Shown here piece after piece: positions 1-64,000 of a stretch of 64,000 nt of DNA. Within the stretch, counting starts at the first letter, position 1, and the number at the start of each line of letters is the position of its first letter. The stretch lies in NCBI GenBank assembly GCA_958296285.1, contig OY282459.1, positions 1,604,999 through 1,668,998 on the forward strand, read 5' to 3'. The notes below the pieces were generated by a model. That model saw only the letters and a list, made by a program, of their open reading frames with translations, was not told the origin of the DNA and made no database searches. Position numbers and translations under genes: made by a program. Source of the stretch: an uncultured Alphaproteobacteria bacterium (lineage in GTDB: Bacteria > Pseudomonadota > Alphaproteobacteria > JAPOUT01 > G958296285).

Positions 1-3000
1 CCTGCGCCTGTGGAGAAACTGCCTGTGAAGTTGGCGTCCGCGGCGTTTTCAAAGAGGTCGTTGCCTGTTCCGCTGAGGAAATTGCCGATGATTGTTCCCG
101 CGTTGCTTGCCCTGTTGCCGAGCCAGTTTGAGAGGCTGATGGCGCGATTGGTCGCGGCGGCGGTGTTGGAGGAATCCATGATGATGGCGCGTGTCGCGGA
201 TGATCTCGCGCGGATGGTCGCGCCTGCGGCGACATCCAGCGTCAGCTGCCCGGAGCCGGAGAAAAGCCTGACGACAGCGATGCGGCTTCCCTGGTTTCCT
301 GACGCACTATGGGTTCCGCCGTCAATGTCTATATGCGCCGTTCCCGTTCCTGAGGCGCTTGCGTCTATAGCGATGCTTTCGGTGCCTGTCGTGGAGGCGT
401 TCGCGGTCACGTCCATCGTGATATTGCCGCCTGTGCTACTTGCGGAGATGGCGTGGCTTGAGGCGGAGCCTGTGGAGACTGCGCCTGCGATATTCATGGA
501 GATATCTCCGCCGCCGCTGGCGCGGATGGCGTGCTCGCTGCCGCTTGTTCCCGTTGTGGAGATAGCCGCATCGCTGTCGGTGGTGATGCGGATGGGCATG
601 GCGTTGTTTCCTGTGGCGAGGCTGAGGGCTATTCCGCTTGTCGCGTTGATTCTGCCTTGCATGACGTGGATTTCGCTTCCCGCGCCCGTGAGTCTGATGG
701 ATGGCGTTGTGGCAGGGGTATCGTAGATGATGGCGAGGCGGCTGATATTTGTGGCGATTCCGCCGCTATATCCTGCGGCGTTGTCGCAGACGACCTGTCG
801 GTTGGCGACCCCTGGAGATACGGGAACGCGGTTTTCGGTGAGTTTTCCGCAGATCATAGTTCGGTCTAATTGGAGGACGTTATCGGCGATAAAGAGGAAG
901 CCTTGGGCGCTGGAGAGGCTTCCGAGAGATGTCGCGTCTGGGAGGCTTGTCGCGGCGATAAGCGGGATTGTTCCGCTATTGGGGATGTTTCCTGCGGAGG
1001 CTGTGAGTTCCACGGTTCCCGCGGTGAAAATGGCGGAGGAGAGATCGTTGATAGAGAGGAGGGCTGATGTTGGGGCTGTTGTGGCGTTGTAGCGGAATCG
1101 TATTGTTCCGCTTGTCTGCGTGAAATTTTCAAGAAGGGTGAAGGAAACTTGCCCGCTCGCGGCGGCATGGTCTATGACGAGCGTTCCCGTATTGATGAAA
1201 CTGTCGTTTCCCGCGCCGAAATTGCTTCTTCTTTGGTTGATTGTCATAGTTCCTGCGTTTTGGACTTCGTCGTTTCTTCCGCCCATAGTGAATTGTCCTG
1301 TGAAGTTTGCGCCGGCGGCGTTTTCAAAGAGGTCTCTGCCTGCGCCGCCGATGAAGTTTCCGATGATTGTTCCCGCGTTGCTTGCTCTGTTTCCGGCCCA
1401 AATTCCTGATCCGATGGTTCTAGGGGTCATAGTTGCCCTGTTGCTGGAGGAGAAGAGGATGGCGCGGCTCGCGCTTCCTGTGGCTTGGACTGTGGCGCCT
1501 GACGCGACATCCACGGTGAGTTGTCCTGCTCCTGTTGAGATGAGGGAGATGACGGCGAAGATTCCTGCCTGGGTTCCTGAGGCGCTATGGGTTCCGCCAT
1601 CAATATCCAGATGGATTCCGCCTGTATTTGTGTTCGTGGCGAAGAAGGCGGAGCTGAGTTCTCCAATGGCGGAGCTATTTCCGGCGAGGGATGCGGTGAT
1701 ATTGTTGCCTGCGTTATTCACTCCGGAGATTCGCGCGAAGATGGCGTGTCGGGCGGCGCCTGTGTCTGTGTTCATGACGCTGGTTCCCGCGGCGGTTGTG
1801 ATGCGAAGCGGGCTGACATTTTCTGTTGGGTCTATGCTGATGGCGGCGCCTCCGATGTCTTCTGGCGTTTTGATGATGGGGCTTGCGCCGGCTTGGACAT
1901 GGATTTCGCCTCCGCCATTGAGTTGTCGTATGAAGGGCGTTCCTGTGGCGGTGGCGCTATAGAGAATGGCGAGATTATCCACCGCGGCCGTTATGCCGCT
2001 GGCGTAGGCTTCTGCGAGGGATGCGTCGCAGACGACCTGTCTTGTGGCGACTCCTGGGGCTTGGGGGACTCGTGTGGTGAGGAGTTTGCCGCAAACTCTA
2101 GCGCCGACTATTCTGGTCAGGGTGAGTTGCAGGATGGAAGTCGCGCCGCTTGAGACGATGCTAAGGGTTCCGAAATCAGGATTGACGAGTCCGCCTAATG
2201 TGGCGAGGCTGGGATTTTCTATGAGTTGGATGACGGATCCGATGGGGAGTTCTCCGCGGAGCGGCTGAAGTTCTATGGTTCCGGCGATAAAATTGGGCAT
2301 TCCGCTGAGTCTCATAAGAGGCTCGTTGGGGGGCATATTCACGCCGCTGCCTGTGGGGTTGAAGAGGAAGCGGAGGATTCCGCTTTGGGATGGCGTGGTT
2401 TGTCCGAGGATGAAATCGGAGAGGTTGGAGAGGACGATCTGTCCGCTCTGTGCATAATTAATGACGAATGTTCCTGTGCTTGTGAGTCTGTTTCTTTGGG
2501 CGGGCATGGAAGGGTCTGTGAGCGTTCCGAAATTGGAGGTTCCGGCGAGGGTCATAGTTCCTGTGTTGGTGATGGTTCGTCCTTGCGGGCCGTTGGCGAA
2601 GGAGAAGTTTCCCGTAAATTCTCCATCATTGGCGAAGGTGATTGCTGGTCCGCTGAGGGTGAGAGTTCCTTGGATCATGCCGCCTCTTCTATTGGCGATG
2701 GTTTCCAGCCCTGTGATGCGGGCTCCTGATTGTGTGGTGATGAGTCCCGTATTGATGATGCTGTCGGCGCCGGTTCCGAAGTCGGATGTGCCGAAGAAGC
2801 TTATGACTCCTATATTGGTGATTTGGTCGTCTCCGCCTGCGAGAGAGACGTTTATTTCCATCATGCCGCCGCTATTATTGACGATATGGTCTTTGAAGTT
2901 GGCATTGGCGCCGCTTGCGATGACGCTGGCGATTTCTCCTCCGATTATTCCCGCGTTTGTGAGGATATGGGCGAAAGTTTCGGTTCCTGTGAAGGCGGCG

Positions 3001-6000
3001 AGGTTGCCGCGCTGAAAGAGGACGGCTCGGATTCCGGTTCCCGTTCTGTTGCGGGCGCAGTTATGGATGCCGGCCTGTGTGGAGACAGCGCCGGCGCAGA
3101 CGATATTGCCTGGGCGAACATCAAGGTTGAAATGCGGCGCGGCGAGATCGGATCGGAGGCGGATTGCGGCGGCATTGTCGCCGAAGACGGAGACTCGCGC
3201 GCCTGTTCCGGCGATATCTACGTTGATATCTCCATGTCTGCCGCGCGCGTTGGCGTCTATGGCGTGGGAGGAAGCGCCCGCCGTTCTGACGACTGCCGCG
3301 CCGCCTATGTCTATGTTGATTGTCCCGGCGGCGTCTGCGGAGATTCCGTGGACATTCATTCCGAAACTGTCTATGAAGGCGTTCCCAGCGAGTTCCACCG
3401 TGACGCTTTCCAGTAAGGATTGCGCGCGGATGGCGTAATCATTCACGCCTATTTTGAAGACGCTGCCCTCTATTTTGACGGAGACGTCTCCCCAGCTTTC
3501 GGCGAGGATAGCGGGATTATTGGCTCTGGCTCTATTGTCTCTATTGGCGATGAGGGTTCCTGAGGCGGTTGTGATGGCGATGGGTTTTTGTCTGGCGGCG
3601 GAGGAGTTTGTCCTGATGCTGAGAGCGGCGCCCGGGTTGAGGTCTGCGGATTTGACGATTTGGCTCGCATTTTGGCGGATATGGATTTCGCCGCCGAGTC
3701 CTGTATGGCGGATGAAGGGGGTTTCGGTGATTTTGGAGATTCCGAGCGAGGCGGCGAGGGCTTCTGTCGGGGCTTGGGTTCGGGCGTTGAGGGCGGTCAG
3801 TTCGTCCGCGGTGGCGTCGTCATCCACTTGGAAGATGTTTCCGTCCACATGGAATCTTTCGCCTCGCGCGTAGTTTGTTGCGTTGCTCCATGGGTTTGCG
3901 GCGGGGGCTGTCGGGGTATAGAGCATAGCGAGGTCGTTTTGGCTCTCTGATATTCCGGCGAGAAGGATGTCGTCGCAGAGGACTTGGAATCGGGTTATTC
4001 CGGGGGGAATGGGCGTTGTTCCGATGGAAGTCGCGATATTTCCGCCGCAATATGCGTTGGGGTTTATGAAGGTGATTTGGAGGGCGTTTCCGCTGATGGC
4101 GAGGGTGGCGGGCGTTCCTAATGCGAGAGCGAGCGTTCCGAGGTTTGTGGATGAGGAGATTGCGGTTCCTGTGATAAGATCCAGCGTTCCGGAGGTTGGG
4201 AAGGCTCCTGCCGTGGCGATGATTTCTATTGTTCCGGCGGTGAAGGTTGGCGCTGCCGTGCCTAGATTGAGGAGGGCTTGGGTGAAGGATGCGAGGGTTC
4301 TTGTTCCGCCGAAATCCATTCGGAATCGGAGCATTCCGCTTGTTTGGACGAAGTTTTCAAGATTGGCGAGTGAGATTTGGGCGTCTCCCGCCGCGTCATG
4401 GTCTATGACAAGAAGGCTTCTATTTTCCAGCCTGTCCGTTCCGGCTCCGAAATTGGATGACGCGTTGAGGGTGAGCGTTCCTGCATTTTGGATTTCGTTT
4501 TCGCCTGCGCCCATCGTGAAACTGCCGGTGAAACTGCCGCCCGCCCTATTCTCAAAGAGGAGATCGCCGCTGAAGATGTTGTGCAAAGCGCCGAGGATTC
4601 TGCCGCTATTGCTGATTCTGCTGCCTGTCCAATCGCCCGATCCGATGCTGCGCGGGGTTGTCGTGGCGGTGTTGAAGGATTCTATGTAAATCGCGTGGGT
4701 CGCCGATCCTCTTGCTTCCACGCTGGCATTGGCGGCGACATCCATTGTGATCTGTCCTCTTTGGGTCTTGAGCAAGACGACAGCGAAGTCCGCCCTTGCC
4801 TGCGCGCCTGACGAACTGTGCGCGCCGCCGAGGATATTCAGATGAACCTCGCCTCCTTCTTGGGTTTGGGCGAATATGGCGTTGCTGTTCGCGCCTGTGG
4901 TGGAGGCGTTTCCGGTGATGTCTATTGTGATGTCGCTGGCTTCTCCCCCCACGGACTCCGCGAAGATGGCTTGGCTGTTGGAGCCTGCGGTGGAGGCGTT
5001 GCCTTTGATGTCCAGCGATATGCGTCCGCCGTTCTGAGCGTGAATGGCATGGCTGCTATTGCGGGTGTCTTGATTGGAGACGGTCGTTCCTGCGGCGGTT
5101 GTGATGGCGATAGGTTCTGAGAAAGCTGTGAAGAGGTTGACCGCCGCGCCTGCGCTTTCGGCGCTGGTTTTGAGAATGGGACTTGCGCCGGCGCGGATAT
5201 GGATTTCGCCGCCTACGCCCGTATGACGAATGAAGGGCGTTCTGACGGAGGTGATTCCGAGCGAGGCGGCAAGAGCTTCTGTCGGGGCTTGGGTTCGGGC
5301 GTTGAGGGCGATGAGTTCGTCCACGGTGGCGTCGTCATCCACTTGGAAGGTGAGGCTTCCTATTCGGAAACTGTCGCCTTTGGCGTATATTACGTCGCTT
5401 CGCCATGGATTTGCGTATGCGGCATAGAGGATTGCGAGTCTGAAGGCGCTTTCGGAGATTCCTGCTGGAACGATCTCGTCGCAGAGGACTTGGAATCGGG
5501 CGATTCCTGGGGCGATGGGGGCGTTTCCTGTGGTGGCGAAGTTTCTGCCGCAGAAAGGCGTTGGCGGGGCGAAGGTGATTTGGAGGACATTGCTGGAGAG
5601 GGCGAGACTTCCATAGAGTCCTGGCGTGAGGAAGAGGAGCGCGGGGGAAACGTTGAGGTTCGCGGCGCTGACGAGGTTGAGGGTTCCGGAGGTTGGGATT
5701 TCTCCTTCGGCGGCGATGACGTCCAGCAAGATTCCTGTGGAAATGGTTGAGGTTCCGCTTCCTAGATTGAGGAGGGGCTGCGTGAAGGATGCGAGGCTTC
5801 TGCCGGGCGCGAGATTGATTCGGAATCGGAGCGTTCCTGTCGTGAAGGTGAAACTTTCCAAACCTGCGAAGTTGATTTGGGCGTTTGCGTTGGCGGCGTG
5901 GTCTATGGTGAGGGTTCCCGTATGTTGATTGATGAAACTGTCGGTTCCGCTTCCGAAATCGGCATTTCCATTGATTGTGAAGAATCCTTCATTTCGGATT

Positions 6001-9000
6001 TCGTCATTTCCTGCGCCCATGCTGATTCCGCCTGTGAAGCGCGCTGTCGCGGTATTCTCAAAGAGGTCTGCGCCCGATTCGCTTATGAGATTGCCTATGA
6101 TTTCGCCTCTATTGGTGATTCTGTTTCCCGTCCAGCTGCCTGTTCCGATTGCGCGGGAGGTCATGGAGGCGGCGTTGCTGGAGTTGAGACGGATCGCGCG
6201 CCTTCCGCTGCCCATAGTTCTGACGGCGGTGTTTTGAGCGATGTCCAAGGTGATTTGTCCGCCGTTTGACGAGAGAACGATTGTCGCCGCATTCGCGTTG
6301 GTTTGCGCTCCGGAGGAGCTGTAGGTTCCTGCGCGGAGATTTACGCTCACCCTTCCCGCCATTGCGCTTGTTGCGGAGATTGCGCTGCTGTCGCCGCCTG
6401 CGGTGGAGACATTGCCGCTGAGATCCAGGGAGATTCTGGATGCGTCGGCGCTTGCGGCGAGGATCGCGTGATTGAGGTTTCTGGCGTCTTGGTTAGAGAT
6501 CGTTGTTCCTGCGGCGGTTGTGATGACGATAGATCCCGTATCGGCGTTTATGCTGAGAGCGTTCCCTTGGGCTTGGGCGCTGGTTTTGGTGATTGTCCCC
6601 TGCGTGATATGGATTTCGCCGCGATTGCCTGAATGTCGGATGAAGGGCGTTCCTGTGGCTGGGCTGTCATAGATGATGGCGAGATTGTCTTCGCCTGTGG
6701 CGATTCCTGCGGAAAAGACTCCGTTTCTTTGGGAGTTGCAGGAGACTTGTCTGGTGGCGGTTCCTGGCGAGACGGCTTGGCGGGTTGTGATGGGGCTTCC
6801 GCAGATGAGTTGGTTGAGGACAAATTCCAATGCCAAGACGCCTTCCAGACTTAGGCGGAATTGGCCGTAGGAGCTGGTTAGCACTATCGTGCTGAGGTCT
6901 CTGCCTTCAATAAGCCTTATGACGGTGCCGGCGGCGAAGTTTCGTCCTGTGTCTATTTCTATGCTTCCTCCGCTGATTCTCGCCCTCGCCCCGCCCGTAT
7001 TGAGGATCGCGGATGCGGGCGGGGTGTCCTGATCTAGGGCGAAGACAATCGCTCCTGCTGTATGGTTGAAGTTCTCCAGATTCGTGATTTGAATTTGTCT
7101 GTTTCCGTTCGCGGCGTAATCTATGAGGAGCCTTCCCGTATTGACGAAATTGTCGGTTCCGCTTCCGAAATCACCGTTTCCGTTGATAATCATGGTTCCG
7201 GCGTTTCGGACTTCGTCATTTCCGGCGCCCATAGTGATCGTTCCTGTGAATTGTCCTGTGGCGGTATTTTCCAACAGGTCGTTTCCGGCGCCGCCGAGGA
7301 AGTCTCCGATGATTGTTCCTCTATTGGTGGCTCTATTGCCTGCCCACATTCCCGTTGTGATGGTTCTGGGGGTTGTCGCGGCGCGGTTGCTGGATTGGAT
7401 GAGGATCGCGCGCTCGGCGCTGCCGATGGCTTGGATGGCGGCGTCTGAGGCGATGTCCAAGGTGAGCAGGCCTGATCCTGACATCATGGTGATAATGGCG
7501 GTGTTCGCGTCCTGCATTCCTGACGCGCTATGGATTCCGCCGTTGATATTCACATCCACTCTTCCTGCGCCTGTTGTGGTGGCGAAGATTGTGTTGGCGT
7601 TCTGTCCTGCTGTGGCGGTATTTCCGCTGAGGTCTAGGAAGATATTGGCGGCGGCGGAGCTTCTAGCGCGGATGGCGTGGTTATTGTTTCCTGCTGTGTT
7701 TTGGTTGGCGATGAATGTGTTTGGGGCTGTGGTGATTCGGATGGGGTTCGCGCCTGAGGAGAGGATGCTGACGGCTTCGGTATCGGATTCCGTTCCTGTT
7801 CGGACGATAGATCCCTGCATGACATGGATTTCGCCGCCGTCGCCTGTATGTTGGATGAAGGAGGTTCCTGTGGCGGGGCTGTCATAGATGATGGCGAGGA
7901 AATTGTCGCTGCTTGTGATTCCTTCGCTATAGATTCCATTTCTTTGGGAATCGCAGATGGCTTCTCTGTTTGCGATTCCTGGCCCCATGATATCTCGGGA
8001 TCGGACGGGGCTTCCGCAGATGAGTTGCTGGAGCCTGATCTGCACGACTCCGCTTCCGGAGATGGAGAGCGCTCCTTGGTTTGAGGTCAATCCTCCGAGA
8101 CTTGTGAATCCGTCTGTTCGCCCTATGAGAGGAATGATGGTGTTCGCGGCGAAGGTTCCTCCTGTTTCTATTTCTATGAGTCCTTGTCTGAGGACGACCT
8201 CCGCCGCGGCCAGATGAAGGAGCGGGGATGTTGGGGGATCGTTTTCGTTCAGCCTGAATCGGAGTGTTCCGCTGTTTTGGGTGAAGATTTCCAGATTGGC
8301 GATGGAGAGGAGATTTTGGCGGCGCGTGATTCCGGCGGTGCTGTCATCAGGGGGCGTATTGAGAGCGTTGAGCGCGGTGATTTCGGCGGGGTTGCTAGAG
8401 GAGACGTCAAAGATGGCGTTTCCGACTCGGAAGACGCTTCCTGTGGCGTAAGAGTTTGTCATGCCCATCGGCGGAGCTTGCCACTCTTCTATGGCGCTGA
8501 TGACGGCGGCGTAATCTATGACGAGGATTCCTCGCCCTTGGTTGAAGAATTTGTCGCCTGCCGGTTCGTTAGGTCCGAAATCGGAGTTGGCGTTGAGCGT
8601 GAGCGTTCCTTCGTTTCGGACTTCATCCACATTGCTTGAGGAGGGAAAGAGGATCGCGCCTGTGAATTGCGCGCCTGCGGTATTTTCAAAGAGGGTGGAT
8701 CCGCCTGTGGTTCTTATATTTCCGATGATTGTTCCGGCGTTGGTGATTCGGCTGCCTCCGAACATTCCCGTTCCGATTCTTCTTGTGGTCATTCGCGTTC
8801 CGTCATTATCGCTGGCGAGGTAGATTGCGACGGTCGCGTCTCCTGCGGCTTCCACGGTCGCGCCTGATGCGATGTCCAGCGTGAAGAGTCCTCGCGCTGT
8901 ATTGGCGTCTATGACTCCTCTAATTGCGCTTCCTTCGGCTCTATGATTTCCGCCGATGATGTCCAGATCCACGATTCCCGTCCCGATCAATTGCTGATTG

Positions 9001-9710
9001 GCGATGATGGCGGGCGCTGATCTAGAGAAGGTGCTTCCTGCGAGGGTCATAAGGATATTGCCTGCGGTTTGGGCGTGGATCGCGGCGTTGGGGTTGCTTG
9101 CGCTCCCTGCGTCAGGATCGTTGTTGGCGATCATCGTATTTGGGGCGGTTATGATGCGGATGGTTCTTGTGGCGGCTGCGCCTGGCGTTATTCCGACTGT
9201 CGCGCCATCTGAGGCGCTGGCGGGCTTGACGATATTTCCGGAGAGGATGTGGATTTCGCCGCCATTGCCTGTATGGCGGAGATATTGCGCGGTTCCTGTC
9301 GCTCGGTCATAGATGATGGCGAGGCGGCTGTCGTCATAATCTATAGAGGCGTCATAAGCGGGCGCGATGTCATATTGGTCGCAGAGGATTTCCTTGTCGG
9401 CATATTGGGTGGCGGCGAGGGGTTCTGACCATCCATTGGCGGCGGTTGTTCCGTTGATTCCGCCTGGGGATCCTATGATTTCGCCTATGGCGCGATAGAC
9501 TCTCTCTGTGCCGTCTGCTGTGTGTCGGACGATTTCGCCTATTTCGTAGTCGGCGTGGTTGTAGTGAGAATATTGGACGAGTCGGGCGAGGCTTGACGGG
9601 GCGGTCGCGCCTGCGCCGCATTCATCGGCGGCGGGGGCTATTTTCGGCGCGGCGAGGATCGCGCTTGCCGCGGCGAGGGAAAAAGTTAAGAGGCGTATTT
9701 TTCCAGGCAC
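1..9710 (-). CDS. Giant secreted beta-helical repeat protein (autotransporter/adhesin-like), N-terminal >=3236 codons; ORF runs off the left window edge
   Basis: The ORF tracker accepts ATG/GTG/TTG starts yet lists no minus-strand ORF in the frame with codon low coordinate = 0 mod 3 anywhere in 1-9710, so that frame has no stop for 9.7 kb. An ORF with no in-window stop is evidently not reported. Reverse-complement translation gives a GTG start near 9710 with a Sec-like signal peptide (M)PGKIRLLTFSLAAASAILAAPKIAPAADE and an in-frame TAA just upstream. The body is Gly/Thr/Asn/Ala/Ile-rich with recurring motifs: rc of 1261-1320 = AAGANFTGQFTMGGRNDEVQ, plus GGEIHI, FENTAxAxFTG, GAGNDEVxNAGT, DFGSGTD, QVLCD, LAIIYDSPATGT, FQVDDDAT. 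Plus-strand frames 0 and 1 are the usual GC-rich antisense shadows. Confidence 0.7.
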   Translation of the reverse strand, partial: MPGKIRLLTFSLAAASAILAAPKIAPAADECGAGATAPSSLARLVQYSHYNHADYEIGEIVRHTADGTERVYRAIGEIIGSPGGINGTTAANGWSEPLAATQYADKEILCDQYDIAPAYDASIDYDDSRLAIIYDRATGTAQYLRHTGNGGEIHILSGNIVKPASASDGATVGITPGAAATRTIRIITAPNTMIANNDPDAGSASNPNAAIHAQTAGNILMTLAGSTFSRSAPAIIANQQLIGTGIVDLDIIGGNHRAEGSAIRGVIDANTARGLFTLDIASGATVEAAGDATVAIYLASDNDGTRMTTRRIGTGMFGGSRITNAGTIIGNIRTTGGSTLFENTAGAQFTGAILFPSSSNVDEVRNEGTLTLNANSDFGPNEPAGDKFFNQGRGILVIDYAAVISAIEEWQAPPMGMTNSYATGSVFRVGNAIFDVSSSNPAEITALNALNTPPDDSTAGITRRQNLLSIANLEIFTQNSGTLRFRLNENDPPTSPLLHLAAAEVVLRQGLIEIETGGTFAANTIIPLIGRTDGFTSLGGLTSNQGALSISGSGVVQIRLQQLICGSPVRSRDIMGPGIANREAICDSQRNGIYSEGITSSDNFLAIIYDSPATGTSFIQHTGDGGEIHVMQGSIVRTGTESDTEAVSILSSGANPIRITTAPNTFIANQNTAGNNNHAIRARSSAAANIFLDLSGNTATAGQNANTIFATTTGAGRVDVNINGGIHSASGMQDANTAIITMMSGSGLLTLDIASDAAIQAIGSAERAILIQSSNRAATTPRTITTGMWAGNRATNRGTIIGDFLGGAGNDLLENTATGQFTGTITMGAGNDEVRNAGTMIINGNGDFGSGTDNFVNTGRLLIDYAANGNRQIQITNLENFNHTAGAIVFALDQDTPPASAILNTGGARARISGGSIEIDTGRNFAAGTVIRLIEGRDLSTIVLTSSYGQFRLSLEGVLALEFVLNQLICGSPITTRQAVSPGTATRQVSCNSQRNGVFSAGIATGEDNLAIIYDSPATGTPFIRHSGNRGEIHITQGTITKTSAQAQGNALSINADTGSIVITTAAGTTISNQDARNLNHAILAASADASRISLDLSGNVSTAGGDSSAISATSAMAGRVSVNLRAGTYSSSGAQTNANAATIVLSSNGGQITLDIAQNTAVRTMGSGRRAIRLNSSNAASMTSRAIGTGSWTGNRITNRGEIIGNLISESGADLFENTATARFTGGISMGAGNDEIRNEGFFTINGNADFGSGTDSFINQHTGTLTIDHAANANAQINFAGLESFTFTTGTLRFRINLAPGRSLASFTQPLLNLGSGTSTISTGILLDVIAAEGEIPTSGTLNLVSAANLNVSPALLFLTPGLYGSLALSSNVLQITFAPPTPFCGRNFATTGNAPIAPGIARFQVLCDEIVPAGISESAFRLAILYAAYANPWRSDVIYAKGDSFRIGSLTFQVDDDATVDELIALNARTQAPTEALAASLGITSVRTPFIRHTGVGGEIHIRAGASPILKTSAESAGAAVNLFTAFSEPIAITTAAGTTVSNQDTRNSSHAIHAQNGGRISLDIKGNASTAGSNSQAIFAESVGGEASDITIDITGNASTTGANSNAIFAQTQEGGEVHLNILGGAHSSSGAQARADFAVVLLKTQRGQITMDVAANASVEARGSATHAIYIESFNTATTTPRSIGSGDWTGSRISNSGRILGALHNIFSGDLLFENRAGGSFTGSFTMGAGENEIQNAGTLTLNASSNFGAGTDRLENRSLLVIDHDAAGDAQISLANLENFVQTSGMLRFRMDFGGTRTLASFTQALLNLGTAAPTFTAGTIEIIATAGAFPTSGTLDLITGTAISSSTNLGTLALALGTPATLAISGNALQITFINPNAYCGGNIATSIGTTPIPPGITRFQVLCDDILLAGISESQNDLAMLYTPTAPAANPWSNATNYARGERFHVDGNIFQVDDDATADELTALNARTQAPTEALAASLGISKITETPFIRHTGLGGEIHIRQNASQIVKSADLNPGAALSIRTNSSAARQKPIAITTASGTLIANRDNRARANNPAILAESWGDVSVKIEGSVFKIGVNDYAIRAQSLLESVTVELAGNAFIDSFGMNVHGISADAAGTINIDIGGAAVVRTAGASSHAIDANARGRHGDINVDIAGTGARVSVFGDNAAAIRLRSDLAAPHFNLDVRPGNIVCAGAVSTQAGIHNCARNRTGTGIRAVLFQRGNLAAFTGTETFAHILTNAGIIGGEIASVIASGANANFKDHIVNNSGGMMEINVSLAGGDDQITNIGVISFFGTSDFGTGADSIINTGLITTQSGARITGLETIANRRGGMIQGTLTLSGPAITFANDGEFTGNFSFANGPQGRTITNTGTMTLAGTSNFGTLTDPSMPAQRNRLTSTGTFVINYAQSGQIVLSNLSDFILGQTTPSQSGILRFLFNPTGSGVNMPPNEPLMRLSGMPNFIAGTIELQPLRGELPIGSVIQLIENPSLATLGGLVNPDFGTLSIVSSGATSILQLTLTRIVGARVCGKLLTTRVPQAPGVATRQVVCDASLAEAYASGITAAVDNLAILYSATATGTPFIRQLNGGGEIHVQAGASPIIKTPEDIGGAAISIDPTENVSPLRITTAAGTSVMNTDTGAARHAIFARISGVNNAGNNITASLAGNSSAIGELSSAFFATNTNTGGIHLDIDGGTHSASGTQAGIFAVISLISTGAGQLTVDVASGATVQATGSASRAILFSSSNRATMTPRTIGSGIWAGNRASNAGTIIGNFIGGAGRDLFENAAGANFTGQFTMGGRNDEVQNAGTMTINQRRSNFGAGNDSFINTGTLVIDHAAASGQVSFTLLENFTQTSGTIRFRYNATTAPTSALLSINDLSSAIFTAGTVELTASAGNIPNSGTIPLIAATSLPDATSLGSLSSAQGFLFIADNVLQLDRTMICGKLTENRVPVSPGVANRQVVCDNAAGYSGGIATNISRLAIIYDTPATTPSIRLTGAGSEIHVMQGRINATSGIALSLATGNNAMPIRITTDSDAAISTTGTSGSEHAIRASGGGDISMNIAGAVSTGSASSHAISASSTGGNITMDVTANASTTGTESIAIDASASGTGTAHIDIDGGTHSASGNQGSRIAVVRLFSGSGQLTLDVAAGATIRARSSATRAIIMDSSNTAAATNRAISLSNWLGNRASNAGTIIGNFLSGTGNDLFENAADANFTGSFSTGA

Positions 9711-9892
9711 CGATATTCTCTCCCAAACTCTCTCCCCCCGAGAGCGGCGTTATTTTGGCGTTATGTGGCGCTATTTTTTGGCGCTATTTTGGCGCTGTTT
9801 TAAAGGAGCGTCAAGACGGCAGCCCGTTCCGAATCACATAGGCGAGAGTAGAGCATATTGTGGCTTAACTTTGCGTTAACGCAATCGCCTTT

Positions 9893-10408
9893 CTAGCGTC
9901 TTTTCATTTTGACGAAGTTGAACTCATCAGAGTTGTTTTTTTGTTGGGGCGGCGTTTCGCGCTCTATTTCCGCGAAGAGGTTTGGGTCAATAGTTGGGAA
10001 GAAGGCGTCGCCTAGGGGTTTGGCGCGGATTTCGGTCAGATAGATTGATGAAGCTTGCTCCATGAAGGCGGCGTAGATTTCCGCGCCTCCGATGATCCAG
10101 ATTGCCTGTCCTTTTCGGAGAGCTTTTTCGGCGATTTGGGCTGCGCGGATCGGGTTTCGCGCGCGGAGAACTCCTATTGGGAGGGCGAGATTTTTCTGTC
10201 TTGAGATGACGATATTGGTTCGTTTTTGGAGGGGTTTTTTATTTTTAGCGAAGATGGCTTGCCAAGTTTTTCGTCCCATGATGACGGGCTGTCCGAGGGT
10301 GAGTTTTCGGAATCTTTTAAGATCGGCGGGGATTTTCCATGGGAGCTGGTTTTCATGTCCGATGACGCCATTTTGGGCGACTGCGGCGATGATGGCGATT
10401 TCTGCCAT
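9893..10408 (-). CDS. folA: Dihydrofolate reductase
   Basis: 171 aa; IAAVAQNGVIGHENQLPW ... PVIMGRKTW ... IWIIGGAEIY are classic DHFR motifs. Start codon overlaps the thyA stop. Confidence 0.9.
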   Translation of the reverse strand: MAEIAIIAAVAQNGVIGHENQLPWKIPADLKRFRKLTLGQPVIMGRKTWQAIFAKNKKPLQKRTNIVISRQKNLALPIGVLRARNPIRAAQIAEKALRKGQAIWIIGGAEIYAAFMEQASSIYLTEIRAKPLGDAFFPTIDPNLFAEIERETPPQQKNNSDEFNFVKMKRR

Positions 10409-11217
10409 CAGACGGCGACCGGCGCTTTGATATGGGGATGGGCTTCGTAATTTTGGATTGCGATATCGTCATATTGGAATTCCAAGAGGTCTTTGACCTT
10501 CTGATTGAGGACGAGTTTGGGGAGCGGCAGCGGCTCGCGCTGAAGTTGCTGTCGGGCTTGATGGAGATGGTTCAGATAGAGATGAACATCGCCGAAAGTA
10601 TGGATAAATTCTCCGGCCTTGAGTCCGGCGACATGGGCGATCATTTCTGTTAGGAGCGCGTAGGATGCGATATTGAACGGCACGCCGAGAAAGATGTCGG
10701 CCGATCGCTGATAGAGTTGGCATGAGAGACATCCGTCCGCGAGATAGAATTGGAAGAGGCAGTGGCATGGGGGGAGTTTCATTTTGTGGATTTCGGCGAC
10801 ATTCCATGCGCTGACGATGAGTCGCCGCGAATGAGGGCTATTATTAATGTCATGGAGCAGATTTTGGATTTGGTCTATTGTTCTGCCGTCATGGTTTCGC
10901 CAAGATCGCCATTGTTGCCCATAGACCGGCCCGAGTTCGCCATTTTCGTCTGCCCATTCGTCCCAGATTCGGACGCCTTCTTTTTGGAGTTTTTTGACAT
11001 TGGTTTCGCCTCGGAGGAACCAGAGAAGTTCATGGATGATGGATTTGGCGTGGAGTTTTTTTGTTGTGAGGAGCGGGAAACCCTCTTTCAGGTCAAAGCG
11101 CATTTGATATCCGAAGAGGCTTCTCACGCCTGTCCCTGTTCTATCGGGGCGATTTTTGCCGTTTTCCAGCGCCTCTTGGAGCAGTTTGAGATATTGCCGC
11201 ATGGCATGTTTCCTCAT
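10408..11217 (-). CDS. thyA: Thymidylate synthase
   Basis: 269 aa; [16 protein letters not shown] ... catalytic Cys region CHCLFQFY ... [16 protein letters not shown]. Confidence 0.92.
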
Positions 11218-11304
11218 CCTCGCCGAATCGGGATTTTATCGCATTTTTTGTGATTTCAAAAAACATATTCTCGCTAGAGGAATTGGTCTATAATCGTCAT
11301 TGCC

Positions 11305-11680
11305 GGTCATTCGGCTATAGCGATAAACGCGCAAGCGATTACGTTTTGCGGACGCGGGGGCAGTACCCGCCGCCTCCACCATATCGCATCTTCTAGGAGT
11401 TTGCGATTTGACGGGGGCGAAACAGGATCGACGGGGACGGAAAGTTTGTGTCTTTCGCTCGGCATTGCACCGCCGTTATCGGGCTACGGCATAACTGCCA
11501 ACGACAACTATGCGGATGCTCGTCTCGCTGCGTAAGCGTTGAGGCTGCATCGCCTAGACATAATTGTCTGCAAGTCCTGAGTCATTCGCAAAGGTTCAGG
11601 CGGGGTTTGGCGGGCGCCCGGCAACAGAAGCCCGCCATTTTCGCGCCTTTTGGGGGTCGCGGGGGCGTTTCGCGGATTGG
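11305..11680 (+). ncRNA. ssrA: Permuted (two-piece) tmRNA: acceptor piece ending CGCCTCCACCA (~11371-11381), short intervening loop, then coding piece starting GGGGGCGAAACAGGATCGACGGGG (~11413) with tag ORF ANDNYADARLAA* (11497-11535)
   Basis: Tag reading frame GCC AAC GAC AAC TAT GCG GAT GCT CGT CTC GCT GCG TAA gives the alphaproteobacterial ANDNYAxARLAA tag. 5-prime GGGGGCG pairs with 3-prime CGCCUCC, giving the G3:U70 alanine identity pair, followed by ACCA. The UCGACGGGG 5-prime motif is conserved in tmRNAs. The 3-prime half lies upstream of the 5-prime half as in alphaproteobacterial permuted ssrA. A possible -10 TATAAT sits at ~11293. Exact ends are uncertain. Confidence 0.6.
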
Positions 11681-11689
11681 AAGAGGGCT

Positions 11690-12226
11690 ATGCGGTCATT
11701 AGGAAAGAGCGGGATAGACTATGCGGTTTTGATGCGGGGCGCGATTCTGGGATTGATTCGCGATCTTTTGTCTCGCGTGTCTGCGGATGGTTTGCCTGGT
11801 CGTCATCATTTTTACATATCCTTCGCGCCTGATTTTGACGGCGTTGAGATGTCGGCGTCTCTTCGCGCGCGCTCTTCTTCTGACGAGATGACGATTGTTT
11901 TGCAGCATCGTTTCGCGTCTTTGGAGGTTTCGGAGGATTGTTTTTCTGTGAGTTTGTGGTTTGGGGGCGTTTCGGAGCGTTTGACGGTTCCTTTTGAGTC
12001 GCTGACGGCATTCGCGGATCCGTCTGCCGGTTTCGCTTTGAGTTTGGGAGATTTTTCGCGCGCTTCGCGCGATGCGGGGAAAGATGAGGACGTCTCTTCC
12101 GAATCTTCGGGGTCTGAAAGCGAAAAGAGCGAAAAGAGCGAAAAGGGCGAAGGGGACGCGGCGGGCGCGGCGGATGGCGGGGGCGAAGTGATTTCGTTGG
12201 AGAGTTTTCGCAAGGAGAATTCTTGA
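11690..12226 (+). CDS. sspB: ClpXP adaptor SspB (alpha-type stringent starvation protein B)
   Basis: [18 protein letters not shown] ... [12 protein letters not shown] ... [15 protein letters not shown] ... matches alphaproteobacterial SspB. Start chosen at the internal ATG (RBS GAAGAGGG) because the upstream part of the 11564 ORF overlaps ssrA. C-terminal tail carries an (SEK)3 repeat. Confidence 0.75.
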
Positions 12227-13644
12227 TGTCTAAACAGAAGGGGGGGGCTTGGCGTTTGGAGCGTGATTCCTTGGGCGAGACGCGCGTTCCTTCGGATCGC
12301 TATTGGGGGGCGCAGACTCAGCGTTCATTGGAGAATTTTCGGATTGGGGGGGATCGGATGCCGTTGTCGGTTGTTCATGCTTTGGGCGTTGTGAAGATGG
12401 CTTCGGCGCGGGTTCATATGCGTCATGGGAAATTGTCGGCGGAGATTGGGGGGGCGATAGAGCGGGCGGCGGCGGAGGTGAGGGATGGTCTTTTGGACGA
12501 TCACTTTCCGCTTGTGGTTTGGCAGACCGGTTCGGGGACTCAGACCAATATGAACGTGAATGAGGTTATCGCGAATCGGGCGATAGAGTTTTTAGGTGGG
12601 ATATTGGGATCGCAAGCTCCTGTTCATCCGAATGATCATGTGAATTTGGGTCAGTCCTCCAACGACAGTTTTCCGACAGCGATGCATATTGCGGCTTCTG
12701 TTGAGATTTCGGAGCGTTTGATGCCGTCTCTTTCGGCGTTGGAGGATATTTTGGTTGAGAAGGCGCGGTCTTTTCGGGGGATAGTGAAGATTGGTCGCAC
12801 GCATATGCAGGATGCGACTCCCTTGACTTTGGAGCAGGAGTTTTCGGGCTATGCGGCTCAGATTGGCGGGGCGCGGCGGCGGATAGATTTGGCGTCTCGG
12901 AGTCTGCTGCCGTTGGCGCAGGGGGGGACGGCGGTTGGGACGGGTCTGAATTCCTATTCGGGTTTCGCGGAGGATTTCGCGGCGGAGGTGAGTCGGATCA
13001 CTGGTCTTCCCTTCACGAGCGCGCCGAACAAATTTGAGGCTTTGGGCTCGCATGACGCGATTGTGGAGGTTTCGGGGGCTTTGAATGTTTTGGCGGCGTC
13101 TCTTTTCAAGATTGCGAATGACATTCGTCTTTTGGGTTCAGGTCCTCGCTCTGGCTTGGGGGAGTTGTCGTTGCCTGCGAATGAGCCTGGGTCGTCCATC
13201 ATGCCGGGGAAGGTGAATCCGACTCAATGCGAGGCTTTGACGATGGTGGCGGTTCAGATGATGGGGAATCATTTCGCGGTGACTGTGGCGGGGAGTCAGG
13301 GACATTTGGAGTTGAACGTCTTCAAGCCTGTTTTGATTGACAATTTGCTGCGCTCGGTTGTTTTGGCGGGGGATGGCTGTCAGAGTTTCGCGGAGCGGTG
13401 CGTATCGGGATTGGAGGCGAACAGAGATCGGATTGGTTCGCTGGTGGAAGCTTCTCTGATGCTGGTGACGGCGTTGGCGCCGCATATTGGCTATGACAAG
13501 GCGGCGAAGATTGCGAAGACGGCGCATGAGCGCGGGACGAGTTTGCGTGAGGAGGCTGCGCGTTTGGGTTTTGTGTCTGCCGAGGATTTTGATCGCTTCG
13601 TGCGCCCTGAGAGGATGACGTCTCCGAGCGATGAGAAGGGTTGA
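12223..13644 (+). CDS. fumC: Fumarate hydratase class II
   Basis: 473 aa; [18 protein letters not shown] and [16 protein letters not shown] (SS-loop signature) are aspartase/fumarase family motifs. ATGA overlap with sspB. Confidence 0.95.
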
Positions 13645-13663
13645 TGCGTTTTCTTTTTGGCTT

Positions 13664-16600
13664 TTATTTCGGGGTTGCGGGGGCAGGTGAGGGCTTGGCG
13701 GCAGGCGGGGACGAGGTTGCGGGGGCAGGCGAGGTCGCGGGGGCGGGGTTGGCGGCGGGCGTGGGATTTTTTTCTGGTTTCAAGCCTAGATAATCGGCGA
13801 GTTCGGGGGAGATTTCTCCGCCTTCGGAGAGAGTTTTGGCGCTTTTTTCTAAGATTTTCGCGATGAAACTTTGCTCAAAGTTTTTTGTGATTTCGCGTCT
13901 TTTTGGCTTGGCGAGACTTCCTGCGAGGAGGATTTTGAAATCGGCGAGGGTGGGGTCTTGAGGCGGGGCGAATCGGAGTTCGGCGTCTAGGGCGAGTCTT
14001 GGGAGATTGACATGGAGATCGGCGCGCCCCTGCACGTCTTTGGCGCGAAGCGGGAGGCGCATGAGGGAGACGGTTCCGTTTTTGACGGCGATATTTCCTT
14101 TTGGGGATCCGATGGGGGTTTCGCCTTTGGAGAAGGCGAGTTTGAGCAATTTTTTCAGTTGGGAGACTGTTTGGATTTCCCCGATCGCCTGATTGACGAG
14201 CGCCGCGTTGAAATGGCGCAAGACGGCTTGGCGGAGATGGATATGTCCTGATCCTTTCATGGATGAAGCGAGGGCGAGGGGCGTTTGTCCTTCGGCTTCC
14301 ACGGCGCCCGACATATCGGCGCCGCCTTTGATATAGGGGTCTCCCCAGAGCATTTTGGAGATGTCTTCCATTCGGGCGTTTGTGATGGAGAAGTCGGCGC
14401 GGAGTTTCGGGGTTTCGTCATGGGAGAGCGCGAGGGATCCGCGGAGCGCGCCTTTGGCGATTTGGGCGCGGAGGTCGTCCACGGCGATTCTTTCTTGAGA
14501 GAGGAGGATTCGGAGTTGGAGATTTTGGAGCGCAAGGTCGCTTCCGCGGGCTTCTTTGGCGGCGAGCGAGATTGTTCCGGAGATTCGGCGCAGATTTTTG
14601 AGAGGCGAAGGGTTTGCCGACCATTCGACGCGATGATTGCTCCAGAAGAGTTTAAGCGGGAGTTTTTTGGCGGTGAGTTTTGCTTGGAGTTTGTCCTTTT
14701 GGTCGCCCTGTTCATAAGAGCCGTTTCCGGCGAGGTCGCCTTGATCGGCGGTGAGGCGCATATTTTTCCATGCGAGTCGGCTGCCCTGTTTTTCTATTTG
14801 GGCGTTGAGGGCGAAGGGGAGATTTTTGAGATGTCCGAATTCGCCGAATCCTGCGGCGGCAATAAGGGAAGCGAGGGATCGGCTTTGGATTTCCGCCTTG
14901 CCTTGCAGGAAATCGGGCGCGGCATTTTTCCAGACGGCGTCTCCTGAGAAAGAGTAGTTGTCGTTTCCGATATTCAATTTGGCGGAGAGTTTTAACGGCT
15001 TGTCTGTCGCGCCTTGGAGGGAGACGGCGATTTTCGCCGCGCCTTTGGCGGTCAGTTTTTCGGAGAATCCCATTTGTTGGAGGAGGATTTGGCTTTCGCT
15101 GTTTTCGGCATGGAGATTGAGATTGATGGATCTGGGCGAGTCTTGATGCGATGGCGAGAAGGGGGCGGGGGCGATATTGGCTTCGGCGTGGATTTGGGAT
15201 TTTTGCGCGGCGGCGTGGATTTTTATCGCGGCGGCATCCTTGAGGTCTCCGCCTGTGATGATTTCGGCGCGGAGGTTGAGATTCTCAAGCGCGCGGATTT
15301 GCTTTTCGGTGAGGATCGCCGCCGCGCCGATCAGTTTGACGAGAGGCATGGGCTTTGGGAGTTTGGCGTCCATGGCGAGCGAGATTGCCGGCGCTTTATC
15401 GCCGAGCGCGATTGTTCCGGCGAGGCTTATCGTTCCGTTGTCGGCGGTCTGCAGGGCGATCTTTTCCAGATGCAGCTTGTCGTCCGCGCGGAGGATGATG
15501 TCGGCATTAGGGAAGATTTCTTGTTGGAATCGGATGTCTTTGGCGGCGATTTGAGCTTGGATTCGCCGCGCGGTCATTTGCTGTCGGAAACTTTCCTTTT
15601 GGACGATCTTGGGGATGGCTTGGATCAGGCTCTGCCATTCGTCAAGACGGAGATCGCTGAGTTTGACGTCAAGCGCGATATTCGGGGGCAGATTGTTCTG
15701 TGGCGCGTAGAGGATTTTTCCTGCGAGGGCGGTTTTTCCGAACGAGGCTTCTATTTTTTCCAGAGCGATTTTCCGCTGATGGATTTGGAGATCCGCGGAA
15801 AATTCCATTTTTCCTAGAGTCGCGGCGGAGATTTTTTTCAGAGGCTTATAGAGAGCGGCGTTTTCTCCGAGGATCCAGAGCAGGAGCGTTTTGGGGGCGG
15901 CGGCGTTGAGCGCGATTGTTCCTTGAAATTTGGGGTTATCGGCTTTTTGTTGGAGGTTGAGCTGGATGTCGGCTTGTCCTGGGAGTTTCGTTGTGAGTTC
16001 CAATGTTGTGGTTTCGCCTTTTTGGACTGTCTGACGGAAGGCGAGATCGCGGAGAATTTTCCCGTCATGGATGAGGCTTTCCAGCGAGGCATGGATTTTG
16101 AATGGCATATTGCGGGGCATTTTTTCGGCGATTCTTTGGACGAGTTGGCTTATTCGGATGAATCGGTCTGTCAGTTCGGCGAGTCCTTTCTGTCCTTTTC
16201 CGAAGATGTGGTCGGCGTCCATATTTTTGCCTTTGAGTTTGAGGTTGAATCCGTCCTCGTCATTTTGGAGATTGGTTTCGGCGCTGCCCTTGAGGCGGGT
16301 TTCGCCGAGGGCGATTTGGATGTCTCGCATAGAGAGTCTGTCGGCGTTGATAGTCAAGCCTGCTTCTATTCGGACGGGGGCGTCTTGGGTTTTTTGGGTT
16401 TTTCCGTTTTTTTCGGTTTTTTCGAGGGTCTTTGAGGCTTCCCCGAAGAGCCATTGGCTGGATTGGGTTTGGAAGATGAGGACTCCGTCTATTCCTCTAG
16501 CGCCTGCGTCTTCGGTGAGGATTCCTGAGAAGATGGTGTGGAGTCCGTTTTCCTTTCCTCGGAGTTCCACGTCGAGCGGGACGGCTTTATTGGCGGAGAA

Positions 16601-17236
16601 TCGTCCCGACGAAGCTCGTCCCTGATAGGTGATATTGTGATAGGCGAAGGATCCTTCGGCTTTGAAAGGCCCGACGAGAGAGTTGGCGCGCATAGAGATT
16701 TGGGCGTTTCGGAAGGCGTTCACCCATCCTCGCTTATGGTCAATATATCGGATCGCGCCCTTTTCTATAGAGACGCTGTCCAATCGGACATTATCCAGCA
16801 GGCCGGGGTCGCCTTTTTCGGAGACTTTCTGTTGGAGGGATCGGATAAAGTTGAAGTTGTCGCTGCCATTGGCGAAGCGCTCCAGCGTGAGGACGGGCTT
16901 GATCATATTGAGATGGGTAAATCGGAGGTCTCCGCTCATCAAGGATACGATATCTATGCGGGCTTCCAGCGATTTGGCTTGGAAGAGCGGCCCGCTTTGG
17001 GATTCGGGGCTGTTGGCGAGGGTGATATTTTGGAGGGCGAGTGATGGGGCGGGGAACAGTTTCAATCCGATATTTCCGCCTATAGCGATTTCGCGCTCTA
17101 GGATTTTTCCGAGTTGTTTTTCTATTTCGGGTCGGAATCGGTTCCAATCCACGAAGTTTGGGGCGATGAGGATGGCGGCGATCGCGACAATTGCGAGGGC
17201 TAAGAGGGATGAGAAGAGGATTCGGATTCTACGCAT
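13664..17236 (-). CDS. AsmA-family outer-membrane biogenesis protein (large, 1190 aa)
   Basis: N-terminal TM anchor MRRIRILFSSLLALAIVAIAAILIAP followed by the AsmA-like NFVDWNRFRPEIEKQLGKILEREIAIGGNIGL region. Long beta-rich body. Low-complexity P/A/T-rich C-terminus. Confidence 0.8.
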   Translation of the reverse strand: MRRIRILFSSLLALAIVAIAAILIAPNFVDWNRFRPEIEKQLGKILEREIAIGGNIGLKLFPAPSLALQNITLANSPESQSGPLFQAKSLEARIDIVSLMSGDLRFTHLNMIKPVLTLERFANGSDNFNFIRSLQQKVSEKGDPGLLDNVRLDSVSIEKGAIRYIDHKRGWVNAFRNAQISMRANSLVGPFKAEGSFAYHNITYQGRASSGRFSANKAVPLDVELRGKENGLHTIFSGILTEDAGARGIDGVLIFQTQSSQWLFGEASKTLEKTEKNGKTQKTQDAPVRIEAGLTINADRLSMRDIQIALGETRLKGSAETNLQNDEDGFNLKLKGKNMDADHIFGKGQKGLAELTDRFIRISQLVQRIAEKMPRNMPFKIHASLESLIHDGKILRDLAFRQTVQKGETTTLELTTKLPGQADIQLNLQQKADNPKFQGTIALNAAAPKTLLLWILGENAALYKPLKKISAATLGKMEFSADLQIHQRKIALEKIEASFGKTALAGKILYAPQNNLPPNIALDVKLSDLRLDEWQSLIQAIPKIVQKESFRQQMTARRIQAQIAAKDIRFQQEIFPNADIILRADDKLHLEKIALQTADNGTISLAGTIALGDKAPAISLAMDAKLPKPMPLVKLIGAAAILTEKQIRALENLNLRAEIITGGDLKDAAAIKIHAAAQKSQIHAEANIAPAPFSPSHQDSPRSINLNLHAENSESQILLQQMGFSEKLTAKGAAKIAVSLQGATDKPLKLSAKLNIGNDNYSFSGDAVWKNAAPDFLQGKAEIQSRSLASLIAAAGFGEFGHLKNLPFALNAQIEKQGSRLAWKNMRLTADQGDLAGNGSYEQGDQKDKLQAKLTAKKLPLKLFWSNHRVEWSANPSPLKNLRRISGTISLAAKEARGSDLALQNLQLRILLSQERIAVDDLRAQIAKGALRGSLALSHDETPKLRADFSITNARMEDISKMLWGDPYIKGGADMSGAVEAEGQTPLALASSMKGSGHIHLRQAVLRHFNAALVNQAIGEIQTVSQLKKLLKLAFSKGETPIGSPKGNIAVKNGTVSLMRLPLRAKDVQGRADLHVNLPRLALDAELRFAPPQDPTLADFKILLAGSLAKPKRREITKNFEQSFIAKILEKSAKTLSEGGEISPELADYLGLKPEKNPTPAANPAPATSPAPATSSPPAAKPSPAPATPK

Positions 17237-17280
17237 TATTTTTTCCGTTAGGGTTTCGCGCCTATTGTCTTCGGCTATTT

Positions 17281-18663
17281 TTAGGATGTTCGGCGCAGAT
17301 TTTCTGCGGCTTGGGCTTCGTTTTTCTGATAGTCCCTGAGCGCGGCGAGGATTCCCATTTTGGCGTCAGGGAGTTTTCCGTCTCCCATTCTGAGGAGTTG
17401 GAGGCAGAACCATCCTTGTTTTCCCCAACCGTTGATGGCTCTGACGAGTCGGATGGGGCTGTTCGCGCCGAGGATCGGGGTTGGTCCGAGTCGGAGGGTG
17501 TTTTCATATTGAGGGACGGCGGTTTGATAGACTCCGTTCATCAGATTTCTGGCGGCATAGGGATCCACGCAGAAGGGTCTGGCGAGTCCGGCGACATCCA
17601 CGACGGCGGATTTGATGGCTTCTTCCAAGCCCTGCCGCGATCGGAATCCGCCCGTGACCATGAGAGGCATGGAGACGGCTTCTCGGATATTGACGGCGTA
17701 TTTCATAAAATAGGCTTCTCGGGCGATGGTGCTGGGCTGAATGCGTTCATTGTCTTTTGGTCTCCACTTTTTGAGATTCTCCAGACGCATCATAGCGGGG
17801 GCTTCGTAGTTTCCGCCAGAGATTTCAAGGAGGTCAATGCCTTCGCTCTGCAGCCATTTGGCGACTTGGATGGCTTCTTGGTGCTGAAAGCCGCTTTTTT
17901 GGAAGTCGGCGGAGTTGAGTTTGACGGAGATTGGGAAGTCCCGCGCGGTGATTTTTCGGACGGCGCGGACGATTTCCAACAGGAGTCTTGCCCTATTTTG
18001 GAGGGATCCGCCCCATTCGTCGTTTCTGCGATTGACATGGGGCGAGAGGAATTCGCTGATGAGATATCCGTGGGCGGCGTGGATTTGGACTCCTGTGAAT
18101 CCTGTTTCGCGGGCGGTTTTGGCGGCGAAGGCGAAGCGCTGGATGATGGCGAGGATTTCGTCATGGACGAGAGCTTTGGGTTCTCCGAAGACGGCGCCCG
18201 GCATGCGGAGTTTGATTCCTGACGGGGCTTTGGGCTGTGGATTGACGGATTTGGGGGTTTGGCGTCCTGCGTGGCTGATTTGCATCCAGAGATGGGCGCC
18301 ATTTTTGGTTCCCGCCTTGGCGTAGTTTTTGAGGGCTTGGATGGCTTCGTCTTTTTGGCGTCCGTCTATGGCGACATTTCCTGGTCTTTCCAAATGGGCG
18401 CGATCCACTTGGACATTTCCGGTGATGAGGAGTCCCGCGCCGCCTCGGCTCCAGAAATCGTAGAGATTGACGTGGCGTTTTGTGGCGTGATTATCCGGGC
18501 TGGCGAGTCCTTCGGTCATAGCAGCTTTGGCGAAGCGGTTTGGGAGGACTGCGCCGCAAGGGAGTTTGAGGGCGTAGGTAAGGATATCTTCGGAGGACGC
18601 GCCTTTTCCGGAGACGGCGATTCCTGCGCTCTGATCCTTGTGTTGCAGGGCGGTGTGGGTCAT
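17281..18663 (-). CDS. NADH:flavin oxidoreductase, Old Yellow Enzyme / NemA family
   Basis: LPNRFAKAAMTEG ... GAGLLITGNVQVD ... HAAHGYLISEFLSP ... NRRNDEWGGSLQNRARLLLEIV are OYE TIM-barrel motifs. Start placed at the internal ATG (18663) because the conserved N-terminus begins there. Confidence 0.8.
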   Translation of the reverse strand: MTHTALQHKDQSAGIAVSGKGASSEDILTYALKLPCGAVLPNRFAKAAMTEGLASPDNHATKRHVNLYDFWSRGGAGLLITGNVQVDRAHLERPGNVAIDGRQKDEAIQALKNYAKAGTKNGAHLWMQISHAGRQTPKSVNPQPKAPSGIKLRMPGAVFGEPKALVHDEILAIIQRFAFAAKTARETGFTGVQIHAAHGYLISEFLSPHVNRRNDEWGGSLQNRARLLLEIVRAVRKITARDFPISVKLNSADFQKSGFQHQEAIQVAKWLQSEGIDLLEISGGNYEAPAMMRLENLKKWRPKDNERIQPSTIAREAYFMKYAVNIREAVSMPLMVTGGFRSRQGLEEAIKSAVVDVAGLARPFCVDPYAARNLMNGVYQTAVPQYENTLRLGPTPILGANSPIRLVRAINGWGKQGWFCLQLLRMGDGKLPDAKMGILAALRDYQKNEAQAAENLRRTS

Positions 18664-18815
18664 GTGTTTTATTGCGTTCCCCTCTTTGGTCTCGCGGATT
18701 TTTTTCGCGCTAGAAAAAGATTCGGATTTGTGCGATAGGATAGGAAATCTTTGATGAGGCGACAAGCGCTGCGGCGCGCGTCTCGGGCAATTTAGGACAT
18801 GGTTTTTTCGGGGAT

Positions 18816-20081
18816 ATGGTTTCGGACATGGATTTTGCGAGTTCTGGTCTTAGCGAGGCCTTGTTGCGCGCGATAGAGGATGCGGGCTACCGCGATCCGA
18901 CTCCCATTCAAGCTCGGGCGATTCCGATGGTTTTGCAGGGTCGGGACGTATTGGGCTTGGCGCAGACAGGGACGGGCAAGACGGCGTCCTTCACTCTTCC
19001 GATGATTGAGATGCTTTCGCATGGCGTTGCGAAGGCTCGGATGCCTCGTTCATTAATATTGGAGCCGACTCGGGAGTTGGCGGCGCAGTTGGCGGATCAG
19101 TTTCGGATTTATGGGAAGAATCATCGTTTGAAGGTTGCGCTGTTGATAGGGGGGGTGTCTTTTGAGGAGCAGAATCGGATTGTGGAGAAGGGGGCGGATG
19201 TTTTGGTGGCGACTCCGGGTCGCTTATTGGATCATTTGGAGCGGGGTCGTGTTTTGCTGAACGGGGTTCGGATTTTGATTATAGACGAGGCGGATCGGAT
19301 GTTGGATATGGGTTTCATACCTGACATAGAGCGGATTGTTCAGCGTATTCCTTCGTCTCGTCAGACTCTTTTATTTTCGGCGACGATGCCGCGGGCGATT
19401 GAATCCTTGGCGGATCGTTTCATGCGGGATCCTGTTCGGATTGAGGTTTCGCCTCGGGCGAGCGCGGCGGGGACGGTTTCGCAGCATTTGATATGGGTGA
19501 AGGAGGATTTGAAGATTCGGGTTTTGGAATCTCTTTTGCGGAGCGAGCCTATTCGGACGGCGCTTGTTTTTTGCAATCGCAAGCGCGATGTTTCCCTTTT
19601 GGAGAGGCGCTTGGCGAAGTCTCGCTTCAGCGTTGGGGCGCTTCACGGGGACATGGATCAGCATTCGCGGATGCGGACATTGGATTCTTTTCGTGAGGGC
19701 GGGATTCAGGTTCTTGTGGCGAGCAATGTGGCGGCGCGAGGTTTAGACATGATGGCGGTGAGTCATGTTGTGATTTATGATGTTCCGCCTCATTCGGAGG
19801 ATTATGTTCATCGGATTGGTCGGACGGGTCGCGCTGGCGAGGAGGGTTTTTCTTTCATGCTGGCATGTTATGAGGATGTGGATCACGTTCGGTCGATTGA
19901 GGGTCTTATTCGGGCGGCGATTCCTCTGCACGAGAAGAGCATGAAGCCGCCTTCGCCTGGTTCGGAGGCTTGGATGTTTCGGAAGAAAGAGAGCGATTCG
20001 TCTCGCAAGAAAGGCGGACGCCGCCGCTCATCGCGTCGGGGTTCTGATCGTCGGCGCGCTGGCGTTTCTGGCGGGGGTTAG
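18816..20081 (+). CDS. rhlE: ATP-dependent DEAD-box RNA helicase with RS/RG-rich C-terminal tail
   Basis: Q-motif PTPIQ, motif I AQTGTGKTASF, DEAD (IIDEADRM), SAT, HRIGRTGRAG, then a basic RRSSRRGSDRRR tail. Confidence 0.9.
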   Translation: MVSDMDFASSGLSEALLRAIEDAGYRDPTPIQARAIPMVLQGRDVLGLAQTGTGKTASFTLPMIEMLSHGVAKARMPRSLILEPTRELAAQLADQFRIYGKNHRLKVALLIGGVSFEEQNRIVEKGADVLVATPGRLLDHLERGRVLLNGVRILIIDEADRMLDMGFIPDIERIVQRIPSSRQTLLFSATMPRAIESLADRFMRDPVRIEVSPRASAAGTVSQHLIWVKEDLKIRVLESLLRSEPIRTALVFCNRKRDVSLLERRLAKSRFSVGALHGDMDQHSRMRTLDSFREGGIQVLVASNVAARGLDMMAVSHVVIYDVPPHSEDYVHRIGRTGRAGEEGFSFMLACYEDVDHVRSIEGLIRAAIPLHEKSMKPPSPGSEAWMFRKKESDSSRKKGGRRRSSRRGSDRRRAGVSGGG

Positions 20082-20094
20082 GGTCGCGCGGCGT

Positions 20095-28832: not shown

Positions 28833-29487
28833 AACGGGCGGCGTCCAAGCCCATCTGCCAAAACCCAACCTCTAACCGAGTCGCGTCCCCAAAGATTCGC
28901 GCAAGCCTCTCAAACCGCTTCGGCGTCGCCTCTTCAGCAAGAGCATCCAACTGCGCGATCGCCGTCCGTGTCGCCTGCTGAAACCCGTCAGACGCATATT
29001 CCTCAACCCAAGACCGATAAGGATTATTGTCCAAATTGCACTCCGCCGCCAAGCGCTTCCCAATCTCGCCATAACCGACAACGCAAGGCGCGAGCGCCGT
29101 CAGCAAATCCAACAAATCCCCCGCCATGCCGCGCTCCAAAACATAGCGCGTGTAAGCCATGTTCGGACGATCCTCCTGCGCTTTCTCCATCTCGTCCCGC
29201 GAAATCCCCCACTTGGCGCAAAAGCCGACATGAAGCTCCATCTCAGTATCCATGATCATAGAAAGATTGTTCTTGGCGGAGCGCATCATCTCAAGCGAGT
29301 CGGCTTTGTAAATGGCGAGAGCGTAAGCGCGGGAGAAATGAATCAGAAACAAATAATCCTGAACGAGATAATGCCGAAAGGCTTTCTCCGACAGCGATCC
29401 GGCGCCGAGCTCCTCTACGAAGCGATGATGCGTATAGTCATGCCAATCTTTCTGATTGGCGGCTTTGAGTTTCTCAAAAAGACTCAT
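28831..29487 (-). CDS. tenA: TenA/THI-4 family protein (thiaminase II / aminopyrimidine aminohydrolase-like)
   Basis: HRFVEELGAGSL..AFRHYLVQDYLFLIHF ... heme-oxygenase-like TenA fold motifs. Start placed at MSLFEKLK, whose ATG overlaps the sufA stop. Confidence 0.7.
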   Translation of the reverse strand: MSLFEKLKAANQKDWHDYTHHRFVEELGAGSLSEKAFRHYLVQDYLFLIHFSRAYALAIYKADSLEMMRSAKNNLSMIMDTEMELHVGFCAKWGISRDEMEKAQEDRPNMAYTRYVLERGMAGDLLDLLTALAPCVVGYGEIGKRLAAECNLDNNPYRSWVEEYASDGFQQATRTAIAQLDALAEEATPKRFERLARIFGDATRLEVGFWQMGLDAAR

Positions 29488-29846
29488 GCGCCGTCCGCGG
29501 TTTTGAGCATGACGGATTCGCCGCATCCGCAGGCGTCTGTCTCATTGGGGTTCTCAAAGACGAATCCTGATGAGATGGCGTCTTCCTTGTAATCCATGCG
29601 CGTTCCCAAAAGGAACATCAGCGCTTTGGCGTCAATGAGGATTCGGACGCCCTTATCTTCCACGACTTCGTCCAACGGCTCGGGCTTGTCGGCGAAGTTG
29701 AGAGTGTAGGACTGCCCTGCGCAGCCTGCGTTTTTCAAGCCCAAACGGAGCGCGGAGGCATCGCCCTTGCCTTTTGCTCGCGCCAAGAGATCGCGCGCGC
29801 GTTTGGCGGCGTTTTCGGTGAGGGTTATGGCTTTCGGTCGTTCCAT
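29484..29846 (-). CDS. sufA: Fe-S cluster insertion protein (SufA/IscA/ErpA A-type carrier)
   Basis: 120 aa; LRLGLKNAGCAGQSY ... C-terminal CGCGESV three-Cys signature. Confidence 0.85.
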   Translation of the reverse strand: MERPKAITLTENAAKRARDLLARAKGKGDASALRLGLKNAGCAGQSYTLNFADKPEPLDEVVEDKGVRILIDAKALMFLLGTRMDYKEDAISSGFVFENPNETDACGCGESVMLKTADGA

Positions 29847-29861
29847 AAGACAGAGATAGCG

Positions 29862-30200
29862 CTAAAACATGTTGAGCGCAAGACGGGCTTCGTCCGACAT
29901 TCGGCTTGGATCCCATGGGGGGTCAAAGGTCATATTGACGGTGACGTTTCCGACTCCCGGGACGTCTCGGACGGATTCTTCCACCCATTGCGGCATGATT
30001 TCGGCGACAGGACATCCCACGGTCGTCAGCGTCATATCTATGGCGACTTCGCGGAGGTCGGAGATTTCCACCCCATAGATGAGTCCGAGTTCATAGATAT
30101 CCACAGGGATTTCGGGATCATAGACGTTCTTGAGGGCGCTGACGATATTTTTCGTCAGCGCGTCTTTTTCTTTTTTGGTGATGGTTTTGACTTTGGTCAT
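29862..30200 (-). CDS. sufT: SUF system Fe-S assembly protein SufT (DUF59 / MIP18 family)
   Basis: 112 aa; VYDPEIPVDIYELGLIY ... LTTVGCPVAEIM is the DUF59 core with conserved Cys. Confidence 0.8.
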   Translation of the reverse strand: MTKVKTITKKEKDALTKNIVSALKNVYDPEIPVDIYELGLIYGVEISDLREVAIDMTLTTVGCPVAEIMPQWVEESVRDVPGVGNVTVNMTFDPPWDPSRMSDEARLALNMF

Positions 30201-30210
30201 GGCTTGTCTT

Positions 30211-31428
30211 TCAGGCGAAGAATTCTACCGCATATCGGAGGGCTTTGGCTAGGGCTTCCACCTCTTGGTGTCTGTTATAAAGGGCGAAGGATGCGCGGGC
30301 GGTCGCGCCGATTCCGAGATGCTCCATCAGAGGCTGCGCGCAATGATGTCCTGCGCGAAGCGCCACGCCTTTGCGATCGGCGATGGTGGCGAGATCGTGG
30401 GGATGGGCGGTCTCGCCGACAAAGGAGAGAAGGGCTGCGCTTTTCTCGTCTCCCAAGATTCGGATCGCGTTGATTTTGGCGATTTCTTCGCGGGCGTGAT
30501 GGAGGAGTTCCTTTTCATGTTGGGCGATTTTGTCCAAGCCGATTTCCGAGACATACTCCACGGCTTTGGCGAGTCCGACCGCTTCGGTGATGGGGGGCGT
30601 TCCCGCTTCAAAGCGCTGCGGCGGGGGCGCGTAGTTTATCGCGTCTCGCGTGACTGAGGCGATCATCGCGCCTCCGCCCTTGAAGGGGGGCATTTTTTCC
30701 AAATGCGCCTTCTTGCCATAGAGGACGCCGATGCCGTTTGGCCCATAAAGTTTATGCGCTGAGAAGGCGAAGAAATCGCAATCCATGTCGCGCATGTCGC
30801 TTTTCTGATGGACGGCGCTTTGGCATCCGTCCAAGACGACAGCGGCGTCTTTCTGATGGGCGATTTTTATCATCTCTTTAAGGGGAGGCGAGACGCCCAG
30901 CACATTGGACATGGCGGTCATGGCGACAAGTTTCGTCCGTTTGGAGAAGAGTTTTTCGTAATCCTTCAATGAGACATGCCCGGCGGGGTCGCATTCCAGC
31001 CACTTCAAGACGACTCCCTTCTCTTTGCGGAGCATGTGCCAAGGGACGATATTGGAATGATGCTCAAGGAGGGAGAGGATGATCTCGTCCCCTTCCGCCA
31101 TGATCGGAGCGGCGAAGCTTCGGGCGACAAGATTGAGAGCCTCCGTTCCGCCGCTTGTGAAGACGATCTCTTCCTCATGCTCGGCGTTGAGGAAAGATTG
31201 GACGACCGCCCTAGCTTTTTCGTAGGCGCGCGTGGCTTCATCGGAGAGGGCGTGGATTCCGCGATGGACATTGGCGTAATGGCTCTCGCGCATTGCCGTC
31301 ATGGCATGGAGAACCTGTTTGGGCGCTTGGGCGGAGGCGGCGCTGTCCAAATAGACGATGGGCTGTCCGTGGATTTCGCGGGCGAGGAAGGGGAAATCGG
31401 CGCGATATTTCTCAAGCGGCGGGGTCAT
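30211..31428 (-). CDS. sufS: Cysteine desulfurase SufS (group II)
   Basis: 405 aa; HKLYGPNGIGVLYGK (PLP-Lys) and RAGHHCAQP (active-site Cys loop of SufS/CsdA type). Confidence 0.9.
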   Translation of the reverse strand: MTPPLEKYRADFPFLAREIHGQPIVYLDSAASAQAPKQVLHAMTAMRESHYANVHRGIHALSDEATRAYEKARAVVQSFLNAEHEEEIVFTSGGTEALNLVARSFAAPIMAEGDEIILSLLEHHSNIVPWHMLRKEKGVVLKWLECDPAGHVSLKDYEKLFSKRTKLVAMTAMSNVLGVSPPLKEMIKIAHQKDAAVVLDGCQSAVHQKSDMRDMDCDFFAFSAHKLYGPNGIGVLYGKKAHLEKMPPFKGGGAMIASVTRDAINYAPPPQRFEAGTPPITEAVGLAKAVEYVSEIGLDKIAQHEKELLHHAREEIAKINAIRILGDEKSAALLSFVGETAHPHDLATIADRKGVALRAGHHCAQPLMEHLGIGATARASFALYNRHQEVEALAKALRYAVEFFA

Positions 31429-32686
31429 GTTTTTCGCTTTTTTCGCTTTTTTCGCTTTTCAGCAGTTTTTTGAGGGAGAGACGTGCGGCGTCCATCGCAT
31501 GGTTCATGTTGGGGAGAGAGGGGAGATGGTCTTGGATGAAGGCTTCCAAGAGCATGGATTTGGCGATTTTTTCGGAGAGTCCGCGCTGTCGGAGATAGAA
31601 GAGGGCGTTGTCGTCCATCTCGCCGACCGCCGATCCATGGGCGCATTTGACGTCGTCGGCATAGATGGCGAGTTCGGGCTTGGCGCGCATATGGGCGTTG
31701 GGCGAGAGGAGACAAGCGCGCGAGTTCTGTCGCGCGTCTGATTGGTTGGCGCGATGGGCGATATGGGTCGCCGCCTGAAAGACGCCCCTCGCGCGGCCTC
31801 CGAGGATCGCCCGCGCCGAGAGAAAGCTTCTCGCCCCCCCGCTCTTGTGAAAGACGCGGGCGGCGATATCGGCGTGGCGCGAATCTCCCGCCAAGATGAG
31901 AGCGGCGAGATGGGCGTCGGCGTTTTTTCCGTTGAGGCTGCAATCCCATTCCATGCGGGCGAGTTTCGCGCCTTCGGCGATGATGGCGGTCTGACAGCGC
32001 GCCTCTTTTTGAAGCGCGATCCGCGCGGCGCTGGCATGGATGAAAGAGTGTCGCGCCTCTTGGATGATCAGATGATGGAGCGCCGCGCCGGCGTCAAGAT
32101 GAATCTGTCGGACGAGATTGAGAAACCCCCCTCCCTCTCCCGCCGGATGCGTTTCCATGAGAGAAAGTTTCGCGCCTTTTTCCAAAAGGACAATGAGGCG
32201 GGGATAGGCGGCATGGTTTTGGGAAGCGGCAAAGATGAAGCGGATCGGCGAGGCGATGCGGGCGCGCGCCCGAACCCTGATCGCGATCCCTTCTTGCGTG
32301 AGGGCGCGGTTGAGCGAGGGAAGCGCGGCGCTCTCCTCTTCTTGGAGAAAATCCGCCGCCCATGACGGCAGAGACGCGCCGGACAGAGGGGCAATCTCAA
32401 GCCCTGTCTCTTTCGGGAGATTTTTGGGCGGCGTCATCAGGAAGCCGTCTTTGATGAGGATGTCCGCGGCGTCTCGCTCCGCGTCTTTCGGGCGTTTGGG
32501 GAGCGCGGATGGCTGACGCGCAAGCGCCGCGGCGATGTCTGTGTAAGTCCAGCCTTCCAAGCGCCGATGTGGCAGCCCTTCGCGCAAGACTCTTTGGCGG
32601 CATTGATCGCGGATCGCCTTGTCGCCGTGAAGTTTTGTCCAAGAGGGGAGATTATCGGGGAAAAGATTTTCGGGGTTAGGCGGCAT
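31412..32686 (-). CDS. sufD: Fe-S cluster assembly protein SufD, with C-terminal (SEK)3 tail
   Basis: SufB/D family body. Start placed at MPPNPENLF (32686) because the tracked N-terminal 55 codons overlap sufC by 175 nt. C-terminus ends ...[16 protein letters not shown], encoded by (GCGAAAAAA)3. Confidence 0.8.
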   Translation of the reverse strand: MPPNPENLFPDNLPSWTKLHGDKAIRDQCRQRVLREGLPHRRLEGWTYTDIAAALARQPSALPKRPKDAERDAADILIKDGFLMTPPKNLPKETGLEIAPLSGASLPSWAADFLQEEESAALPSLNRALTQEGIAIRVRARARIASPIRFIFAASQNHAAYPRLIVLLEKGAKLSLMETHPAGEGGGFLNLVRQIHLDAGAALHHLIIQEARHSFIHASAARIALQKEARCQTAIIAEGAKLARMEWDCSLNGKNADAHLAALILAGDSRHADIAARVFHKSGGARSFLSARAILGGRARGVFQAATHIAHRANQSDARQNSRACLLSPNAHMRAKPELAIYADDVKCAHGSAVGEMDDNALFYLRQRGLSEKIAKSMLLEAFIQDHLPSLPNMNHAMDAARLSLKKLLKSEKSEKSEKHDPAA

Positions 32687-33419
32687 AGCCTTCTCTTTCC
32701 ACGATTTCGGCGAGTTCGGCGCCGCCTCTGCGGGCGATTTTTCCGTCTCGCAAGAGATGGACTTTGTCAAGGGCGAGATGCTCAAGGAGTCTTCGGTAAT
32801 GGGTGATGAGGAGCGCCGCCATGCCGTCCTCGCGGAGGGCATTGACGGCATGGCCGAGCAGTTTTAAGGCGTCAATATCCAGCCCTGAGTCTATTTCGTC
32901 CAAAATGGCGAGACGGGGTTTGAGGATCGTCATTTGGAGGATTTCCAGTCTTTTCTTCTCTCCGCCGGAGAATCCGTCATTGACGTTTCGGCGGAGGAGT
33001 TCCTCCGAGATTCCGAGCCTCTCCGCCGCGCCGCGACAGAGTCGGAGGAAATCGGCGGGACTGATCTCCTCCTCGCCGCGCGCTTGGCGTTTGGCGTTGA
33101 GGGCTGCGCGGAGGAAGGGCATGACGCCCAAGCCCGGAATATCCACCGGCTGCTGAAAGCCCAAGAAGAGTCCGAGCCTCGCGCGCTCTTCGGGGGCAAG
33201 GGCGGAGAGGTCGCGCTTCTGAAAGCGCATTTCTCCCTTGCGAGGCTCATAGCCCTCGCGCCCTGCGAGGGCGAAAGCGAGGGTGCTTTTGCCCGATCCG
33301 TTCGGTCCCATCAGGGCATGGATTTCGCCGTCATTGATGGCGAGATGAAGCCCATTGAGGATGGGCTTTCCTTCCACGGCGACATGGAGATTGTCCAGCG
33401 TTAGGAGCGGGGTCGTCAT
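32676..33419 (-). CDS. sufC: Fe-S cluster assembly ATPase SufC
   Basis: Walker A GPNGSGKSTL, ABC signature, Walker B LAILDEIDSGLD. Confidence 0.92.
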   Translation of the reverse strand: MTTPLLTLDNLHVAVEGKPILNGLHLAINDGEIHALMGPNGSGKSTLAFALAGREGYEPRKGEMRFQKRDLSALAPEERARLGLFLGFQQPVDIPGLGVMPFLRAALNAKRQARGEEEISPADFLRLCRGAAERLGISEELLRRNVNDGFSGGEKKRLEILQMTILKPRLAILDEIDSGLDIDALKLLGHAVNALREDGMAALLITHYRRLLEHLALDKVHLLRDGKIARRGGAELAEIVEREGYAA

Positions 33420-33429
33420 GGTTCTGTCT

Positions 33430-34899
33430 CTAGCCGACGCTCCCTTCCAGGCTCAAGCCGAGAAGATTTTGGGCTTCGGCGGCGAATTCCATTGGGAGTT
33501 TCTGCAGCACTTCGCGGCAGAATCCATTGACGATGAGGGCGATGGCGTCGTCTTCCGAGAGTCCTCGCTGACGGCAATAGAAGAGTCGGTCTTCGGAGAT
33601 TCGGGCCGTTGTGGCTTCATGCTCCAGCTGGCATGAGGGATTTCCCGCGTCAATATAGGGGATCGTATGGGCGGATGCGTCTGGCCCCAAGAGGAGAGAA
33701 TCGCATTGGGTGAAGTTCCGCGCCTTCTCGGCTTTGGGATGAACGCGGACGAGTCCGCGATAGGCGTTGGAGGATTGCCCTGCCGATATGCCTTTGGAGA
33801 TGATTCGGCTTTTGGTATTTTTTCCGAGATGGATCATTTTCGTCCCTGAATCCACCTGCTGTTTGTTGTTGGAGATGGCGACCGAATAGAAGGCGCCCGA
33901 ACTTCCGTCTCCGCGCAAGACGCAGCTTGGATATTTCCAAGTGATGGCGGAGCCTGTCTCAATCTGCGTCCAAGAGATATGGGCGTTTTTCTCGCGGCAG
34001 TCGCCGCGTTTGGTGACGAAATTATAGACTCCGCCCTTTCCGTCTCTGTCTCCCGGATACCAGTTTTGGACGGTGGAGTATTTGATTTCGGCGTCTTGGA
34101 GAGCGACAAGTTCCACGACCGCGGCGTGCAGTTGATTCTCTTCGCGCGTTGGCGCGGTGCAGCCTTCCAGATAGCTGACATAAGAGCCTTTGTCGGCGAT
34201 GACGAGGGTTCTCTCAAACTGTCCTGTCTTCGCTTCGTTGATTCGGAAATAGGTTGAGAGTTCCATCGGGCATCGGACATTGGGGGGGATATAGGCGAAA
34301 GATCCGTCTGAGAAGACGGCGGCGTTGAGGGCGGCGAAATAATTGTCGCCTTGCGGGACGACGCTTCCCAGATAGGCGCGGACGATCTCCGGATGCTCGC
34401 GGACGGCTTCCGAGAAGGAGCAGAAGAGGATTCCTTTTTCGGCGAGGGCGTCTTTGAATGTCGTGGCGACAGAGACGGAGTCAAAGACGGCATCCACAGC
34501 GACATTGGACGAGACGACTCCGGCGAGGCGCTCGCGCTCCATCAAAGGGACGCCCAGTTTCTCATAAGCGCGGAGGAGTTCGGGATCCACCTCATCCAGA
34601 CTTTTCGGCGCGTTTTGGGATTTTGGCGCGGCGTAATAATGCAGCTCCTGATAGTCAATCGGGGGATGAGAGATTTTTGCCCAAGATGGCGGCGTCATGG
34701 TCTTCCATCGGGCATAGGCTTTAAGGCGCCACTCCAAGAGCCATTTGGGTTCGCGCTTTTTGGCGGAGATGAGACGGACGATTTCCTCGCTCAAGCCCTT
34801 GGGGGCTTTATCCACCTCTAGTTGGGTTATGAAGCCGTATTTGTAGTTTTCCCCGAGGGCTTCGGCGGTTTCGCGCGTTTGGGCTTCTATGCGGCTCAT
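33430..34899 (-). CDS. sufB: Fe-S cluster assembly protein SufB
   Basis: SufB-family body (..YGFITQLE.., ..[18 protein letters not shown]..). Start placed at MSRIEAQT (34899), which gives an ATGA overlap with the upstream desulfurase stop. The tracked 60-codon N-terminal extension is Arg-rich junk. Confidence 0.88.
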
Positions 34900-36023
34900 T
34901 CTGCGGCCTCGCGTCTGTTTTCGTGATGGAGGATTTTTCGGATCGCCTCGCCGAACCGTTCCACATCCTCTTCTGACGAGTTCCAGCCGAGACTTGCGCG
35001 AAGCGCCGAAGCGGCGATGCGAGGGGGAGCGCCCATCGCCGCCAAGACATGAGAGGGGGCGATTTTCCCGCTTGAGCAAGCCGATCCTGCCGATAAGCGG
35101 ACCTCTTCCAAATCAAAGCGGATAAGCGAAGCCTGCGCCGTGATGGAAGGGAGGGCGAAGGCGGATGTGTTCGGCAGACGCGGCGCGTTTTCTGAAAAAA
35201 TGACGGCATTGGGGTCGGCGTTTTTGATGATCTCTTCCATGCGGTCGCGGAGAGATTGGATGCGCGTCTGATCTTTGAGGTCGGCGGCGCTTTCGGCGGC
35301 TGCGCCGAATCCCGCGATTCCGCCGAGATTTTCCGTTCCGGCGCGCAAAGACCGCTCCTGTCCGCCGCCATGAAGCAGGGGTTTGAGCGGCAAGTCTCGC
35401 GCCAAGACAAGAGCGCCGATGCCCGAAGGCGCGCCGATCTTATGCCCTGACAAGGAGACGGCGTCCGCGCCGAGCGATTGGATATCCATGGGGATTCGGT
35501 CGGCGGCTTGGGCTGCGTCCGTATGAAAGATGCCGCCCGCCTCGCGGACGATTTGGGCGATCTGACGGACAGGCTGCAATGCGCCGGTCTCATTATTGGC
35601 GAGCATGACGGAGACGAAACAAGGCGCGTCTTTTTGGGCGAGCGTGGCTTGAAGAGGTTCTGCCGAGACGATTCCGTTTTTGTCGGGGGCGACAGTGAGA
35701 ATCTCCAGCCCTGACATTTGGGCGGCTTTGAGGAGAGACGGATGCTCTATTTCCGAAACAATCGCCGTTTTGGCGGCGGCGGCGTGAGCAAGACCGAAAG
35801 CGAGATGATTCGCTTCCGTCCCGCCGCTCGTGAAAATGACATGTTCCGCATCGGCATGGAGGAGGGCGGCGATTTTGTCGCGGGCTTCTTCTATGATTTC
35901 GCGCGCCCTGCGCCCTGCTTCATGGGGGGATGAGGGATTTCCGCCGTGGCTGATGGCGGTTTGGGCTGCGCGGAGGGCTTCGGGGCGTATTGGCGCGCCG
36001 GCGTTGTAGTCCAGATAGGTCAT
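34896..36023 (-). CDS. Cysteine desulfurase, NifS/IscS-like (group I aminotransferase class V)
   Basis: 375 aa; [12 protein letters not shown] ... [17 protein letters not shown] (PLP-Lys) ... SAGSACSSG (catalytic Cys loop). Confidence 0.85.
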
Positions 36024-36439
36024 GCGGATCGCCTTTCCGAGACAAGATCGCTGAGGCGTCTATTTTTGAGATAATCCAGAATATGCCGTCCCAGCCCTGC
36101 CCAGAGATGATGGGCGGCGCAGCGATCTTCTCTGCCCATGCAGGCGAGAATGCCGTCTTCGCGGCAGGCGGTTGTCTTGAAGCGCTCGCCTGCCGAGAGG
36201 ACGATTTCGGAGATTCGTATGTCATTGGGGAGTCGGGTCAGACGGTATCCTCCGCGCGCGCCTCGGACGCTTTCAATGAGTCCGGCCTGTCTGAGTCGGA
36301 CGAAAATCTGTTCCAGATAGGCGAGCGGGATTTGCTGTCGCTGGGCGATTCCTGCGATAGAGATCGGGGCGTGATCGGCGCGTTTCGCGAGATCGGTCAT
36401 AGCGAGAACGGCGTAATGTCCGCGTGTTCCTAGTCTCAT
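36020..36439 (-). CDS. Rrf2-family transcriptional regulator (IscR/SufR-like) heading the suf operon
   Basis: MRLGTRGHYAVLAMTDLA wHTH N-terminus; cluster-ligand Cys triplet ACREDGILACMGREDRCAAH. Start at the internal ATG (36439), because the tracked upstream 22 codons read through the operator palindrome. Confidence 0.8.
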   Translation of the reverse strand: MRLGTRGHYAVLAMTDLAKRADHAPISIAGIAQRQQIPLAYLEQIFVRLRQAGLIESVRGARGGYRLTRLPNDIRISEIVLSAGERFKTTACREDGILACMGREDRCAAHHLWAGLGRHILDYLKNRRLSDLVSERRSA

Positions 36440-36488
36440 AGTTTTCCGCCTTTTTGTGCTATAGTGATGTGGGATATTTCTAGGATAG

Positions 36489-36505
36489 TTGACTTTTTTA
36501 GTCAA
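36489..36505. promoter_or_regulatory. Perfect palindrome TTGACTTTTTTAGTCAA, ~50-65 bp upstream of the Rrf2 start; candidate Rrf2/IscR operator in the suf promoter
   Basis: Exact inverted repeat TTGACT-N5-AGTCAA read directly in the 36440-36568 intergenic region, between divergent genes. Confidence 0.4.
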
Positions 36506-36568
36506 GTTTTAGGGGGGCGCGGGACAGCGCGATCATCTATTGTCAAGGGAGGCTAGCGCGATTGGGAC

Positions 36569-37273
36569 ATGGCGGATGTAATTTTTAATGGTCCTGCGGG
36601 GCGTTTAGAGGGCGATTATCATCATCCTTCGGATGGCGATGGTCGTCTTTATGAGGGTCGGAGCGCGTCTGGCCCTCCGATCGGGTTGGTTTTGCATGCG
36701 CATCCGCGGTCAGGCGGCACGATGCGCGCGCCGTTGGTGGAGGGTCTTTTTCAATCATTAGCGCGGATGGGTTTCGCGGTTTTGCGATTTAATTTTCGGG
36801 GGGTTGGTCGGAGCGAGGGTGTTTTTGACAATGGCTCTGGGGAGTTGTCGGATGCGGCGGCGGCGTTGGACTGGCTTCAATCCTACCATGCGAATCCTTT
36901 GCAATGCTGTGTTTTGGGGCATTCTTTCGGGGCGTGGATTGGGATGCAGTTGCTGATGCGGCGTCCTGAGGTGAATGCTTTTGTCTCGGTTTCGCTTCCT
37001 GCGAATCTCTATGATTTTAGTTTTTTAGCGCCCTGCCCTGCTGCTGGACTTGTTCTGCATGGCGATGAGGACAAGGTTGCGGATCTTCGTTCTGTTCGTT
37101 CTCTTGTGGAGCATCTGAAGAGTCAGAAGGTTGTGGAGATACGTCAGAAGGTGATTGCGGGGGGCGATCATAATTTTGATGATCGGGTTGATGAGATTAC
37201 GCGGGAGGCTCGGGCTTATCTGCATGAGCGTTTAGAGAAGTCTCGGGAGAAGCGCGGCGGTGGTCTTCCTTGA
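36569..37273 (+). CDS. Alpha/beta-fold hydrolase
   Basis: 234 aa; nucleophile elbow GHSFGA, catalytic Asp/His context HGDEDKV ... GGDHNF. Confidence 0.7.
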   Translation: MADVIFNGPAGRLEGDYHHPSDGDGRLYEGRSASGPPIGLVLHAHPRSGGTMRAPLVEGLFQSLARMGFAVLRFNFRGVGRSEGVFDNGSGELSDAAAALDWLQSYHANPLQCCVLGHSFGAWIGMQLLMRRPEVNAFVSVSLPANLYDFSFLAPCPAAGLVLHGDEDKVADLRSVRSLVEHLKSQKVVEIRQKVIAGGDHNFDDRVDEITREARAYLHERLEKSREKRGGGLP

Positions 37274-37305
37274 GGCGGATGGATTTGGGTTTTATGGGTT
37301 AGGGT

Positions 37306-38400
37306 TTATTGGGGTTTGTAGAGTTTTCCGCCTGTGAGTGGTTTGGGCGCGCCTGTTGTTGAGGGGAGGGAGATTGGGAGATTGGCGAGGCTTCTTGCGG
37401 CGAGATAGGCGAAGGCTTGGGCTTCCATCATATCGCCGTTCCATCCGATTTCTTCGGCGGTTTTGAGTGGTTTGGCGAGGGTATTTTGGAGGATTTTGAT
37501 GAGGGATGGATTATGTCGTCCGCCGCCTGTGATGATCCATTGTTTTGGCTCAACGGGGAGATAGTTTTGGGCTGCGGCGATAGTTTTGGCGGTGAGGAGG
37601 GTTAGTGTGGCGGCGCCGTTTTCGGGGGAGAGGTTTTGGACGGGCGTTAGGGAGAAAGTGTTTCTGTCCAGGGATTTTGGGGGAGTTTTTTGGAAATAGG
37701 GATTTTGGAGATATTCCGTGACGGTTTTTTCTTTTGCTTCGCCTATGGCGGCGAGTTTTCCGTTTTGGTCAAGAGGTTTTCCTGTGTGTTGGAGGCACCA
37801 ATCGTTGAGGAGGGCGTTTCCTGGCCCTGTGTCAAAGGCGAGGATTTTGTTTTTGTGGATGTAGGTGATATTGGCGACTCCGCCGATATTGATGATGGCG
37901 CATGGTTCGGCGATTTTGTCTCGTTTGACGAGGGCGTTATGGTAGAGGGGTGCGAGGGGCGCGCCTTCGCCGCCGTGTTTGATGTCGTTTTGTCGGAAGT
38001 CTGCGATGACGTTGATTTTTGTGAGGTTGGCGAGATGTTGAGGGTTTCCGATTTGGGTTGTTTGTTGGGATTGGGGGTTGTGGTGGATTGTTTGTCCGTG
38101 GAATCCGATAAGGATGGGTTTTATTTTTTGGTTTTTGAGGATTTTTTTGATGGTTTTGGCGTGTCGTTTTGTGATGGTTTTTTCTGCGTGGTCGAGGAGT
38201 TTTGGATTGTGTTGTGGGGTTGTTTTGATGAGTTTGTGGAGAGTTTTGCGTGTGGTTTTGCTGTATGGGAGGAAGAGGGTTTTGCCGGGGTTTGCGATGG
38301 TTGTTCCGTTGGTTTGGAGGATAGCGGCGTCTATGCCGTCTAGGGATGTACCGGACATCAATCCGAGGACGTTGATGTTTTGGGGTTTGGGATTAGTCAT
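37306..38400 (-). CDS. anmK: Anhydro-N-acetylmuramic acid kinase
   Basis: 364 aa; VLGLMSGTSLDGIDAAIL N-terminal ASKHA-fold motif and overall AnmK length/architecture. Confidence 0.9.
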   Translation of the reverse strand: MTNPKPQNINVLGLMSGTSLDGIDAAILQTNGTTIANPGKTLFLPYSKTTRKTLHKLIKTTPQHNPKLLDHAEKTITKRHAKTIKKILKNQKIKPILIGFHGQTIHHNPQSQQTTQIGNPQHLANLTKINVIADFRQNDIKHGGEGAPLAPLYHNALVKRDKIAEPCAIINIGGVANITYIHKNKILAFDTGPGNALLNDWCLQHTGKPLDQNGKLAAIGEAKEKTVTEYLQNPYFQKTPPKSLDRNTFSLTPVQNLSPENGAATLTLLTAKTIAAAQNYLPVEPKQWIITGGGRHNPSLIKILQNTLAKPLKTAEEIGWNGDMMEAQAFAYLAARSLANLPISLPSTTGAPKPLTGGKLYKPQ

Positions 38401-38413
38401 GTTGTCTCCAAAA

Positions 38414-38553
38414 GAGGGGGGTCAAGGGGGGCTAGCCCCCCTTGAAAAAAGGGGGTTCGGGGGAAACCCCCGAAAGGTCGGCGGGCGTGGCGCAACGAAG
38501 CAGGCGTAGCCCGAAGGGCAAGCCTGCGAGAAGCCCGCCGACCCCCCTGCCGG
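38414..38553. repeat. Composite REP/MITE-like element, copy R4
   Basis: CAAGGGGGGCTAGCCCCCCTTG palindrome; TTCGGGGGAAACCCCCGAA hairpin; GTCGGCGGGCGTGGCGCAACGAAGC...GCCCGCCGACCCCCC arms. Confidence 0.7.
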
Positions 38554-38573
38554 CATAGCTTGATGCTCGGGCT

Positions 38574-39683
38574 TTATTTTTGACGAGAAGGAAAGTTAAC
38601 AATCAAATCTTTGCCATACTCAATTCCTGCAACCTTACAAGCCTCCATCAAGAATATTACCTTATCTTGAGTGCTACTGTGTGTATCCATATGCCAATCT
38701 CCGATTTGTCTAGGTTGCCGGAAATGGTCTTGCTTCTCACGCCGAGGACAGTTGGTTCTTCGACGACGAAGTCTGAGAGCAAATTGCTCCATGAAGTTTG
38801 GAATCTCATTGTCAAGACGCCGAAGAATTTCCACGAAGGCGTCGACGACTTGCCTATGAATGTGTTTTTCATTCCAGAGGATGTAGAAGATCTGTCCTTC
38901 TTCTTGAGCAACACCTGGCCTGTCTATTTTTCGTGGTGAAAAGACTCTTGCCTCAGTCAATGGAGCAGAGGGTTGCGATGAGGGCTGAGGCCTCAAACTC
39001 TTCAAAAAATTTACGATATCCTCCCTGCTCGGCGCATTGCCAACCCTTTTAGCAACTTCATCAATAAGCTCATCAATAATTGACGTGGTTTCCTTCTCAA
39101 CCATCTCCTTCCAAACGTCAGGAATAGTTCTACGGGCTTCCTCACGGTTTGTCCTTTCTTCAAGATCCTGTCGGGCATTATTTTGAGCACGTTGGGAGAT
39201 AACCTCTTGATGGCTCAGATACCGCCATAGATACTCTGCCGACTCTTCTGGCTCACTGTTAACGATGTTGATGTTGCGTACCAATCTTTCTTTGTATCCG
39301 CCTGTCCTAAAGGTGAGATATACTCGCCATTCTCCTCCATCCGTAAGGAGAGCTAGAAGCGCTCCAGCATCATAAACATATCCGAAAAGCTGTGGCTCAG
39401 CGCCACCAGCTCTTTTATACGCCTTCGCTTCAATGACGACAAAAAGGTTGCCTCTATCAAGCAGAGCATAATCTACATCCCCCCTTCCTCCGCTTTCATT
39501 CCTAAGAGAGTATTCCAGCTCTACTTGTTCCATGTCCTCCGTATTCCATCCTAAAGATCGGAGAATAGGTTCAATAATCCCGGATTTTACCATGGCCTCT
39601 TTCTTGTCATCATAGCGGCCAGATAAAATATCCCTGCGGATTCTTTTCAAAAGTTCAACAAGCGTTTTTTTGTTAGCAGACAT
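38574..39683 (-). CDS. Restriction-endonuclease-like protein with HsdR N-terminal-type PD-(D/E)xK domain (369 aa), in an AT-richer island
   Basis: N-terminus EAMVKSGIIEPILRSLGW ... GDVDYALLDRGNLFVVIEAKAY fits the type I restriction R-subunit N-terminal / Mrr-type nuclease core (D...E-x-K). C-terminal 200 aa uncharacterised. Base composition visibly AT-richer than flanks. Confidence 0.5.
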   Translation of the reverse strand: MSANKKTLVELLKRIRRDILSGRYDDKKEAMVKSGIIEPILRSLGWNTEDMEQVELEYSLRNESGGRGDVDYALLDRGNLFVVIEAKAYKRAGGAEPQLFGYVYDAGALLALLTDGGEWRVYLTFRTGGYKERLVRNINIVNSEPEESAEYLWRYLSHQEVISQRAQNNARQDLEERTNREEARRTIPDVWKEMVEKETTSIIDELIDEVAKRVGNAPSREDIVNFLKSLRPQPSSQPSAPLTEARVFSPRKIDRPGVAQEEGQIFYILWNEKHIHRQVVDAFVEILRRLDNEIPNFMEQFALRLRRRRTNCPRREKQDHFRQPRQIGDWHMDTHSSTQDKVIFLMEACKVAGIEYGKDLIVNFPSRQK

Positions 39684-39780
39684 GTCTTGCCCCTAGCCCT
39701 TCTTGTGCTTCAATAATACGAGCTTTTCGCTACCAATCAAGATGAAGCCATGCGAGCAGGGCAACGGGAACTCCACAAGA

Positions 39781-40155
39781 TCAGCCCCAAAAAGACTTGA
39801 TAAGCAAAGGCAGAATCATCACGACAAGAATCCAAAGAACCGTCTCCACACGCCCCATGCGAACCTCTAAGTTCCCCAACCGTTCATCCATACGCCCCAC
39901 TTGAGCTTCCAAGTTCGTCAGCCGATCCTCCACACGCCCCAACCGATCCTCCACACGCCCCACGCGAGCCTCCACACGCCCCACGCGAGCCTCTATGCTC
40001 ACCGACCGATCATCCAACGAGGAAAGGCGCGTATCCACGCTCCGCTTCCATTCGGCGTCTCTATCTGTCTCAAGAGCGCGAATCGCCGCTGTCGCCTTGT
40101 CGTCAGGGACATTCGCCGCCTTGAAAGCGTCATAAACTTCTACAAGAGACATCAT
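39781..40155 (-). CDS. DUF1640-like coiled-coil membrane protein, paralog 1 (124 aa) with 11-aa/33-bp tandem repeats
   Basis: Conserved N-terminus MMSLVEVYDAFKAANVPDDKATAAIRALET, then RVGRVEARVGRVEDRLGRVEDRL... repeats, then C-terminal TM WILVVMILPLLI. Confidence 0.6.
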   Translation of the reverse strand: MMSLVEVYDAFKAANVPDDKATAAIRALETDRDAEWKRSVDTRLSSLDDRSVSIEARVGRVEARVGRVEDRLGRVEDRLTNLEAQVGRMDERLGNLEVRMGRVETVLWILVVMILPLLIKSFWG

Positions 40156-40206
40156 TCTCCTCCATCATCTATCGTCAAGATTATAGCACATTTTATCGGC
40201 AAAAGC

Positions 40207-40362
40207 TCCTCTAGCAGGGGGCGCGTGGGTGGGTCGCATTTGCTCGCTTCGCGTTGCTTCGCTCGCAAATGCTTTTTTCCCACCCACCCACGCGCTTTCG
40301 GGGGGGATTCCCCCCCGAACCCCCTCTTTTCTTGGGGGGCTAGCCCCCCAAACCCCCCTTAA
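40207..40362. repeat. Composite REP/MITE-like element, copy R5 (module D inverted repeat + hairpin + B palindrome)
   Basis: GGGGGCGCGTGGGTGGGTCGCATTTGCTCGCTTCGCG..CTCGCAAATGC..CCCACCCACCCACGCGC, then TTCGGGGGGGATTCCCCCCCGAA, then CTTGGGGGGCTAGCCCCCCAA. Near-identical to 45829-45965. Confidence 0.7.
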
Positions 40363-40381
40363 CGGGAGCATGTCAAGCCCG

Positions 40382-41680
40382 TCAGCGCCCCGTCGGCAAA
40401 TCCCGAAACGGCTTCGCCTTATCAACCCGAATGTCCGCAGGCATCCCCAAAACACGCTCCGCAACAATGTTCCGCAAAATCTCATCCGTCCCGCCAGCAA
40501 TCCGAAAGCCCGCCGCCCAAATCCACTGCTGCTGAAACGCCGCCCCAAAAGGCGACAACTCCCCATCACTGACAACCCCTGCCATATCCTGCATCTCCAT
40601 CGCGAAAGCGCCAATGTCCTGCATCTTCCGCGCCGAAACAATCTTAATGATGGAACTCTCCGGCCCCGGCGTCTCGCCCTTGGAAAGAGCGGTGAGCGTC
40701 CGCATCTTGGTATATTTCAAGCCCTGACTCTCCGCATACCACTCGGCGATCTTGGCGCGAATGTGCGCGTCTTTGACGGCAGGCCCATTCTCGGTCTCCA
40801 GATCGCGGGCGATCTCCAGCAGATCGCCGGCATCGGCGCTCTCGCCCATGCCGACCGCGAGACGCTCATTCATCAAGGTCGTCAAGGCGACCTTCCAGCC
40901 CTCGCCGACTTCGCCGAGCCTCTGACTGTCAGGAATCCGGACATCATTAAAGAAGACCTCGTTGAAATTGCTGCCTCCCGACATCTGCTTGATCGGACGC
41001 ACCTCCACGCCCGGCGCATGCATATCCAAGAAGAAGAAGGTCAAGCCGCGATGCTTCGGCTGATCAGGATCGGATCGCGCGACAATGATGCCGTAATCGG
41101 AGAAATGCGCGCCCGAAGTCCAAACCTTCTGCCCGTTCAAGATCCAATCGTCCCCGTCTCGCTTGACTCGGCTTCGTATCCCTGCGACATCCGATCCCGC
41201 CGCGGGCTCTGAGAAGAGCTGACACCAGATTTCCTCGCCATAAAGGGCGGGTTTGACGTATCGCGTCAGGGTTTCCTTGTCGGCATAGGCGATGAGGGTT
41301 GGGATGCACATGCCGAGTCCGATTTCAAAATATCCTCGCGGCAGATGATATTTGGCTTCTTCCTGATTGTAGATGACGGATTGTATGGCGGTACCGCCCA
41401 TGCCTCCATAGTCTTTGGGCCAAGTGATGGCGGCGTATCCTGCGGCGGCTTTTTTCTTCTGCCATTTTTTGGCTCTGGCGAGTCCATCGGCTTCGGACTC
41501 TCGGGTTTCGGCGCGCGCGGCTTTGAGATTGTCGGCGTCTTTGGGCTTGGCGTTTTGATTGAGGAAGTCGCGGACTTTTTTACGGAAGGCGGCTTCTTGG
41601 GGTGTGTCGTTGAGGTGCATGATGGTTCTCCTTATGCGACGTTTTTCATTTCTAGGAGTCGGACGAGTCTCTCTTTCCAC
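40382..41680 (-). CDS. Acyl-CoA dehydrogenase family protein
   Basis: 432 aa; ACAD N-terminal/middle/C-terminal domain motifs (..GSDVAGIRSRVKRDGDDWILNGQKVWTSG..). Confidence 0.85.
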   Translation of the reverse strand: MERETRPTPRNEKRRIRRTIMHLNDTPQEAAFRKKVRDFLNQNAKPKDADNLKAARAETRESEADGLARAKKWQKKKAAAGYAAITWPKDYGGMGGTAIQSVIYNQEEAKYHLPRGYFEIGLGMCIPTLIAYADKETLTRYVKPALYGEEIWCQLFSEPAAGSDVAGIRSRVKRDGDDWILNGQKVWTSGAHFSDYGIIVARSDPDQPKHRGLTFFFLDMHAPGVEVRPIKQMSGGSNFNEVFFNDVRIPDSQRLGEVGEGWKVALTTLMNERLAVGMGESADAGDLLEIARDLETENGPAVKDAHIRAKIAEWYAESQGLKYTKMRTLTALSKGETPGPESSIIKIVSARKMQDIGAFAMEMQDMAGVVSDGELSPFGAAFQQQWIWAAGFRIAGGTDEILRNIVAERVLGMPADIRVDKAKPFRDLPTGR

Positions 41681-42753
41681 CTTCGCTGCGCGCCGATGAC
41701 GAGAGAGAGTGTTCTAGCGCGGCGATAGAAGAGTTGGCAATCGGATTCCCATGTGAATCCGATTCCGCCATGGGTTTGGACGTTTTCTTGGGCGGCGAAG
41801 ATGAAGGCGTCTGACGCGCTGATTCTGGCGGTTGCGGCGGCGATGGCGAGGTCGGCGCTTTCTTCTTGGCTTCCGAGCGTCATAGCGGCGTAATAGCAGT
41901 TGGATCGGGCGAGTTGGTTTTTGACGTAGATATTGGCGAGTTTATGTTTGATGGCTTGGAAGGATCCGATGGGTCTGCCGAAAGCGAATCGTTCTCTAGC
42001 GTAAGTTTGGGCCATTTCCAGGGCTGCGTCCGCGCCGCCGAGTTGCTCAAAGGCGAAGAGGACGGCGGATCGGTTGAGGATTCTGTCCATCATTTCTTCG
42101 GCTTTGTCGCCTTCGGCGAGGATTTCGGCGGGCGCGTCGTGGAAGGTGATTGTGGCGTATTTTCGGCTTGGGTCTATTGTTCTGACATTTTGGCGCTTGA
42201 CGTTTGGCGTGTTGGCATCGGCGAGGATGATGACGGCTTGGTCTTTTTTATTTTTGGCGGTTGTGATGACGAAGTTCGCGCTCATTCCGTCGGGGACGGG
42301 CATTTTTGTTCCTGAGAGTTTATGTCCGTCAAAGGCTGTATTTGTGTTGGCGAAGGTTGGCGCGCCGGCTTTTTCGGAGAAGGCGAAGGTTCCGATAGCC
42401 TCGCCTGAGGCGAGTTTAGGGAGCCAATGTTTTTTGGCGTTTTCGTTTTGCGTGGCTTTGAGGGTTTCTGCGGCGACATAGATGCTAGAGGAGAAGGGGA
42501 CGGGTGCGAGCGCGCGTCCGAGTTCTTCTGCGATGACGCAGAGTTCCAGCATATTCATATTGGTTCCGCCGTATTTTTCGGGGATTGCGGCGCCGAGGAG
42601 TCCCATATTGGCGAGTTGGTTCCAGAGTTTGGTGTTGTGCGTTTTGTTGGATTCCAGGATTTCGCGGACTGCCGTGAGCGGGCAATGGTCGGCGAGCATT
42701 TTGCGCGTTTGATCGCGGAGGATTTTTTGGTCGTCTGAGAAGTCTAGGTTCAC
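41632..42753 (-). CDS. Acyl-CoA dehydrogenase family protein (second, adjacent)
   Basis: 373 aa ACAD fold (..YARERFAFGRPIGSFQAIKHKLANIY..). Forms a tandem ACAD pair with the upstream gene. Exact start/overlap uncertain. Confidence 0.82.
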   Translation of the reverse strand: MNLDFSDDQKILRDQTRKMLADHCPLTAVREILESNKTHNTKLWNQLANMGLLGAAIPEKYGGTNMNMLELCVIAEELGRALAPVPFSSSIYVAAETLKATQNENAKKHWLPKLASGEAIGTFAFSEKAGAPTFANTNTAFDGHKLSGTKMPVPDGMSANFVITTAKNKKDQAVIILADANTPNVKRQNVRTIDPSRKYATITFHDAPAEILAEGDKAEEMMDRILNRSAVLFAFEQLGGADAALEMAQTYARERFAFGRPIGSFQAIKHKLANIYVKNQLARSNCYYAAMTLGSQEESADLAIAAATARISASDAFIFAAQENVQTHGGIGFTWESDCQLFYRRARTLSLVIGAQRRWKERLVRLLEMKNVA

Positions 42754-42766
42754 TGTCGGCGTTCTT

Positions 42767-43213
42767 TCAGGCGAGGATTGCGCGGAGCAAGACTCCTGTT
42801 ATGAGGAGCAGGCAGACGGTGTTGAGGATCATATTTGCTCTGCCCATCCATTCCAGCCGTGCCATATGGATTCGGATTTCCCCGATTTCCCTATGCATTT
42901 CGTCTTGGAGTTCATGGATTTTGTTTTCCACTGCTATGATTCGGTCTTCCACTTTTCCGATGCGCTCTTCCACTTTTCTGATGCGCTCTTCCACCACTAT
43001 GATTCGGTCTTCCACTTTTCCGATGCGCTCTTCCATTTTTCCGATGCGTTCTTCCACTTTTCCGATGCGGTCATCCATTTGTCCGATGCGGTCTTCTATT
43101 CGCCGCAGACGTTGTTCGTCTCGGTTGGTTTCCAGGGCTTCTACGGCTGCGGTGGCTTTATCGTCATCCACGTTAGCGGCTTTGAAGGCGTTATAGACTG
43201 CGACAAGGCTCAT
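42767..43213 (-). CDS. DUF1640-like coiled-coil membrane protein, paralog 2 (148 aa) with ~8 copies of a 33-bp repeat
   Basis: MSLVAVYNAFKAANVDDDKATAAVEALET, then EDRIGQMDDRIGKVEERIGKMEERIGKVEDRIIVVEERIRKVEERIGKVEDRIIAVENKI, then TM ILNTVCLLLITGVLLRAILA. Confidence 0.6.
   Translation of the reverse strand: MSLVAVYNAFKAANVDDDKATAAVEALETNRDEQRLRRIEDRIGQMDDRIGKVEERIGKMEERIGKVEDRIIVVEERIRKVEERIGKVEDRIIAVENKIHELQDEMHREIGEIRIHMARLEWMGRANMILNTVCLLLITGVLLRAILA
42925..43110. repeat. 33-bp in-frame tandem repeat array inside DUF1640 paralog 2
   Basis: Plus-strand shadow ORF reads MRSSTFPMRSSTFLMRSSTTMIRSSTFPMRSS... with strict 11-codon periodicity. The DNA shows repeated TTCCACTTTTCCGATGCGCTCTTCCA-type units. 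Confidence 0.65.
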
Positions 43214-43320
43214 GGATTGTCTCCCTGTTTATCTCCCTGTGATATGGGGAGATAGCGAGAGTCTAGCGGTTTTTTCTCTGTCTCGCAAGAGTTCTTGCGA
43301 TGCGGGGGGGCTTGTGGGGA

Positions 43321-43563
43321 TTAGGAGGCGAGATTAATCAGGATAGCGCCTGTCAGGGTTAGATTTGCCATGACAAGAACGATGAGGGTTCCGACCATCC
43401 ATTTCAACAAGACGATATCGGCTTCCACTTTGGCGATGCGGTCTTCCATTCTACGCTTCCATGGCTCGTCTAGGCTGGTTTCTATGGCTTTGACGGCTTC
43501 TGTGGCTTTGGTTTGATCCACATTGGCGGCTCTGAGAGCGTCATAGACTGCGACAAGGCTCAT
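43321..43563 (-). CDS. DUF1640-like membrane protein, paralog 3 (80 aa, repeat-less form)
   Basis: MSLVAVYDALRAANVDQTKATEAVKAIETSLDEPWKRRMEDRIAKVEADIVLLKWMVGTLIVLVMANL. Same N-terminus and upstream region as the gene at 42767-43213. Confidence 0.55.
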   Translation of the reverse strand: MSLVAVYDALRAANVDQTKATEAVKAIETSLDEPWKRRMEDRIAKVEADIVLLKWMVGTLIVLVMANLTLTGAILINLAS

Positions 43564-43670
43564 GGATTGTCTCCCTGTTTCTCTCCCTAGAATACAGCGA
43601 GCCTAGCGGTTTTCTCTCTGTCTCGCAACCATTCTTGCGATGCGGGGGGCGAGGCGGCAGGGTCATCTCG

Positions 43671-44150
43671 CTAGAAGCAGAAGCTAAAATGTCCGTCAAA
43701 ATCAATCTTGAGAGACCCATGCATGATAATGTCCATGCCTACAAGAACGTCAAAGGGGAGATTTCTTCCCGCGTCAAAGTCCAATCCCTCAATTGGAGGA
43801 AAGGGGAAAAGGATTCTGCCCTCCTCTTCCCCGGACGGGTTAATGCCCGTCCCCATAGGCAGCCCGAGAGCGAAGAGATATTGTTGTCTTGGGGTCGTTC
43901 CGGATGCCGAGACCATCTCCATCATGCCCCTGGCTTGCAACCCGACCTCTTCGGCGACTTTTGGAGAGATGCATGTGCGAGAGGCTCCTGTATCCAATAA
44001 GCCGCGATAAGGTCTCATGCCTTTGGGCGGAGTCCGCATAGGAGAGGCGTCTTTTTTTTGGGCGAGGTCAGAAATGATTTTCGGCTCAGAGATAACAACG
44101 GTCAGAATAGCCCCTGTCCCTTTTTGGCAGTTACCCGACAGGCACGACAT
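43671..44150 (-). CDS. Retropepsin-like (clan AA) aspartic protease
   Basis: YRGLLDTGASRTCIS contains the D-T-G-A catalytic motif with hydrophobic-hydrophobic-D-T-G spacing. C-terminal DVLVGMDIIMHGSLKIDF is the flap/dimerisation-type segment. Confidence 0.65.
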   Translation of the reverse strand: MSCLSGNCQKGTGAILTVVISEPKIISDLAQKKDASPMRTPPKGMRPYRGLLDTGASRTCISPKVAEEVGLQARGMMEMVSASGTTPRQQYLFALGLPMGTGINPSGEEEGRILFPFPPIEGLDFDAGRNLPFDVLVGMDIIMHGSLKIDFDGHFSFCF

Positions 44151-44499
44151 GCGAATAGAAGCCTAGGTCTACAGGGACATCGGTGATTTCCTGCACGGAG
44201 AAGATATCGTCATCATAAAGGAGTTTTCCTGTGCGCTCGGCGTCTAGGGCTGTGGAATAAACGGCGATCAGTTTTTCCCCGCGCAGCAGAGCGTGCTGGT
44301 TGCGATACTCCTTGAGAAGTTTGGGGAGCATTTTTTTGAATGCCTCGTAGTTTTTGCGGATTTCTTCGTCTCTATCTTTTCCGAGAGAGGCTATTTTCGC
44401 GTCATCAGACATTTTTGCCCTTTCCGTAGCTTTCTGCAGCTTCCTGTAGAATGTGGCTTTCCCTTGCGCGAGGCATTGTTTGATTTTAGCGCTCTCCAT
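44131..44499 (-). CDS. Hypothetical 122-aa protein co-transcribed upstream of the retropepsin-like protease
   Basis: 20-nt overlap with the downstream gene; charged helical protein with no known motif. Confidence 0.4.
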   Translation of the reverse strand: MESAKIKQCLAQGKATFYRKLQKATERAKMSDDAKIASLGKDRDEEIRKNYEAFKKMLPKLLKEYRNQHALLRGEKLIAVYSTALDAERTGKLLYDDDIFSVQEITDVPVDLGFYSHVVPVG

Positions 44500-44539
44500 A
44501 GATCATGTCCATATGCTTACCCTTCTTGCATGAGATCAA

Positions 44540-44617
44540 GCGAGGCGGGGGGTCGGCGGGCGCAAGCCTGCGAGAAACCGCTCGTGGCGTAGCCTGCCTA
44601 CCCTCTTGCTCGCAGGA
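44540..44617. repeat. REP/MITE-like element, copy R6 (short)
   Basis: GGGGGGTCGGCGGGCGCAAGCCTGCGAGAA...CTCGTGGCGTAGCC...CTCTTGCTCGCAGG. Confidence 0.55.
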
Positions 44618-44618
44618 A

Positions 44619-45680
44619 CTATAATAGCTCTTCTGGCGGTATTCCCGCTTTCAAGAGCATTTTTACAAATTCCATGCCGTTAATCAGAAATACCCCTTCC
44701 TCCTCGGCAAGTTTGCGGCAATCTTCAGTAAAAGCGTTTGCCGAGCTTATAACCCAAGCAGAGAAAGAAGAGTCATCATCTTGTTGATCTTTCCTGTAAT
44801 CACTCACCTGTTTAACAGCCTCTTCGTCGGTTTCCGTGTTTCTTGGGAAAAACTTAACCTGCACGTAAATAACGTGCTTCATTGGTTCAAAAATTGCGAC
44901 AACATCGGCATCACCCGTTTTATCCCCTTTGTTCTGTGGAGGCATATCAACCGCTGTCGCTCCGATTTTCTTTAAGTAAAGAGCAACAAGTTTCTCGAAC
45001 TTTTTGGGATTGAGATTCTTCACTATCCAATTCAGAACCGGGTTGGCCAGCTCTTCAAGCAACTCCTCTGAGAGTCTTGTAGGTCTGCTTTCCCTAAATC
45101 TAGCCAGCGCCTCTTCAATGCTGTCTTTTACATTATTCACGAAGAGATTTACCCATTTACTCTTCATCTTTGCCGTGAGAGCAGCATCTGCATAATCCCA
45201 TTTTGAGATTCCTTTGGCGATGGTGCTCACTTTCCAATAGAACCCAAGATCAAACTGTTTATCGCTTCTATAGAGCTTGCCATCTCGAATCTCCAAACCG
45301 AGATTACTTAGAGCGCTAGACTCAGAAGCGTCCAAATTGGAAATCGGATGTGGGCCCGAAACCAGCTCATAAATTGAAAATTCATGTCCATAGGGACTTG
45401 GAACTAAAACGCAATCTCCCTTTTTGAAATCAGCGAGAAAATACCACAGCCCCCATGCCCATCTTCGGAATTCAACATACGCCTCTTTAATCTTCCTGCG
45501 AAACAACTCTTCTCTCTTGTCCTCGGATTCACTCGCCAAAATCTCGGCAATAAAGGATTGCGTTGAAAGAGATTGATGCCCAAATCCGATGGTCAGAATG
45601 CTGCCTTCATTCAAAAGAGGCACAGATGCCTCTCGCTCATGCTTAATCCTATGTAGCCAATAATTCCTTTCTTCTGCCAT
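44619..45680 (-). CDS. Mrr-type (type IV-like) restriction endonuclease with N-terminal putative modified-DNA-recognition domain
   Basis: C-terminal GDADVVAIFEPMKHVIYVQVKF ... VISSANAFTEDCRKLAEEEGVFLINGMEFVKML resembles the Mrr_cat PD-(D/E)xK core. AT-richer region. Confidence 0.55.
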   Translation of the reverse strand: MAEERNYWLHRIKHEREASVPLLNEGSILTIGFGHQSLSTQSFIAEILASESEDKREELFRRKIKEAYVEFRRWAWGLWYFLADFKKGDCVLVPSPYGHEFSIYELVSGPHPISNLDASESSALSNLGLEIRDGKLYRSDKQFDLGFYWKVSTIAKGISKWDYADAALTAKMKSKWVNLFVNNVKDSIEEALARFRESRPTRLSEELLEELANPVLNWIVKNLNPKKFEKLVALYLKKIGATAVDMPPQNKGDKTGDADVVAIFEPMKHVIYVQVKFFPRNTETDEEAVKQVSDYRKDQQDDDSSFSAWVISSANAFTEDCRKLAEEEGVFLINGMEFVKMLLKAGIPPEELL

Positions 45681-45746
45681 TTTGCCTGCCCTCCAATGTT
45701 TCTAGCGGATATTCATTGTATTATATCCCCCGCTTCTCATTTATTC

Positions 45747-45970
45747 AAGCGAGCAGGGGGGTGCGGGGGGTGCGACACCCCCCGCGAAAAAACAAGGCGG
45801 GCATAGCCCGCCTATGACTCTTGCGAGCAGGGGGCGCGTGGGTGGGTCGCATTTGCTCGCTTCGCGTGCTTCGCTCGCAAATGCTTTTTTCCCACCCACC
45901 CACGCGCTTTCGGGGGGATTCCCCCGAACCCCCTTTTTTCAAGGGGGGCTAGCCCCCCTTGACCCCCCTT
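45747..45970. repeat. Composite REP/MITE-like element, copy R7 (extra GC hairpins + module D + hairpin + B palindrome)
   Basis: GGGGGGTGCGGGGGGTGCGACACCCCCCGCG; GGCGGGCATAGCCCGCC hairpin; CTCTTGCGAGCAGGGGGCGCGTGGGTGGGTCGC...CCCACCCACCCACGCGC (module D); TTCGGGGGGATTCCCCCGAA; CAAGGGGGGCTAGCCCCCCTTG. Confidence 0.7.
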
Positions 45971-45993
45971 TACGGGAGATTCAATCCTAGCCG

Positions 45994-46536
45994 TTAACGA
46001 TCTCGGCGCTCGCGGCGGCGCTCCTGCCACCTCTTACGCCTCTCGCCGATTTCCTCGCTCGCCTCGCCAAGAGCCTCAGCAAGCTCGCGCCGCTCCTCAA
46101 GACTCAAGCCTCCAAGAATATCCACGACATCGCCCCAGCCCCTCCGCAAAACGCGCTCGCCAGAATCCACAACCCGCGATTGCGCCCGATCCAAAATGGC
46201 GGCGGCAGCATCCTTATCAAACGACTCTTGCCGAAGCGCGGCGGCGAGATTCTTCAAAGCGCCCGCTGTCTCACGAGACGCCATATCGCGGAGGTCTCGC
46301 ATCTCGCCGCGCCGCGCCCTGAATTTCTTTCGGAGTTCCTTGCGCGCGTCATCAGGCACGGCATGGACAATGGCGCGCATCTCTCCGCCAAAGCCCCGAT
46401 GGGAGCCGATGCGGAAAGTCGCGTAAGCGCCAACGACAAAAAGATTGATCGCCAACGACACAATGAGTCCGCCAAGAATCCATTTCTGACGGCGTTCTTT
46501 TTTCCTCTGCGGATCTGCGGGATTGATGTCGGTCAT
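45994..46536 (-). CDS. Periplasmic Spy/CpxP-like protein (third gene of ECF sigma operon)
   Basis: N-terminal TM WILGGLIVSLAINLFVVGAYA, then a helical Arg/Glu-rich domain. Confidence 0.45.
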   Translation of the reverse strand: MTDINPADPQRKKERRQKWILGGLIVSLAINLFVVGAYATFRIGSHRGFGGEMRAIVHAVPDDARKELRKKFRARRGEMRDLRDMASRETAGALKNLAAALRQESFDKDAAAAILDRAQSRVVDSGERVLRRGWGDVVDILGGLSLEERRELAEALGEASEEIGERRKRWQERRRERRDR

Positions 46537-46570
46537 GGTTTTTCTCCTTGGTTGAGGGTTTTTGAGGGTT

Positions 46571-46942
46571 TTAGAGTTCCAGCGGGTCTGACGGATTCAG
46601 CGCATCCGCGATGAAACCGACAGGGGATCGCTCCGCCTCGTCAAAGAGGAGGAAGGGGAGATTATCAGGCTCTTCGGCGAAGGGCATCGCGCCGGCTGCC
46701 TGAAGCGCGACTCCGAGCAGAAAAGACGCCGCCAAGAGAGCGCCGCGCGTCCAAAAGTTTGGCGCGGGCGCGCGGAAGCGGAGGGCGGCGAGAGGGGCGG
46801 GAGCGGGGGATTTTTCCGCTTGGACTTGCCTGAGGATTCTCGCCTTGAGCGCCTCCGAAGGGGGCGGGACATTAGACGTCTCTCGCATCAGCGAAGAGAT
46901 GGCGTCATGGGGTCTGTTGGGATTTTTGAGGATTCCGCTCAT
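46571..46942 (-). CDS. Putative anti-sigma factor (single-pass membrane)
   Basis: 123 aa; central TM ALLAASFLLGVALQAAGA. Sits immediately downstream of the ECF sigma gene with a 4-bp gap. Confidence 0.5.
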   Translation of the reverse strand: MSGILKNPNRPHDAISSLMRETSNVPPPSEALKARILRQVQAEKSPAPAPLAALRFRAPAPNFWTRGALLAASFLLGVALQAAGAMPFAEEPDNLPFLLFDEAERSPVGFIADALNPSDPLEL

Positions 46943-46945
46943 GGT

Positions 46946-47554
46946 CTAACCCTTCGCGGCGCGATGAGTCTGCGGCGCTTTTTCAAGATGGAGGATATGT
47001 TGGAGTTTTCGGCGCAGATTTTTTTTCGCGCGCGCGAGGAGGGATTCCACCGCCTCTATGCTGAGATGGAGGGTTCGGGCGATTTGCGCCTGTTTCATCT
47101 CCCAGTCATAGAAGAGAATGACGGCTTCGCGCTGTCGTTCTGGGAGTTCTTGCAGGGCTTTTCGGACGGATTTTTCGCGCTCGCGGATTTCCATTTGGGC
47201 GAGGACGTTTTCGCGGGGATCGGGGATAGCGAGGAGCGCGTCAGGGTCTTCATATCGGCGCTTTCGGGTTCGGTTCGCGTCTCTGCAAAGATTGATGGCG
47301 ATGGCGGAGATCCATATTTTGGGCGTTCCGGCTTTTGGGGAGAAGCTGCGGGCGCTCTTCCAGATTCGGAGGAAACTTTCCTGCGCGATATCTTCGGCGA
47401 GGATGGGGTCGCCTGTCATTCGGCGGGCGAGGGCGTGGATCGGGGCGAGATATCTATTCATCAGCGCGGCATAGGCGTTTTGGTCGCCATGGGCGATGGC
47501 GATCATAAGATTTTCGTCTTGGCTATTTTTCGCTTTTTTTGCGGCGGTCGGCAT
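46946..47554 (-). CDS. RNA polymerase ECF-type sigma-70 family factor
   Basis: Region 2 (IAQESFLRIWKSARSF) and region 4 HTH (QREAVILFYDWEMKQAQIARTLHLSIEAVESLLARAKKNL). Confidence 0.85.
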   Translation of the reverse strand: MPTAAKKAKNSQDENLMIAIAHGDQNAYAALMNRYLAPIHALARRMTGDPILAEDIAQESFLRIWKSARSFSPKAGTPKIWISAIAINLCRDANRTRKRRYEDPDALLAIPDPRENVLAQMEIREREKSVRKALQELPERQREAVILFYDWEMKQAQIARTLHLSIEAVESLLARAKKNLRRKLQHILHLEKAPQTHRAAKG

Positions 47555-47632
47555 AGTTGGTTCCTTTTTTGCCCTATCACTCTTTACTACGCGGGAGGTT
47601 TGAGAATCCGTCTCCTTTTTATTTTTAGGAGA

Positions 47633-50584
47633 TTAGGCTTCTTCGCCGATGATTTCGGCGAAGAGTTGATGGATGTCTTTCTGTCGTTGGGCGAGGGTTT
47701 TATGGAGGGTTTGGAAGTCTTTCATGCCTGCGGCGCTTGCGAGGAGGGCGAGGAGAGATTTGGGCGCGGTGTCGGGGGCGAGGATTCCGTCCAGGCAGAG
47801 ACATAGGATTTGCGTGAGCGTTTCATAGAGTTGATGGGCTTTGATGAGGGATTGGATTTTCTTTTCCGCGAGAAGATCGCGGCGGGCGATTTCTTGGAGC
47901 GTTTGGTTGGGATTTTTTCCGATCAGATCGGGATGCTGATGGGCGTGGATAAGGATGAGATATTGCCGCAAGAAATCGGCGTCTCGGATTCCGCCATATT
48001 GGAAACGGATGTCCCACTGAGATTTTGGCGGATAGGCTTTGGCGATTCTTTTTCGGAGACGGGCGATATCGGCGGCGATTTTTCGCGGATCGCGGGGTTG
48101 GACGAGGATGTCTTTGATTCCGTCATCTATGGTTTTTTTGAGGTTTGGAGCGGCGGCGACAGTTCTCGCGGAGACGAGCGCCATATGCTCCCAAGTTTCG
48201 GCTTCTTGGCGCTGATAGTGGAGGAATTGCTGAAGCGCGAGGGCGACTGGCCCCGCGCGTCCTGACGGACGCAGCCGCATATCCACATCGTAGAGTTTGC
48301 CTGCGGCGCTTGGCGCGGCGCAAGCGGAGACGAAGGCTTGCGCCCATCGGGCATAGGCGGCGGGGGCGGAGGAGTCTTTTGAGGCTTGGGATGTTTTGGG
48401 GTTTTGATAGAGGAAGACGAGGTCTAGATCGGAGGCGTCCGACATGCTTTCCGCGCCCAATCTCCCCAAAGCGAGGATGGCGATATTTTCGGCGCGGAGG
48501 GCGTCATCTTTTCGGCGTTGTTTTTGGCGCTCCTCCATCACGGTCTTTTTGAGGACAGCGATGACGGTTTCGGCGCAATCGGCGTAGGCTTTGCCGGCTT
48601 CTCTAAAATCGCATGTTCGGCGCAAGATGGCGGCGCCTGTTCGGAAGCGCTGTTCTGTGGCGAAGCGCTGGATGGCGGCGATTTTATCTTCTAGGAGGTT
48701 GGCGTTTTCCACTTGGCGGGCGAGGGCGTTTCGCATAGCGTCTTGGGTTGTCAGATCGGCTCTAGCGAGGAGGGCTTCTATCATTTGGGGGTATCGGGCG
48801 AGTTGTTTGGCGAGTCTGGGGGCGGTTCCGCAGATATCGCAGAGGAGTCGGAGGAGCGCGGGCTGGCTTTCAAGGAGGGAGAAGAGTTGGTCGGCGGCGG
48901 GGAGTTGTTTAAGGAATCGGTCAAAGAGGAGGATTGCCTGATCGGGTTCGGCGGTGTCGGCGAGATTTTCTAGGAGTTTGGGCATGAGTCTTGTGAGGCT
49001 TTGGCGGGATTTTGGAGAGTTTGTGGCGGGGAGTCTTGCGGCGTGCCAGCTCTGCGCGGCGCGGACGACATTTTTGGGATTGGCGAAGCCCATAGAGGCG
49101 AGGGTTTGGATGGTTTCGGGGTCTTCGTCCGAGCCTGTGAAGAGGAGCGCTTCGCCGTTTCGGGCGAGGGACGGGGATCGGGCGAAGAGGGCGGCGTAAT
49201 GGTCTGAGACTTTTTGGCGATGGCTGCCGAGATCGGCGGCGAAACCTCTCGCATTGGGATAGTTGAGGAAGAGGGCGAGATGTTTAAGTCCGTCTTCGTC
49301 TTTGGGGATGGCGTGCGTTTGGGCGTCATGGATCATTTGGAGACGATGCTCGGTTCGTCTGAGGAATTGGTATGCGGCGTTCATGTCGCGGGCGGCGCTT
49401 TTGGAGATCCATTGTCGCGCGGTCAGCCGTCCGAGCATGTCGCGCAGTCCGGCGCGGCGGAGTTGCGGATCGCGTCCGCCTGTGATCAGTTGCTGCGTTT
49501 GGACGAAGAATTCTATTTCGCGTATTCCGCCGGCGCCTCTTTTGATGTCCAGTCCAAGGATGGAGGATGCGGCGCTTTTGGATTTGGGCTGCCGCTCCAC
49601 TTGGCGCTTCATGGCATGCATGTCTTCAATGACGGCATAGTCTAGATATTTTCGCCAGACAAAGGGGCGGATCTCGTTGAGGAATTGGCGTCCCTGTTTG
49701 AGGCTTCCGGCGACAGGTCTAGCGCGGATATAGGCGGCGCGCTCCCAATGCTGTCCGAGATTTTGGTAGTAATCCAAGGCGGCGGGGAGCGAAACGGCGG
49801 CGGCGGTGGCGCTGGGATCGGGGCGCAAGCGGAGATCTAAGCGGAAGACATATCCATCTTGAGTTTTTTCCTGAAGGAGTCGCGCCAAGCCTTTGGCGAG
49901 ATCGGGATAGAAGCGCTCAGGCTTGGCGTTTTTTCGGAGAGCGGCGGCTCGGAGAGCGGCGGCTCTAGGATCGTAGAAGAGGACGATATCCACATCGCTG
50001 GAATAATTGAGTTCTCGCGCGCCGAGTTTCCCCATGGCGAGGACGACAAGCCCGCTTTTTTCGGGTTCGTCATTTTTGATTTCGCCCTTTCGCTTGGCGT
50101 CAGCGAGGAGCCATTGGACGGCGCTTTGGATCGCGCGATCGGCGAAGGTTGAGAGCGCGCGCATCACGGCGTCCAGCGTCCATATTTCGGAGATATCGGC
50201 GATGGCGGTCAGAAGCGCGATTTCGGTTTTGGCGCGGCGGAGACCCCGCATCGCCTCATGGATGGTTGAGGCTTTCGCGGCTTGACTGGTGTCGTCTTGG
50301 AGTTTGGCGAGCGTCCGCTCTGGCGTCTTGGCGAGGATCGCCGCGCAGAGATCGGGGTCTCGCTCTATGATTCCCGAAAGGAATTCGGAGTTTCCGAAGA
50401 TTCCGCGCAGCAATTCTCGGATGGACGGCTCATGGAGGAAGGGGGCGAGGGCGTTGTTTTTCTCCGCGAGCCTTTGGAGCATGTCGTTGGCGCGGGTTTC
50501 ATGGAAGGGTTTAGGGAATCGCCCGCCCTTTCCCTTTTTGGCGATGAGCGCGGCGAGATTTTCGCTCTGCGCCATATTTGTCAT
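47633..50584 (-). CDS. glnE: Bifunctional glutamine synthetase adenylyltransferase/adenylyl-removing enzyme
   Basis: 983 aa; two nucleotidyltransferase halves (..GKLGARELNYSSDVDIVLFYD.. and ..LGRLGAESMSDASDLDLVFLY..). Confidence 0.9.
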   Translation of the reverse strand: MTNMAQSENLAALIAKKGKGGRFPKPFHETRANDMLQRLAEKNNALAPFLHEPSIRELLRGIFGNSEFLSGIIERDPDLCAAILAKTPERTLAKLQDDTSQAAKASTIHEAMRGLRRAKTEIALLTAIADISEIWTLDAVMRALSTFADRAIQSAVQWLLADAKRKGEIKNDEPEKSGLVVLAMGKLGARELNYSSDVDIVLFYDPRAAALRAAALRKNAKPERFYPDLAKGLARLLQEKTQDGYVFRLDLRLRPDPSATAAAVSLPAALDYYQNLGQHWERAAYIRARPVAGSLKQGRQFLNEIRPFVWRKYLDYAVIEDMHAMKRQVERQPKSKSAASSILGLDIKRGAGGIREIEFFVQTQQLITGGRDPQLRRAGLRDMLGRLTARQWISKSAARDMNAAYQFLRRTEHRLQMIHDAQTHAIPKDEDGLKHLALFLNYPNARGFAADLGSHRQKVSDHYAALFARSPSLARNGEALLFTGSDEDPETIQTLASMGFANPKNVVRAAQSWHAARLPATNSPKSRQSLTRLMPKLLENLADTAEPDQAILLFDRFLKQLPAADQLFSLLESQPALLRLLCDICGTAPRLAKQLARYPQMIEALLARADLTTQDAMRNALARQVENANLLEDKIAAIQRFATEQRFRTGAAILRRTCDFREAGKAYADCAETVIAVLKKTVMEERQKQRRKDDALRAENIAILALGRLGAESMSDASDLDLVFLYQNPKTSQASKDSSAPAAYARWAQAFVSACAAPSAAGKLYDVDMRLRPSGRAGPVALALQQFLHYQRQEAETWEHMALVSARTVAAAPNLKKTIDDGIKDILVQPRDPRKIAADIARLRKRIAKAYPPKSQWDIRFQYGGIRDADFLRQYLILIHAHQHPDLIGKNPNQTLQEIARRDLLAEKKIQSLIKAHQLYETLTQILCLCLDGILAPDTAPKSLLALLASAAGMKDFQTLHKTLAQRQKDIHQLFAEIIGEEA

Positions 50585-50617
50585 CTTGTCATAGAGAGGG
50601 TTGTCATAGAGGAGCGT

Positions 50618-50791
50618 TTATGCGCCTGCGGCTTTTTTGAGCTGCGCCGAAGGCTTAAAGCGGAGGGTTTTAGAAACTTTGATTTGGATGGCTTCGCCCG
50701 TTTTCGGGTTTCGTCCCATTCTGGCGGCGCGATGGGCGATGGTGATTCCTCCGCCTTTGGAGACTTGCCGCGCGAAATCGGATTTGCTCAT
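50618..50791 (-). CDS. Short HU/IHF-family DNA-binding protein (57 aa, apparently N-terminally truncated); below the 60-aa ORF-track cutoff
   Basis: Reverse-complement translation MSKSDFARQVSKGGGITIAHRAARMGRNPKTGEAIQIKVSKTLRFKPSAQLKKAAGA contains the HU beta-arm signature RxARxGRNPxTGExIxI. An RBS GGGGAAACGAA precedes the ATG, and an in-frame TAG lies upstream. Confidence 0.45.
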   Translation of the reverse strand: MSKSDFARQVSKGGGITIAHRAARMGRNPKTGEAIQIKVSKTLRFKPSAQLKKAAGA

Positions 50792-50825
50792 TTCGTTTCC
50801 CCATTTTGCGTGGTTCCCCTATGTG

Positions 50826-51293
50826 TCATATTTTTCTTGATTTCGCAAGGATTGATGGTTTTTTTCGGTTTTTCGATTTTTTGGCGCGCCTGACGAAACG
50901 GAAGAAAACGGCGCTCCCAAAGATGAGGAGAAAAATCGGCGCGCTCCAGAGCGGGATTGTCGCGCCTGTGATTGGAGGTTTCAGGAGGATTGCTTCGCCA
51001 TATCGTCTGACGAGGAAGGCGAGGATTTGTTTTTCGGATTCTCCTCGCGCGATTTTTTTTCGTATGACTCTGCGGAGGTCAATAGCGAGGGGCGCTTCGG
51101 ATTGGGCGAGCGGCTGTCCTTGACAGACGAGACATTGGAGTTTGGCGATGATGTTTCGGGCGGTTTTTTCTTTTTCGGCGTTTGAGAGCGGCGCTTCGGC
51201 GCGGAGATTTTGGCGAGGATCGGGGGCGAGGGCGAGCGCGAGGGCGCTCGTCATGGCGATGGCGATTGGGAGAAATCGGGCGTTTTTTGTCAT
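50826..51293 (-). CDS. ccmH: Cytochrome c-type biogenesis protein CcmH/CycL
   Basis: LQCLVCQGQPLAQSEAPLAIDLR (LRCxxCQ heme-handling motif), signal/TM N-terminus. Start placed at MTKNARF (51293), which overlaps the ccmF stop. Confidence 0.8.
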   Translation of the reverse strand: MTKNARFLPIAIAMTSALALALAPDPRQNLRAEAPLSNAEKEKTARNIIAKLQCLVCQGQPLAQSEAPLAIDLRRVIRKKIARGESEKQILAFLVRRYGEAILLKPPITGATIPLWSAPIFLLIFGSAVFFRFVRRAKKSKNRKKPSILAKSRKI

Positions 51294-53191
51294 GGGGCGC
51301 GCCTGTGTTTTTTTCTGACGGCGGCGGCGAAGCCGCCGGCGGTCATAAGGATCGCGCCCAGCCATATGAGGGGCGCGAGGGGATTGAGATAAAGTTGGAT
51401 TTTTCTAGCCTCGCCCTTCCCTTTCGTGCCGAGAATGGCATGGAGATCGGCGAGCGGGTTCCACAATGTGGCGATAGCGGCTTCTTGGGTTATGGTTTCG
51501 CGGGCGATATAGTTTCGGGTTTCGGGGGCGAGAGACGCGATGCGCTCCCCATTTCGGCTGACATGGATTTCGGCGCGCCATGCGATATGGTCTTGTTCTT
51601 GGACGGGTTGGATATTTTTCAAGACGATCTCATATCCTGCGAAGCGGGTTTGTTGATTTGGGGCGAGATTGGCGATTTTCTGTCGCTGCGCGGCGCTTGT
51701 GGCGACAGCGCCGAGGATGAAGATTCCGAATCCGGCATGGGCGAGGGTCATTGGGATTCTCATTTTTCTCATAGGCGGGGGGTCGTCTAGGATTCTGCTG
51801 ATCGCGCCGGCGAGGATCCAGATTCCGAATCCCGCGCCGATTGCCGGGATGACGGTTTCGGGCGCGGCGAAGATTCCGACAAGTGTCGCGGCGGCGAGGG
51901 CGGCGAAGGCGGCGGCGGTCAGTCTCTGCAGAGCGCCGAGAGCGTCCGCTTTTTTCCAAGAGAGGTAGGGCGCGATGGGCATTAAGATGAGGATGGGGAT
52001 CATCAGCGGGAGGAAGGCGCGTTCAAAATAGGGCGGTCCTACGGAGATTCGCTCAATGCCGAGCGATTGGAGGATCGCGGGATAGATTGTTCCGATGAAG
52101 ATTGTCGCGCATCCGCATAGGAGGAAGAGGGCGTGGATAGAGATTGCGGTTTCGCGGCTGACGGCGGCGAAGTTGGTTTTGTTGCGGCTGTCGGCGAGTT
52201 TCTGCCACCTCGCGGACAGCGTTGCGAGCGCGCCGCAGAGGGCGGCGGCGAGGATTGCGAGGATGAAGGCTCCGCGGGCGGGGTCTTCGGCGAAATTATG
52301 GACGGAGATGAGGATTCCGGATCGCGTCAAGAATGTTCCGAAGACGCTGAAGGCGAAGGTAAGGATTGCGAGGCTTATTGTGAGGAAGAGGGCTGTGTGG
52401 TTTCTTTCGGTCATCATGCTCGCGTGGATGAGGGCTGTGGCGAGGAGCCAAGGCATGAGGGCGGCGTTTTCCACTGGGTCCCAGAACCAGAATCCTCCCC
52501 ATCCGAGTTCGCGATATGCCCACCAAGCGCCGAGGGCGATTCCTGCTGTGAGGAGCGCCCAAGTGATTTGGGCGCAGGATCGGATTGCGCGGATGCAGGG
52601 TTGGATGGCGTTTGTGTCGCCTGTCCAGAGGAGGGCGACGGCGTAGGAGAAGATGATGGAGGATCCGACATATCCTGCGTAGAGGATAGGGGGATGGATT
52701 GCGAGGGCGGGGTCTTGGAGGATGGGGTTGAGTCCGAGTCCTTGGAGAGGCGCGGGGTTGAGTCGGAGGAAGGGGTTTGAGGTTAGGATTGTGAAGGCGA
52801 GGAAGGTTGTGATGATTGCGGCTTGGATGGCGAGGGTTTTGATGGCGAGGTTTGGGTTTTCTTGATTTTTTCTGAATGCGGGGCTAGCGAAGATGGTGAG
52901 GAAGAGGATCCAGAGGATCATGGATCCTTCGTGGTTTCCCCAGAGGGCGGCGATTTTATAGGGGATGGGTTTTGTGGAGTGGGAGTGGAGGGTGACGATT
53001 TTGACGGAGAAATCGGATTGGATGAAGGCGCAGATGAGGGTGAGGGCGGCGGCGGTGATGAGGGTTAGTTGGGCGATTTGGATTTTTTGGGCGATTTGGA
53101 GTGGGGGATTTTTTGTGGCGCAGAGGATGATTTGCGCGATGGCGAGCGCGGTTGCGAGGGTTAGGGTAAAATGTCCGATTTCGGTGATCAT
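51290..53191 (-). CDS. ccmF: Cytochrome c-type biogenesis heme lyase subunit CcmF/CycK
   Basis: 633 aa polytopic membrane protein with the CcmF WWD-domain region (..GWGGFWFWDPVENAALMPWL..). Confidence 0.9.
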   Translation of the reverse strand: MITEIGHFTLTLATALAIAQIILCATKNPPLQIAQKIQIAQLTLITAAALTLICAFIQSDFSVKIVTLHSHSTKPIPYKIAALWGNHEGSMILWILFLTIFASPAFRKNQENPNLAIKTLAIQAAIITTFLAFTILTSNPFLRLNPAPLQGLGLNPILQDPALAIHPPILYAGYVGSSIIFSYAVALLWTGDTNAIQPCIRAIRSCAQITWALLTAGIALGAWWAYRELGWGGFWFWDPVENAALMPWLLATALIHASMMTERNHTALFLTISLAILTFAFSVFGTFLTRSGILISVHNFAEDPARGAFILAILAAALCGALATLSARWQKLADSRNKTNFAAVSRETAISIHALFLLCGCATIFIGTIYPAILQSLGIERISVGPPYFERAFLPLMIPILILMPIAPYLSWKKADALGALQRLTAAAFAALAAATLVGIFAAPETVIPAIGAGFGIWILAGAISRILDDPPPMRKMRIPMTLAHAGFGIFILGAVATSAAQRQKIANLAPNQQTRFAGYEIVLKNIQPVQEQDHIAWRAEIHVSRNGERIASLAPETRNYIARETITQEAAIATLWNPLADLHAILGTKGKGEARKIQLYLNPLAPLIWLGAILMTAGGFAAAVRKKHRRAP

Positions 53192-53225
53192 GGTTGTGTT
53201 TTGGGGCTATTGGGTTTTGAAGTAA

Positions 53226-53495
53226 AGGGGCGGCGAGCCGCCGCGGGCATCTTTGTCGCTGCCGCGACAGGCATCTTTTTCATAGACAGGCATTTTGGAT
53301 TTGCCCCAGGGGGAACTAAAGCATAGAAGCTGAAGGTGAAGGGGGGTCAAGGGGGGCTTGCCCCCCTTGAAAAACCAAGCGGGCGAAGCCCGCTATAGTC
53401 GGCGGGCGTGGCGCAACGAAGCAAGCGAGGCGAGCGTAGCGAGACGAGATTGCGAGAAGCCCGCCGACCCCCCTGCATCGCGTGAGCTCTTGCGT
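53226..53495. repeat. Composite REP/MITE-like element, copy R8 (modules A-B-hairpin-C-TIR)
   Basis: Module A with an internal 21-bp duplication (GTCGCTGCCGCGACAGGCATC); CAAGGGGGGCTTGCCCCCCTTG; GCGGGCGAAGCCCGC; GTCGGCGGGCGTGGCGCAACGAAGC...GCCCGCCGACCCCCCTGCATCGCGTGAGCTCTTGCG. Confidence 0.7.
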
Positions 53496-53551
53496 TATTG
53501 CCGAAACAGAAAAAAGCCTTTACAATCCATGCAACCGCGAGGAGATGAATC

Positions 53552-53809
53552 ATGAGTCTTGTAGCAGTCTATGACGCCCTCAAAGAGGCGAAAGTCAGCG
53601 ATCACAAAGCCACCGCCGCCATAGAAGCGCTGGAAACAAGCCTTGATGAGCCGTGGAAGCGGCGCATAGAAGAGCGTCTTACCAAAATAGAAATCTCTAT
53701 GGAAGCGCGTTTCGTTCGCCTTGAATGGATGTGCAGAGTGAATATGATTCTCATAAGCGTGTGTCTTGCCTTGCTGGTCGGCGTTCTGCTCCGCGCGATC
53801 CTCGCTTAA
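53552..53809 (+). CDS. DUF1640-like membrane protein, paralog 4 (85 aa)
   Basis: MSLVAVYDALKEAKVSDHKATAAIEALETSLDEPWKRRIEERLTKIE...RLEWMCRVNMILISVCLALLVGVLLRAILA. Embedded between repeat copies R8 and R9. Confidence 0.6.
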   Translation: MSLVAVYDALKEAKVSDHKATAAIEALETSLDEPWKRRIEERLTKIEISMEARFVRLEWMCRVNMILISVCLALLVGVLLRAILA

Positions 53810-53950
53810 AAGAGCTCTTGGCGTTGGGGGGTCGGCGGGCGTGGCGCAACGAAGCGGGCGCAGCGCGTAGCCACTCGTGGCGTAGCGCAAGCCCGCGAGA
53901 AGCCACTCGTGGCGTAGCCCGCCGACCCCCCCTGCTCGCAAGAGTCTTGA
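53810..53950. repeat. REP/MITE-like element, copy R9 with clear terminal inverted repeats
   Basis: AGAGCTCTTGGCGTTGGGGGGTCGGCGGGC ... GCCCGCCGACCCCCCCTGCTCGCAAGAGTCTTG. Confidence 0.7.
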
Positions 53951-54574
53951 TTATGATTCCTTCGTGATGTTGAGACTGTCTCTTTCTTTCAAATAGGCGA
54001 TCGCGTTTTTGAGAAAATTCTCGCCATTTTTGAATCTGCCAAGACCTGTATTGCAACTGTCGCAAATAAAATCACGGATGTTGCCTGTGTGATGATCGTG
54101 ATCGGCGACAATTTTCGCCGTGATTCCGACGATAGACCTCTTTTGACAAATCGGGCATTTGAAAGTTTCTCCTCGGCGAGGGCGATTTTTTTCCATCTTT
54201 TTTGCCTGACTGCTTTTGGGCGCGCGTTTGTCAATGTCTGTTCTGCACTTCACGCAGCTGGGACGGCGGACGATGCCGTGCTTATTGTTCTGGTTTCTAG
54301 CGAATTGGCTGACAGGCAGAAGGCAATGACAGATATTGCAGATTTTTTCTTTGTATTTATCGCCCGTTTTGAGGATATCCACCTCTTTGACTCCGCTTGC
54401 GGCGACAGTCCATGTTTCATTGCTGCCTATGAGCCAGACGACAAATTTATCGGCTTGGGTTTCTTGAATCAGTCCGATGGAGTTGGTTTTGAAGTTTCGG
54501 ATTCGCCTTTCCGGCGCGCCTCCTTCATGGAGATGCCCTGCGCCTTGGATGCAGGCGACCCACCTATGCGACAC
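53951..54574 (-). CDS. Endonuclease VII-like His-Me finger nuclease with Zn-ribbon Cys pairs; putative type II restriction endonuclease
   Basis: KIVADHDHHTGNIRDFICDSCNTGLGRF matches the HxDHDHxTGxxRGxLCxxCNxxLG endonuclease VII / Hpy99I-type motif. CNICHC, CVKC, CPIC Cys pairs. 11-nt overlap with the upstream methyltransferase. Confidence 0.55.
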   Translation of the reverse strand: MSHRWVACIQGAGHLHEGGAPERRIRNFKTNSIGLIQETQADKFVVWLIGSNETWTVAASGVKEVDILKTGDKYKEKICNICHCLLPVSQFARNQNNKHGIVRRPSCVKCRTDIDKRAPKSSQAKKMEKNRPRRGETFKCPICQKRSIVGITAKIVADHDHHTGNIRDFICDSCNTGLGRFKNGENFLKNAIAYLKERDSLNITKES

Positions 54575-55382
54575 GGACGCAGCTCCGCAGCCTTTGTTTT
54601 GCGAGCTGGATATAGTCCTCCGAAATATCCACGCCGATATATTCGCGGCGGTTCAAGAGAGCCATCTTGCAGCTCGTGCCGGATCCGCACATTGGATCAA
54701 AGACGAGCTCGCCTTCATTTGTCCATGAGAGGATGTGATCCTCGGCCAATTTTTCGGGGAACACGGCAGGATGTTGGAAGGCGATTCTGTCCGATGTCGT
54801 TCCGCCCATTCCGACGGCATAAGACCATATGTTGGTTTTGGTCTTTTCTTTTTTGAGCTCTTTAAGGTTTTTTCTATTGACCGCGTCTGATCCCTTATTA
54901 TAGACGACCATTTCAAAGCCATGTCGGACTGTTTTCTCTTTGAGGGGGTTGAAGGTCTTCGGACTGCCTTTGCTCAAGACGAACATAAATTCAAAGGCGT
55001 TGGTATAGGCGTTGCTTCGCATGAAGGGCGTATTTTTTTTCTGATAGATCATGGTGTCATGCATGCTGAATCCTATTTTTTGGAAATAGAGTCCTTGTCT
55101 AAAGCTTGTGAGGCTGCGTCCTCCGTTGATGCGGTCTCCGACGATCCATACGACGATGCCGCCTTCCGCGGTTATTCTATAGAGTCCGTTGGCGATTTCG
55201 TGGAAGTTGAATTGATAGCCTTTATAGTCGCGGAGCGAATCGTAAGGAGGGGAGGTTATGGTGAGATCCACGCATCCGCGAGGCATAGATTTCATAAAAT
55301 CCACGCAGTCTGCCGTGAAGAGTCCGCGCGGTGATTGTTTTTCCTCAAAGAGGGGGCGGTTTTGCGTTTCGGGCGGGTTCAT
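54564..55382 (-). CDS. DNA amino-methyltransferase (beta-class N4-cytosine/N6-adenine, SPPY motif)
   Basis: Motif IV DLTITSPPYDSLRDY precedes motif I DPMCGSGTS (beta permutation). 272 aa. Confidence 0.85.
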   Translation of the reverse strand: MNPPETQNRPLFEEKQSPRGLFTADCVDFMKSMPRGCVDLTITSPPYDSLRDYKGYQFNFHEIANGLYRITAEGGIVVWIVGDRINGGRSLTSFRQGLYFQKIGFSMHDTMIYQKKNTPFMRSNAYTNAFEFMFVLSKGSPKTFNPLKEKTVRHGFEMVVYNKGSDAVNRKNLKELKKEKTKTNIWSYAVGMGGTTSDRIAFQHPAVFPEKLAEDHILSWTNEGELVFDPMCGSGTSCKMALLNRREYIGVDISEDYIQLAKQRLRSCVRVA

Positions 55383-55451
55383 GGACAGGTTTCGCTTTTT
55401 GTTCTCCGAATCGCTTTATTTTACAATCCTATTTTTAGAGGTAAAGGGCAG

Positions 55452-55545
55452 TTGGGGGGGTCGGCGGGCTTCCTCGCAGGCTCGCGCTACGCGCTTCGCT
55501 CGCAAGTGCTTTTTCCTACCCTACCCCCGCGCTTCGCGCTGCTTG
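55452..55545. repeat. REP/MITE-like element, copy R10 (overlaps 3-prime end of the methyltransferase-HNH gene)
   Basis: TTGGGGGGGTCGGCGGGCTTCCTCGCAGGCTCGCGCTACGCGCTTCGCTCGCAAG... Confidence 0.55.
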
Positions 55546-56990
55546 ATCCATCCTTTATCTGTAAGACATTTGAGCAGATATTCCTGCGACTTTACGCCCT
55601 TGAGCCTGTTGCATGAACCGCATAGAAGTTGCAGGTTGCTGATGTGATCGGTTCCGCCTTTGCTTCGCGGGATGATGTGGTCTGTTTCTAGATTCTGCAT
55701 TTGGAAGTGCTGCCCGCATCCGTTGCAGTAGCCGCCTTGCTCGCCATAGAGCAGTTTTTTGTTTTCAGGACTGTTATATTTTTTCGGGATCTCGATGTCC
55801 GTGCGTTTTGGTATATCGGTGCGCCGAATACATTGATAAAACAAGCCCAGTTCATTTTTCAGGCGATCATCAACCAAGTCGGCGGCTTTGGACGAGATAT
55901 CAATGCCAATCCATTCCCGCTGTTTGTTTTCAGCGGCGATGCATGCGGTGGCGCACCCGCAGAATGGATCAAACACAATATCCCCCGAGTTGCTAGACGC
56001 CATGACAATGCGCTCCACCAGCTTCAACGGTTTCTGCGTGGGGTAATGCGTATTTTCTTTAGAAGAGGCGCTTAACGGAGGAATATCGGTCCACAGATTC
56101 GGGGGTTTTTGCCCTTGGTCAGGCGCGAGATAGCGTTTGAGGTTTGGAAAACCATCTTTCCCCGGATGATGGATTAAATCGTGTTTATCCAAGAAATCTA
56201 GCCGGTCATGCACGCCTCTTATGGCGAGGTAACCAGGGGCTAAAACCTTATCAATATATTTGGCATATTCCCCGCTTTTGGGGACAGACCAATGCCTGCC
56301 GCCATAGTTGGAAGGATTGTATCCCTTCCAGGGTCGTCCTGACTCGCCTGAACTAGTCTCCGCCCCCGTCAAGTCGCCCGTTCGATAAACACCTCGCTTG
56401 TCTTTGTGACGGTAATATTTTTTTACATATTCAGAATTAAGAGGCAGGCGGTTCGCAGGGACATCTTTGGGACTTGCCCCATAAAACAGAATAGAATCGG
56501 TTATCCTTCCGAACACCTTGTCGTTATGAGCAGATGTGCGCTGCCACGTAATCTCACCCTGAAACTTATTGCTCCCAAAAATGCAGTCCATTAAGAGTTT
56601 TAAGTAATGGCTGGCTGTGGAGTCGCAGTGCAGATAGATTGAGCCCGTTGCTTTAAGTATGCGCCGCATTTCAATAATGCGAATAACCATGTAGATCAGA
56701 TATGCCATCATGGAATCGCTGTGTCCTTCGCGCACAGCTGAAAGCAGAGAATACAGGGTTGGATTCTCATGTTTGATGATTCCATGCCAAGCGAGGCTGA
56801 TATCGTTCAACCCCCATGTGTCCTTGAATTCGGCGCCTGCAGCTTGGCTGCCAATCGGCGCGGCATAATTGGCGTTGGAATTGAAGGGGGGGTCTAGATA
56901 AATCAGGTCAACCGAGGCGCTGTTCATGCCCCGCATGATGTCAAGGTTGTCGCCCGTCCAAAGCGTGCGGTTTTTCCAATTGGGAGGCAT
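55521..56990 (-). CDS. DNA N6-adenine methyltransferase fused to a C-terminal HNH endonuclease domain
   Basis: Motif IV DLIYLDPPFNSN, motif I DIVFDPFCGCATACIAA, then C-terminal HNH CNGCGQHF...DHIIPRSKGGTDHISNLQLLCGSCNRLKG. Confidence 0.85.
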   Translation of the reverse strand: MPPNWKNRTLWTGDNLDIMRGMNSASVDLIYLDPPFNSNANYAAPIGSQAAGAEFKDTWGLNDISLAWHGIIKHENPTLYSLLSAVREGHSDSMMAYLIYMVIRIIEMRRILKATGSIYLHCDSTASHYLKLLMDCIFGSNKFQGEITWQRTSAHNDKVFGRITDSILFYGASPKDVPANRLPLNSEYVKKYYRHKDKRGVYRTGDLTGAETSSGESGRPWKGYNPSNYGGRHWSVPKSGEYAKYIDKVLAPGYLAIRGVHDRLDFLDKHDLIHHPGKDGFPNLKRYLAPDQGQKPPNLWTDIPPLSASSKENTHYPTQKPLKLVERIVMASSNSGDIVFDPFCGCATACIAAENKQREWIGIDISSKAADLVDDRLKNELGLFYQCIRRTDIPKRTDIEIPKKYNSPENKKLLYGEQGGYCNGCGQHFQMQNLETDHIIPRSKGGTDHISNLQLLCGSCNRLKGVKSQEYLLKCLTDKGWIKQREARG

Positions 56991-57104
56991 AGCCCGTTCT
57001 CTATCGGCGAATCAGCAGTGATGTTCATTTTAAAGCTAGAAAATCTTTAAAGCTAGGAAATCTTGAAATTAGAGGGAAGGCTAAAAAACAATTCTAGGCG
57101 CACG

Positions 57105-57368
57105 CGATGCAGGGGTGTCGGCGGGCTTTCTGCTTACAAGAGCTCTTGCGAACAGGGGGGTCGGCGGGCTTCTCGCGGGCTTGCGCTACGCGCTACGCCC
57201 GCTTCGTTGCGCCACGCCCGCCGACTATAGCGGGCTTCGCCCGCTTGGTTTTTCTTGGGGGGCTAGCCCCCCAAACCCCCCTTCACCTTCAGCTTCTATG
57301 CGTTAGTTCCCCTGCGGCAAAAACACATGCCTATCCATGAAAAAGATGCCTGTCGCGGCAGCGACCTC
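57105..57368. repeat. Composite REP/MITE-like element, copy R11 (TIR-C-hairpin-B-A reverse)
   Basis: CAAGAGCTCTTGCGAACAGGGGGGTCGGCGGGC...GCCACGCCCGCCGAC; GCGGGCTTCGCCCGC; CTTGGGGGGCTAGCCCCCCAA; then the reverse-complement module A, as in copy R1. Confidence 0.7.
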
Positions 57369-57790
57369 TAAGGCAAGTCAGGAGGCCTATAATTCTCGTC
57401 ATGCTTGGCGAGCAAAATCTCCGCCTCAAAAATCCCATCGCCCCGAAACCGCCCCTCCGCAATAACCCCCTGACCCTCCCGAAAAAGCGCCGGCGGCAAC
57501 CCCCCAAACCAAACCTCAACATCATGAACAAAATCCGTCAAAACAAAAACCACGCGCCCCCCATCACGCGCCACGCTGCGCGGACGAACATATCCGCCAA
57601 GCCGAATCCTCTGCCCCTCCAGAGGCGGCTCGGCAACCAGCTGCGCCGGCGTCCTGTAATAAGAAACGCCATCCTCCAACGCGGCGAGAATAAGCGCGAC
57701 CGCCCCGCCCAAAAGCGCGAGAGCAAAAACAAGACCAACAGCGCGGCGAGCGGAAGAACGCATGACGCCCATATCGCGCGAAACCCCCAT
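57368..57790 (-). CDS. ccmE: Cytochrome c maturation heme chaperone CcmE/CycJ
   Basis: N-terminal TM GLVFALALLGGAVALILAAL, OB-fold body, C-terminal heme-binding LLAKHDENYRPPDLP (His in HDENY). The true start is probably the internal Met (MRSSARRAV, ~57763). Confidence 0.85.
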   Translation of the reverse strand: MGVSRDMGVMRSSARRAVGLVFALALLGGAVALILAALEDGVSYYRTPAQLVAEPPLEGQRIRLGGYVRPRSVARDGGRVVFVLTDFVHDVEVWFGGLPPALFREGQGVIAEGRFRGDGIFEAEILLAKHDENYRPPDLP

Positions 57791-57796
57791 AAAAGT

Positions 57797-58744
57797 CTAG
57801 AGATTCATTTCAGCGCGAGTCGCAGGCCCCACAATCCCATCGGCGATAAGCCCGCGCTCCCTCTGAAAAAGAAGAACGGCGTCTCGGAGAGTCTCGTCAA
57901 AGACATCCCTTTTCGCGCCCGCCCCCCTCACGCCGGCGCGGAGAAGAGCGTCAGCGACAAGCGCGACCGCTTCGCCTTTGATAGGAGGCGCGGTCAGGCG
58001 GAGAAGCGGCGGCGCGTCATCAGCATGGACGGGAACAGGAGGTCTCGCCGCGAGAACATGCTTGTCAATGCGCTGTCCTCTGAGGATGATCGGCAGTTCC
58101 AGCGCCCAATCGCCGTTCTCCGCCATGCGATGAAAAGCGCGCATCCGATAGGCGGTGTAGCGCAAAATGCGATTGGAATGATCGGCGAGCCATCTGCGCC
58201 TCTCGGCGATATAGGCGCCGATCCACGGTCTCGCGCCGATCATCTCGGGCGCGCCGTGTTTTTCGGAGACGGCGCGGGCGATTCTCCGCCAAGATCCATG
58301 AATAAAACTGTCATAGATGACGGCGTAAGCGAGAGGGTCTTTCATGCCGAGTTTGAGGGCGGCGCGACATGCGGGCTGCCAATAGAGCCGATCCAGCAAT
58401 CCGTCTTGGCAGAGATGCATGACGGGATCGCCTCCCGCGGCTCTGAGCAGATTGCGGAAGGCGGGATCGTCATTGAGGGCGCTGTCGGATTTTTCCAAGA
58501 AGGGGAGATAGGTTGTCAGTTTTTTCGCGCAAAGAGCGTCTTCTTGGCTTGCATAGTTTCGGATGAGGAGATAGAGCGAGCCTGAGGTTAGAGAAAATTG
58601 GGCGCGTCCGAAACTGATTCCGCCGCGATCGCCGGCGGCGACAGTGACTTGAGCGTAATCGGGACGCGCTTTGCCCGTTTCAAAGATATTGACGATGGCT
58701 TGGATCGCGCGTTTTTGGATCGTGTTGGGCGTGGGGTTTTTCAT
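57797..58744 (-). CDS. Glycoside hydrolase family 46 (chitosanase)-like domain fused to a C-terminal peptidoglycan-binding domain
   Basis: N-terminal ..ARPDYAQVTVAAGDRGGISFGRAQFSLTSGSLYLLI..KKLTTYLPFLEKS resembles the GH46 DGRGYTxGxAGFTTxTGD...YLPxL core. C-terminal ALLRAGVRG..FDETLRDAVLLFQRERGLIADGIVGPATRAEM is a PG_binding_1-type domain. Confidence 0.55.
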   Translation of the reverse strand: MKNPTPNTIQKRAIQAIVNIFETGKARPDYAQVTVAAGDRGGISFGRAQFSLTSGSLYLLIRNYASQEDALCAKKLTTYLPFLEKSDSALNDDPAFRNLLRAAGGDPVMHLCQDGLLDRLYWQPACRAALKLGMKDPLAYAVIYDSFIHGSWRRIARAVSEKHGAPEMIGARPWIGAYIAERRRWLADHSNRILRYTAYRMRAFHRMAENGDWALELPIILRGQRIDKHVLAARPPVPVHADDAPPLLRLTAPPIKGEAVALVADALLRAGVRGAGAKRDVFDETLRDAVLLFQRERGLIADGIVGPATRAEMNL

Positions 58745-58792
58745 TATGCAAAGATAGTCTGATGGATAGAGGGGCGAATAAGTTTTCTGTTT

Positions 58793-59470
58793 TTATTTTT
58801 GGTTTTCCCCCTGCCTTTTGATTTGGCGGATAGTTTGAGAGAGTTCTCGTCTTTGGGGCGAGTCTTTTGGGAATTGGTTGAGGAGTTTTTGCCAGAGTTT
58901 TTGGGCTTTGTCGTGGCGCTGTTCCTGATGGGCGGCGAGGGCGAGGAACCATAGGGCGCGGAGATTTTTGGGATTTTTTTCTTGGGCGCGTTCTAGGAGG
59001 TTTCGGGCTTCTTGGGTGATGGTTCCGTCGGCGCGTTCTGTGATGGCTTCGGCGAGGGCGGAGAGGATAGGCGCGGTTTCTTTTATGGCTGCGGCTCTTC
59101 GGAAAGCGTATTCGGCTTGGGCGTATTGTTCTTGCTGCAATCGGATAAGTCCGAGGATTTCCCATCCTTTTTGGTCTCGGGGTTTTTTGGCGAGTTGGTT
59201 TTCTATTCGGGCGGCGAGGGCGTTAGGGGGGAGATTTTGCGGTTTGCCTTTGATGCGCTCGGCGAGGGGTTGGTCGGGCAGATGGGGCGATCCGACCGCG
59301 AGATAGATTGCGATGGCGGCGATTGGGGTAAAGACGGCGATTGCGAGGATTGCGTGGGTGAAGGCGTTTGTTTTTTTGGCGTTGCGGAAGGCGAAGCCGA
59401 GCGCCGCGGCGGTGATAACAGCGAAGATTGCGAAGAGAAGGAAGAGGTTCATTTGGGCGGATATTTTCAT
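58793..59470 (-). CDS. ccmI: Cytochrome c-type biogenesis protein CcmI/CycH (TM + TPR)
   Basis: Two N-terminal TM helices (LFLLFAIFAVITAAALGFAF; ILAIAVFTPIAAIAIYLAV), then TPR-like helical repeats. Confidence 0.7.
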   Translation of the reverse strand: MKISAQMNLFLLFAIFAVITAAALGFAFRNAKKTNAFTHAILAIAVFTPIAAIAIYLAVGSPHLPDQPLAERIKGKPQNLPPNALAARIENQLAKKPRDQKGWEILGLIRLQQEQYAQAEYAFRRAAAIKETAPILSALAEAITERADGTITQEARNLLERAQEKNPKNLRALWFLALAAHQEQRHDKAQKLWQKLLNQFPKDSPQRRELSQTIRQIKRQGENQK

Positions 59471-59658
59471 TGATTCGGATTGTCCAGCGTTGAGGATAGT
59501 CTTTATGGGGTTTGTTTTGGAAGGGTCTCATTGCGGGGCGCTTTTAGGGGAGCGGATGAGATTGGACGCTTCCGCGCCCAGCCCGTCATTTGAATCTATA
59601 CTATGAGGTCAGACGCTTGATTCGTTCATCGTCCGAGTTTCAAAGTTTGGAAAGCGCC

Positions 59659-60897
59659 ATGGCTGAAAAGAAGCGGCAGATTCCCCATCAGACGATTTTT
59701 ACTGGTGATAATCTGGACATCATGCGCGGCATGGATAGCGAGAGCATTGATCTCATCTATCTTGATCCGCCCTTTAATTCCAACCGCCATTATAAAGCGC
59801 CGATTGGCTCAAAGGCGGCGGGGGCTCAGTTCAAAGACGCATGGACGTTTGAGGACACGAAAGCCGCCTGGTGGGGTCTGATCGCCGATGAGCAGCCCGC
59901 GCTTTACAAGCTCATTGACACGGTGGGCGAGATCGGCAATGAGGGCGACAAAGCCTATCTCATTTACATGGCGATGCGCCTTTTGGAAATGCGCCGCATT
60001 CTGAAAGAGACGGGCAGCATTTATCTTCATTGCGATCCCACTATGAGTCATAGCCTCAAAATGGCTATGGATGCGCTGTTCGGACGCAAGAATTTCAGAA
60101 ACGAGATCGCTTGGTGCTATACGGGGCCCGGCAAAACCAAGAGCTGGTTCCCTCGCAAGCACGACATTATTCTGTTTTACGGCGCAAGCGACGGGGCCGC
60201 GTTTCGGTCGGATTCGGTGAGAGTGCCGTATAAGCAGCTCAACATACAGCACAGAGAGCGGCAAGAAACGGGCATAGGGGGAAAGCTTACGTCAGGCAAT
60301 ATCGATCTATACAAAGAACGAGGCAAAATCCCGGAGGATTGGTGGTCAGACATATCACCTGTCGGCAGGATAAAGAAGGAGCGCACAGGCTATCCCACGC
60401 AGAAGCCTTTGGCGCTGTTGCGGCGCATTATCCTTGCCTCCAGCCATGCCGGGGACATGGTGCTAGACCCATTTTGCGGCTGCGCGACTGCCTGCATCGC
60501 GGCGGAGGAATTGTCCCGCCAATGGATAGGAATTGATCTCTCGCCCTTGGCGGCGAAACTCGTTAAACAGCGCATGAAAAACGAGCTTGACCTCCTTACC
60601 TATAAAGATCTCATGCATAGGCATGACATTCCGCGGCGAAGCGATCAGATCACGAAGCCGTCTAGGAACATCAACCACATTCTTTTTGGCGAGCAGGAGG
60701 GCAGATGCAATGGCTGCCGCCATTCTTTTCCGTTCCAGAATTTCACCCGCGATCATATTATTCCCACCGACAAGGGCGGCGCGGACACGGACGACAATCT
60801 GCAGCTTCTGTGCGCGCGCTGCAATTCCATCAAGGGCAGTCGCCCGATGGAATATCTGATCGCTCAGCTGAAAAAAGACGGCACGATAGCAAGATGA
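59659..60897 (+). CDS. DNA N6-adenine methyltransferase-HNH endonuclease fusion, paralog of 55521-56990
   Basis: DLIYLDPPFNSN, DMVLDPFCGCATACIAA, C-terminal CNGCRHSF...DHIIPTDKGGADTDDNLQLLCARCNSIKG. Same domain order and many identical blocks as the 55521 gene. Start placed at MAEKKRQIPHQ; the tracked start is 59590. Confidence 0.85.
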   Translation: MAEKKRQIPHQTIFTGDNLDIMRGMDSESIDLIYLDPPFNSNRHYKAPIGSKAAGAQFKDAWTFEDTKAAWWGLIADEQPALYKLIDTVGEIGNEGDKAYLIYMAMRLLEMRRILKETGSIYLHCDPTMSHSLKMAMDALFGRKNFRNEIAWCYTGPGKTKSWFPRKHDIILFYGASDGAAFRSDSVRVPYKQLNIQHRERQETGIGGKLTSGNIDLYKERGKIPEDWWSDISPVGRIKKERTGYPTQKPLALLRRIILASSHAGDMVLDPFCGCATACIAAEELSRQWIGIDLSPLAAKLVKQRMKNELDLLTYKDLMHRHDIPRRSDQITKPSRNINHILFGEQEGRCNGCRHSFPFQNFTRDHIIPTDKGGADTDDNLQLLCARCNSIKGSRPMEYLIAQLKKDGTIAR

Positions 60898-61406
60898 GAG
60901 AGATTTCGCGGGGTAAAGGTGATATAATTATCGGCGCGTTTTTGGTTTTTTGGGGGGCGAGTCTGATGGGCTATATTGACGAAACTTTGGGGAGCGATGA
61001 GAAGATTCTTCACCCTGTGGAGTTTCATTGGACGCACATGTTCGTAGCATACTGCTATCTGCTCATAGCGGTTGCATCTCTACTTATGCTGTCTGTCTCT
61101 CCTTTTGCATTGATTTTCTTTGTCAGCGGAATCCTCCTTTTTATCTATCGGACGATCCAATACTATTCCACGGAGAGAGCTTTGACGAACCGGCGCGTCA
61201 TTCAGAAGAAAGGTTTTATAGCGCGGAAGGTAGAGAACATTTCGTTGCAGAAGATTGAGGAGGCGAATTTATCGCAGTCAATCCAGGGAAGGCTCCTTGG
61301 TTATGGCACTGTGCGTCTTTCGGGGACAGGCATAGGTAAGATCGTTCTTAAAGACATTGACGATCCTCTAAAGTTCATGAAGTCTCTGAATGACGCGCGG
61401 CTGTGA
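60894..61406 (+). CDS. Bacterial PH-domain (bPH_2/DUF304-like) membrane protein
   Basis: ATGA overlap with the methyltransferase-HNH stop. Two TM helices (IIIGAFLVFWGASLMGY; FALIFFVSGILLFIY), then RRVIQKKGFIARKVENISLQKIEEANLSQSIQGRLLGYGTVRL is the YdbS/YdbT-type bPH fold. Confidence 0.55.
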   Translation: MREISRGKGDIIIGAFLVFWGASLMGYIDETLGSDEKILHPVEFHWTHMFVAYCYLLIAVASLLMLSVSPFALIFFVSGILLFIYRTIQYYSTERALTNRRVIQKKGFIARKVENISLQKIEEANLSQSIQGRLLGYGTVRLSGTGIGKIVLKDIDDPLKFMKSLNDARL

Positions 61407-61993
61407 GATTGAAGAAAGAGCGCGCTATGCGGGAAATGATTCATTCTTTCTGCGAAAGAATCAAAGAAGACGAAATAGAGATATACAATGAGTTCAGTCT
61501 TCAACATGAACTTGGCATTTTTCTGAGGCGCTCTCTTCCCAAACTTCTTGTTCAATTTGAGCGTAACGTTTCATATTTTGGATTCTCAAAAGGGAATTTT
61601 AAGAAAAAGGAAATGGACATCTCTATTTTTGACAGAAAAAGCGCCTCCCCCGATTTGCATTGCGCGATAGAGTTGAAATTTCCTAGAAATGGTCAATATC
61701 CAGAGCAAATGTATAGTTTCTGCAAAGACATCGTTTTTCTTGAGCAACTGAGAAAAGCAGGCTTTCAGAAAGCATGTCTCGTCATATTCGCTGATGACTA
61801 TGGCTTTTATGAAGGTCAGGGAGAAGGCATATATGGATATTTCAGAAAAGGCGTTCCTCTTCATGGAACAATAGAGAAGCCCACCGGTTCAAAGAGCCAT
61901 GAGGTGCATATCAGCGGAACCTACGAGGTAAAGTGGAATCAAGTCAAAAATTCTCTTTTCTACTCCGTGATAGAAACAGATGTTGCGCGCTAG
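61403..61993 (+). CDS. Hypothetical protein, possible PD-(D/E)xK nuclease fold
   Basis: ATGA overlap with the upstream gene. ..DISIFDRKSASPDLHCAIELKFP.. gives D-(x)n-E-x-K spacing. AT-richer. Confidence 0.35.
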   Translation: MRLKKERAMREMIHSFCERIKEDEIEIYNEFSLQHELGIFLRRSLPKLLVQFERNVSYFGFSKGNFKKKEMDISIFDRKSASPDLHCAIELKFPRNGQYPEQMYSFCKDIVFLEQLRKAGFQKACLVIFADDYGFYEGQGEGIYGYFRKGVPLHGTIEKPTGSKSHEVHISGTYEVKWNQVKNSLFYSVIETDVAR

Positions 61994-61996
61994 AGA

Positions 61997-62584
61997 TCAA
62001 GCCGCCAGCTGTTTTTGGAGTTCGGCGTCTCCGCCGGTGTATTTTCCGTTGAGCCAGATTTGTGGGACGGTGATGGGCGTTTTTGGCCCCACGATAGGTT
62101 TGACGCGGGCGAGCATCTCATAGAGGGCGCGCGGGCTTCGGACGACATCATGATAGTCGTATTTGACGCCGGCTTTTTGGAGGCGTTTTTTGGCATTTTG
62201 GCAATGGGGGCAGCTTTCTTTGCCGAAGAGGTGATTGCCTGACAGTTTGGATCGCGGCGCATAGGCGTCAATGACGGCTTGTGTCAAGACTCCGCGATTG
62301 AGAGCCTCGCCTTGGCTGACGAGTTGGTTTTCCACCAAGACGATTGGGGCATGCCATCCGCCTCGGATGAGAGGCTTCCACCATTCGGTGAGCCATTCGC
62401 GCATATTCACTTTGACGGGGATTCCTTGGAGTTCGTTTTCGGCGGCGTCTTTGATGACGTCTGCTGTGAGGGCGCATTCTCCGCAAGGGATTTTGACTTG
62501 GAATGGTCCCCACGCGCCTGCCCATTTAAAGACGGTGATCTGCACGGGTTTTGGGGTCTTTTTGGCGGTCATGGTTTTGACCAT
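61997..62584 (-). CDS. Tandem thioredoxin-fold protein: N-terminal CGEC domain + C-terminal glutaredoxin (CPHC) domain
   Basis: IPCGECALTADV and GKESCPHCQNAKKRLQKAGVKYDYHDV...TVPQIWLNGKYTGGDAEL (the classic Grx TVPxIFIxGxxIGG segment). Confidence 0.6.
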   Translation of the reverse strand: MVKTMTAKKTPKPVQITVFKWAGAWGPFQVKIPCGECALTADVIKDAAENELQGIPVKVNMREWLTEWWKPLIRGGWHAPIVLVENQLVSQGEALNRGVLTQAVIDAYAPRSKLSGNHLFGKESCPHCQNAKKRLQKAGVKYDYHDVVRSPRALYEMLARVKPIVGPKTPITVPQIWLNGKYTGGDAELQKQLAA

Positions 62585-62587
62585 GCC

Positions 62588-62812
62588 CTATAGGACATCT
62601 TTCGGCAAGCCGAACTTCTGTCGTATCTTGGGAATATTTCCTTTCGCGACTACCCTATTTTCGCCATGATACCCGATGACACAAAAGATAGAACGCTTTT
62701 TATGGCGAACAGCCCTTTCGCTGCCTCTTCCTCGTTTGGGATCAAGATAGAACCCCTTATCAAATTTCTGTAAAGCTTTCATCAAACTCCGAACAGTGTA
62801 AACTTTAGCCAT
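62588..62812 (-). CDS. hicA: HicA-family toxin (mRNA interferase, YcfA-like)
   Basis: KALQKFDKGFYLDPKRGRGSERAVRHKKRSIFCVIGYHGENRVVAKGNIPKIRQKFGL follows the HicA G-x-R-x-G-S-H ... H-x-G ... I-x-K-Q-x-GL pattern. Start placed at the internal Met. Confidence 0.55.
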   Translation of the reverse strand: MAKVYTVRSLMKALQKFDKGFYLDPKRGRGSERAVRHKKRSIFCVIGYHGENRVVAKGNIPKIRQKFGLPKDVL

Positions 62813-63257
62813 GCGCCCGCCGCGATGTTTTTTCTGCCAAATGGCGAGGCATCCGTATCGGAAGCACGGCATAGATTCGGCGCGCGCCTTCTTTGGGAGG
62901 AGAGAAGAAGGCGCCCTTTTGCGCGATCATAAATTTTTTCCAATAGACAATAGGCGCTCTAGAAAAACAGAGGCGATCGGGATTGTTTTCAGATTGCGCG
63001 AACTCTATCTGCGCGATGACGCAGCCATGCAATTTTTCCAAGGCGGCTTCAAAAGTTTTTCCGGAGCCTCGGAGATCCATTTCAAGAGCGGTGGCTTCCC
63101 ACTCGCCATCATCTTTCCGCTCGCCGAGAACGCTGACCGCCGGCCCATAGATAGGCTGCGGCATGTCATTGGGCAAGGCTTCTAATTTTTTGGGGACTGC
63201 GGCAGTTTTGTTTCCTTTGGACATGGTTGTCTCCGTGGTATCTCGGTTCTTTATCAA
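62805..63257 (-). CDS. hicB: HicB-family antitoxin-like protein
   Basis: ..PIYGPAVSVLGERKDDGEWEATALEMDLRGSGKTFEAALEKLHGCVIAQIEF resembles the HicB N-terminal RNase-H-like domain (DLPGC..G.T.EEA). Sits upstream of hicA, which is the reversed order. Confidence 0.5.
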   Translation of the reverse strand: MIKNRDTTETTMSKGNKTAAVPKKLEALPNDMPQPIYGPAVSVLGERKDDGEWEATALEMDLRGSGKTFEAALEKLHGCVIAQIEFAQSENNPDRLCFSRAPIVYWKKFMIAQKGAFFSPPKEGARRIYAVLPIRMPRHLAEKTSRRAHG

Positions 63258-63272
63258 GCCGTCATGGATATT

Positions 63273-63788
63273 CTATTGCGATCGGTGGGCGTTATCGTTC
63301 TTCCCCAAGCCTTCTTGCAGATCCCTGAACAAACGTTCATTGTCGGCGCAAAATTTACGAAAGCCTGTAAAATCGCGCGATTCCTCCCCTTCCCCAAGAT
63401 ATTCTATCGCTCCCTCAAAAGTGAATGACAGATAATCCATAGCGCTCATGACGACAAATTTCGTGTCTTCTTCCACGTTATGCCGCATAACGCCCTCTAT
63501 ATCCTTTCCCCATTTCTTGAGAGCCTTGGCGCGCTCTTTCTCGGGGAATTCCGCATTGACCCAAAGACGCACGGCATCTTCAGCCGTGATGGCGACTCGG
63601 AGATCCTGTTCAGGATCGGAATATCTGTAGCGTCTGCGATCCCGATATTCCTCTCTCCTCTTCTCGTCCCACTCCCACCAACCTTTGGGAAGCTCATTGT
63701 TGAACATGACATAGATCATTGTCTTCGCGCTCCTTGTGAAGTCTCGCGGCTGAGTCCCATTATAGACATGAGAGCTGGGTTCCGTCAA
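63273..63788 (-). CDS. Hypothetical protein (171 aa)
   Basis: ORF only; Trp/Glu/Arg-rich, no recognised motif. Confidence 0.35.
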   Translation of the reverse strand: MTEPSSHVYNGTQPRDFTRSAKTMIYVMFNNELPKGWWEWDEKRREEYRDRRRYRYSDPEQDLRVAITAEDAVRLWVNAEFPEKERAKALKKWGKDIEGVMRHNVEEDTKFVVMSAMDYLSFTFEGAIEYLGEGEESRDFTGFRKFCADNERLFRDLQEGLGKNDNAHRSQ

Positions 63789-64000
63789 AAGCCGTTGAAG
63801 CGGGCGATTTCGGCGAGAGAGGCGCGCTCGGTTCGGAGCTCATTCACTTTGTCGGTCTCGTCCATATAGCCGAGACCCATGCCGCAGAAGAACATATGCC
63901 CGTCAGGAATATCCAAGACGCGGCGCAAAGTGGGCGTGAAAACCGCCCACGCCTCCTGCGGACAAGTGTGCAGACGATATTCGCGCGCCAACAGCATGAG
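63785..64000 (-). CDS. 3-prime end of a gene continuing past the right window edge (nitroreductase-like C-terminus?)
   Basis: Tracked 70-aa ORF ..FFCGMGLGYMDETD.. The reading frame remains open to position 64000. Confidence 0.35.
   Translation of the reverse strand, partial: LMLLAREYRLHTCPQEAWAVFTPTLRRVLDIPDGHMFFCGMGLGYMDETDKVNELRTERASLAEIARFNGF

Follow-up and report, generated by a model that had tools for sequence, protein, structure and literature searches.

A giant open frame at the edge of an alphaproteobacterial sequence window as the probable 5′ quarter of a type Va autotransporter gene

What does the left end of this alphaproteobacterial contig segment encode, if its listed open reading frames are short and lie almost entirely on one strand? 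The segment analyzed here (the window) is 64,000 nucleotides long and comes from a genome of 1,733,000 bp. For positions 1-9710, the ORF listing gives, at a length of 100 aa or more, 26 ORFs on the plus strand and only two on the minus strand (866-1168 and 7634-7939). We conclude that positions 3-9710 of the minus strand are very probably the 5′ quarter of one gene, which encodes a classical monomeric type Va autotransporter of approximately 12,000 residues.

The open frame and its leader

A first-pass annotation of this DNA had proposed that a single minus-strand frame of more than 3,200 codons, free of stops from about 9710 to the window edge, had been missed only by running off the window. 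This proposal was borne out. In the minus frame whose codons have a low coordinate of 0 mod 3, 3,249 stop-free codons run from 9749 to base 3, and the nearest upstream in-frame stop is at 9750-9752. The giant gene is absent from the ORF list because ORFs running off the source are omitted; no further sizeable ORF in the window runs off an edge. The two listed minus-strand ORFs are, as had also been claimed, in the wrong frame, with start coordinates of 1 mod 3 versus 2 mod 3 for the giant gene. Listings that need both ends of a gene inside the window thus hide precisely the largest genes.

Within the first 60 codons of the open frame, the GTG at 9710 is the sole ATG, GTG or TTG, and from it 3,236 residues are visible. 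The start region is laid out as follows:

3..9710, minus strand: first 3,236 codons of the probable giant type Va autotransporter gene, truncated at the left window edge (stop-free frame and GTG start; gapless match to a conspecific orthologue).
9630..9710, minus strand: predicted Sec signal peptide, residues 1-27, MPGKIRLLTFSLAAASAILAAPKIAPA followed by ADEC (hydrophobic core and A-x-A site).
9718..9724, minus strand: Shine-Dalgarno-like GGGAGAG, 7 nt 5′ of the GTG (sequence reading).
9746..9801, no strand assigned: 11-nt tandem repeat, AAAATAGCGCC on the gene's strand, about 5 copies, between the promoter-like site and the start codon (Tandem Repeats Finder: period 11, 5.0 copies).
9786..9814, minus strand: sigma-70-like promoter match, TTGACG-17-CAAAAT, with its -10 element within the 11-nt repeat (consensus scan).

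A purine-rich site resembling GGGAGAG occupies the same position in loci L002 and L005. The consensus scan gave one sigma-70-like site versus 0.1 expected and is a pattern match only. The leader repeat varies by strain: both conspecific assemblies have approximately two copies, and their intergenic region is 38 nt shorter. The predicted N terminus looks like the Sec signal peptide of a type Va protein, in agreement with the earlier reading: its n-region contains K/R, its core is hydrophobic (Kyte-Doolittle score ~2.0) and the junction APA/ADEC follows; a junction of the form [small]-x-A/[AEV]DECG recurs among the paralogues. The same annotation had described the protein as rich in Gly, Thr and Asn. 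Gly (11.6%), Thr (10.4%) and Asn (7.3%) are indeed abundant, but Ala is the most frequent residue (13.5%), and Ile (9.4%) and Ser (9.3%) exceed Asn.

Could the frame instead be no gene at all, only a stop-free stretch arising from skewed composition or repeats, with the plus-strand ORFs as the real genes? Strand skew is strong here (GC skew +0.15 to +0.22, AT skew about -0.3) and long antisense ORFs are many. However, base composition gives a probability of ~1e-45 for 3,249 codons without a stop, and the longest open run in the remaining five frames of the same stretch is at most 289 codons, so that the plus-strand ORFs, all antisense to the frame, stay below 290 codons. The frame also has 113 homologues, one of its modules yields a confident structural model (below), and it shows an excess of synonymous change. 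We regard this explanation as already refuted.

Two further assemblies of this species have the frame intact and gapless, with 96.5% identity over 2,427 aa in one and 97.2% over 3,236 aa in the other. Compared with the former, dS is 0.058 and dN 0.018; synonymous changes are approximately three times commoner per site, and the resulting dN/dS of 0.31 indicates purifying selection on the giant protein.

Passenger modules within the window

Downstream of the signal peptide, the visible protein consists of at least seven tandem diverged modules (pairwise identity 29-52%). Each begins with a Cys-x(20-23)-Cys loop, except that 78 residues intervene in module 1. Module boundaries and inserts are from the module alignment:

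8031..9629, minus strand: module 1, residues 28-560; Cys31-Cys110 loop widened by a ~60-aa insert (9381-9620).
8325-8489, minus strand: second insert of module 1, ~55 aa.
6816..8030, minus strand: module 2, residues 561-965; Cys565/Cys586.
5565..6815, minus strand: module 3, residues 966-1382; Cys970/Cys991; chosen for structure modelling.
4062..5564, minus strand: module 4, residues 1383-1883; W..Y..GD.F..G...F.V insert at 5250-5411.
2106..4061, minus strand: module 5, residues 1884-2535, the longest; extra coils and an extra Cys pair, 2205/2218.
3735-3896, minus strand: insert of module 5, of the same type as that of module 4.
864..2105, minus strand: module 6, residues 2536-2949; Cys2540/Cys2561.
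3..863, minus strand: module 7, residues 2950-3236, truncated by the window edge; Cys2954/Cys2975.

The predicted structure of module 3 is a confident β-helix model, and the passenger is accordingly modelled as the right-handed parallel β-helix characteristic of type Va proteins. The W..Y..GD.F..G...F.V insert gives no match in Pfam; from its W..Y..GD.F motif one might guess, with Pfam offering no support, that the 55-80-aa inserts are CBM5/12-like carbohydrate-binding domains. Positions 3735-3837 of the module 5 insert and 5250-5352 of module 4 are 93% identical over 103 nt; the portion of the gene within the window has no other repeat this close at the DNA level. Since its other DNA repeats are old (60-83% identical), we rejected the idea that the coding region contains a simple-sequence contingency locus.

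The first-pass annotation had suggested searches for pertactin and PATR repeats, and here its expectation failed. At E ≤ 1, neither Pertactin (PF03212) nor any other passenger family matched any module, and PATR (PF12951) matched neither the whole protein nor single modules. More broadly, Pfam and NCBIfam searches of whole proteins and isolated modules gave no curated family for the modules; as isolated modules are still unmatched, we take this negative to be real. The classical pertactin-type autotransporter P0059 has only a distant profile link to the modules (E 1.5e-7).

A profile of the module, searched against 1.84 billion representatives, recovered 113 proteins; E ≤ 1e-30 was reached by 41. 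Among these strongest matches, 26 have the C-terminal barrel domain of the family, and every one of the 26 ends in F or W. Most of the 15 barrel-less matches are fragment-like, either lacking a signal-like N terminus or having frameshift-like tails; P0035 looks complete and ends in F, yet is unmatched by the family barrel profile.

The orthologue, its translocator and the tandem array

How does the gene continue beyond the window? In a complete 1.724-Mb genome of the same species, the orthologue that is 97.2% identical over the window part is called as a protein of 12,470 aa. Its record coordinates (605,672-643,084) correspond to exactly 12,471 codons, and both of its ends are in frame with that one call. 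By this length, some three quarters of the gene lie outside the window; the earlier size estimate of more than 3,200 codons was thus correct as a minimum and well short of the whole. The last 2,064 aa of the orthologue contain 4.3 further modules of ~400 aa each, 75-95% identical to each other (94-95% among the C-proximal modules, against 29-52% among those in the window), and we estimate that it holds approximately 28-30 modules in total. Seven paralogues in tandem, the orthologue first among them, together occupy ~93 kb, or 5.4% of its genome; the complete members of this array all have a signal peptide, modules and a barrel.

We read the orthologue at both ends, and the continuity of its central 21.4 kb rests on the depositor's gene call. 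The near-identical 1.2-kb repeats in this center may have led the assembler to miscount copies.

It is conceivable, though in our judgment unlikely, that in the source genome the gene is decayed, truncated or split past the window edge, and that 12,470 aa is specific to the other strain or an artefact of assembly or gene calling. The dependence of the repeat-rich middle on a gene call would fit such an explanation, as would a break within the gene in the third assembly of the species, the 9.4-kb difference in length between the two complete genomes, and the frameshift-like tails of several database homologues, such as P0001. Set against these are the 3,236 intact codons in the window, the gapless and intact corresponding stretch in two more assemblies, the dN/dS value as a sign of selection on the protein, and the agreement in frame between the orthologue's ends and a single call. 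We therefore favor one continuous gene.

The C terminus of the orthologue, beyond the window edge, carries the translocator. When isolated, it matches PF03797 with 54.8 bits (cut-off 26) over model positions 2-255 of 255, and the family barrel HMM matches the orthologue with E 2.4e-103. As a translocator is thus present in a 97%-identical protein, the earlier interpretation of the window sequence as an autotransporter passenger is supported. Pfam and NCBIfam scans of full-length proteins missed PF03797; because isolated C termini pass, we consider the full-length negative an artefact, an example of how real domains can go unrecognized when giant proteins of biased composition are scanned whole.

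The barrel profile also matches the EstA barrel (E 7e-5). An AF2 model of a paralogue C-terminal domain (pLDDT 88) has residues 8-37 as a helix and the barrel strands after it; the helix is the predicted equivalent of the α-helical linker that precedes and plugs a type Va barrel. In Foldseek, the best 17 matches to this model are all type Va translocators, EstA first (4.9e-15) and then NalP, EspP, AaaA, AIDA-I, BrkA and Hbp, where the aligned EstA is the full-length protein and the aligned EspP its pre-cleavage form. The family domain has the conserved motif YD.L.QT.W.ADRAF. The orthologue ends in ...FRFNYAF, which, like the final residues of its barrel-bearing relatives, reads as the aromatic β-signal of type Va proteins.

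A giant secreted repeat protein might also leave the cell by another route, either as a TpsA protein of two-partner secretion or as a type I RTX/Bap-like adhesin, its likeness to autotransporter passengers reflecting merely a shared β-helix. We consider this very improbable. Module 1 and the other modules gave no match to a TPS domain or to RTX repeats (HemolysinCabind), and no TpsB, ABC transporter or membrane-fusion gene was seen among the flanking ORF translations and called genes; moreover, the orthologue and complete family members end in a helix and a PF03797-type barrel, apart from P0035 with its unmatched C terminus.

Proposed export and comparison with known autotransporters

If the giant protein follows the established type Va pathway, it would be exported by Sec and held unfolded in the periplasm, the C-terminal barrel would be inserted by BAM (and TAM), and the passenger would cross C terminus first as a hairpin, pulled by the sequential folding of β-helix modules on the surface. 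The Cys loops, short and paired as they are, would be consistent with threading through the barrel. We infer that the product is secreted and displayed on the surface, that it serves in adhesion and that its modules stack end to end; it is most likely a very long surface fibre acting as an adhesin. Its near-identical C-proximal modules could form a length-adjustable stalk, and the diverged N-terminal modules in the window, with their small inserted domains, an exposed and faster-evolving binding end. It is in these head modules that a binding surface would most obviously be sought.

To our knowledge, no one has shown type Va export of a passenger this large. The type Va mechanism is energy-free, and if the 12,470-residue call is right, the range of sizes over which it must operate would be wider, and the protein would be a natural test case for models of folding-driven, module-by-module secretion. 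With approximately 5% of a 1.7-Mb genome in seven such genes, surface fibres may well be central to the lifestyle of this uncultured alphaproteobacterium.

A fuller reading joins all these elements, and we offer it tentatively, thinking it more apt to fail in some part than to hold throughout. At 12,470 aa and ~1.26 MDa, the protein would exceed every autotransporter described so far (BigE has 10,429 aa), and it would be a single polypeptide passing through one small barrel to form a surface fibre of ~0.2 micrometres. Recombination would adjust its stalk of near-identical modules, the window would encode its fast-evolving head, and the strain-variable 11-nt leader repeat would tune expression; with its six tandem paralogues, taking up 5.4% of a reduced 1.7-Mb genome, it would be the chief means by which the organism meets a host or partner.

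How does this protein compare with autotransporters already described? The nearest in size is BigE, a 10,429-aa betaproteobacterial type Va autotransporter known only from sequence, whose passenger domain is replicated eight-fold and has internal repeats in addition (Celik et al., 2012; PMC3419190). As in BigE, a whole passenger-sized unit has been replicated in tandem to give a protein of extreme length; here this is seen in seven modules in the window and 4.3 at the end of the orthologue. By BigE's description, the orthologue is the longer of the two. BigE belongs to the BrkA-like passenger group, whereas the modules described here match no Pertactin/BrkA-type or other curated family. Unlike BigE, moreover, each module opens with a Cys loop, and the gene, from an alphaproteobacterial genome of 1.7 Mb, stands at the head of a row of seven tandem paralogues.

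Fap2 of Fusobacterium nucleatum (3,786 aa; PDB 9qe7; PMC12397386) is approximately a third the length of the orthologue and has no recognizable ~400-aa tandem modules. Fap2 has an experimental structure and known receptors, whereas the giant protein is known by computation alone. In Fap2, 2,905 residues span 47 nm (PMC12397386); scaled accordingly, the ~12,100 passenger residues would reach ~0.2 micrometres if the modules stack. The passengers of UpaB (6bea), Vag8 (7akv) and pertactin (1dab/2iou) share ~12% sequence identity with the modules and have one such helix each, whereas the giant protein strings many together. Like the PF03797 translocators of EstA, NalP, EspP and AIDA-I, the C-terminal domains of the orthologue and its paralogues have a pore-filling helix and a barrel ending in an aromatic residue, in a divergent version (10-17% identity). 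An autotransporter with many copies of a β-helix module is thus of a known kind, and at 12,470 aa this one exceeds any that we found named in the literature.

An open minus-strand frame and its modular product

On the minus strand, translation of the first 11 kb revealed a frame of 3,249 codons without a stop, running from 9749 down to base 3. Base composition gives a chance of ~1e-45 for such a frame, and the remaining five frames over the gene are open for at most 289 codons. The nearest upstream stop lies at 9750-9752, and a GTG at 9710, with GGGAGAG 7 nt upstream, is the sole candidate start within the first 60 codons. The first-pass annotation had proposed both that a minus frame is stop-free from ~9710 to the window edge and that its gene is invisible in the ORF track, and both proposals are borne out. 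Over the gene, 26 ORFs of 100 aa or more are listed on the plus strand and two on the minus strand, both of the latter in the wrong frame; the gene is missing for the sole reason that the listing omits ORFs running off the source. The window contains no further large edge-running ORF.

Very strong strand skew explains why so many long antisense ORFs overlie the gene. Plus-strand GC skew is +0.15 to +0.33 and AT skew ~-0.25 to -0.35 across most of the window, regardless of gene strand (e.g., fumC on the plus strand and the giant gene on the minus strand). Skew falls to approximately zero in segments of lower G+C (0.48-0.51) at ~22-24, 38-40, 44-46, 54-56 and 60-62 kb, which hold restriction-modification or mobile-looking genes and look as if they were recently acquired.

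The visible protein comprises 3,236 residues. Its N-terminus (MPGKIRLLTFSLAAASAILAAPKIAPA, then ADEC) shows the tripartite build of a predicted Sec signal peptide, as the first-pass annotation had also suggested, and is followed by seven tandem modules that are 29-52% identical in pairwise comparisons.

Modules of the visible protein, from the module alignment
Module 1: residues 1-560
Module 2: residues 561-965
Module 3: residues 966-1382
Module 4: residues 1383-1883
Module 5: residues 1884-2535
Module 6: residues 2536-2949
Module 7: residues 2950-3236, cut by the window edge

All seven modules begin with the pattern C-G-...-P-G-...-C-[DN], in which the cysteines are spaced 21-24 positions apart; in module 1 the spacing is 79 because a ~60-aa segment is inserted in the loop. 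These opening pairs account for 14 of the 16 cysteines, the others (2205 and 2218) forming an extra pair within module 5. Inserts of ~55 aa with the signature W..Y..G[DE].F.[VI], unrecognised by Pfam, occur in modules 1, 4 and 5. At the DNA level the modules are old duplicates, with pairwise identities of 60-83% except for a 103-nt stretch that the inserts of modules 4 and 5 share at 93%. The protein contains hardly any lysine (0.6%) and consists predominantly of Ala, Gly, Thr, Ile, Ser and Asn. Pfam and NCBIfam gave no match to the modules, in the whole protein or singly. An AlphaFold2 model of module 3, built from the seven-module alignment, is all-beta and confident (pLDDT 90.1, pTM 0.90); as modelled, a single module approximates in both size and shape the whole passenger of a small autotransporter.

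A 12,470-aa orthologue and the translocator of the family

The DHFR, enoyl-CoA hydratase and SufS of the window, together with a 369-aa protein, occur with identical sequences on an NCBI/ENA contig of 1,733,000 bp, the genome from which the window derives. Two conspecific assemblies contain the locus. Contig_13 of ERZ19489054 is collinear with the window (97-98% DNA identity) and breaks off within the giant gene (window position 2428). The second, s55.ptg000057c of ERZ19489113 (1,723,605 bp), encodes a GlnE 99% identical to that of the window and has the same gene order, thyA-folA-giant gene; its name bears what we take to be the hifiasm suffix for a circular contig. Here the orthologue is a 12,470-aa gene call with record coordinates 605,672 (start) to 643,084 (end), exactly 12,471 codons, of which the first 3,236 and last 2,064 residues were read, the length resting on the gene call across the central 21.4 kb outside the sequence read. 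Over the first 3,236 residues, identity to the window protein is 97.2% with zero gaps. The last 2,064 hold part of one module and four whole ones, then a helix and a barrel ending in FRFNYAF, in agreement with the earlier expectation that any C-terminal translocator would lie outside the window. Judging by the composition of the stretches that were read, the whole product would have a mass of ~1.26 MDa.

Pairwise identity among the four C-proximal modules is 75-95%. The first three of these ~400-aa units (positions 1-5200 of L006, a stretch of the same contig) share 94-95% identity, as opposed to 29-52% among the window modules. Such near-identical consecutive modules indicate, at the sequence level, recent tandem amplification, and on this basis the middle of the orthologue probably consists of 1.2-kb units in series, likewise recently amplified. 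Given such a middle, the exact length of the gene may vary by strain or assembly. An amplified run does not by itself explain the break in contig_13, since position 2428 falls within module 5, which is diverged.

A profile built from the seven modules matched 113 of 1.84 billion representative proteins, 41 with E<=1e-30. Giants of 3,000-5,100 aa are numerous among them, and no match exceeds 39% identity to the window protein. A word-index homology search with a single module had returned nothing, a false negative given these 113 relatives. A C-terminal domain of ~340 aa ending in ...NYAF or ...KYAF is common to 26 of the 41 strong matches; the other 15 are mostly fragment-like, either lacking a signal-like N-terminus or having a frameshift-like tail. 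The exception is the homologue P0035, which looks complete and ends in F, yet is unmatched by the family barrel profile.

Four lines of evidence identify this domain as an autotransporter translocator. Its profile matches the EstA barrel in the PDB structure of that full-length autotransporter (E 7e-5); its AlphaFold2 model (pLDDT 88) consists of a 30-residue helix followed by a beta-barrel; the best 17 Foldseek matches to that model are all type Va translocators, led by EstA (4.9e-15) and followed by NalP, EspP, AaaA, AIDA-I, BrkA and Hbp, with TM-scores of 0.63-0.80 (the higher of two normalisations); and the domain scanned alone passes Pfam PF03797 at ~2x the gathering score. Since PF03797 is found on the isolated C-terminus, the Pfam blank on the full-length proteins is a scanning artefact. 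Pfam thus missed PF03797 in full-length, compositionally biased proteins, a second false negative for this protein type.

Divergence, paralogues and neighbouring genes

In comparison with contig_13 the giant gene has a dN of 0.018 and a dS of 0.058 (dN/dS 0.31) and is under purifying selection. Its dN is 4-9x that of fumC, an OYE-type oxidoreductase and an AsmA-like gene (0.002-0.004); folA, adjacent to the giant gene, changes equally fast or faster (dN 0.029). Just upstream of the start, at 9746-9801, an 11-nt unit (AAAATAGCGCC on the gene's strand) is tandemly repeated in ~5 copies, as against ~2 in each conspecific assembly. The repeat overlaps the -10 element of the sole promoter-like match and may modulate expression of the surface protein.

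In s55.ptg000057c the orthologue is followed by six same-strand paralogues of 1,199, 4,569, 2,984, 1,817, 1,436 and 6,440 aa. All complete paralogues have a signal-like N-terminus with [AEVQ][DE]ECG, modules and a barrel. The seven-gene array (record ~605.7-699 kb; L006 and L001, two stretches of this contig) encodes 30,915 residues in ~93 kb, 5.4% of the 1.72-Mb genome. Since some intergenic gaps are just 19-50 nt, co-transcription of the array genes is possible.

The window is otherwise ordinary alphaproteobacterial chromosome, with a two-piece tmRNA, thyA-folA, fumC, a suf cluster, glnE, ccmF and restriction-modification genes. The tmRNA places the organism in the Alphaproteobacteria. Its GlnE shares no more than 46% identity with any protein of named source.

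tmRNA and methyltransferase genes in the window
11262-11639, plus strand: two-piece (permuted) alphaproteobacterial tmRNA (Rfam RF01849, 219 bits; tag peptide ANDNYADARLAA)
54564-55382, minus strand: N6/N4-type DNA methyltransferase gene
55521-56990, minus strand: N6/N4-type DNA methyltransferase gene
59590-60897, plus strand: N6/N4-type DNA methyltransferase gene

The methyltransferase genes lie in low-GC, low-skew segments and adjoin a small endonuclease-like gene; the genes at 55521-56990 and 59590-60897 are clearly paralogous, and their products share an HNH-like motif, CxxC...H..P...GG...N.QLLC, at the C-terminus. Elsewhere, 24817-25953 and 25968-27716 (both minus strand) encode adjacent paralogous proteins of 378 and 582 aa whose N-terminal parts are repeated and rich in Pro and Gln. 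The C-terminal domains of both give full-length matches to Pfam Josephin that are weak and below threshold (E 0.23 and 0.26), with a motif that reads GDCGMHAINAFLGG in one and NLSGMHAINAFLGG, lacking Cys, in the other. Both proteins may be eukaryote-like effectors of the deubiquitinase type, which would hint at life in association with a host. The shorter gene is apparently split in contig_13 (162-aa and 203-aa calls).

Proposed export and relation to known autotransporters

Taken together, the window (signal peptide and beta-helical modules) and the orthologue (linker helix, PF03797 barrel and aromatic C-terminus) supply the parts of a type Va autotransporter, which supports the original suggestion of a surface adhesin or autotransporter passenger. 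By the established pathway, the protein would be exported by Sec, its barrel would be inserted by BAM and TAM, and the passenger would be translocated as a hairpin, C-to-N, powered as the beta-helix folds vectorially outside the cell. Natural passengers contain few cysteines, and Leyton et al. in 2011 reportedly found that disulfide loops pass the barrel only when small; the single short Cys loop per module would fit this limit.

As to function, we infer a long fibre or adhesin at the cell surface, made up of a repetitive stalk and, at its distal end, a diverged head. Since the N-terminus of an autotransporter is the end displayed farthest from the membrane, the window would encode the head. 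The passenger of Fap2 (~3,400 residues) has been shown by experiment to form a rod with a binding tip, in which 2,905 residues span 47 nm (PMC12397386). Scaled from Fap2, the fibre would be about 0.2 micrometres long if all modules stack.

In full-text literature searches, BigE was mentioned in PMC3419190 alone, where it is called the largest known autotransporter, and no larger one was named. BigE (10,429 aa) has its whole passenger tandemly replicated eight-fold (PMC3419190), and the giant gene is alike in this tandem replication of a whole passenger. It is thus a very large example of a system whose kind, architecture and mechanism are already known; its passenger module has no match in curated libraries. 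Against this known architecture and mechanism, the locus is notable for its unusual size, its seven-gene array and the methodological lesson that it offers.

Follow-up and report, generated by a model that had tools for sequence, protein, structure and literature searches.

The alpha_tmRNA family has an established pathway that leads from the processing of a precursor RNA to the degradation of the tagged protein. In E. coli, ssrA is linked to smpB. The tmRNA of E. coli and other Gammaproteobacteria is a one-piece RNA, and the gammaproteobacterial sspB gene belongs to an sspA-sspB operon. In contrast, the tmRNA described below consists of two pieces, and in the Alphaproteobacteria ssrA is linked to sspB instead of smpB. 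The logic of the pathway is shared with E. coli: the tag has an N-terminal adaptor-binding part and a C-terminal LAA, and the adaptor carries a C-terminal peptide that tethers it to ClpX. The two-piece tmRNA of Caulobacter crescentus was reportedly characterised experimentally by Keiler, Shapiro and Williams in 2000, and alpha-type SspB is said to have been defined by Lessner et al. in 2007 in the same species (structures 2qas and 2qaz).

The S. meliloti ssrA gene (SMc04478) was characterised experimentally by Ulve et al. (2007), and its tmRNA is expressed as pieces of 82 and 204 nt, these being Northern-blot sizes (PMC2245857). Mass spectrometry has detected the S. meliloti tag, ANDNYAEARLAA (PMC10117765). 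In 2007, a survey of small RNAs in S. meliloti recorded that both genes flanking the tmRNA gene are conserved and listed the flanking pairs in Rhizobiales as SMc01449/SMc01450, AGR_C_3711/AGR_C_3712 and mll1468/mll1469 (PMC2245857 supplement). The neighbour is not recognised as sspB in that flank table, and the authors judged a functional association to be uncertain because smpB lies 1.1 Mb away in S. meliloti (PMC2245857). The conservation of the flanks is already published for Rhizobiales, and both this type of tmRNA and the alpha-type SspB are already known. A full-text literature search, which did not reach the alpha-type SspB paper of Lessner et al. (2007), returned no paper stating that ssrA and sspB are adjacent; its hits were unrelated and dealt with optogenetic iLID tools and genomic islands.

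The window, that is, the whole 64-kb stretch of DNA that was analysed, contains a locus of this kind. It is best explained, with a probability of about 0.96, as a two-piece ssrA gene at 11262-11639 followed by an alpha-type sspB gene at 11690-12226, together with the tagging pathway that the two would serve. All parts of the locus from the putative -10 box to fumC are on the forward strand. Nothing was found that counts against the identity of ssrA or sspB. The locus is a textbook alphaproteobacterial ssrA followed by alpha-type sspB; its novelty is low, and the arrangement is nearly class-wide.

ARAGORN reported exactly one tmRNA in the 64 kb, placed it at 11285-11626, flagged it as permuted ("tmRNA*") and gave its tag as ANDNYADARLAA, which is identical to the tag read in the initial annotation. 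The Rfam model RF01849 (alpha_tmRNA) matches 11262-11639 over model positions 1-355 of 355 with 219 bits (gathering score, 50 bits) and E = 4.5e-62, and its alignment flags just two non-standard pairs. The model RF04321 (tmRNA_permuted) matches with 131 bits and E = 1.8e-25. Both models matched again when the sub-region was searched, and a permissive Rfam search of 11150-12300 gave no match besides these two. The match is far above chance expectation, and the gene is complete. Its permuted order is seen directly, as the ACCA at 11378-11381 lies upstream of the GGGGGCG that begins at 11413. The initial annotation had proposed a circularly permuted alphaproteobacterial ssrA and had called for ARAGORN and covariance-model searches; the region folds as a tmRNA in both, and the T-arm, CGCCTCC, ACCA, GGGGGCG, tag frame and ATG at 11690 all lie where that annotation had placed them.

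The architecture does not differ from that of the S. meliloti and Caulobacter alpha_tmRNAs, with which the locus shares the order of acceptor piece, spacer and coding piece. An encoded CCA, the G3:U70 pair, a GG-type T-loop and a P2 helix between the pieces are held in common with the RF01849 examples. The window as a whole has a very strong strand bias, which is independent of gene orientation and which the tmRNA gene resists. The G and C fractions are 0.291 and 0.262 in the tmRNA interval versus 0.346 and 0.194 in sspB, so the tmRNA is far less strand-skewed than its flanks. This weaker skew is expected of a structure under constraint.

The acceptor piece (11302-11381) is the 3' half of the tRNA-like domain and was delimited by the RF01849 and RF04321 alignments and by ARAGORN. 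Its 5' end, placed by comparison with the homologous S. meliloti start GCCG...GGCTATGGCAATAAACG, is approximate. The piece contains a 5' hairpin, P2 strands, the T-arm, the 3' acceptor strand and the encoded ACCA. The T-arm at 11354-11370 (GCGGG / GGCAGTA / CCCGC) has a 5-bp stem and a 7-nt loop, GGCAGUA, at 11359-11365, and it runs directly into the 3' acceptor strand CGCCTCC at 11371-11377. As CGCCUCC, this strand forms a seven-pair acceptor stem with GGGGGCG at 11413-11419, in which the third pair is G:U, the G3:U70 pair. The T-loop and the acceptor stem are identical or nearly identical to those of 58 relatives. The first pair of the T-stem is an exception, as the stem is GCGGG/CCCGC here and CCGGG/CCCGG in 58 of the 58 relatives. 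This flip from C-G to G-C is compensatory, a point in favour of function and not of decay.

The T-loop GGCAGUA departs from the tRNA-like UUCRAnU. The initial annotation had singled it out as non-canonical and worth checking, and this concern fell away, as the loop proved to be the norm of the family. The Rfam alpha_tmRNA consensus for the T-loop is GGCgGUA. Among the 58 tmRNAs found beside sspB in GTDB Alphaproteobacteria, 25 have GGCAGTA, the same loop as here, 25 have GGCGGTA and six have GGCAGTG or GGCAGTT; two relatives of Caulobacterales type have TGCGATT. The replacement of U by G in the T-loops of the Caulobacter and Reclinomonas mitochondrial tmRNAs was described in 2005 (PMC1168896). 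On the consensus, the relatives and these published replacements, an aberrant T-loop was rejected.

An intervening segment of 31 nt (11382-11412) separates the CCA end from the 5' end of the coding piece. In both model alignments it falls within the acceptor-stem loop, which is unpaired and weakly conserved. The corresponding segments of the relatives vary from 5 to 102 nt, with a median of 37 nt; the sequence here is unrelated to those of known alpha_tmRNAs, which is usual for that segment. By analogy with the published two-piece tmRNAs of Caulobacter and S. meliloti, the 31 nt would be expected to be lost in processing. Upstream of the acceptor piece, a putative -10 box, CTATAAT, is located at 11288-11294 and aligns with the conserved CUAUAUU at RF01849 model positions 27-33. 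An entry in the S. meliloti start-site supplement places the mapped start of the tmRNA 7 nt beyond a CTATAT -10 box (PMC3616915). The CTATAAT lies at the same model position as this mapped box and is probably the -10 box of the ssrA promoter. A generic sigma-70 scan of 10900-12500 and 11150-11720 returned no -35/-10 pair upstream of ssrA.

The coding piece (11413-11637) was delimited by ARAGORN and the overall Rfam match, and its exact 3' end is approximate. The 5' acceptor strand GGGGGCG (11413-11419), the partner of CGCCUCC, opens the piece, whose other elements are P2 strands, the pseudoknot PK1, the tag frame, a conserved region further downstream and a closing hairpin. PK1 spans 11460-11486. 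Its first stem pairs CGGC (11460-11463) with GCCG (11472-11475), and its second stem pairs UUGC (11465-11468) with GCUA (11483-11486), with one U.U mismatch. The pseudoknot was evaluated by pair counts in an alignment of the 5' parts of coding pieces from 43 sequences. Standard pairs occupied 93.9% of its cells, versus 23-65% when the 3' partner columns were slid. One pair of the second stem (columns 57/74) also covaries, changing from G-C to A-U in seven sequences. The U.U mismatch is common to four relatives and the S. meliloti tmRNA.

PK1 ends 10 nt upstream of the resume codon GCC at 11497, so the pseudoknot and resume-codon context on which the initial annotation had staked its reading are both present. 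The tag reading frame runs from 11497 to 11535 and comprises the resume codon GCC, the peptide (A)ANDNYADARLAA and the stop codon TAA at 11533-11535. The tag is one residue apart from that of S. meliloti, having D where the latter has E, and both are of the form ANDN...LAA. In the relatives, all tags called by ARAGORN start with ANDN and end with AA. The invariant start and end fit a two-site logic, in which SspB would act at the N-terminal part of the tag and ClpX at the C-terminal LAA. The tmRNA closes with a G+C-rich hairpin at 11608-11637, which has a 14-nt loop on folding and is followed by AUUUUCG. The GGCAACAGA hairpin motif at the tmRNA end is conserved in the relatives.

The gene that follows, sspB (11690-12226, start codon ATG at 11690), encodes a complete alpha-type SspB adaptor of 178 aa. 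The initial annotation had named this gene SspB, and the protein matches agree. PF04386 was matched with 116 bits (cut-off, 27) over profile positions 3-154 of 156, beginning at residue 15 of the 178-aa form. The PDB matches were 2nys (Agrobacterium AGR_C_3712p; 5.2e-25) and 2qas/2qaz (Caulobacter SspB; about 1e-20). From N- to C-terminus, the protein has a substrate-binding domain, an acidic linker rich in Ser and Glu, and the motif VISLESFRK, the predicted ClpX-binding peptide. In an alignment with 19 homologues, the N-termini fit the start at 11690 and VISLESFRK fits a VVSLDxFRKK consensus; L170, F173, R174 and K175 are invariant or nearly so. The Caulobacter crescentus SspB and AGR_C_3712p share with this protein the PF04386 domain, an acidic disordered linker and a C-terminal (V/I)(V/I)SL(D/E)xFRK. 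AGR_C_3712, which appears in the published flank list, is the protein of 2nys, the best structural match of the SspB here, and its gene in A. tumefaciens flanks the tmRNA gene on the right, just as sspB does in the window.

The NCBIfam model NF008764, an equivalog of the gamma/beta-type SspB, scored 17.5 bits, below its cut-off of 191. This is expected for the divergent alpha type, and the protein is therefore filed as alpha-type SspB and not as the E. coli type. The nearest protein in a collection of 5.8 billion sequences has 61% identity over 63% of the length. The public gene calls for the genome reduce SspB to its last 92 residues, which explains the absence of an identical full-length SspB in the protein search. 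The next gene is fumC (12226-13644), a class II fumarase with Pfam Lyase_1 and FumaraseC_C domains. Its product matches the ENA protein P0121 at 100% identity, a protein encoded on contig s55.ptg000057c (1,723,605 bp) of the ENA metagenome assembly ERZ19489113. The fumC ATG and the sspB stop codon overlap in the TGATG at 12224-12228.

By analogy with the characterised members of the family, the locus would operate as follows. A single precursor would be transcribed from the promoter near 11288 and cut into an acceptor piece of about 80 nt, with its encoded CCA end, and a coding piece of about 225 nt, while the 31-nt spacer would be discarded. The two RNAs are predicted to pair through the acceptor stem, including the G3:U70 alanine identity pair, and through helix P2, and thus to form the tRNA-like domain. 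This domain would be alanylated by virtue of G3:U70 and, with SmpB, would enter stalled ribosomes. Translation would then resume at the GCC at 11497, and (A)ANDNYADARLAA would be added to the stalled protein. The N-terminal domain of SspB should recognise the tag by its conserved N-terminal part, and the VISLESFRK of SspB should tether the tagged protein to ClpX so that ClpXP degrades it, with ClpX presumably recognising the C-terminal LAA.

The conservation of the gene pair, which the initial annotation had suggested checking in relatives, was surveyed by scanning one genome per GTDB species with an SspB alignment and taking the best 80 loci with 4-kb flanks. ARAGORN located a permuted tmRNA upstream of sspB and on its strand in 65 loci, and Rfam did so in eight more, in which ARAGORN had missed it or a contig end cut it. 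Three of the 80 loci had too little upstream DNA and were excluded; two of these carry the tmRNA terminal-hairpin motif at the contig edge. Of the 77 GTDB alphaproteobacterial loci that could be assessed, 73 thus have ssrA then sspB on the same strand, and in 68 the tmRNA lies within 500 nt; the median gap from the tmRNA to the start of the protein match in the surveyed loci is about 93 nt. The loci come from Rhodospirillales, Hyphomicrobiales, Rickettsiales, Caulobacterales, Sphingomonadales, Rhodobacterales, Acetobacteraceae and Micavibrio-like MAGs. In the remaining four loci (L003, L014, L039 and L067), neither ARAGORN nor Rfam detected a tmRNA within 4 kb of sspB.

Other neighbours recur less often. 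thyA was found in 31 of the 80 loci, and fumC, downstream of sspB, in 26 of the 80. A recurrent block has folA and thyA reading leftward and ssrA, sspB and fumC reading rightward, and its frequent recurrence makes the window a typical alphaproteobacterial locus. The link between ssrA and sspB is kept far better than the surrounding gene order, which argues for selection. The coupling that the initial annotation described as functionally striking therefore exists and appears to be under selection, but it is what the class has by default and not a peculiarity of this genome. The ssrA-then-sspB order is among the most stable gene pairs in Alphaproteobacteria and takes the place of the enterobacterial ssrA-smpB linkage. 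The survey also yields a hypothesis, namely that the RNA encoding the tag and the adaptor reading it may be co-transcribed and coupled in dosage.

A rival explanation is that the adjacency is an inherited order maintained by inertia, in which each gene has its own promoter and terminator and the arrangement has no functional consequence. It has clearly less than an even chance. It is favoured by five loci from five lineages (L004, L005, L008, L010 and L051), in which other DNA separates the genes by 1.1-3 kb and neither gene is lost, as well as by the four loci with no tmRNA within 4 kb. The conserved hairpin that closes the tmRNA, here followed by AUUUU, and the doubt expressed in 2007 by the authors who recorded the conserved flanks (PMC2245857) also favour it. 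Against it, 73 of 77 loci across many orders have the pair, and its gene order and shared strand never vary among them, whereas other neighbours are found in 33-39% of the same loci. The distance from the end of the hairpin to the sspB ATG, which is 53 nt here and less than 40 nt in many relatives, is too short for a free-standing promoter and leader. Moreover, a T-run of at least 5 follows the terminal hairpin in just 7 of 69 relatives, and the products of both genes act on the same substrates.

Co-transcription of sspB with ssrA was considered on the same intergenic segment. Neither a sigma-70-type promoter nor a canonical terminator turned up between the two genes when 10900-12500 and 11150-11720 were scanned; the loop limit of the terminator scan was 3-8 nt, so that the 14-nt-loop terminal hairpin fell outside it and was folded separately. 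Together with the 53-nt gap, these results make read-through from the ssrA promoter plausible, although the odds are clearly under even. The hairpin at 11608-11637 with its AUUUUCG could still terminate a large share of transcripts. The 60-nt spacer folded no better than shuffled sequence (z = -0.64), and no structured leader is claimed on this account. For the class as a whole, it can be tentatively hypothesized that sspB (here together with fumC) lacks its own promoter and relies for expression on read-through from a very strong ssrA promoter, a proposal with clearly less than an even chance of being right. If this is true, the tmRNA precursor also serves as the 5' portion of the sspB mRNA, and the ratio of adaptor to tmRNA would be determined by how the coding piece is processed at its 3' end. 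No explicit statement of an ssrA-sspB transcription unit was found in the searchable literature. None of the start-site entries covered from the S. meliloti supplement (PMC3616915) is for SMc01450, and the Caulobacter and Methylosinus transcriptome papers contain no mention of sspB.

It is highly improbable that this copy of the tmRNA gene is degenerating or no longer functions, as it might in a reduced symbiont genome, with the T-loop and the PK1 mismatch as signs of decay. The genome is small, the locus lies on a 1.72-Mb contig whose name ends in 'c', the strand compositional bias is extreme, and PK1 does contain one U.U mismatch, all of which would suit such a copy. However, this tmRNA is the sole one in the window and matches the whole model, its T-loop is the family consensus, and the change in its T-stem is compensatory. 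The U.U mismatch is shared with S. meliloti, where the tmRNA is expressed and the tag is used. No damage is seen in the acceptor stem, G3:U70, the CCA, the resume codon or the ...LAA end of the tag, and the local composition resists the genome-wide skew.

The weakest alternative, that 11448-12226 is protein-coding and its tmRNA resemblance incidental, with the ORFs 11448-11702 (84 aa) and 11564-12226 (220 aa, TTG start) being real, has next to no probability; both ORFs do appear in the mechanical ORF list, but the alternative is opposed by the covariance-model E-value of 4.5e-62, by SspB homologues that start at the equivalent of 11690 and in none of which a 42-residue N-terminal extension occurs, by a Pfam match that begins at residue 15 of the 178-aa form, and by a public gene call with no gene over the tmRNA. 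The ORF 11448-11702 and the 5' extension of 11564-12226, which the initial annotation correctly noted as overlapping the tmRNA, are mechanical artefacts and were refuted for practical purposes.

For the window, the main value of the two-gene reading, ssrA followed by alpha-type sspB, is in annotation. It removes two spurious ORFs and adds the tmRNA and the full-length SspB, both of which are missing from the public gene calls; these include no tmRNA and leave its interval empty. Elsewhere in the same neighbourhood, a gene with a called length of 12,470 residues terminates immediately upstream of folA.

The rule that a same-strand tmRNA gene (ssrA) precedes sspB, the gene of the alpha-type SspB adaptor, has only four exceptions among the loci compared, one of which is L014, from a lichen-associated Rhizobiales MAG. 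At this locus (2995-4001), thyA lies directly upstream of sspB, and the gap of approximately 200 nt contains no tmRNA. Searches of the whole 4-kb flank of L014 with ARAGORN and with Rfam detected no tmRNA either, so ssrA has apparently been relocated or lost from the site. At five other loci, ssrA is still located upstream of sspB on the same strand, at a distance of 1.1-3.0 kb. These loci belong to a Sphingomonadales MAG (L004), Acuticoccus (L005), Asticcacaulis taihuensis (L008), a Parvibaculaceae MAG (L010), and a Dinoroseobacter MAG (L051), and the wide gap in each of them is inserted DNA. tmRNA genes are among the known integration sites of mobile elements.

In the public ENA gene call of the genome to which the window belongs, the tmRNA interval carries no annotation, and SspB (window 11690-12226; locus L081, 2723-3001) is cut to its C-terminal 92 residues. 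Because this call shortens SspB, the full-length protein of the window was not found in a collection of 5.8 billion proteins, where the top match was 61% identical.

On the plus strand, the TGA stop codon of sspB overlaps the ATG start codon of fumC, which encodes a class II fumarase, in the sequence TGATG (12224-12228). fumC is found downstream of sspB in 26 of 80 relatives. The overlap suggests translational coupling between a proteolysis adaptor (SspB) and an enzyme of the TCA cycle (FumC).

The minus strand of the window carries part of a giant ORF (1-9749), whose 3,249 codons between 9749 and position 1 include no stop codon and whose product has 12,470 residues according to the public gene call. 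The N-terminus of this protein is signal-peptide-like. Its body, in which Ala, Gly, Thr, Ile, Ser, and Asn are abundant and motifs such as 'LAIIYD...HTG.GGEIH' are repeated, has a sequence reminiscent of an adhesin or autotransporter passenger domain. A Pfam search with residues 1-1,200 gave no match.

The plus strand of the window (1-64000) consists of 31.2% G, 23.6% C, 26.9% T, and 18.3% A. All 4-kb bins combine a positive GC skew (+0.02 to +0.30) with a negative AT skew (-0.05 to -0.29), and this extreme strand asymmetry is independent of gene orientation. Asymmetry of this strength is unusual for an alphaproteobacterium with 55% G+C and points to a mutational bias that differs strongly between the replication strands of this 1.72-Mb genome. 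The skew peaks at 1-20 kb and weakens toward 56-64 kb.

What the first reader, a model, noticed from the sequence alone, without database searches (positions are those of the whole stretch)
38400..46000. AT-richer 7.6-kb accessory block resembling a defence island but lacking integrase or transposase
Between anmK and the ECF sigma operon, base composition drops visibly. Gene content switches to an HsdR_N-type PD-(D/E)xK nuclease-like protein (38574-39683), DUF1640 paralogs, a retropepsin-like protease with a small partner, and an Mrr-type restriction endonuclease (44619-45680). Only the two acyl-CoA dehydrogenases look housekeeping. Every junction carries a REP/MITE-like element. No integrase, transposase or tRNA target is visible. 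Acquisition or maintenance is therefore probably mediated by the repeat family itself or by homologous recombination.
Basis: partly seen in the sequence, partly recalled or inferred. Interest (0 to 1): 0.55.

Follow-up and report, generated by a model that had tools for sequence, protein, structure and literature searches.

The report
Two strain-variable nuclease slots, not one island
The "7.6-kb island" is really two small gene slots on either side of a conserved pair of metabolic genes; closely related strains carry different genes there, mostly DNA-cutting defence-type enzymes, and they appear to be swapped by ordinary recombination rather than by a mobile element, which is a known kind of hotspot.

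Summary
Partly confirmed. The named genes are present. The block is the lowest-GC 7.6-kb stretch of the window (0.520 vs 0.548). The whole dip comes from two genes: the HSDR_N-type nuclease (GC 0.449) and the Mrr-type nuclease (GC 0.437). Without them the block is 0.551.

It is not one island. In three related alphaproteobacterial MAGs the order Metal_resist/ECF – ACAD_S – ACAD_L – anmK is contiguous. So the acyl-CoA dehydrogenase pair is ancestral core, and it separates two insertion sites: 38401-40381 and 42754-45993.

Two sister strains (96.6-99.6% identical in aligned core DNA) show both sites are strain-variable:
- In one strain only the Mrr gene body (44553-45656) is replaced, by a distantly homologous type IV Mrr-like gene (hhalign 97.5%, 19% identity). 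Promoter and first 8 codons are retained.
- In the other, the HSDR_N gene is replaced by a Sel1-repeat gene, and slot 2 holds a PDDEXK_4 nuclease.

The Mrr protein models as a reader domain plus nuclease resembling MspJI/AspBHI.

No integrase, transposase or tRNA lies in the block. Lineage-specific REP-like hairpin arrays sit at 4 of 9 junctions.

Best reading: core-genome defence hotspots, or "minimal mobile elements", exchanged by homologous recombination. This is a new member of a known kind.

The parts
37306..38400 (-). anmK, core gene flanking slot 1
   Evidence: PF03702 AnmK on the identical gene in the sister strain. Orthologue directly abuts ACAD_L in L006, L021 and L038.
38405..38560 (.). 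REP-like mosaic array of three stacked GC-rich hairpins; low-coordinate boundary of slot 1
   Evidence: Repeat family. Sequence. ssDNA fold -47.4 kcal/mol, z -6.8. Homology with strain L082 ends at 38552.
38553..39780 (.). Slot 1 variable segment: HSDR_N nuclease gene here and in L081; a Sel1-repeat gene in L082
   Evidence: blastn breakpoints. L082:8872-9789 hits Sel1 repeats, 1.7e-77.
38574..39683 (-). Stand-alone PD-(D/E)xK nuclease (HSDR_N type, motif D71...E85-x-K87) with a conserved C-terminal domain weakly similar to the SeqA DNA-binding domain; low GC 0.449
   Evidence: Pfam HSDR_N 31.8 bits. Only 8 homologues besides itself among 5.8e9 clusters, best 31% identity. Invariant D/E/K in alignment A7. 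Family profile vs PDB: HsdR 3h1t E 7e-4; SeqA C-domain E 0.034. GC z -2.2.
39781..40155 (-). cc124: small DUF1640-like protein (N-terminal MSLVxVYDA motif, heptad coiled coil encoded by 21-nt tandem repeats, C-terminal TM helix); present in all three strains
   Evidence: (family D4).
40200..40375 (.). REP-like array immediately downstream of the ACAD_L stop; 93% identical to 45826-45978 and inverted relative to 38417-38463
   Evidence: (D15, I12).
40382..41620 (-). Acyl-CoA dehydrogenase, large (pimC-like); core gene
   Evidence: Pfam and NCBIfam. 80 orthologous loci; adjacent to anmK in L006, L021 and L038.
41632..42753 (-). Acyl-CoA dehydrogenase, small (pimD/IpdE2-like); core gene
   Evidence: paired with ACAD_L in 77 of 80 loci.
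42753..45777 (.). Slot 2 variable segment relative to strain L082, which carries a PDDEXK_4/HSDR_N_2 nuclease and an inverted cc paralogue instead
   Evidence: blastn. Gene table. Pfam.
42767..43213 (-). cc148, DUF1640-like coiled-coil/TM paralogue with 8 x 21-nt tandem repeats
   Evidence: (D1).
43321..43563 (-). cc80, minimal DUF1640-like paralogue (N-terminal motif + LLKWM + TM helix)
43671..44150 (-). Retropepsin-like aspartic protease (DTGA motif)
   Evidence: Asp_protease_2 31.4 bits. PADLOC PDC-M08B 8e-6, partial. Intact in L081.
44131..44499 (-). Small partner ORF overlapping the protease start by 20 nt. The real start is probably the M at 44412, giving 93 aa as called in L081. Weak DUF5678 similarity.
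   Evidence: Promoter-like site 44511-44483.
44553..45656 (.). The only non-homologous segment between the window and sister strain L081: the Mrr gene body from codon 9 plus 66 nt of 3' hairpin
   Evidence: blastn. Junction alignments A1 and A2.
44619..45680 (-). Mrr-type, probably modification-dependent (type IV) restriction endonuclease: N-terminal reader-like domain + C-terminal Mrr_cat (D257/D259...Q274-x-K276); GC 0.437
   Evidence: Pfam Mrr_cat 48.2 bits. PADLOC PDC-S02 3e-10, mREase_IV 4e-5. AF2 pLDDT 93.5. Foldseek MspJI 2.5e-6, AspBHI 7e-6; weaker YTH-domain hits at E 3e-3 and above. Nearest homologues 47% identity, one of them in Polaribacter (Bacteroidota).
45720..45748 (-). Sigma-70-like promoter (TTGAAT-17-TATAAT, 10/12) for the slot 2 nuclease; conserved together with the RBS and first 8 codons in L081 although the ORF body differs
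45745..45978 (.). REP-like arrays downstream of the Metal_resist gene, including a terminator-like hairpin + T-run at 45813-45795(-); high-coordinate boundary of slot 2
   Evidence: z -7.6.
45994..46536 (-). Metal_resist-domain protein, last gene of the ECF sigma operon; core gene flanking slot 2
   Evidence: Pfam. Directly precedes ACAD_S in L038.

Best explanation
The region is two adjacent core-genome variable slots, not one island. This is the kind of locus called a core defence hotspot, or a 'minimal mobile element'.

Layout (shown):
- The ancestral arrangement is ECF-sigma operon – ACAD_S – ACAD_L – anmK.
- In this lineage, a ~1.73-Mb alphaproteobacterial genome, the two intergenic gaps on either side of the ACAD pair have been filled.
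- Slot 1 (38401-40381) holds a DUF1640-like gene and a rare stand-alone HSDR_N-type PD-(D/E)xK nuclease.
- Slot 2 (42754-45993) holds two DUF1640-like genes, a retropepsin-like protease with a small overlapping partner, and an Mrr-type nuclease with its own promoter.
- The contents differ between strains that are 96.6-99.6% identical in aligned core DNA.

Inferred function:
- The Mrr-type protein is a solitary modification-dependent (type IV) restriction enzyme. Its N-terminal domain would read a modified base in incoming DNA and its Mrr_cat domain would cut.
- The HSDR_N protein may work the same way through a SeqA-like C-terminal domain. This is a weak lead.

Inferred mechanism of turnover:
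- DNA from another strain enters the cell by transformation, transduction or a gene-transfer agent. Which route was not determined.
- It then replaces the resident cassette by double crossover in the conserved flanks: core genes and lineage-specific REP-like arrays.
- The first entry of a foreign allele may have used microhomology, for example the conserved NYW codons at the 5' end of the two Mrr-like alleles.
- No dedicated recombinase is needed.
For: Synteny:
- In L006, L021 and L038, ACAD_L abuts or slightly overlaps anmK (gaps of at most 18 bp). In L038, ACAD_S follows the Metal_resist gene closely. There are no extra genes.

Strain L081:
- 99.56% identical over window 27306-44552 and 98.1% over 45657-48504.
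- Only 44553-45656 is non-homologous, with base-sharp junctions.
- The replacement, P0136, is called 'restriction endonuclease type IV Mrr domain' by UniRef for its homologues.
- It is a distant full-length homologue of the window protein: hhalign 97.5%, E 6.5e-12, 290 columns, 19% identity.

Strain L082:
- Slot 1 carries a Sel1-repeat gene.
- Slot 2 carries a PDDEXK_4/HSDR_N_2 nuclease plus an inverted cc paralogue.
- The core flanks are 96.6-98.3% identical.

Recombination signature:
- SNPs are mosaic: 3.5 kb with zero differences, next to patches of 95-97% identity.

Foreign origin:
- The two nuclease genes are the GC/GC3 outliers.
- The nearest Mrr homologues are 47% identical; the named ones are Bacteroidota and Firmicutes.

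Defence role:
- PADLOC PDC-S02 and mREase_IV hits.
- Fold matches to MspJI and AspBHI, with weaker YTH-domain matches.
- A homologue lies in a Polaribacter defence island with a KAP NTPase, a WYL regulator and a type I R-M system.

Same pattern elsewhere:
- In the window, a type II R-M islet at 53.9-57.0 kb is bounded by inverted REP arrays.
- A DUF4760 cassette is present or absent between strains, with breakpoints inside REP arrays.

Known concept:
- cDHS in P. aeruginosa (PMC10250203).
- MMEs in Neisseria (PMC1797815).
Against: - Only three strains could be compared.
- No enzyme activity or phage phenotype is known.
- Slot contents are not all defence-like: a Sel1-repeat protein, DUF1640-like proteins and the protease pair have no assigned role.
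- PADLOC finds nothing for the HSDR_N protein. The SeqA similarity is marginal, E 0.034.
- The route of DNA entry is unknown.
- The rest of the genome, which might encode a RAYT or another recombinase, could not be inspected.
- The replacement allele's own model matches restriction-nuclease folds only weakly, and its N-terminal domain matches no reader domain.
Confidence: 0.72

Rival explanations
1. The lineage-specific REP-like arrays are the mobile agent. Cassettes bounded by inverted arrays would be moved between intergenic sites by a REP-associated (RAYT-type) transposase encoded elsewhere, or the arrays would serve as portable recombination sites.
For: - Inverted array pairs bracket four accessory segments in the window: 24.6/27.9 kb, 27.9/28.7 kb, 38.4/40.3 kb and 53.3/57.2 kb.
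- The DUF4760 presence/absence breakpoints lie inside arrays, and the empty site keeps a back-to-back array pair.
- A ~58-nt module is 97-98% identical at three different cassette borders in the window and in L082, more than the usual 80-93% between copies.
- The arrays are absent from 80 related loci, so they arose in this lineage.
Against: - In the cleanest swap the 5' junction is after codon 8 of the ORF, not at an array. The arrays upstream stay in place whatever the cargo.
- Slot 2 has no array at its ACAD_S end.
- No transposase or RAYT lies in the 64-kb window among the ORFs scanned.
- No target-site duplications were seen.
- REP-type repeats accumulate passively in non-essential intergenic DNA.
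Confidence: 0.13
2. One reading: one 7.6-kb horizontally acquired defence island inserted between anmK and the ECF sigma operon.
For: - The stretch is the lowest-GC 7.6-kb window of the 64 kb.
- Inverted REP arrays at 38405-38502 and 45882-45979 bracket it (I2).
Against: - The ACAD pair in the middle is orthologous and syntenic with anmK and the ECF operon in relatives.
- Its GC is 0.561.
- Strain differences map to two separate sub-segments, never to the whole block.
Confidence: 0.03
3. The slot genes are not defence genes. They would be selfish or decaying hitch-hikers, or have cellular roles such as repair nucleases or envelope proteins, and the strain differences would reflect differential loss rather than exchange.
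For: - There is no PADLOC hit for the HSDR_N protein, the small partner or the cc proteins.
- One allele in slot 1 is a Sel1-repeat protein.
- The HSDR_N homologue P0128 sits among housekeeping genes.
Against: - Replacing one Mrr-like gene with a 19%-identical homologue at the same promoter is substitution, not loss.
- The ORFs and catalytic motifs are intact.
- The Mrr family shows a defence-island context elsewhere.
Confidence: 0.1

Closest known systems
Core defence hotspots (cDHS) of Pseudomonas aeruginosa (Johnson et al. 2023, PMC10250203)
   Same: - Variable, lower-GC, defence-rich content sits between conserved core marker genes.
- It is not attributable to any mobile-element class.
- Homologous recombination through the conserved flanks is proposed as the transfer route.
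   Different: - The slots here are tiny: one to five genes, 2-3 kb, against a median of 26 kb.
- There are two of them, separated by a two-gene core operon.
- They are bounded by lineage-specific REP-like arrays.
- The genome is a ~1.7-Mb uncultured alphaproteobacterium.
- Only three strains were compared.
Minimal mobile elements (MMEs) of Neisseria (Saunders & Snyder 2002; Bentley et al. 2007, PMC1797815), including the low-GC drg endonuclease at the leuS/dam locus (PMC4269198)
   Same: - One to three alternative genes occupy the same syntenic site in different strains.
- There are no mobility genes.
- Many are restriction systems.
- Exchange is by recombination in the flanking genes.
- Intergenic repeat arrays lie nearby.
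   Different: - Natural competence is not known for this organism.
- The repeats are unrelated to Correia/dRS3 elements.
- One swap keeps the resident promoter and first 8 codons.
MspJI/AspBHI-type and Mrr-type modification-dependent (type IV) restriction enzymes
   Same: - Two-domain layout: N-terminal reader-like domain plus C-terminal PD-(D/E/Q)xK nuclease.
- No partner methyltransferase.
- Foldseek E 2.5e-6 and 7e-6; Mrr_cat 48 bits.
   Different: - Sequence identity to MspJI and AspBHI is 11-14%.
- The N-terminal domain also resembles YTH m6A readers, weakly (E 3e-3 and above).
- Specificity and activity are untested.
REP/BIME (and REPIN) intergenic palindromic repeats
   Same: - Short GC-rich hairpin modules combined in mosaics.
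- Strictly intergenic, many copies, often immediately after stop codons.
   Different: - No Rfam family matches.
- No RAYT was seen in the window.
- In this window the copies cluster only beside accessory cassettes.
Type I restriction enzyme HsdR
   Same: The N-terminal PD-(D/E)xK nuclease domain is shared: Pfam HSDR_N, and PDB 3h1t at E 7e-4.
   Different: - No helicase/ATPase motor and no HsdM/HsdS partners.
- Only 369 aa, with an unrelated C-terminal domain.

Membership tests
Classical integrase-mediated genomic island | Integrase or recombinase gene at one end | tested here: not met
   All nine genes of 38.4-46.0 kb were scanned with Pfam, NCBIfam, PADLOC and PHROGs. None is a recombinase.
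Classical integrase-mediated genomic island | Insertion at a tRNA/tmRNA gene with flanking direct repeats | tested here: not met
   The only hit is a tmRNA at 11.3 kb. The flanking repeats are inverted arrays of a dispersed family.
Classical integrase-mediated genomic island | One contiguous foreign segment absent from relatives | tested here: not met
   The ACAD pair inside the block is syntenic core in L006, L021 and L038.
Core defence hotspot / minimal mobile element | Same conserved flanking core genes in all strains | tested here: met
   anmK, the ACAD pair and the Metal_resist/ECF genes are 96.6-99.6% identical in three strains.
Core defence hotspot / minimal mobile element | Different gene content at the same site in different strains | tested here: met
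   Slot 1: HSDR_N nuclease vs Sel1-repeat protein. Slot 2: Mrr-like A vs Mrr-like B vs PDDEXK_4.
Core defence hotspot / minimal mobile element | No mobility genes in the variable segment | tested here: met
Core defence hotspot / minimal mobile element | Content dominated by defence systems | tested here: inconclusive
   Three nuclease alleles are restriction-type: Mrr_cat/PDC-S02, the replacement allele (Mrr_cat only E 0.065; its homologues are named 'type IV Mrr domain' by UniRef) and PDDEXK_4. The Sel1, DUF1640-like and protease-pair genes have no defence assignment.
Type IV (modification-dependent) restriction endonuclease, Mrr family | Mrr_cat PD-(D/E/Q)xK domain with catalytic residues | tested here: met
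   PF04471 at 48.2 bits. D257, D259, Q274 and K276 are invariant in 44 homologues.
Type IV (modification-dependent) restriction endonuclease, Mrr family | Separate domain that reads a modified base | tested here: inconclusive
   A high-confidence model (pLDDT 93.5) matches whole-chain MspJI and AspBHI. The N-terminal domain matches YTH domains at E 3e-3 to 5e-2. No binding pocket was analysed.
Type IV (modification-dependent) restriction endonuclease, Mrr family | No cognate methyltransferase next to it | tested here: met
   The neighbours are the small ORF and the Metal_resist gene.
Type IV (modification-dependent) restriction endonuclease, Mrr family | Cleaves only modified DNA | not testable with these tools
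   Needs biochemistry.
Type I restriction enzyme R subunit (HsdR) | SF2 helicase/translocase motor domains | tested here: not met
   Only HSDR_N (residues 53-123) is found in 369 aa.
Type I restriction enzyme R subunit (HsdR) | Adjacent hsdM and hsdS genes | tested here: not met
   The neighbours are anmK and cc124.
DUF1640 / CCDC90-like (PF07798) | Match to the Pfam model | tested here: inconclusive
   The window proteins give no hit. 5 of 36 homologues hit, best 3e-7. The layout is shared: N-terminal helix, coiled coil, LLKWM motif, TM helix.
Retropepsin-like aspartic protease (clan AA) | Pfam match above cut-off and a D-T/S-G-A catalytic motif | tested here: met
   Asp_protease_2 at 31.4 bits vs 24.3; motif LLDTGASR.
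PADLOC candidate system PDC-M08 | Both components A and B present | tested here: not met
   B matches only partially at 8e-6. The partner ORF has no PADLOC hit even at E<=0.05.
REP/BIME-type repeats | Multi-copy intergenic GC-rich imperfect palindromes in mosaic arrays | tested here: met
   About 11 sites in 64 kb, all intergenic. Fold z-scores of -3.8 to -7.6 for four of the five arrays tested; the short 44553-44618 module is not significant, z -0.7.
REP/BIME-type repeats | Cognate RAYT transposase in the genome | not testable with these tools
   Only 64 kb plus two ~21-kb sister loci were available.
Integron | IntI integrase, attI, and same-orientation promoterless cassettes each ending in attC | tested here: not met
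   No integrase. The Mrr cassette has its own promoter-like site. The repeats occur in both orientations.

The most novel reading that the evidence does not exclude
The lineage-specific REP-like hairpin arrays, perhaps together with the DUF1640-like genes found at the edge of three nuclease-bearing slots, could form an integrase-independent cassette system. The arrays would act as portable homology or recombination sites. They would let single defence genes hop between many intergenic slots, both within a genome and between strains of a streamlined genome that lacks conventional mobile elements.
Probability: 0.1. Interest if true: 0.75.

Novelty: new member of a known kind. Interest (0 to 1): 0.4.

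Why it matters
- It shows at base-pair resolution how a small, mobile-element-poor genome of an uncultured alphaproteobacterium turns over its restriction genes. One type IV nuclease is swapped for a 19%-identical homologue under the same promoter, in strains that are otherwise 99.5% identical.
- It extends the 'core defence hotspot' / 'minimal mobile element' picture to a new lineage and to single-gene scale.
- It flags two little-studied nuclease families for testing:
  - a reader-plus-Mrr family with fold matches to MspJI and AspBHI;
  - a very rare HSDR_N nuclease with a possible SeqA-like domain.
- For annotation, it warns that a low-GC 'island' can be two independent slots around core genes.

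Tried and rejected
- Exact look-ups of several window proteins (ACAD_S, P0001, Metal_resist) found no contig. The sister strains were reached through cluster members of anmK.
- The genome-contig scan found no genome closer than 71% aa identity for ACAD_L, so the species itself is not in that collection.
- The JGI metagenome scan for the retropepsin found no relative.
- tblastn of the Mrr and retropepsin proteins against plasmids and phages gave nothing, apart from one weak hit in an unannotated 5-kb phage contig.
- Rfam matched only the tmRNA, so the repeats are not a described RNA family.
- PDB sequence search for the Mrr protein gave nothing. Only fold search helped.
- PADLOC, PHROGs and NCBIfam gave no usable assignment for the HSDR_N protein beyond 'endonuclease', and none for the small partner.
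- The many coiled-coil hits of cc124 and cc148 (SMC, JetC, LmuB, XhlA and others) were rejected as compositional.
- The L082 PDDEXK_4 nuclease is not a detectable homologue of the window HSDR_N protein by BLASTP.
- The antisense 280-aa gene call over the ECF sigma gene in L081 is an artefact. The sigma ORF is intact.
- Literature searches for DUF1640, DUF5678 and PDC-M08 gave nothing relevant to bacteria.

Full report
**Observation**

- ORF 38574-39683(-) matches Pfam HSDR_N (31.8 bits, cut-off 25.1).
- ORF 44619-45680(-) matches Mrr_cat (48.2 bits).
- ORF 43671-44150(-) matches Asp_protease_2, and a small ORF overlaps its start by 20 nt.
- ORFs 40382-41620 and 41632-42753 are acyl-CoA dehydrogenases of the pimC/pimD type.
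- ORF 45994-46536 is a Metal_resist protein, at the end of an ECF sigma operon.
- No tRNA is near. The only hit is a permuted alpha-type tmRNA at 11.3 kb.

The nine genes fill the block, and none is a recombinase.

**Composition**

The block has GC 0.520 against 0.548 for the window. It is the lowest-GC 7.6-kb stretch of the 64 kb, in the bottom 3.3% of sliding windows.

The drop is not block-wide.
- Per gene, only the two nuclease genes are outliers. The HSDR_N gene has GC 0.449, z -2.2, GC3 z -2.8. The Mrr gene has GC 0.437, z -2.4, GC3 z -2.3.
- All other genes lie within 1.25 SD. The ACAD pair is at 0.561.
- Without the two nuclease genes the block is 0.551.

**Not one island**

A scan of species-representative genomes with ACAD_L returned 80 loci, with at most 71% amino-acid identity. 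A tblastn of the window's proteins against these loci showed two things.
- ACAD_S and ACAD_L are paired in 77 of the 80.
- Three alphaproteobacterial MAGs (L006, L021, L038) have ACAD_S – ACAD_L – anmK – hydrolase – Rrf2 – suf genes in the window's order. L021 and L038 also have GlnE and the ECF sigma gene upstream. The Metal_resist gene was detected only in L038.

ORF maps of L038 and L006 show tight packing. In L038 the genes are Metal_resist 8185-8745, ACAD_S from 8752 or 8872, ACAD_L 10001-11227 and anmK 11224-12324.

The ACAD pair is therefore ancestral core. The window has two separate insertions.
- A: 38401-40381, carrying cc124 and the HSDR_N nuclease.
- B: 42754-45993, carrying cc148, cc80, the protease pair and the Mrr gene.

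**Strain comparison**

The window's Mrr protein is on record on a 1,733,000-bp contig. Cluster look-ups revealed two sister assemblies, which were fetched as L081/L083 (a 1,723,605-bp contig) and L082 (104,530 bp).

*L081*
- It is 99.56% identical to window 27306-44552 and 98.1% identical to 45657-48504.
- The only non-homologous stretch is window 44553-45656.
- Junction alignments are base-sharp. Upstream, the promoter-like site (TTGAAT-17-TATAAT at 45748-45720), the RBS and the first 8 codons (MAE[E/K][R/K]NYW) are shared. The ORF bodies are then unalignable. Homology resumes 66 nt after the window gene's stop codon.
- The replacement, P0136 (339 aa), has 627 homologues, the closest about 50% identical. 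UniRef names two Bacteroidota homologues (Lacihabitans, Capnocytophaga) 'Restriction endonuclease type IV Mrr domain-containing protein'. Another homologue is from Defluviitoga.
- Profile-profile comparison with the window protein's family gives 97.5% probability, E 6.5e-12, over 290 columns at 19% identity. The slot therefore holds two deeply divergent members of one architecture.

*L082*
- It is 96.6-98.3% identical in the core.
- Window 38553-39780 (the HSDR_N gene) is replaced by a Sel1-repeat protein.
- Window 42753-45777 is replaced by a PDDEXK_4/HSDR_N_2 nuclease plus an inverted cc paralogue.
- cc124 and the ACADs are retained.

*Other variation and SNP pattern*
- A third polymorphism lies outside the finding. 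The DUF4760 cassette (window 27841-28765) is absent from L082, and its breakpoints lie inside REP arrays.
- SNPs between the window and L081 are mosaic. There are none in 38500-42000, but 95-97% identity in patches at 36.5-37.0, 46.0-47.0 and 49.0-49.7 kb. This is the signature of frequent homologous recombination.

**The proteins**

*Mrr-like protein*
- The AF2 model has pLDDT 93.5.
- It matches the modification-dependent enzymes MspJI (E 2.5e-6) and AspBHI (7e-6). Its C-terminal domain matches Mrr-like and archaeal nuclease folds. Its N-terminal domain matches YTH m6A-reader domains more weakly, at E 3e-3 and above.
- PADLOC gives PDC-S02 (3e-10) and mREase_IV (4e-5).
- D257, D259, Q274 and K276 are invariant in 44 homologues.
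- The nearest homologues are 47% identical. One lies in Polaribacter pacificus (Bacteroidota). More distant named ones include Bacteroidales, Hymenobacter, Acetobacterium and Romboutsia.
- In Polaribacter the homologue sits in a defence island with a KAP NTPase, a WYL regulator and a type I R-M system. In another genome it is a solitary insert.
- I infer a solitary type IV restriction enzyme. Its activity is untested.

*Replacement allele (P0136)*
- The model of P0136 (pLDDT 88.6) matches restriction-nuclease folds only weakly.

*HSDR_N protein*
- It has an intact D...E-x-K motif but no helicase domains and no HsdM/HsdS partners, so it is not a type I HsdR.
- Its family is very rare: 8 homologues besides itself among 5.8 billion clusters, the best 31% identical.
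- A family profile matches HsdR (3h1t, E 7e-4) at the N-terminus. It matches the SeqA DNA-binding domain marginally but collinearly at positions 241-360 (E 0.034). Four of the six hits are SeqA.
- This is a lead, not a result. It suggests a methyl-GATC-directed nuclease.

*Coiled-coil (cc) proteins*
- They share an N-terminal MSLVAVYDA...KATAA motif, a heptad coiled coil encoded by 21-nt tandem repeats, an LLKWM motif and a TM helix.
- The family is small: 39 representatives at E<=1e-3 among 1.84 billion.
- The window members do not reach PF07798, but 5 of 36 homologues do. The DUF1640 label is therefore only partly supported.
- A fourth paralogue (53552-53809, + strand) lies at the edge of a type II R-M islet.

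*Retropepsin-like protein*
- It has an intact DTGA motif in both strains that carry it.
- It gives only a partial PDC-M08B hit. Its partner has no PADLOC hit and only weak DUF5678 similarity.

**The repeats**
- A mosaic family of GC-rich hairpin modules, with cores such as GGGGGGCTAGCCCCCC, occurs at about 11 intergenic sites in the window. All lie in three accessory regions: 24.6-28.8, 38.4-46.0 and 53.3-57.4 kb.
- Within the block they sit at 38405-38560, 40200-40375, 44553-44618 and 45745-45978. That is 4 of 9 junctions, not every one.
- Three of these four arrays fold far better than shuffles (z -3.8 to -7.6). The short 44553-44618 module does not (z -0.7).
- They match no Rfam family.
- They are absent from 1.3 Mb of related loci, so they are lineage-specific.
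- Inverted pairs bracket several cassettes. In the cleanest swap, however, the 5' junction lies inside the ORF, and the arrays stay put regardless of cargo.

**Interpretation**

The best-supported reading is two core-genome variable slots that flank a conserved operon.
- They are filled with horizontally acquired genes, mainly restriction-type nucleases.
- They are exchanged between strains by homologous recombination in the conserved flanks.
- The shared promoter and first 8 codons, and the conserved NYW motif in both Mrr-like families, suggest one allele originally entered by a crossover at microhomology. This is an inference.

This is what has been described as core defence hotspots in P. 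aeruginosa. Those are bounded by conserved flanking markers, have lower GC, belong to no obvious MGE class, and recombination through the flanks is proposed (PMC10250203). It is also what has been described as minimal mobile elements in Neisseria. Those are one to three alternative genes at syntenic sites, and many are R-M systems (PMC1797815). One example is the low-GC drg endonuclease locus (PMC4269198).

A repeat-driven mechanism (RAYT or array-mediated cassette shuffling) is not excluded. It has some circumstantial support, but it could not be tested without the whole genome.

**Verdict**

- The phenomenon is a new member of a known kind.
- Interest is moderate. It rests on the base-pair-resolution allele swap, the association of repeats with the slots, and two little-known nuclease families.

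Noticed in passing
window 53255-57365: Another low-GC islet (0.499) bracketed by inverted REP-like arrays (53255-53476 and 57098-57365). It holds a DUF1640-like paralogue (53552-53809, +), a type II restriction enzyme (53951-54574; His-Me/EndoVII; PADLOC REase_II 4e-50), its N6/N4 methyltransferase (54564-55382), and a methyltransferase-HNH fusion (55521-56990).
   Followed up: partly
window 27841-28765 (gene 28053-28565, -): A low-GC DUF4760 gene flanked by inverted REP-like arrays. It is present in the window and in L081 but absent from strain L082, where the two arrays lie back to back. The breakpoints are inside the arrays.
   Followed up: yes
window 59590-60897 (+) and 61403-61993 (+): A second N6_N4 methyltransferase-HNH fusion. 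It is followed, after a bPH_2-domain ORF, by the lowest-GC ORF of the window (GC 0.404, z -3.2), which has no Pfam hit. This is probably another accessory patch.
   Followed up: no
window 24817-25953 and 25968-27716 (-): Two adjacent ORFs (378 and 582 aa) with no Pfam family; both have only a very weak Josephin-like C-terminal hit at E about 0.2. They lie between inverted REP-like arrays at 24604-24785 and 27840-27993.
   Followed up: no
window 11262-11639 (+): A permuted (two-piece) alphaproteobacterial tmRNA with tag peptide ANDNYADARLAA. The genes just upstream (9893-11217) are slightly low in GC.
   Followed up: no
window 1-9300: Long, diverged tandem repeats with a period of about 1.2-1.5 kb, in many direct-repeat families. 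They suggest a very large repetitive surface or adhesin-type gene.
   Followed up: no
window 38574-39683, residues ~241-360: The C-terminal domain of the HSDR_N nuclease family aligns collinearly, but only marginally (E 0.034), with the SeqA hemimethylated-GATC-binding domain. A nuclease-SeqA fusion could be a methyl-directed enzyme.
   Followed up: partly
window 36000-49700 vs L083: The SNP pattern between the two ~99.5%-identical strains is strongly mosaic. There are 3.5 kb with no difference (38500-42000), next to 500-bp patches of 95-97% identity (36.5-37.0, 46.0-47.0, 49.0-49.7 kb). This implies frequent recombination in the population.
   Followed up: partly
window 45755-45812; L082 5034-5067 and 9789-9846: A ~58-nt double-hairpin module is 97-98% identical at three different cassette borders in two strains. 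That is more similar than other copies of the repeat family, and it hints at recent repeat-associated rearrangement.
   Followed up: partly
window 37306-38400 and other core genes on the - strand: Core genes show a strong strand composition bias: + strand GC skew up to +0.6 and AT skew down to -0.6 in anmK. The two nuclease genes and ACAD_L have the opposite skew sign.
   Followed up: no

Follow-up and report, generated by a model that had tools for sequence, protein, structure and literature searches.

The closest described systems to the genes reported here are the DUF1640/CCDC90-like proteins and the Bdr proteins of Borrelia. The DUF1640/CCDC90-like family, which includes MCUR1, CCDC90B, yeast Fmp32 and prokaryotic members, consists of head-neck-stalk-anchor proteins, as the Lupas/Hartmann group described them, with a β-layer neck motif where the stalk begins (Hartmann et al. 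2016, PMC4786415). In the mitochondrial relatives, the stalk is on the matrix side, the equivalent of the bacterial cytoplasm. A 2019 study by Adlakha et al. (Structure 27:464) reportedly also deals with DUF1640/CCDC90-like proteins. The Bdr proteins ('Borrelia direct repeat', KID-repeat, PFam80) are multi-copy, inner-membrane-associated proteins whose function is undiscovered (PMC10016077, PMC2525819, PMC4370689). Their genes are located on plasmids or the cp32-prophage and are said to be unique to Borrelia, and their repeats contain KID/KIE. The Bdr repeat has a length of 11 residues (33 bp). Both the bacterial DUF1640-type and the Bdr proteins are widespread or abundant, and we know of no function for either.

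Four related genes were analysed in a window of 64 kb, the window being the whole stretch of DNA under study. An alpha-type tmRNA in the window shows that the genes are chromosomal and belong to an alphaproteobacterium; this tmRNA was the sole Rfam match across the window, with no RNA family in or near the four genes. The ORFs given by the initial annotation at 39781-40155 (-), 42767-43213 (-), 43321-43563 (-) and 53552-53809 (+) are all present and are named here c1 to c4. For c1, the second ATG (40152) is the most likely start, in agreement with the gene call in strain B; the gene then spans 39781-40152 on the minus strand and encodes a 123-aa protein with a head, 8 heptads and an SFWG-type anchor. 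The same 123 aa are found in strain B (L004:13062-13433), and the DNA is identical across both strains. The c2 ORF (42767-43213, minus strand) encodes 148 aa with a head, about 9 heptads and an LEWM...RAILA anchor. The c3 (80 aa, 43321-43563, minus strand) and c4 (85 aa, 53552-53809, plus strand) ORFs have no repeat array and end in LLKWM...LAS and LEWM...RAILA anchors, respectively. Strains A and B encode identical c3 proteins; c4, with 2-3 SNPs, has 85 aa in each of strains A, B and C.

Alignment of the four paralogs verified the common N-terminus, MSLV[AE]VY[DN]A..A..V....KAT.A..A.ET, the conserved head of about 30 residues being MSLVAVYDALKEAKVSDHKATAAVEALE. With mutual tblastn E values of 1e-13 to 1e-29, c1 to c4 are clearly true paralogs, and no fifth copy was found by tblastn within the 64-kb window. 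In addition, c2 and c3 are a tandem duplicate as proposed, lying next to each other; 189 nt of leader and 5' coding sequence recur 350 nt apart with 77% identity (D13). The head is under purifying selection: codons 1-29 of the window copies have a pS of 0.65 and a pN of 0.18 (pN/pS about 0.27), with synonymous change near saturation. It had also been stated that the copies differ only in repeat number, which does not hold, as three anchor types and differing neck segments are present. One anchor type is common to c2 and c4 (LEWMxRxNMIL...LLRAILA), the second is that of c3 (LLKWMVG...LAS) and the third that of c1 (...LLIKSFWG).

The description of the products as coiled-coil membrane proteins with a C-terminal anchor was supported by hydropathy and by an AlphaFold (AF2) model of c2. 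Each copy has a single hydrophobic window, at the extreme C-terminus with 0-2 residues beyond it, and hydropathy gave neither a signal peptide nor an N-terminal hydrophobic segment in any window copy. The c2 model (pLDDT 96.4) consists of a helix at residues 3-12, a loop at 13-16 and a helix at 17-147; it is a monomer model, so the long helix carries no information on oligomeric state. No PDB structure matched it at E<=0.001 in Foldseek. The model of c2 and the hydropathy profiles agree with a head-neck-stalk-anchor architecture, i.e., an N-terminal head, a continuous stalk and one C-terminal transmembrane helix, with no signal peptide.

The long array announced for c2 at 42925-43110 was found at 42926-43096 (minus strand), with a unit other than the 33 bp (11 aa) first described. 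Both TRF and a listing of the units gave 21-bp, 7-residue heptads of the form E[ED]RIGKV, with a higher-order duplication of 63 bp. TRF reported periods of 21 (7.6 copies) and 63 (2.7 copies) for c2, the units being about 82% matching, and an exact repeat of 39 nt occurs at an offset of 63. The c1 array (39838-40016, minus strand) is built of 21-bp units E[AD]R[VL]GRV, for which TRF gave a period of 21 with 3.4 copies as well as periods of 42 and 63; exact repeats in it reach at most 25 nt. The a and d positions of the heptads are occupied by I/V or V/L. Other paralogs of the genome have hendecad (33 bp) or 18-residue stalk repeats, compared with 21 bp in the window copies; hendecads are present, for example, in P0011 and P0017.

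The surroundings of the genes agreed in part with the statement that each copy is embedded in repeat elements. It is fully true only for c4, with REP-like elements on both sides, one upstream (53335-53490) and a long hairpin downstream (53826-53945; GGGGGGTCGGCGGGC...GCCCGCCGACCCCCCC). Upstream only, c1 has a palindromic REP-like element (40213-40368) with G6-N4-C6 hairpins and a GCGTGGGTGGG...CCCACCCACGC stem, whereas c2 and c3 have just a REP tail of about 20 nt, CCCCCCGCATCGCAAGA. The window has nine REP clusters, six of which have no family gene beside them. G/C runs near the family genes lie inside REP elements, upstream of the -35 region. We propose that most copies sit beside REP elements in permissive intergenic sites.

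Promoter-like leaders were recognised at each copy. Upstream of c1, the motif TGCTATAAT (40180-40188, minus strand), 27 nt from the ATG and followed by a GGAGG Shine-Dalgarno sequence, reads as a putative extended -10 element and recurs upstream of paralogs. In the c2 leader (43214-43320, minus strand), a REP tail (CCCCCCCGCATCGCAAGAAC/TCTTGCGA) precedes TTGCGA-N17-TAGACT and a Shine-Dalgarno sequence, GGGAG. A duplicate of this leader lies upstream of c3; this homologous c3 leader (43564-43650, minus strand) has a C-run at 43650 with a 1-nt difference between strains. For c4, a promoter scanner returned a sigma-70-like candidate, TTGCCG-N17-TACAAT (53498-53526, plus strand), as a consensus match only. 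The paralogs share an upstream leader, AAGATTGCGG-N17-TGCTAYA...GGAGA...ATG.

At least 11 dispersed paralogs of 74-148 aa, all with a near-identical head, are present per 1.73-Mb genome, scattered as single genes among housekeeping genes. Among 5.8e9 proteins, 17 clusters were found, all from genomes of 1,733,000 bp and 1,723,605 bp plus a few contigs; in the collections searched, the family is confined to about three near-identical strains and one related MAG. The GTDB representative scan had a sole find, a homologue of 49% identity in another, distant alphaproteobacterial MAG, and no further strains appeared in the JGI metagenome scans or the IMG/VR scan. A profile search of 1.84e9 representatives gave 387 matches at E<=1e-3, mostly full-length and of 90-130 aa. 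Some of these wider relatives are plasmid-borne (Rhizobium, Methylosinus), where the annotated neighbours are all hypothetical proteins. Several copies of the narrow family adjoin defence-type or mobile genes (HSDR_N, Mrr_cat, Endonuclease_7 with MTase, SocA_Panacea, ThsB_TIR, TnpB).

The label "DUF1640-like" in the initial annotation stood at the remote, profile-profile level but not at that of the Pfam family, since no window copy matches PF07798, which is absent among the matches listed for c1, c3 and c4 (E<=10) and among the 25 shown for c2. PF07798 was weakly matched by 6 of the 18 family members (best E 1.6e-5), which makes it, tied with two others, the Pfam family matched by most members; the best paralog, P0016, reached 25.3 bits, below the gathering score of 33.5 bits. 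A distant relative, P0050, serves as a bridge, scoring 34.1 bits against PF07798 and being matched by the family profile at 8.9e-9. In hhalign, the profile of the 18 family members aligned with that of seven bona fide PF07798 proteins (probability 97.6%, E 4.4e-12) with 116 columns collinear over head, stalk and anchor; because coiled-coil and transmembrane composition and low complexity inflate profile scores, the homology claim rests mainly on the collinearity of the head motif, the stalk and the KWM-anchor. On these alignments, the family appears to be a distant relative of the DUF1640/MCUR1 proteins, at the remote level only.

Like the DUF1640/CCDC90-like proteins, the proteins of this family are small and lack a signal peptide; both groups have an N-terminal head with an 'aGv..e.A.a..eAl'-type motif, a coiled-coil stalk in which tandem repeats are frequent, a W-M/K-W-M motif and one transmembrane helix at the C-terminal end. 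In contrast to them, the window copies score below the Pfam cut-off, use heptad arrays (c3 and c4 being nearly stalkless) and belong to a family that has expanded, within a single small genome, to at least 11 paralogs of three to four anchor classes. They also lack the β-layer neck motif: a regular expression for [aliphatic]-A-T-K-[polar]-[DE] found it in none of the four window copies and none of 21 narrow-family proteins, compared with 4 of 7 proteins of the PF07798 set and 9 of 146 distant relatives.

The family was rightly called uncharacterised, as the four genes fall into no Pfam, NCBIfam, PADLOC or named PHROG family. Pfam, NCBIfam and PADLOC assignments (SMC, tropomyosin, DUF16, DUF7310, JetC and others) were rejected as sub-threshold coiled-coil noise, as was the NCBIfam 'GTA head formation protein' NF048001, matched by 9 of 38 members with a best E of 4e-5, far under its 50-bit cut-off. 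The PHROG families phrog_12015, 9415 and 6701 were uninformative, being of unknown function and matching the repeats and anchor only. Searching the PDB by family profile yielded nothing beyond generic coiled coils; 6h9l, which we take to be a structure from the CCDC90B study, was matched at E 0.28.

The Bdr-type design, i.e., small multi-copy paralogs with a conserved N-terminal part, variable in-frame tandem repeats in the centre and a C-terminal hydrophobic anchor, is found in this family, and the separate promoter of each bdr gene has its likeness in the promoter-like leaders. One relative matches Borrelia bdr genes by tblastn. In hhalign, the profile of the 18 family members aligned with a Bdr protein (probability 94%, E 1.3e-7) over the stalk and anchor only, the head being unalignable, and the PF07798 set aligned with Bdr at a probability of 89% over the full length. 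These matches point to a distant relationship between the family and the Borrelia Bdr proteins over stalk and anchor. Unlike the bdr genes, the present ones are chromosomal, alphaproteobacterial and beside REP elements. Instead of KID/KIE-containing repeats, the window copies have 7-residue units, and the KID-repeat family PF02524 was matched by no window copy and by 2 of 38 wider relatives.

Over evolutionary time, members of the family do change in length. At one syntenic paralog locus (L003 in strain B, L009 in strain C), the proteins of the two strains are 112 and 130 aa long, with 99.2% identity over 4.2 kb upstream. The locus records one indel-plus-conversion event: the genes differ by 54 bp duplicated in tandem and in frame, and by about 120 nt at the 3' end that are nearly identical to paralog P0013; judging from this similarity, the 3' module is converted from a paralog. 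The recombination breakpoint lies inside the family gene, and the islet downstream carries Panacea-type genes in one strain and Thoeris ThsB-type genes in the other. A headless stalk-anchor remnant is found directly behind P0003.

We consider that c1 to c4 probably belong to a lineage-restricted, multi-copy family of tail-anchored inner-membrane scaffolds, diversified by recombination and forming a divergent branch of the DUF1640/CCDC90-like and Bdr superfamily. The head of about 30 residues is modelled as a short helix packed on the start of a long helix, continued by an α-helical coiled-coil stalk whose length depends on the tandem repeats, and the single transmembrane helix at the very C-terminus anchors the protein. 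Insertion would be post-translational, with head and stalk remaining in the cytoplasm. A cytoplasmic stalk is the most likely arrangement given the lack of a signal peptide and the position of the anchor at the C-terminal end, and the inner-membrane location is predicted from this tail-anchor topology, itself read from a hydropathy heuristic. The proteins would oligomerise through the stalk, putatively as trimers, as I/V at both core positions (a, d) suggests; in the DUF1640 head-neck-stalk-anchor proteins, the coiled coil is parallel and homotrimeric. The same head would thereby be held at a paralog-specific distance from the membrane on different anchors, and the copies may act as membrane-tethered scaffolds or spacers serving one common putative partner, a role we infer by analogy with MCUR1/CCDC90B. 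Diversity would be evolutionary, with no programmed switch, arising by unequal recombination between in-frame repeats, to which gene conversion or module exchange between paralogs would add. Each copy would be expressed from its own promoter-like leader and Shine-Dalgarno sequence.

It is doubtful that the genes encode membrane-active small proteins of mobile origin, either XhlA-like (prophage haemolysin/holin-associated) or type-I-toxin-like, damaging or gating the membrane, possibly as part of the neighbouring defence islets. XhlA, the haemolysin-like membrane protein of the PBSX prophage, is likewise short with a coiled coil ahead of a transmembrane helix at the C-terminal end, and its profile PF10779 weakly matched c2 (26.8 bits) and c1 (20.8 bits), but these scores are under the gathering value of 34.7 bits, the genes have no phage lysis-cassette or prophage context, and XhlA has no conserved head. 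PHROG 'hemolysin' and unknown-function matches (phrog_12015, 1.6e-12; phrog_9415, 8.7e-9) would also agree with a membrane toxin, yet all such matches sit in the repetitive coiled coil, under cut-offs. No PADLOC model was meaningfully matched, and IMG/VR contained no relatives. The defence-type or mobile genes beside several copies could favour this reading; however, they vary by locus, which leaves no conserved operon partner, and the genes stand singly amid housekeeping genes. In addition, a conserved soluble head under purifying selection is atypical of small pore-forming toxins.

A different role for the defence genes is conceivable, in which near-identical 5' halves, swappable stalk-anchor modules and REPs would act as portable homology driving the exchange of the strain-variable defence islets next to them, or the proteins would be cassette-diversified inner-membrane sensors or tethers working with the defence genes. 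We regard this as unlikely; if true, the family would correspond to the Borrelia Bdr system, but on an alphaproteobacterial chromosome and with a role that can be defined.

The initial annotation suggested phase or length variation of surface or membrane coiled-coil proteins through slippage-prone repeats. On this reading, the products would be surface-exposed or envelope proteins whose arrays slip at replication and so vary rapidly in length or phase, in the manner of contingency loci or of antigenic variation. This is quite improbable, and c1 to c4 are probably not switchable surface proteins. The arrays are in frame with exact repeats of 25-39 nt, and strain differences concentrate in c2: in a 10.5-kb alignment of strains A and B, 6 of 63 differences fall within 42906-43036, 5 of them inside the array. 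A 54-bp length polymorphism separates close strains at a paralog locus, and the multi-copy repertoire varies by strain (5 of about 12 clusters are strain-specific). Against this, short near-perfect tracts able to shift frame or promoter spacing were not found in the arrays; with in-frame units of 21 bp that are alike to only about 82%, the arrays cannot produce on/off frameshifts. The comparison of repeat number across strains that had been suggested gave constant lengths for c2 and c4 in three strains and for c1 and c3 in two, as opposed to the 54-bp difference at the other locus, and is a weak test because the strains are very close (about 99.4% in the c1-c3 block, 96-98% around c4). Moreover, a stalk that is most likely cytoplasmic, with no N-terminal signal or hydrophobic segment ahead of it and an anchor at the C-terminal end, does not fit a surface protein, and the closest described analogues, the Bdr proteins, are inner-membrane proteins.

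That the ORFs are spurious or decaying by-products of REP/MITE-like elements and tandem repeats, with no functional protein, is scarcely credible: c1 is missing from the protein collection, opposite-strand ORFs traverse the arrays, REPs flank many copies and a headless remnant exists, but the head has a pN/pS of about 0.27 with near-saturated synonymous change, hundreds of distant relatives keep the frame and the architecture, and the genes have Shine-Dalgarno sequences and promoter-like leaders and are intact in all three strains.

For the favoured reading, a recombination-diversified family of tail-anchored scaffolds, the finding alone reveals no new mechanism. It extends Bdr-like evolution, by repeat gain and loss and conversion between paralogs, beyond the Borrelia plasmids. 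MCUR1 and CCDC90B are medically relevant mitochondrial scaffolds whose ancestral role is unclear. With at least 11 copies, an invariant head, graded stalks and several anchor classes, the family is a natural 'length series', which could help to find the binding partner of the head and to test whether stalk length is relevant.

The ORF listing of the window contains all four genes of the family that the initial annotation had proposed, c1 at 39781-40155, c2 at 42767-43213 and c3 at 43321-43563 on the minus strand and c4 at 53552-53809 on the plus strand, and their products can be aligned with one another. Searching the window in all six frames gave mutual matches at E 1e-13 to 1e-29 and, since no match below 1e-3 was obtained with any copy beyond c1-c4, the window holds exactly four copies. 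The common N-terminus is borne out by the alignment, with 19 of the 21 invariant columns within the first 42 residues (MSLV.VY.A...A.V...KAT.A..A.ET..D....R....R). The copies had been thought to differ only in repeat number, which does not hold, as the necks and the anchors vary as well: LEWMxRxNMIL...LLRAILA is common to c2 and c4, the c3 anchor is LLKWMVG...NLTLTGAILINLAS and that of c1 is ...VVMILPLLIKSFWG. In agreement with the proposed tandem duplication, c2 and c3 are neighbours with leaders and 5' ends 77% identical across 189 nt; their 3' modules are not the same.

Tandem Repeats Finder gave period 21 (7.6 copies, 82% matches) and period 63 for the c2 array at 42926/42938-43096, and periods 21/42/63 for the c1 array at 39838-40016, while c3 and c4 contain no repeat array. 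Listed in frame, the units are heptads, about nine of E[ED]RIGKV in c2 and about eight of E[AD]R[VL]GRV in c1, so the arrays consist of 21-bp heptads and not of the 33-bp, 11-residue units originally described. An exact 39-nt repeat is found in c2 at an offset of 63 nt. Both heptad core positions are occupied by I/V in c2 and by V/L in c1, which is compatible with a trimeric coiled coil.

The AlphaFold2 model of c2 (38-sequence alignment, mean pLDDT 96.4) has a helix at residues 3-12, a four-residue turn and then an unbroken helix (17-147) that spans the stalk and continues into the hydrophobic segment. Hydropathy analysis confirmed the predicted C-terminal TM anchor as one hydrophobic window whose end lies 0-2 residues short of the C-terminus. 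The N-terminus shows no signal-like segment, and the soluble part is strongly charged. This is the signature of tail-anchored proteins, and we infer that the head and the stalk remain in the cytoplasm.

None of c1-c4 matched a Pfam or NCBIfam family at the cut-off, the matches being to generic coiled-coil families. PF07798 (DUF1640/CCDC90-like) matches 6 of 18 family members (best E 1.6e-5) and is the joint top Pfam family with two others. Paralog P0016, located outside the window, scored 25.3 bits over profile positions 73-169, and the distant relative P0050 passes the PF07798 cut-off (34.1 vs. 33.5 bits, positions 1-92). Seven PF07798-carrying proteins (the PF07798 set) were gathered with P0050 as query, and the profile of the 18 family members matched this set with an hhalign probability of 97.6% (E 4.4e-12) in a collinear alignment of 116 columns spanning head, stalk and KWM-anchor. 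Because of these two scores and the collinear match, the original label DUF1640-like is right as remote homology, although no window copy reaches the Pfam cut-off. One hallmark of DUF1640 proteins is a beta-layer neck, [aliphatic]-A-T-K-[polar]-[DE] (PMC4786415). None of the 21 proteins of the narrow family contains this motif; four of the seven proteins in the PF07798 set have it, as do 9 of 146 wider relatives. The profile match spans the head, stalk and anchor of both groups, whereas the narrow family differs in being without the published neck.

A tblastn search of annotated plasmids with a wider relative gave unexpected matches in Borrelia bdr genes. Bdr proteins have a conserved N-terminus, 11-residue repeats in variable number and a C-terminal anchor. 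With hhalign, B. recurrentis Bdr matched the family profile in the stalk and anchor only (94%, E 1.3e-7) and the PF07798 set over the full Bdr length (89%, E 2e-6). The Bdr proteins, inner-membrane proteins with repeats that form a multi-copy family in Borrelia (PMC10016077, PMC2525819, PMC4370689), are the nearest described analogue of the window family, which differs in its host, chromosomal location and repeat type. The KID-repeat had no match in the window family.

With c4 as query, 5.8 billion clustered proteins yielded only 17 clusters, and every one of them derives from contigs of 1,733,000 bp (strain A, the source of the window), 1,723,605 bp (strain B, ENA ERZ19489113) and a few shorter ones (strain C, ERZ19489054), strains B and C being close relatives of strain A. 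The exact c2, c3 and c4 products are present on the 1,733,000-bp contig (NCBI/ENA). Among GTDB species representatives, the sole match was to an unclassified alphaproteobacterial MAG (49% identity), and no relatives were found in JGI metagenomes or IMG/VR. Each genome holds at least 11 paralogs, 74-148 aa long, which have in common a near-invariant head (MSLVAVYDALKEAKVSDHKA[TA]AA[VI]EALE), stalks of heptads, hendecads (DKRFAEMDAKM, NERIADLRGEM) or 18-residue units, and three to four anchor classes. The strain B copies are dispersed over the chromosome as small genes, either singly or in tandem, with housekeeping neighbours (GST/MgtE, thiolase/porin, NMO, amidohydrolase).

Nine clusters of G/C-rich palindromic elements (REPs) were located in the window at about 24.6, 27.9, 28.7, 38.4, 40.2, 45.8, 53.35, 53.83 and 57.1 kb, all within 24599-57312. 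They are modular, with G6-N4-C6 hairpins, a GCGGGC-loop-GCCCGC hairpin and a long stem of two alternative sequences, GTCGGCGGGC...GCCCGCCGAC or GCGTGGGTGGG...CCCACCCACGC, and frequently terminate in CCCCCC(T)GC(A)TCGC. That every copy is embedded in such elements is true of c4, with a REP on both sides, and partly of c1, with a single one upstream, but not of c2 and c3, where only the terminal ~20 nt of a REP are left. Most other paralogs in strain B have a REP close by, no more than about 150 nt away on the upstream and/or downstream side, and the association looks real by estimate against a background of about one REP per 7 kb; the majority of REPs do not adjoin a family gene. A short leader of conserved sequence, (A)AGATTGCSR-N17-T(G)CTAYA...GGAGA...ATG, lies between REP and ATG in each copy and reads as a candidate sigma-70-like promoter with a Shine-Dalgarno sequence; for c4, a consensus scanner matched TTGCCG-17-TACAAT at 53498-53526. 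At 43650, upstream of the promoter-like leader of c3, the C-run in the REP tail is 1 base shorter than in strain B, the sole indel in 10.5 kb of alignment between strains A and B. The last 6.7 kb and the first 24 kb of the window are free of REPs. The latter contain a reading frame without stops over at least 3249 codons (3-9749, minus strand) that runs off the window start. It comprises about seven units in tandem, each 1.2-1.5 kb long and with 60-80% identity, and its product is probably a very large repetitive protein of surface or adhesin-like type. Also in the first 24 kb is an alphaproteobacterial two-piece (permuted) tmRNA at 11262-11639 on the plus strand (219 bits against Rfam RF01849; tag peptide ANDNYADARLAA), which establishes Alphaproteobacteria as the class of the organism.

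Regarding gene neighbourhoods, c1 adjoins an HSDR_N-domain gene, and an Mrr-type nuclease gene (Mrr_cat, 44619-45680, minus strand) lies about 1 kb from c3. The latter belongs to a strain-variable defence islet, segment 44553-45656 being replaced in strain B by an unrelated 339-aa gene (L004:7635-8654) between flanks 98-99% identical. Between ccmF and ccmE, c4 is accompanied by a restriction-modification-like pair (53951-55382, minus strand) of a 207-aa His-Me finger/Endonuclease VII nuclease and a 272-aa N6/N4 DNA methyltransferase; the insertion of this pair, c4 and two REPs in the cytochrome c maturation cluster is kept in all three strains. The recurrence of variable defence-type genes near family copies is a lead only: it speaks for a membrane-toxin or defence role, but no partner gene conserved across the c1, c3 and c4 neighbourhoods was found, so these give no operon-level functional clue and such a role is unlikely. 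Two further observations concern these regions. A 1.65-kb segment at 55500-57155, with an ORF for a 489-aa N6/N4 methyltransferase-HNH-like protein (55521-56990, minus strand) and with a REP (57.1 kb) at one end and a REP fragment (55460) at the other, is lacking from the corresponding site in strains B and C, which have a similar gene a few kb away in the opposite orientation. In strain B (ptg000057c), a 395-aa OrfB_IS605/Cas12f1-like_TNB (TnpB-like) gene (L006:1535-2896) is directly followed by three copies of a 36-41 nt repeat at a spacing of 66-67 nt (spacers of ~30 nt), which looks like a CRISPR-like mini-array and is immediately upstream of paralog P0004.

Strain B and the window show 63 differences in the 10.5 kb spanning c1-c3 (99.4% identity); c1 is identical in strains A and B, as is the c3 protein. 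Six of these differences fall within 42906-43036, five in the c2 array and one just outside, and some bring one unit closer to another (cf. paralog P0006), a pattern compatible with intra-array conversion. Elsewhere, the family is quick to change. At a syntenic locus outside the window (L003 in strain B, L009 in strain C), the strains are 99.2% identical along 4.2 kb of upstream sequence that takes in the leader and the initial 210 nt of the gene, and the product has 112 aa in strain B and 130 aa in strain C. The strain C allele carries an in-frame tandem duplication of 54 bp, and its final ~120 nt are near-identical to the 3' end of paralog P0013 and ~25% different from the strain B allele. 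Paralog P0003 of strain B equals P0010 of strain A over the first ~72 residues, after which the anchor class switches. Its stop codon is abutted by a headless 61-codon ORF (L005:3333-3518) with only a stalk segment and a LAS-type anchor (…NIEERIGELRADMNAQFENLRADIRQLQWMVGVLIILMLANLTMTGAILLKLAS), of a class different from that of P0003, which appears to be a remnant of module replacement. These comparisons show that repeat gain and loss and module exchange through recombination occur in the family. Phase variation of a surface protein would fit the 112 vs. 130 aa at the syntenic locus, but it is very improbable given the N-terminus without a signal-like segment, the single hydrophobic window at the C-terminal end and the constant length at all four window loci (c2, 148 aa and c4, 85 aa in all three strains), although the strains compared are too close for a strong test. 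The family evolves in a Bdr-like mode, not by programmed switching. Downstream of the L003/L009 locus, the islets differ between strains (L003:4340-7160 vs. L009:4394-5950), with SocA_Panacea and DUF1508 genes in strain B and other small genes in strain C, where a ThsB_TIR gene and a PDDEXK_11 gene are nearby, further on; the left breakpoint of the swap is inside the family gene.

Over codons 1-29 of c1-c4, pS is 0.65 and pN is 0.18. Since synonymous sites are near saturation and pN is low, the head is kept by selection on the protein and not by recent DNA homogenisation. The family profile gave 387 matches at E<=1e-3 among 1.84 billion representative proteins, mostly of 90-130 aa and matched end to end, with the common design M..M..EVYDAL..AGV.EDKARAAAEAL, tandem repeats and LLKWM.G plus TM. 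Both results make it barely conceivable that c1-c4 are spurious ORFs; they are real genes.

The finding is a real one, though more ordinary than first proposed: the window family is a lineage-specific, expanded and divergent branch of DUF1640/Bdr-type head-stalk-anchor proteins. By analogy, its members are probably tethered scaffolds. They would act as cytoplasm-facing inner-membrane scaffolds, with stalk lengths and anchors diversified by recombination.
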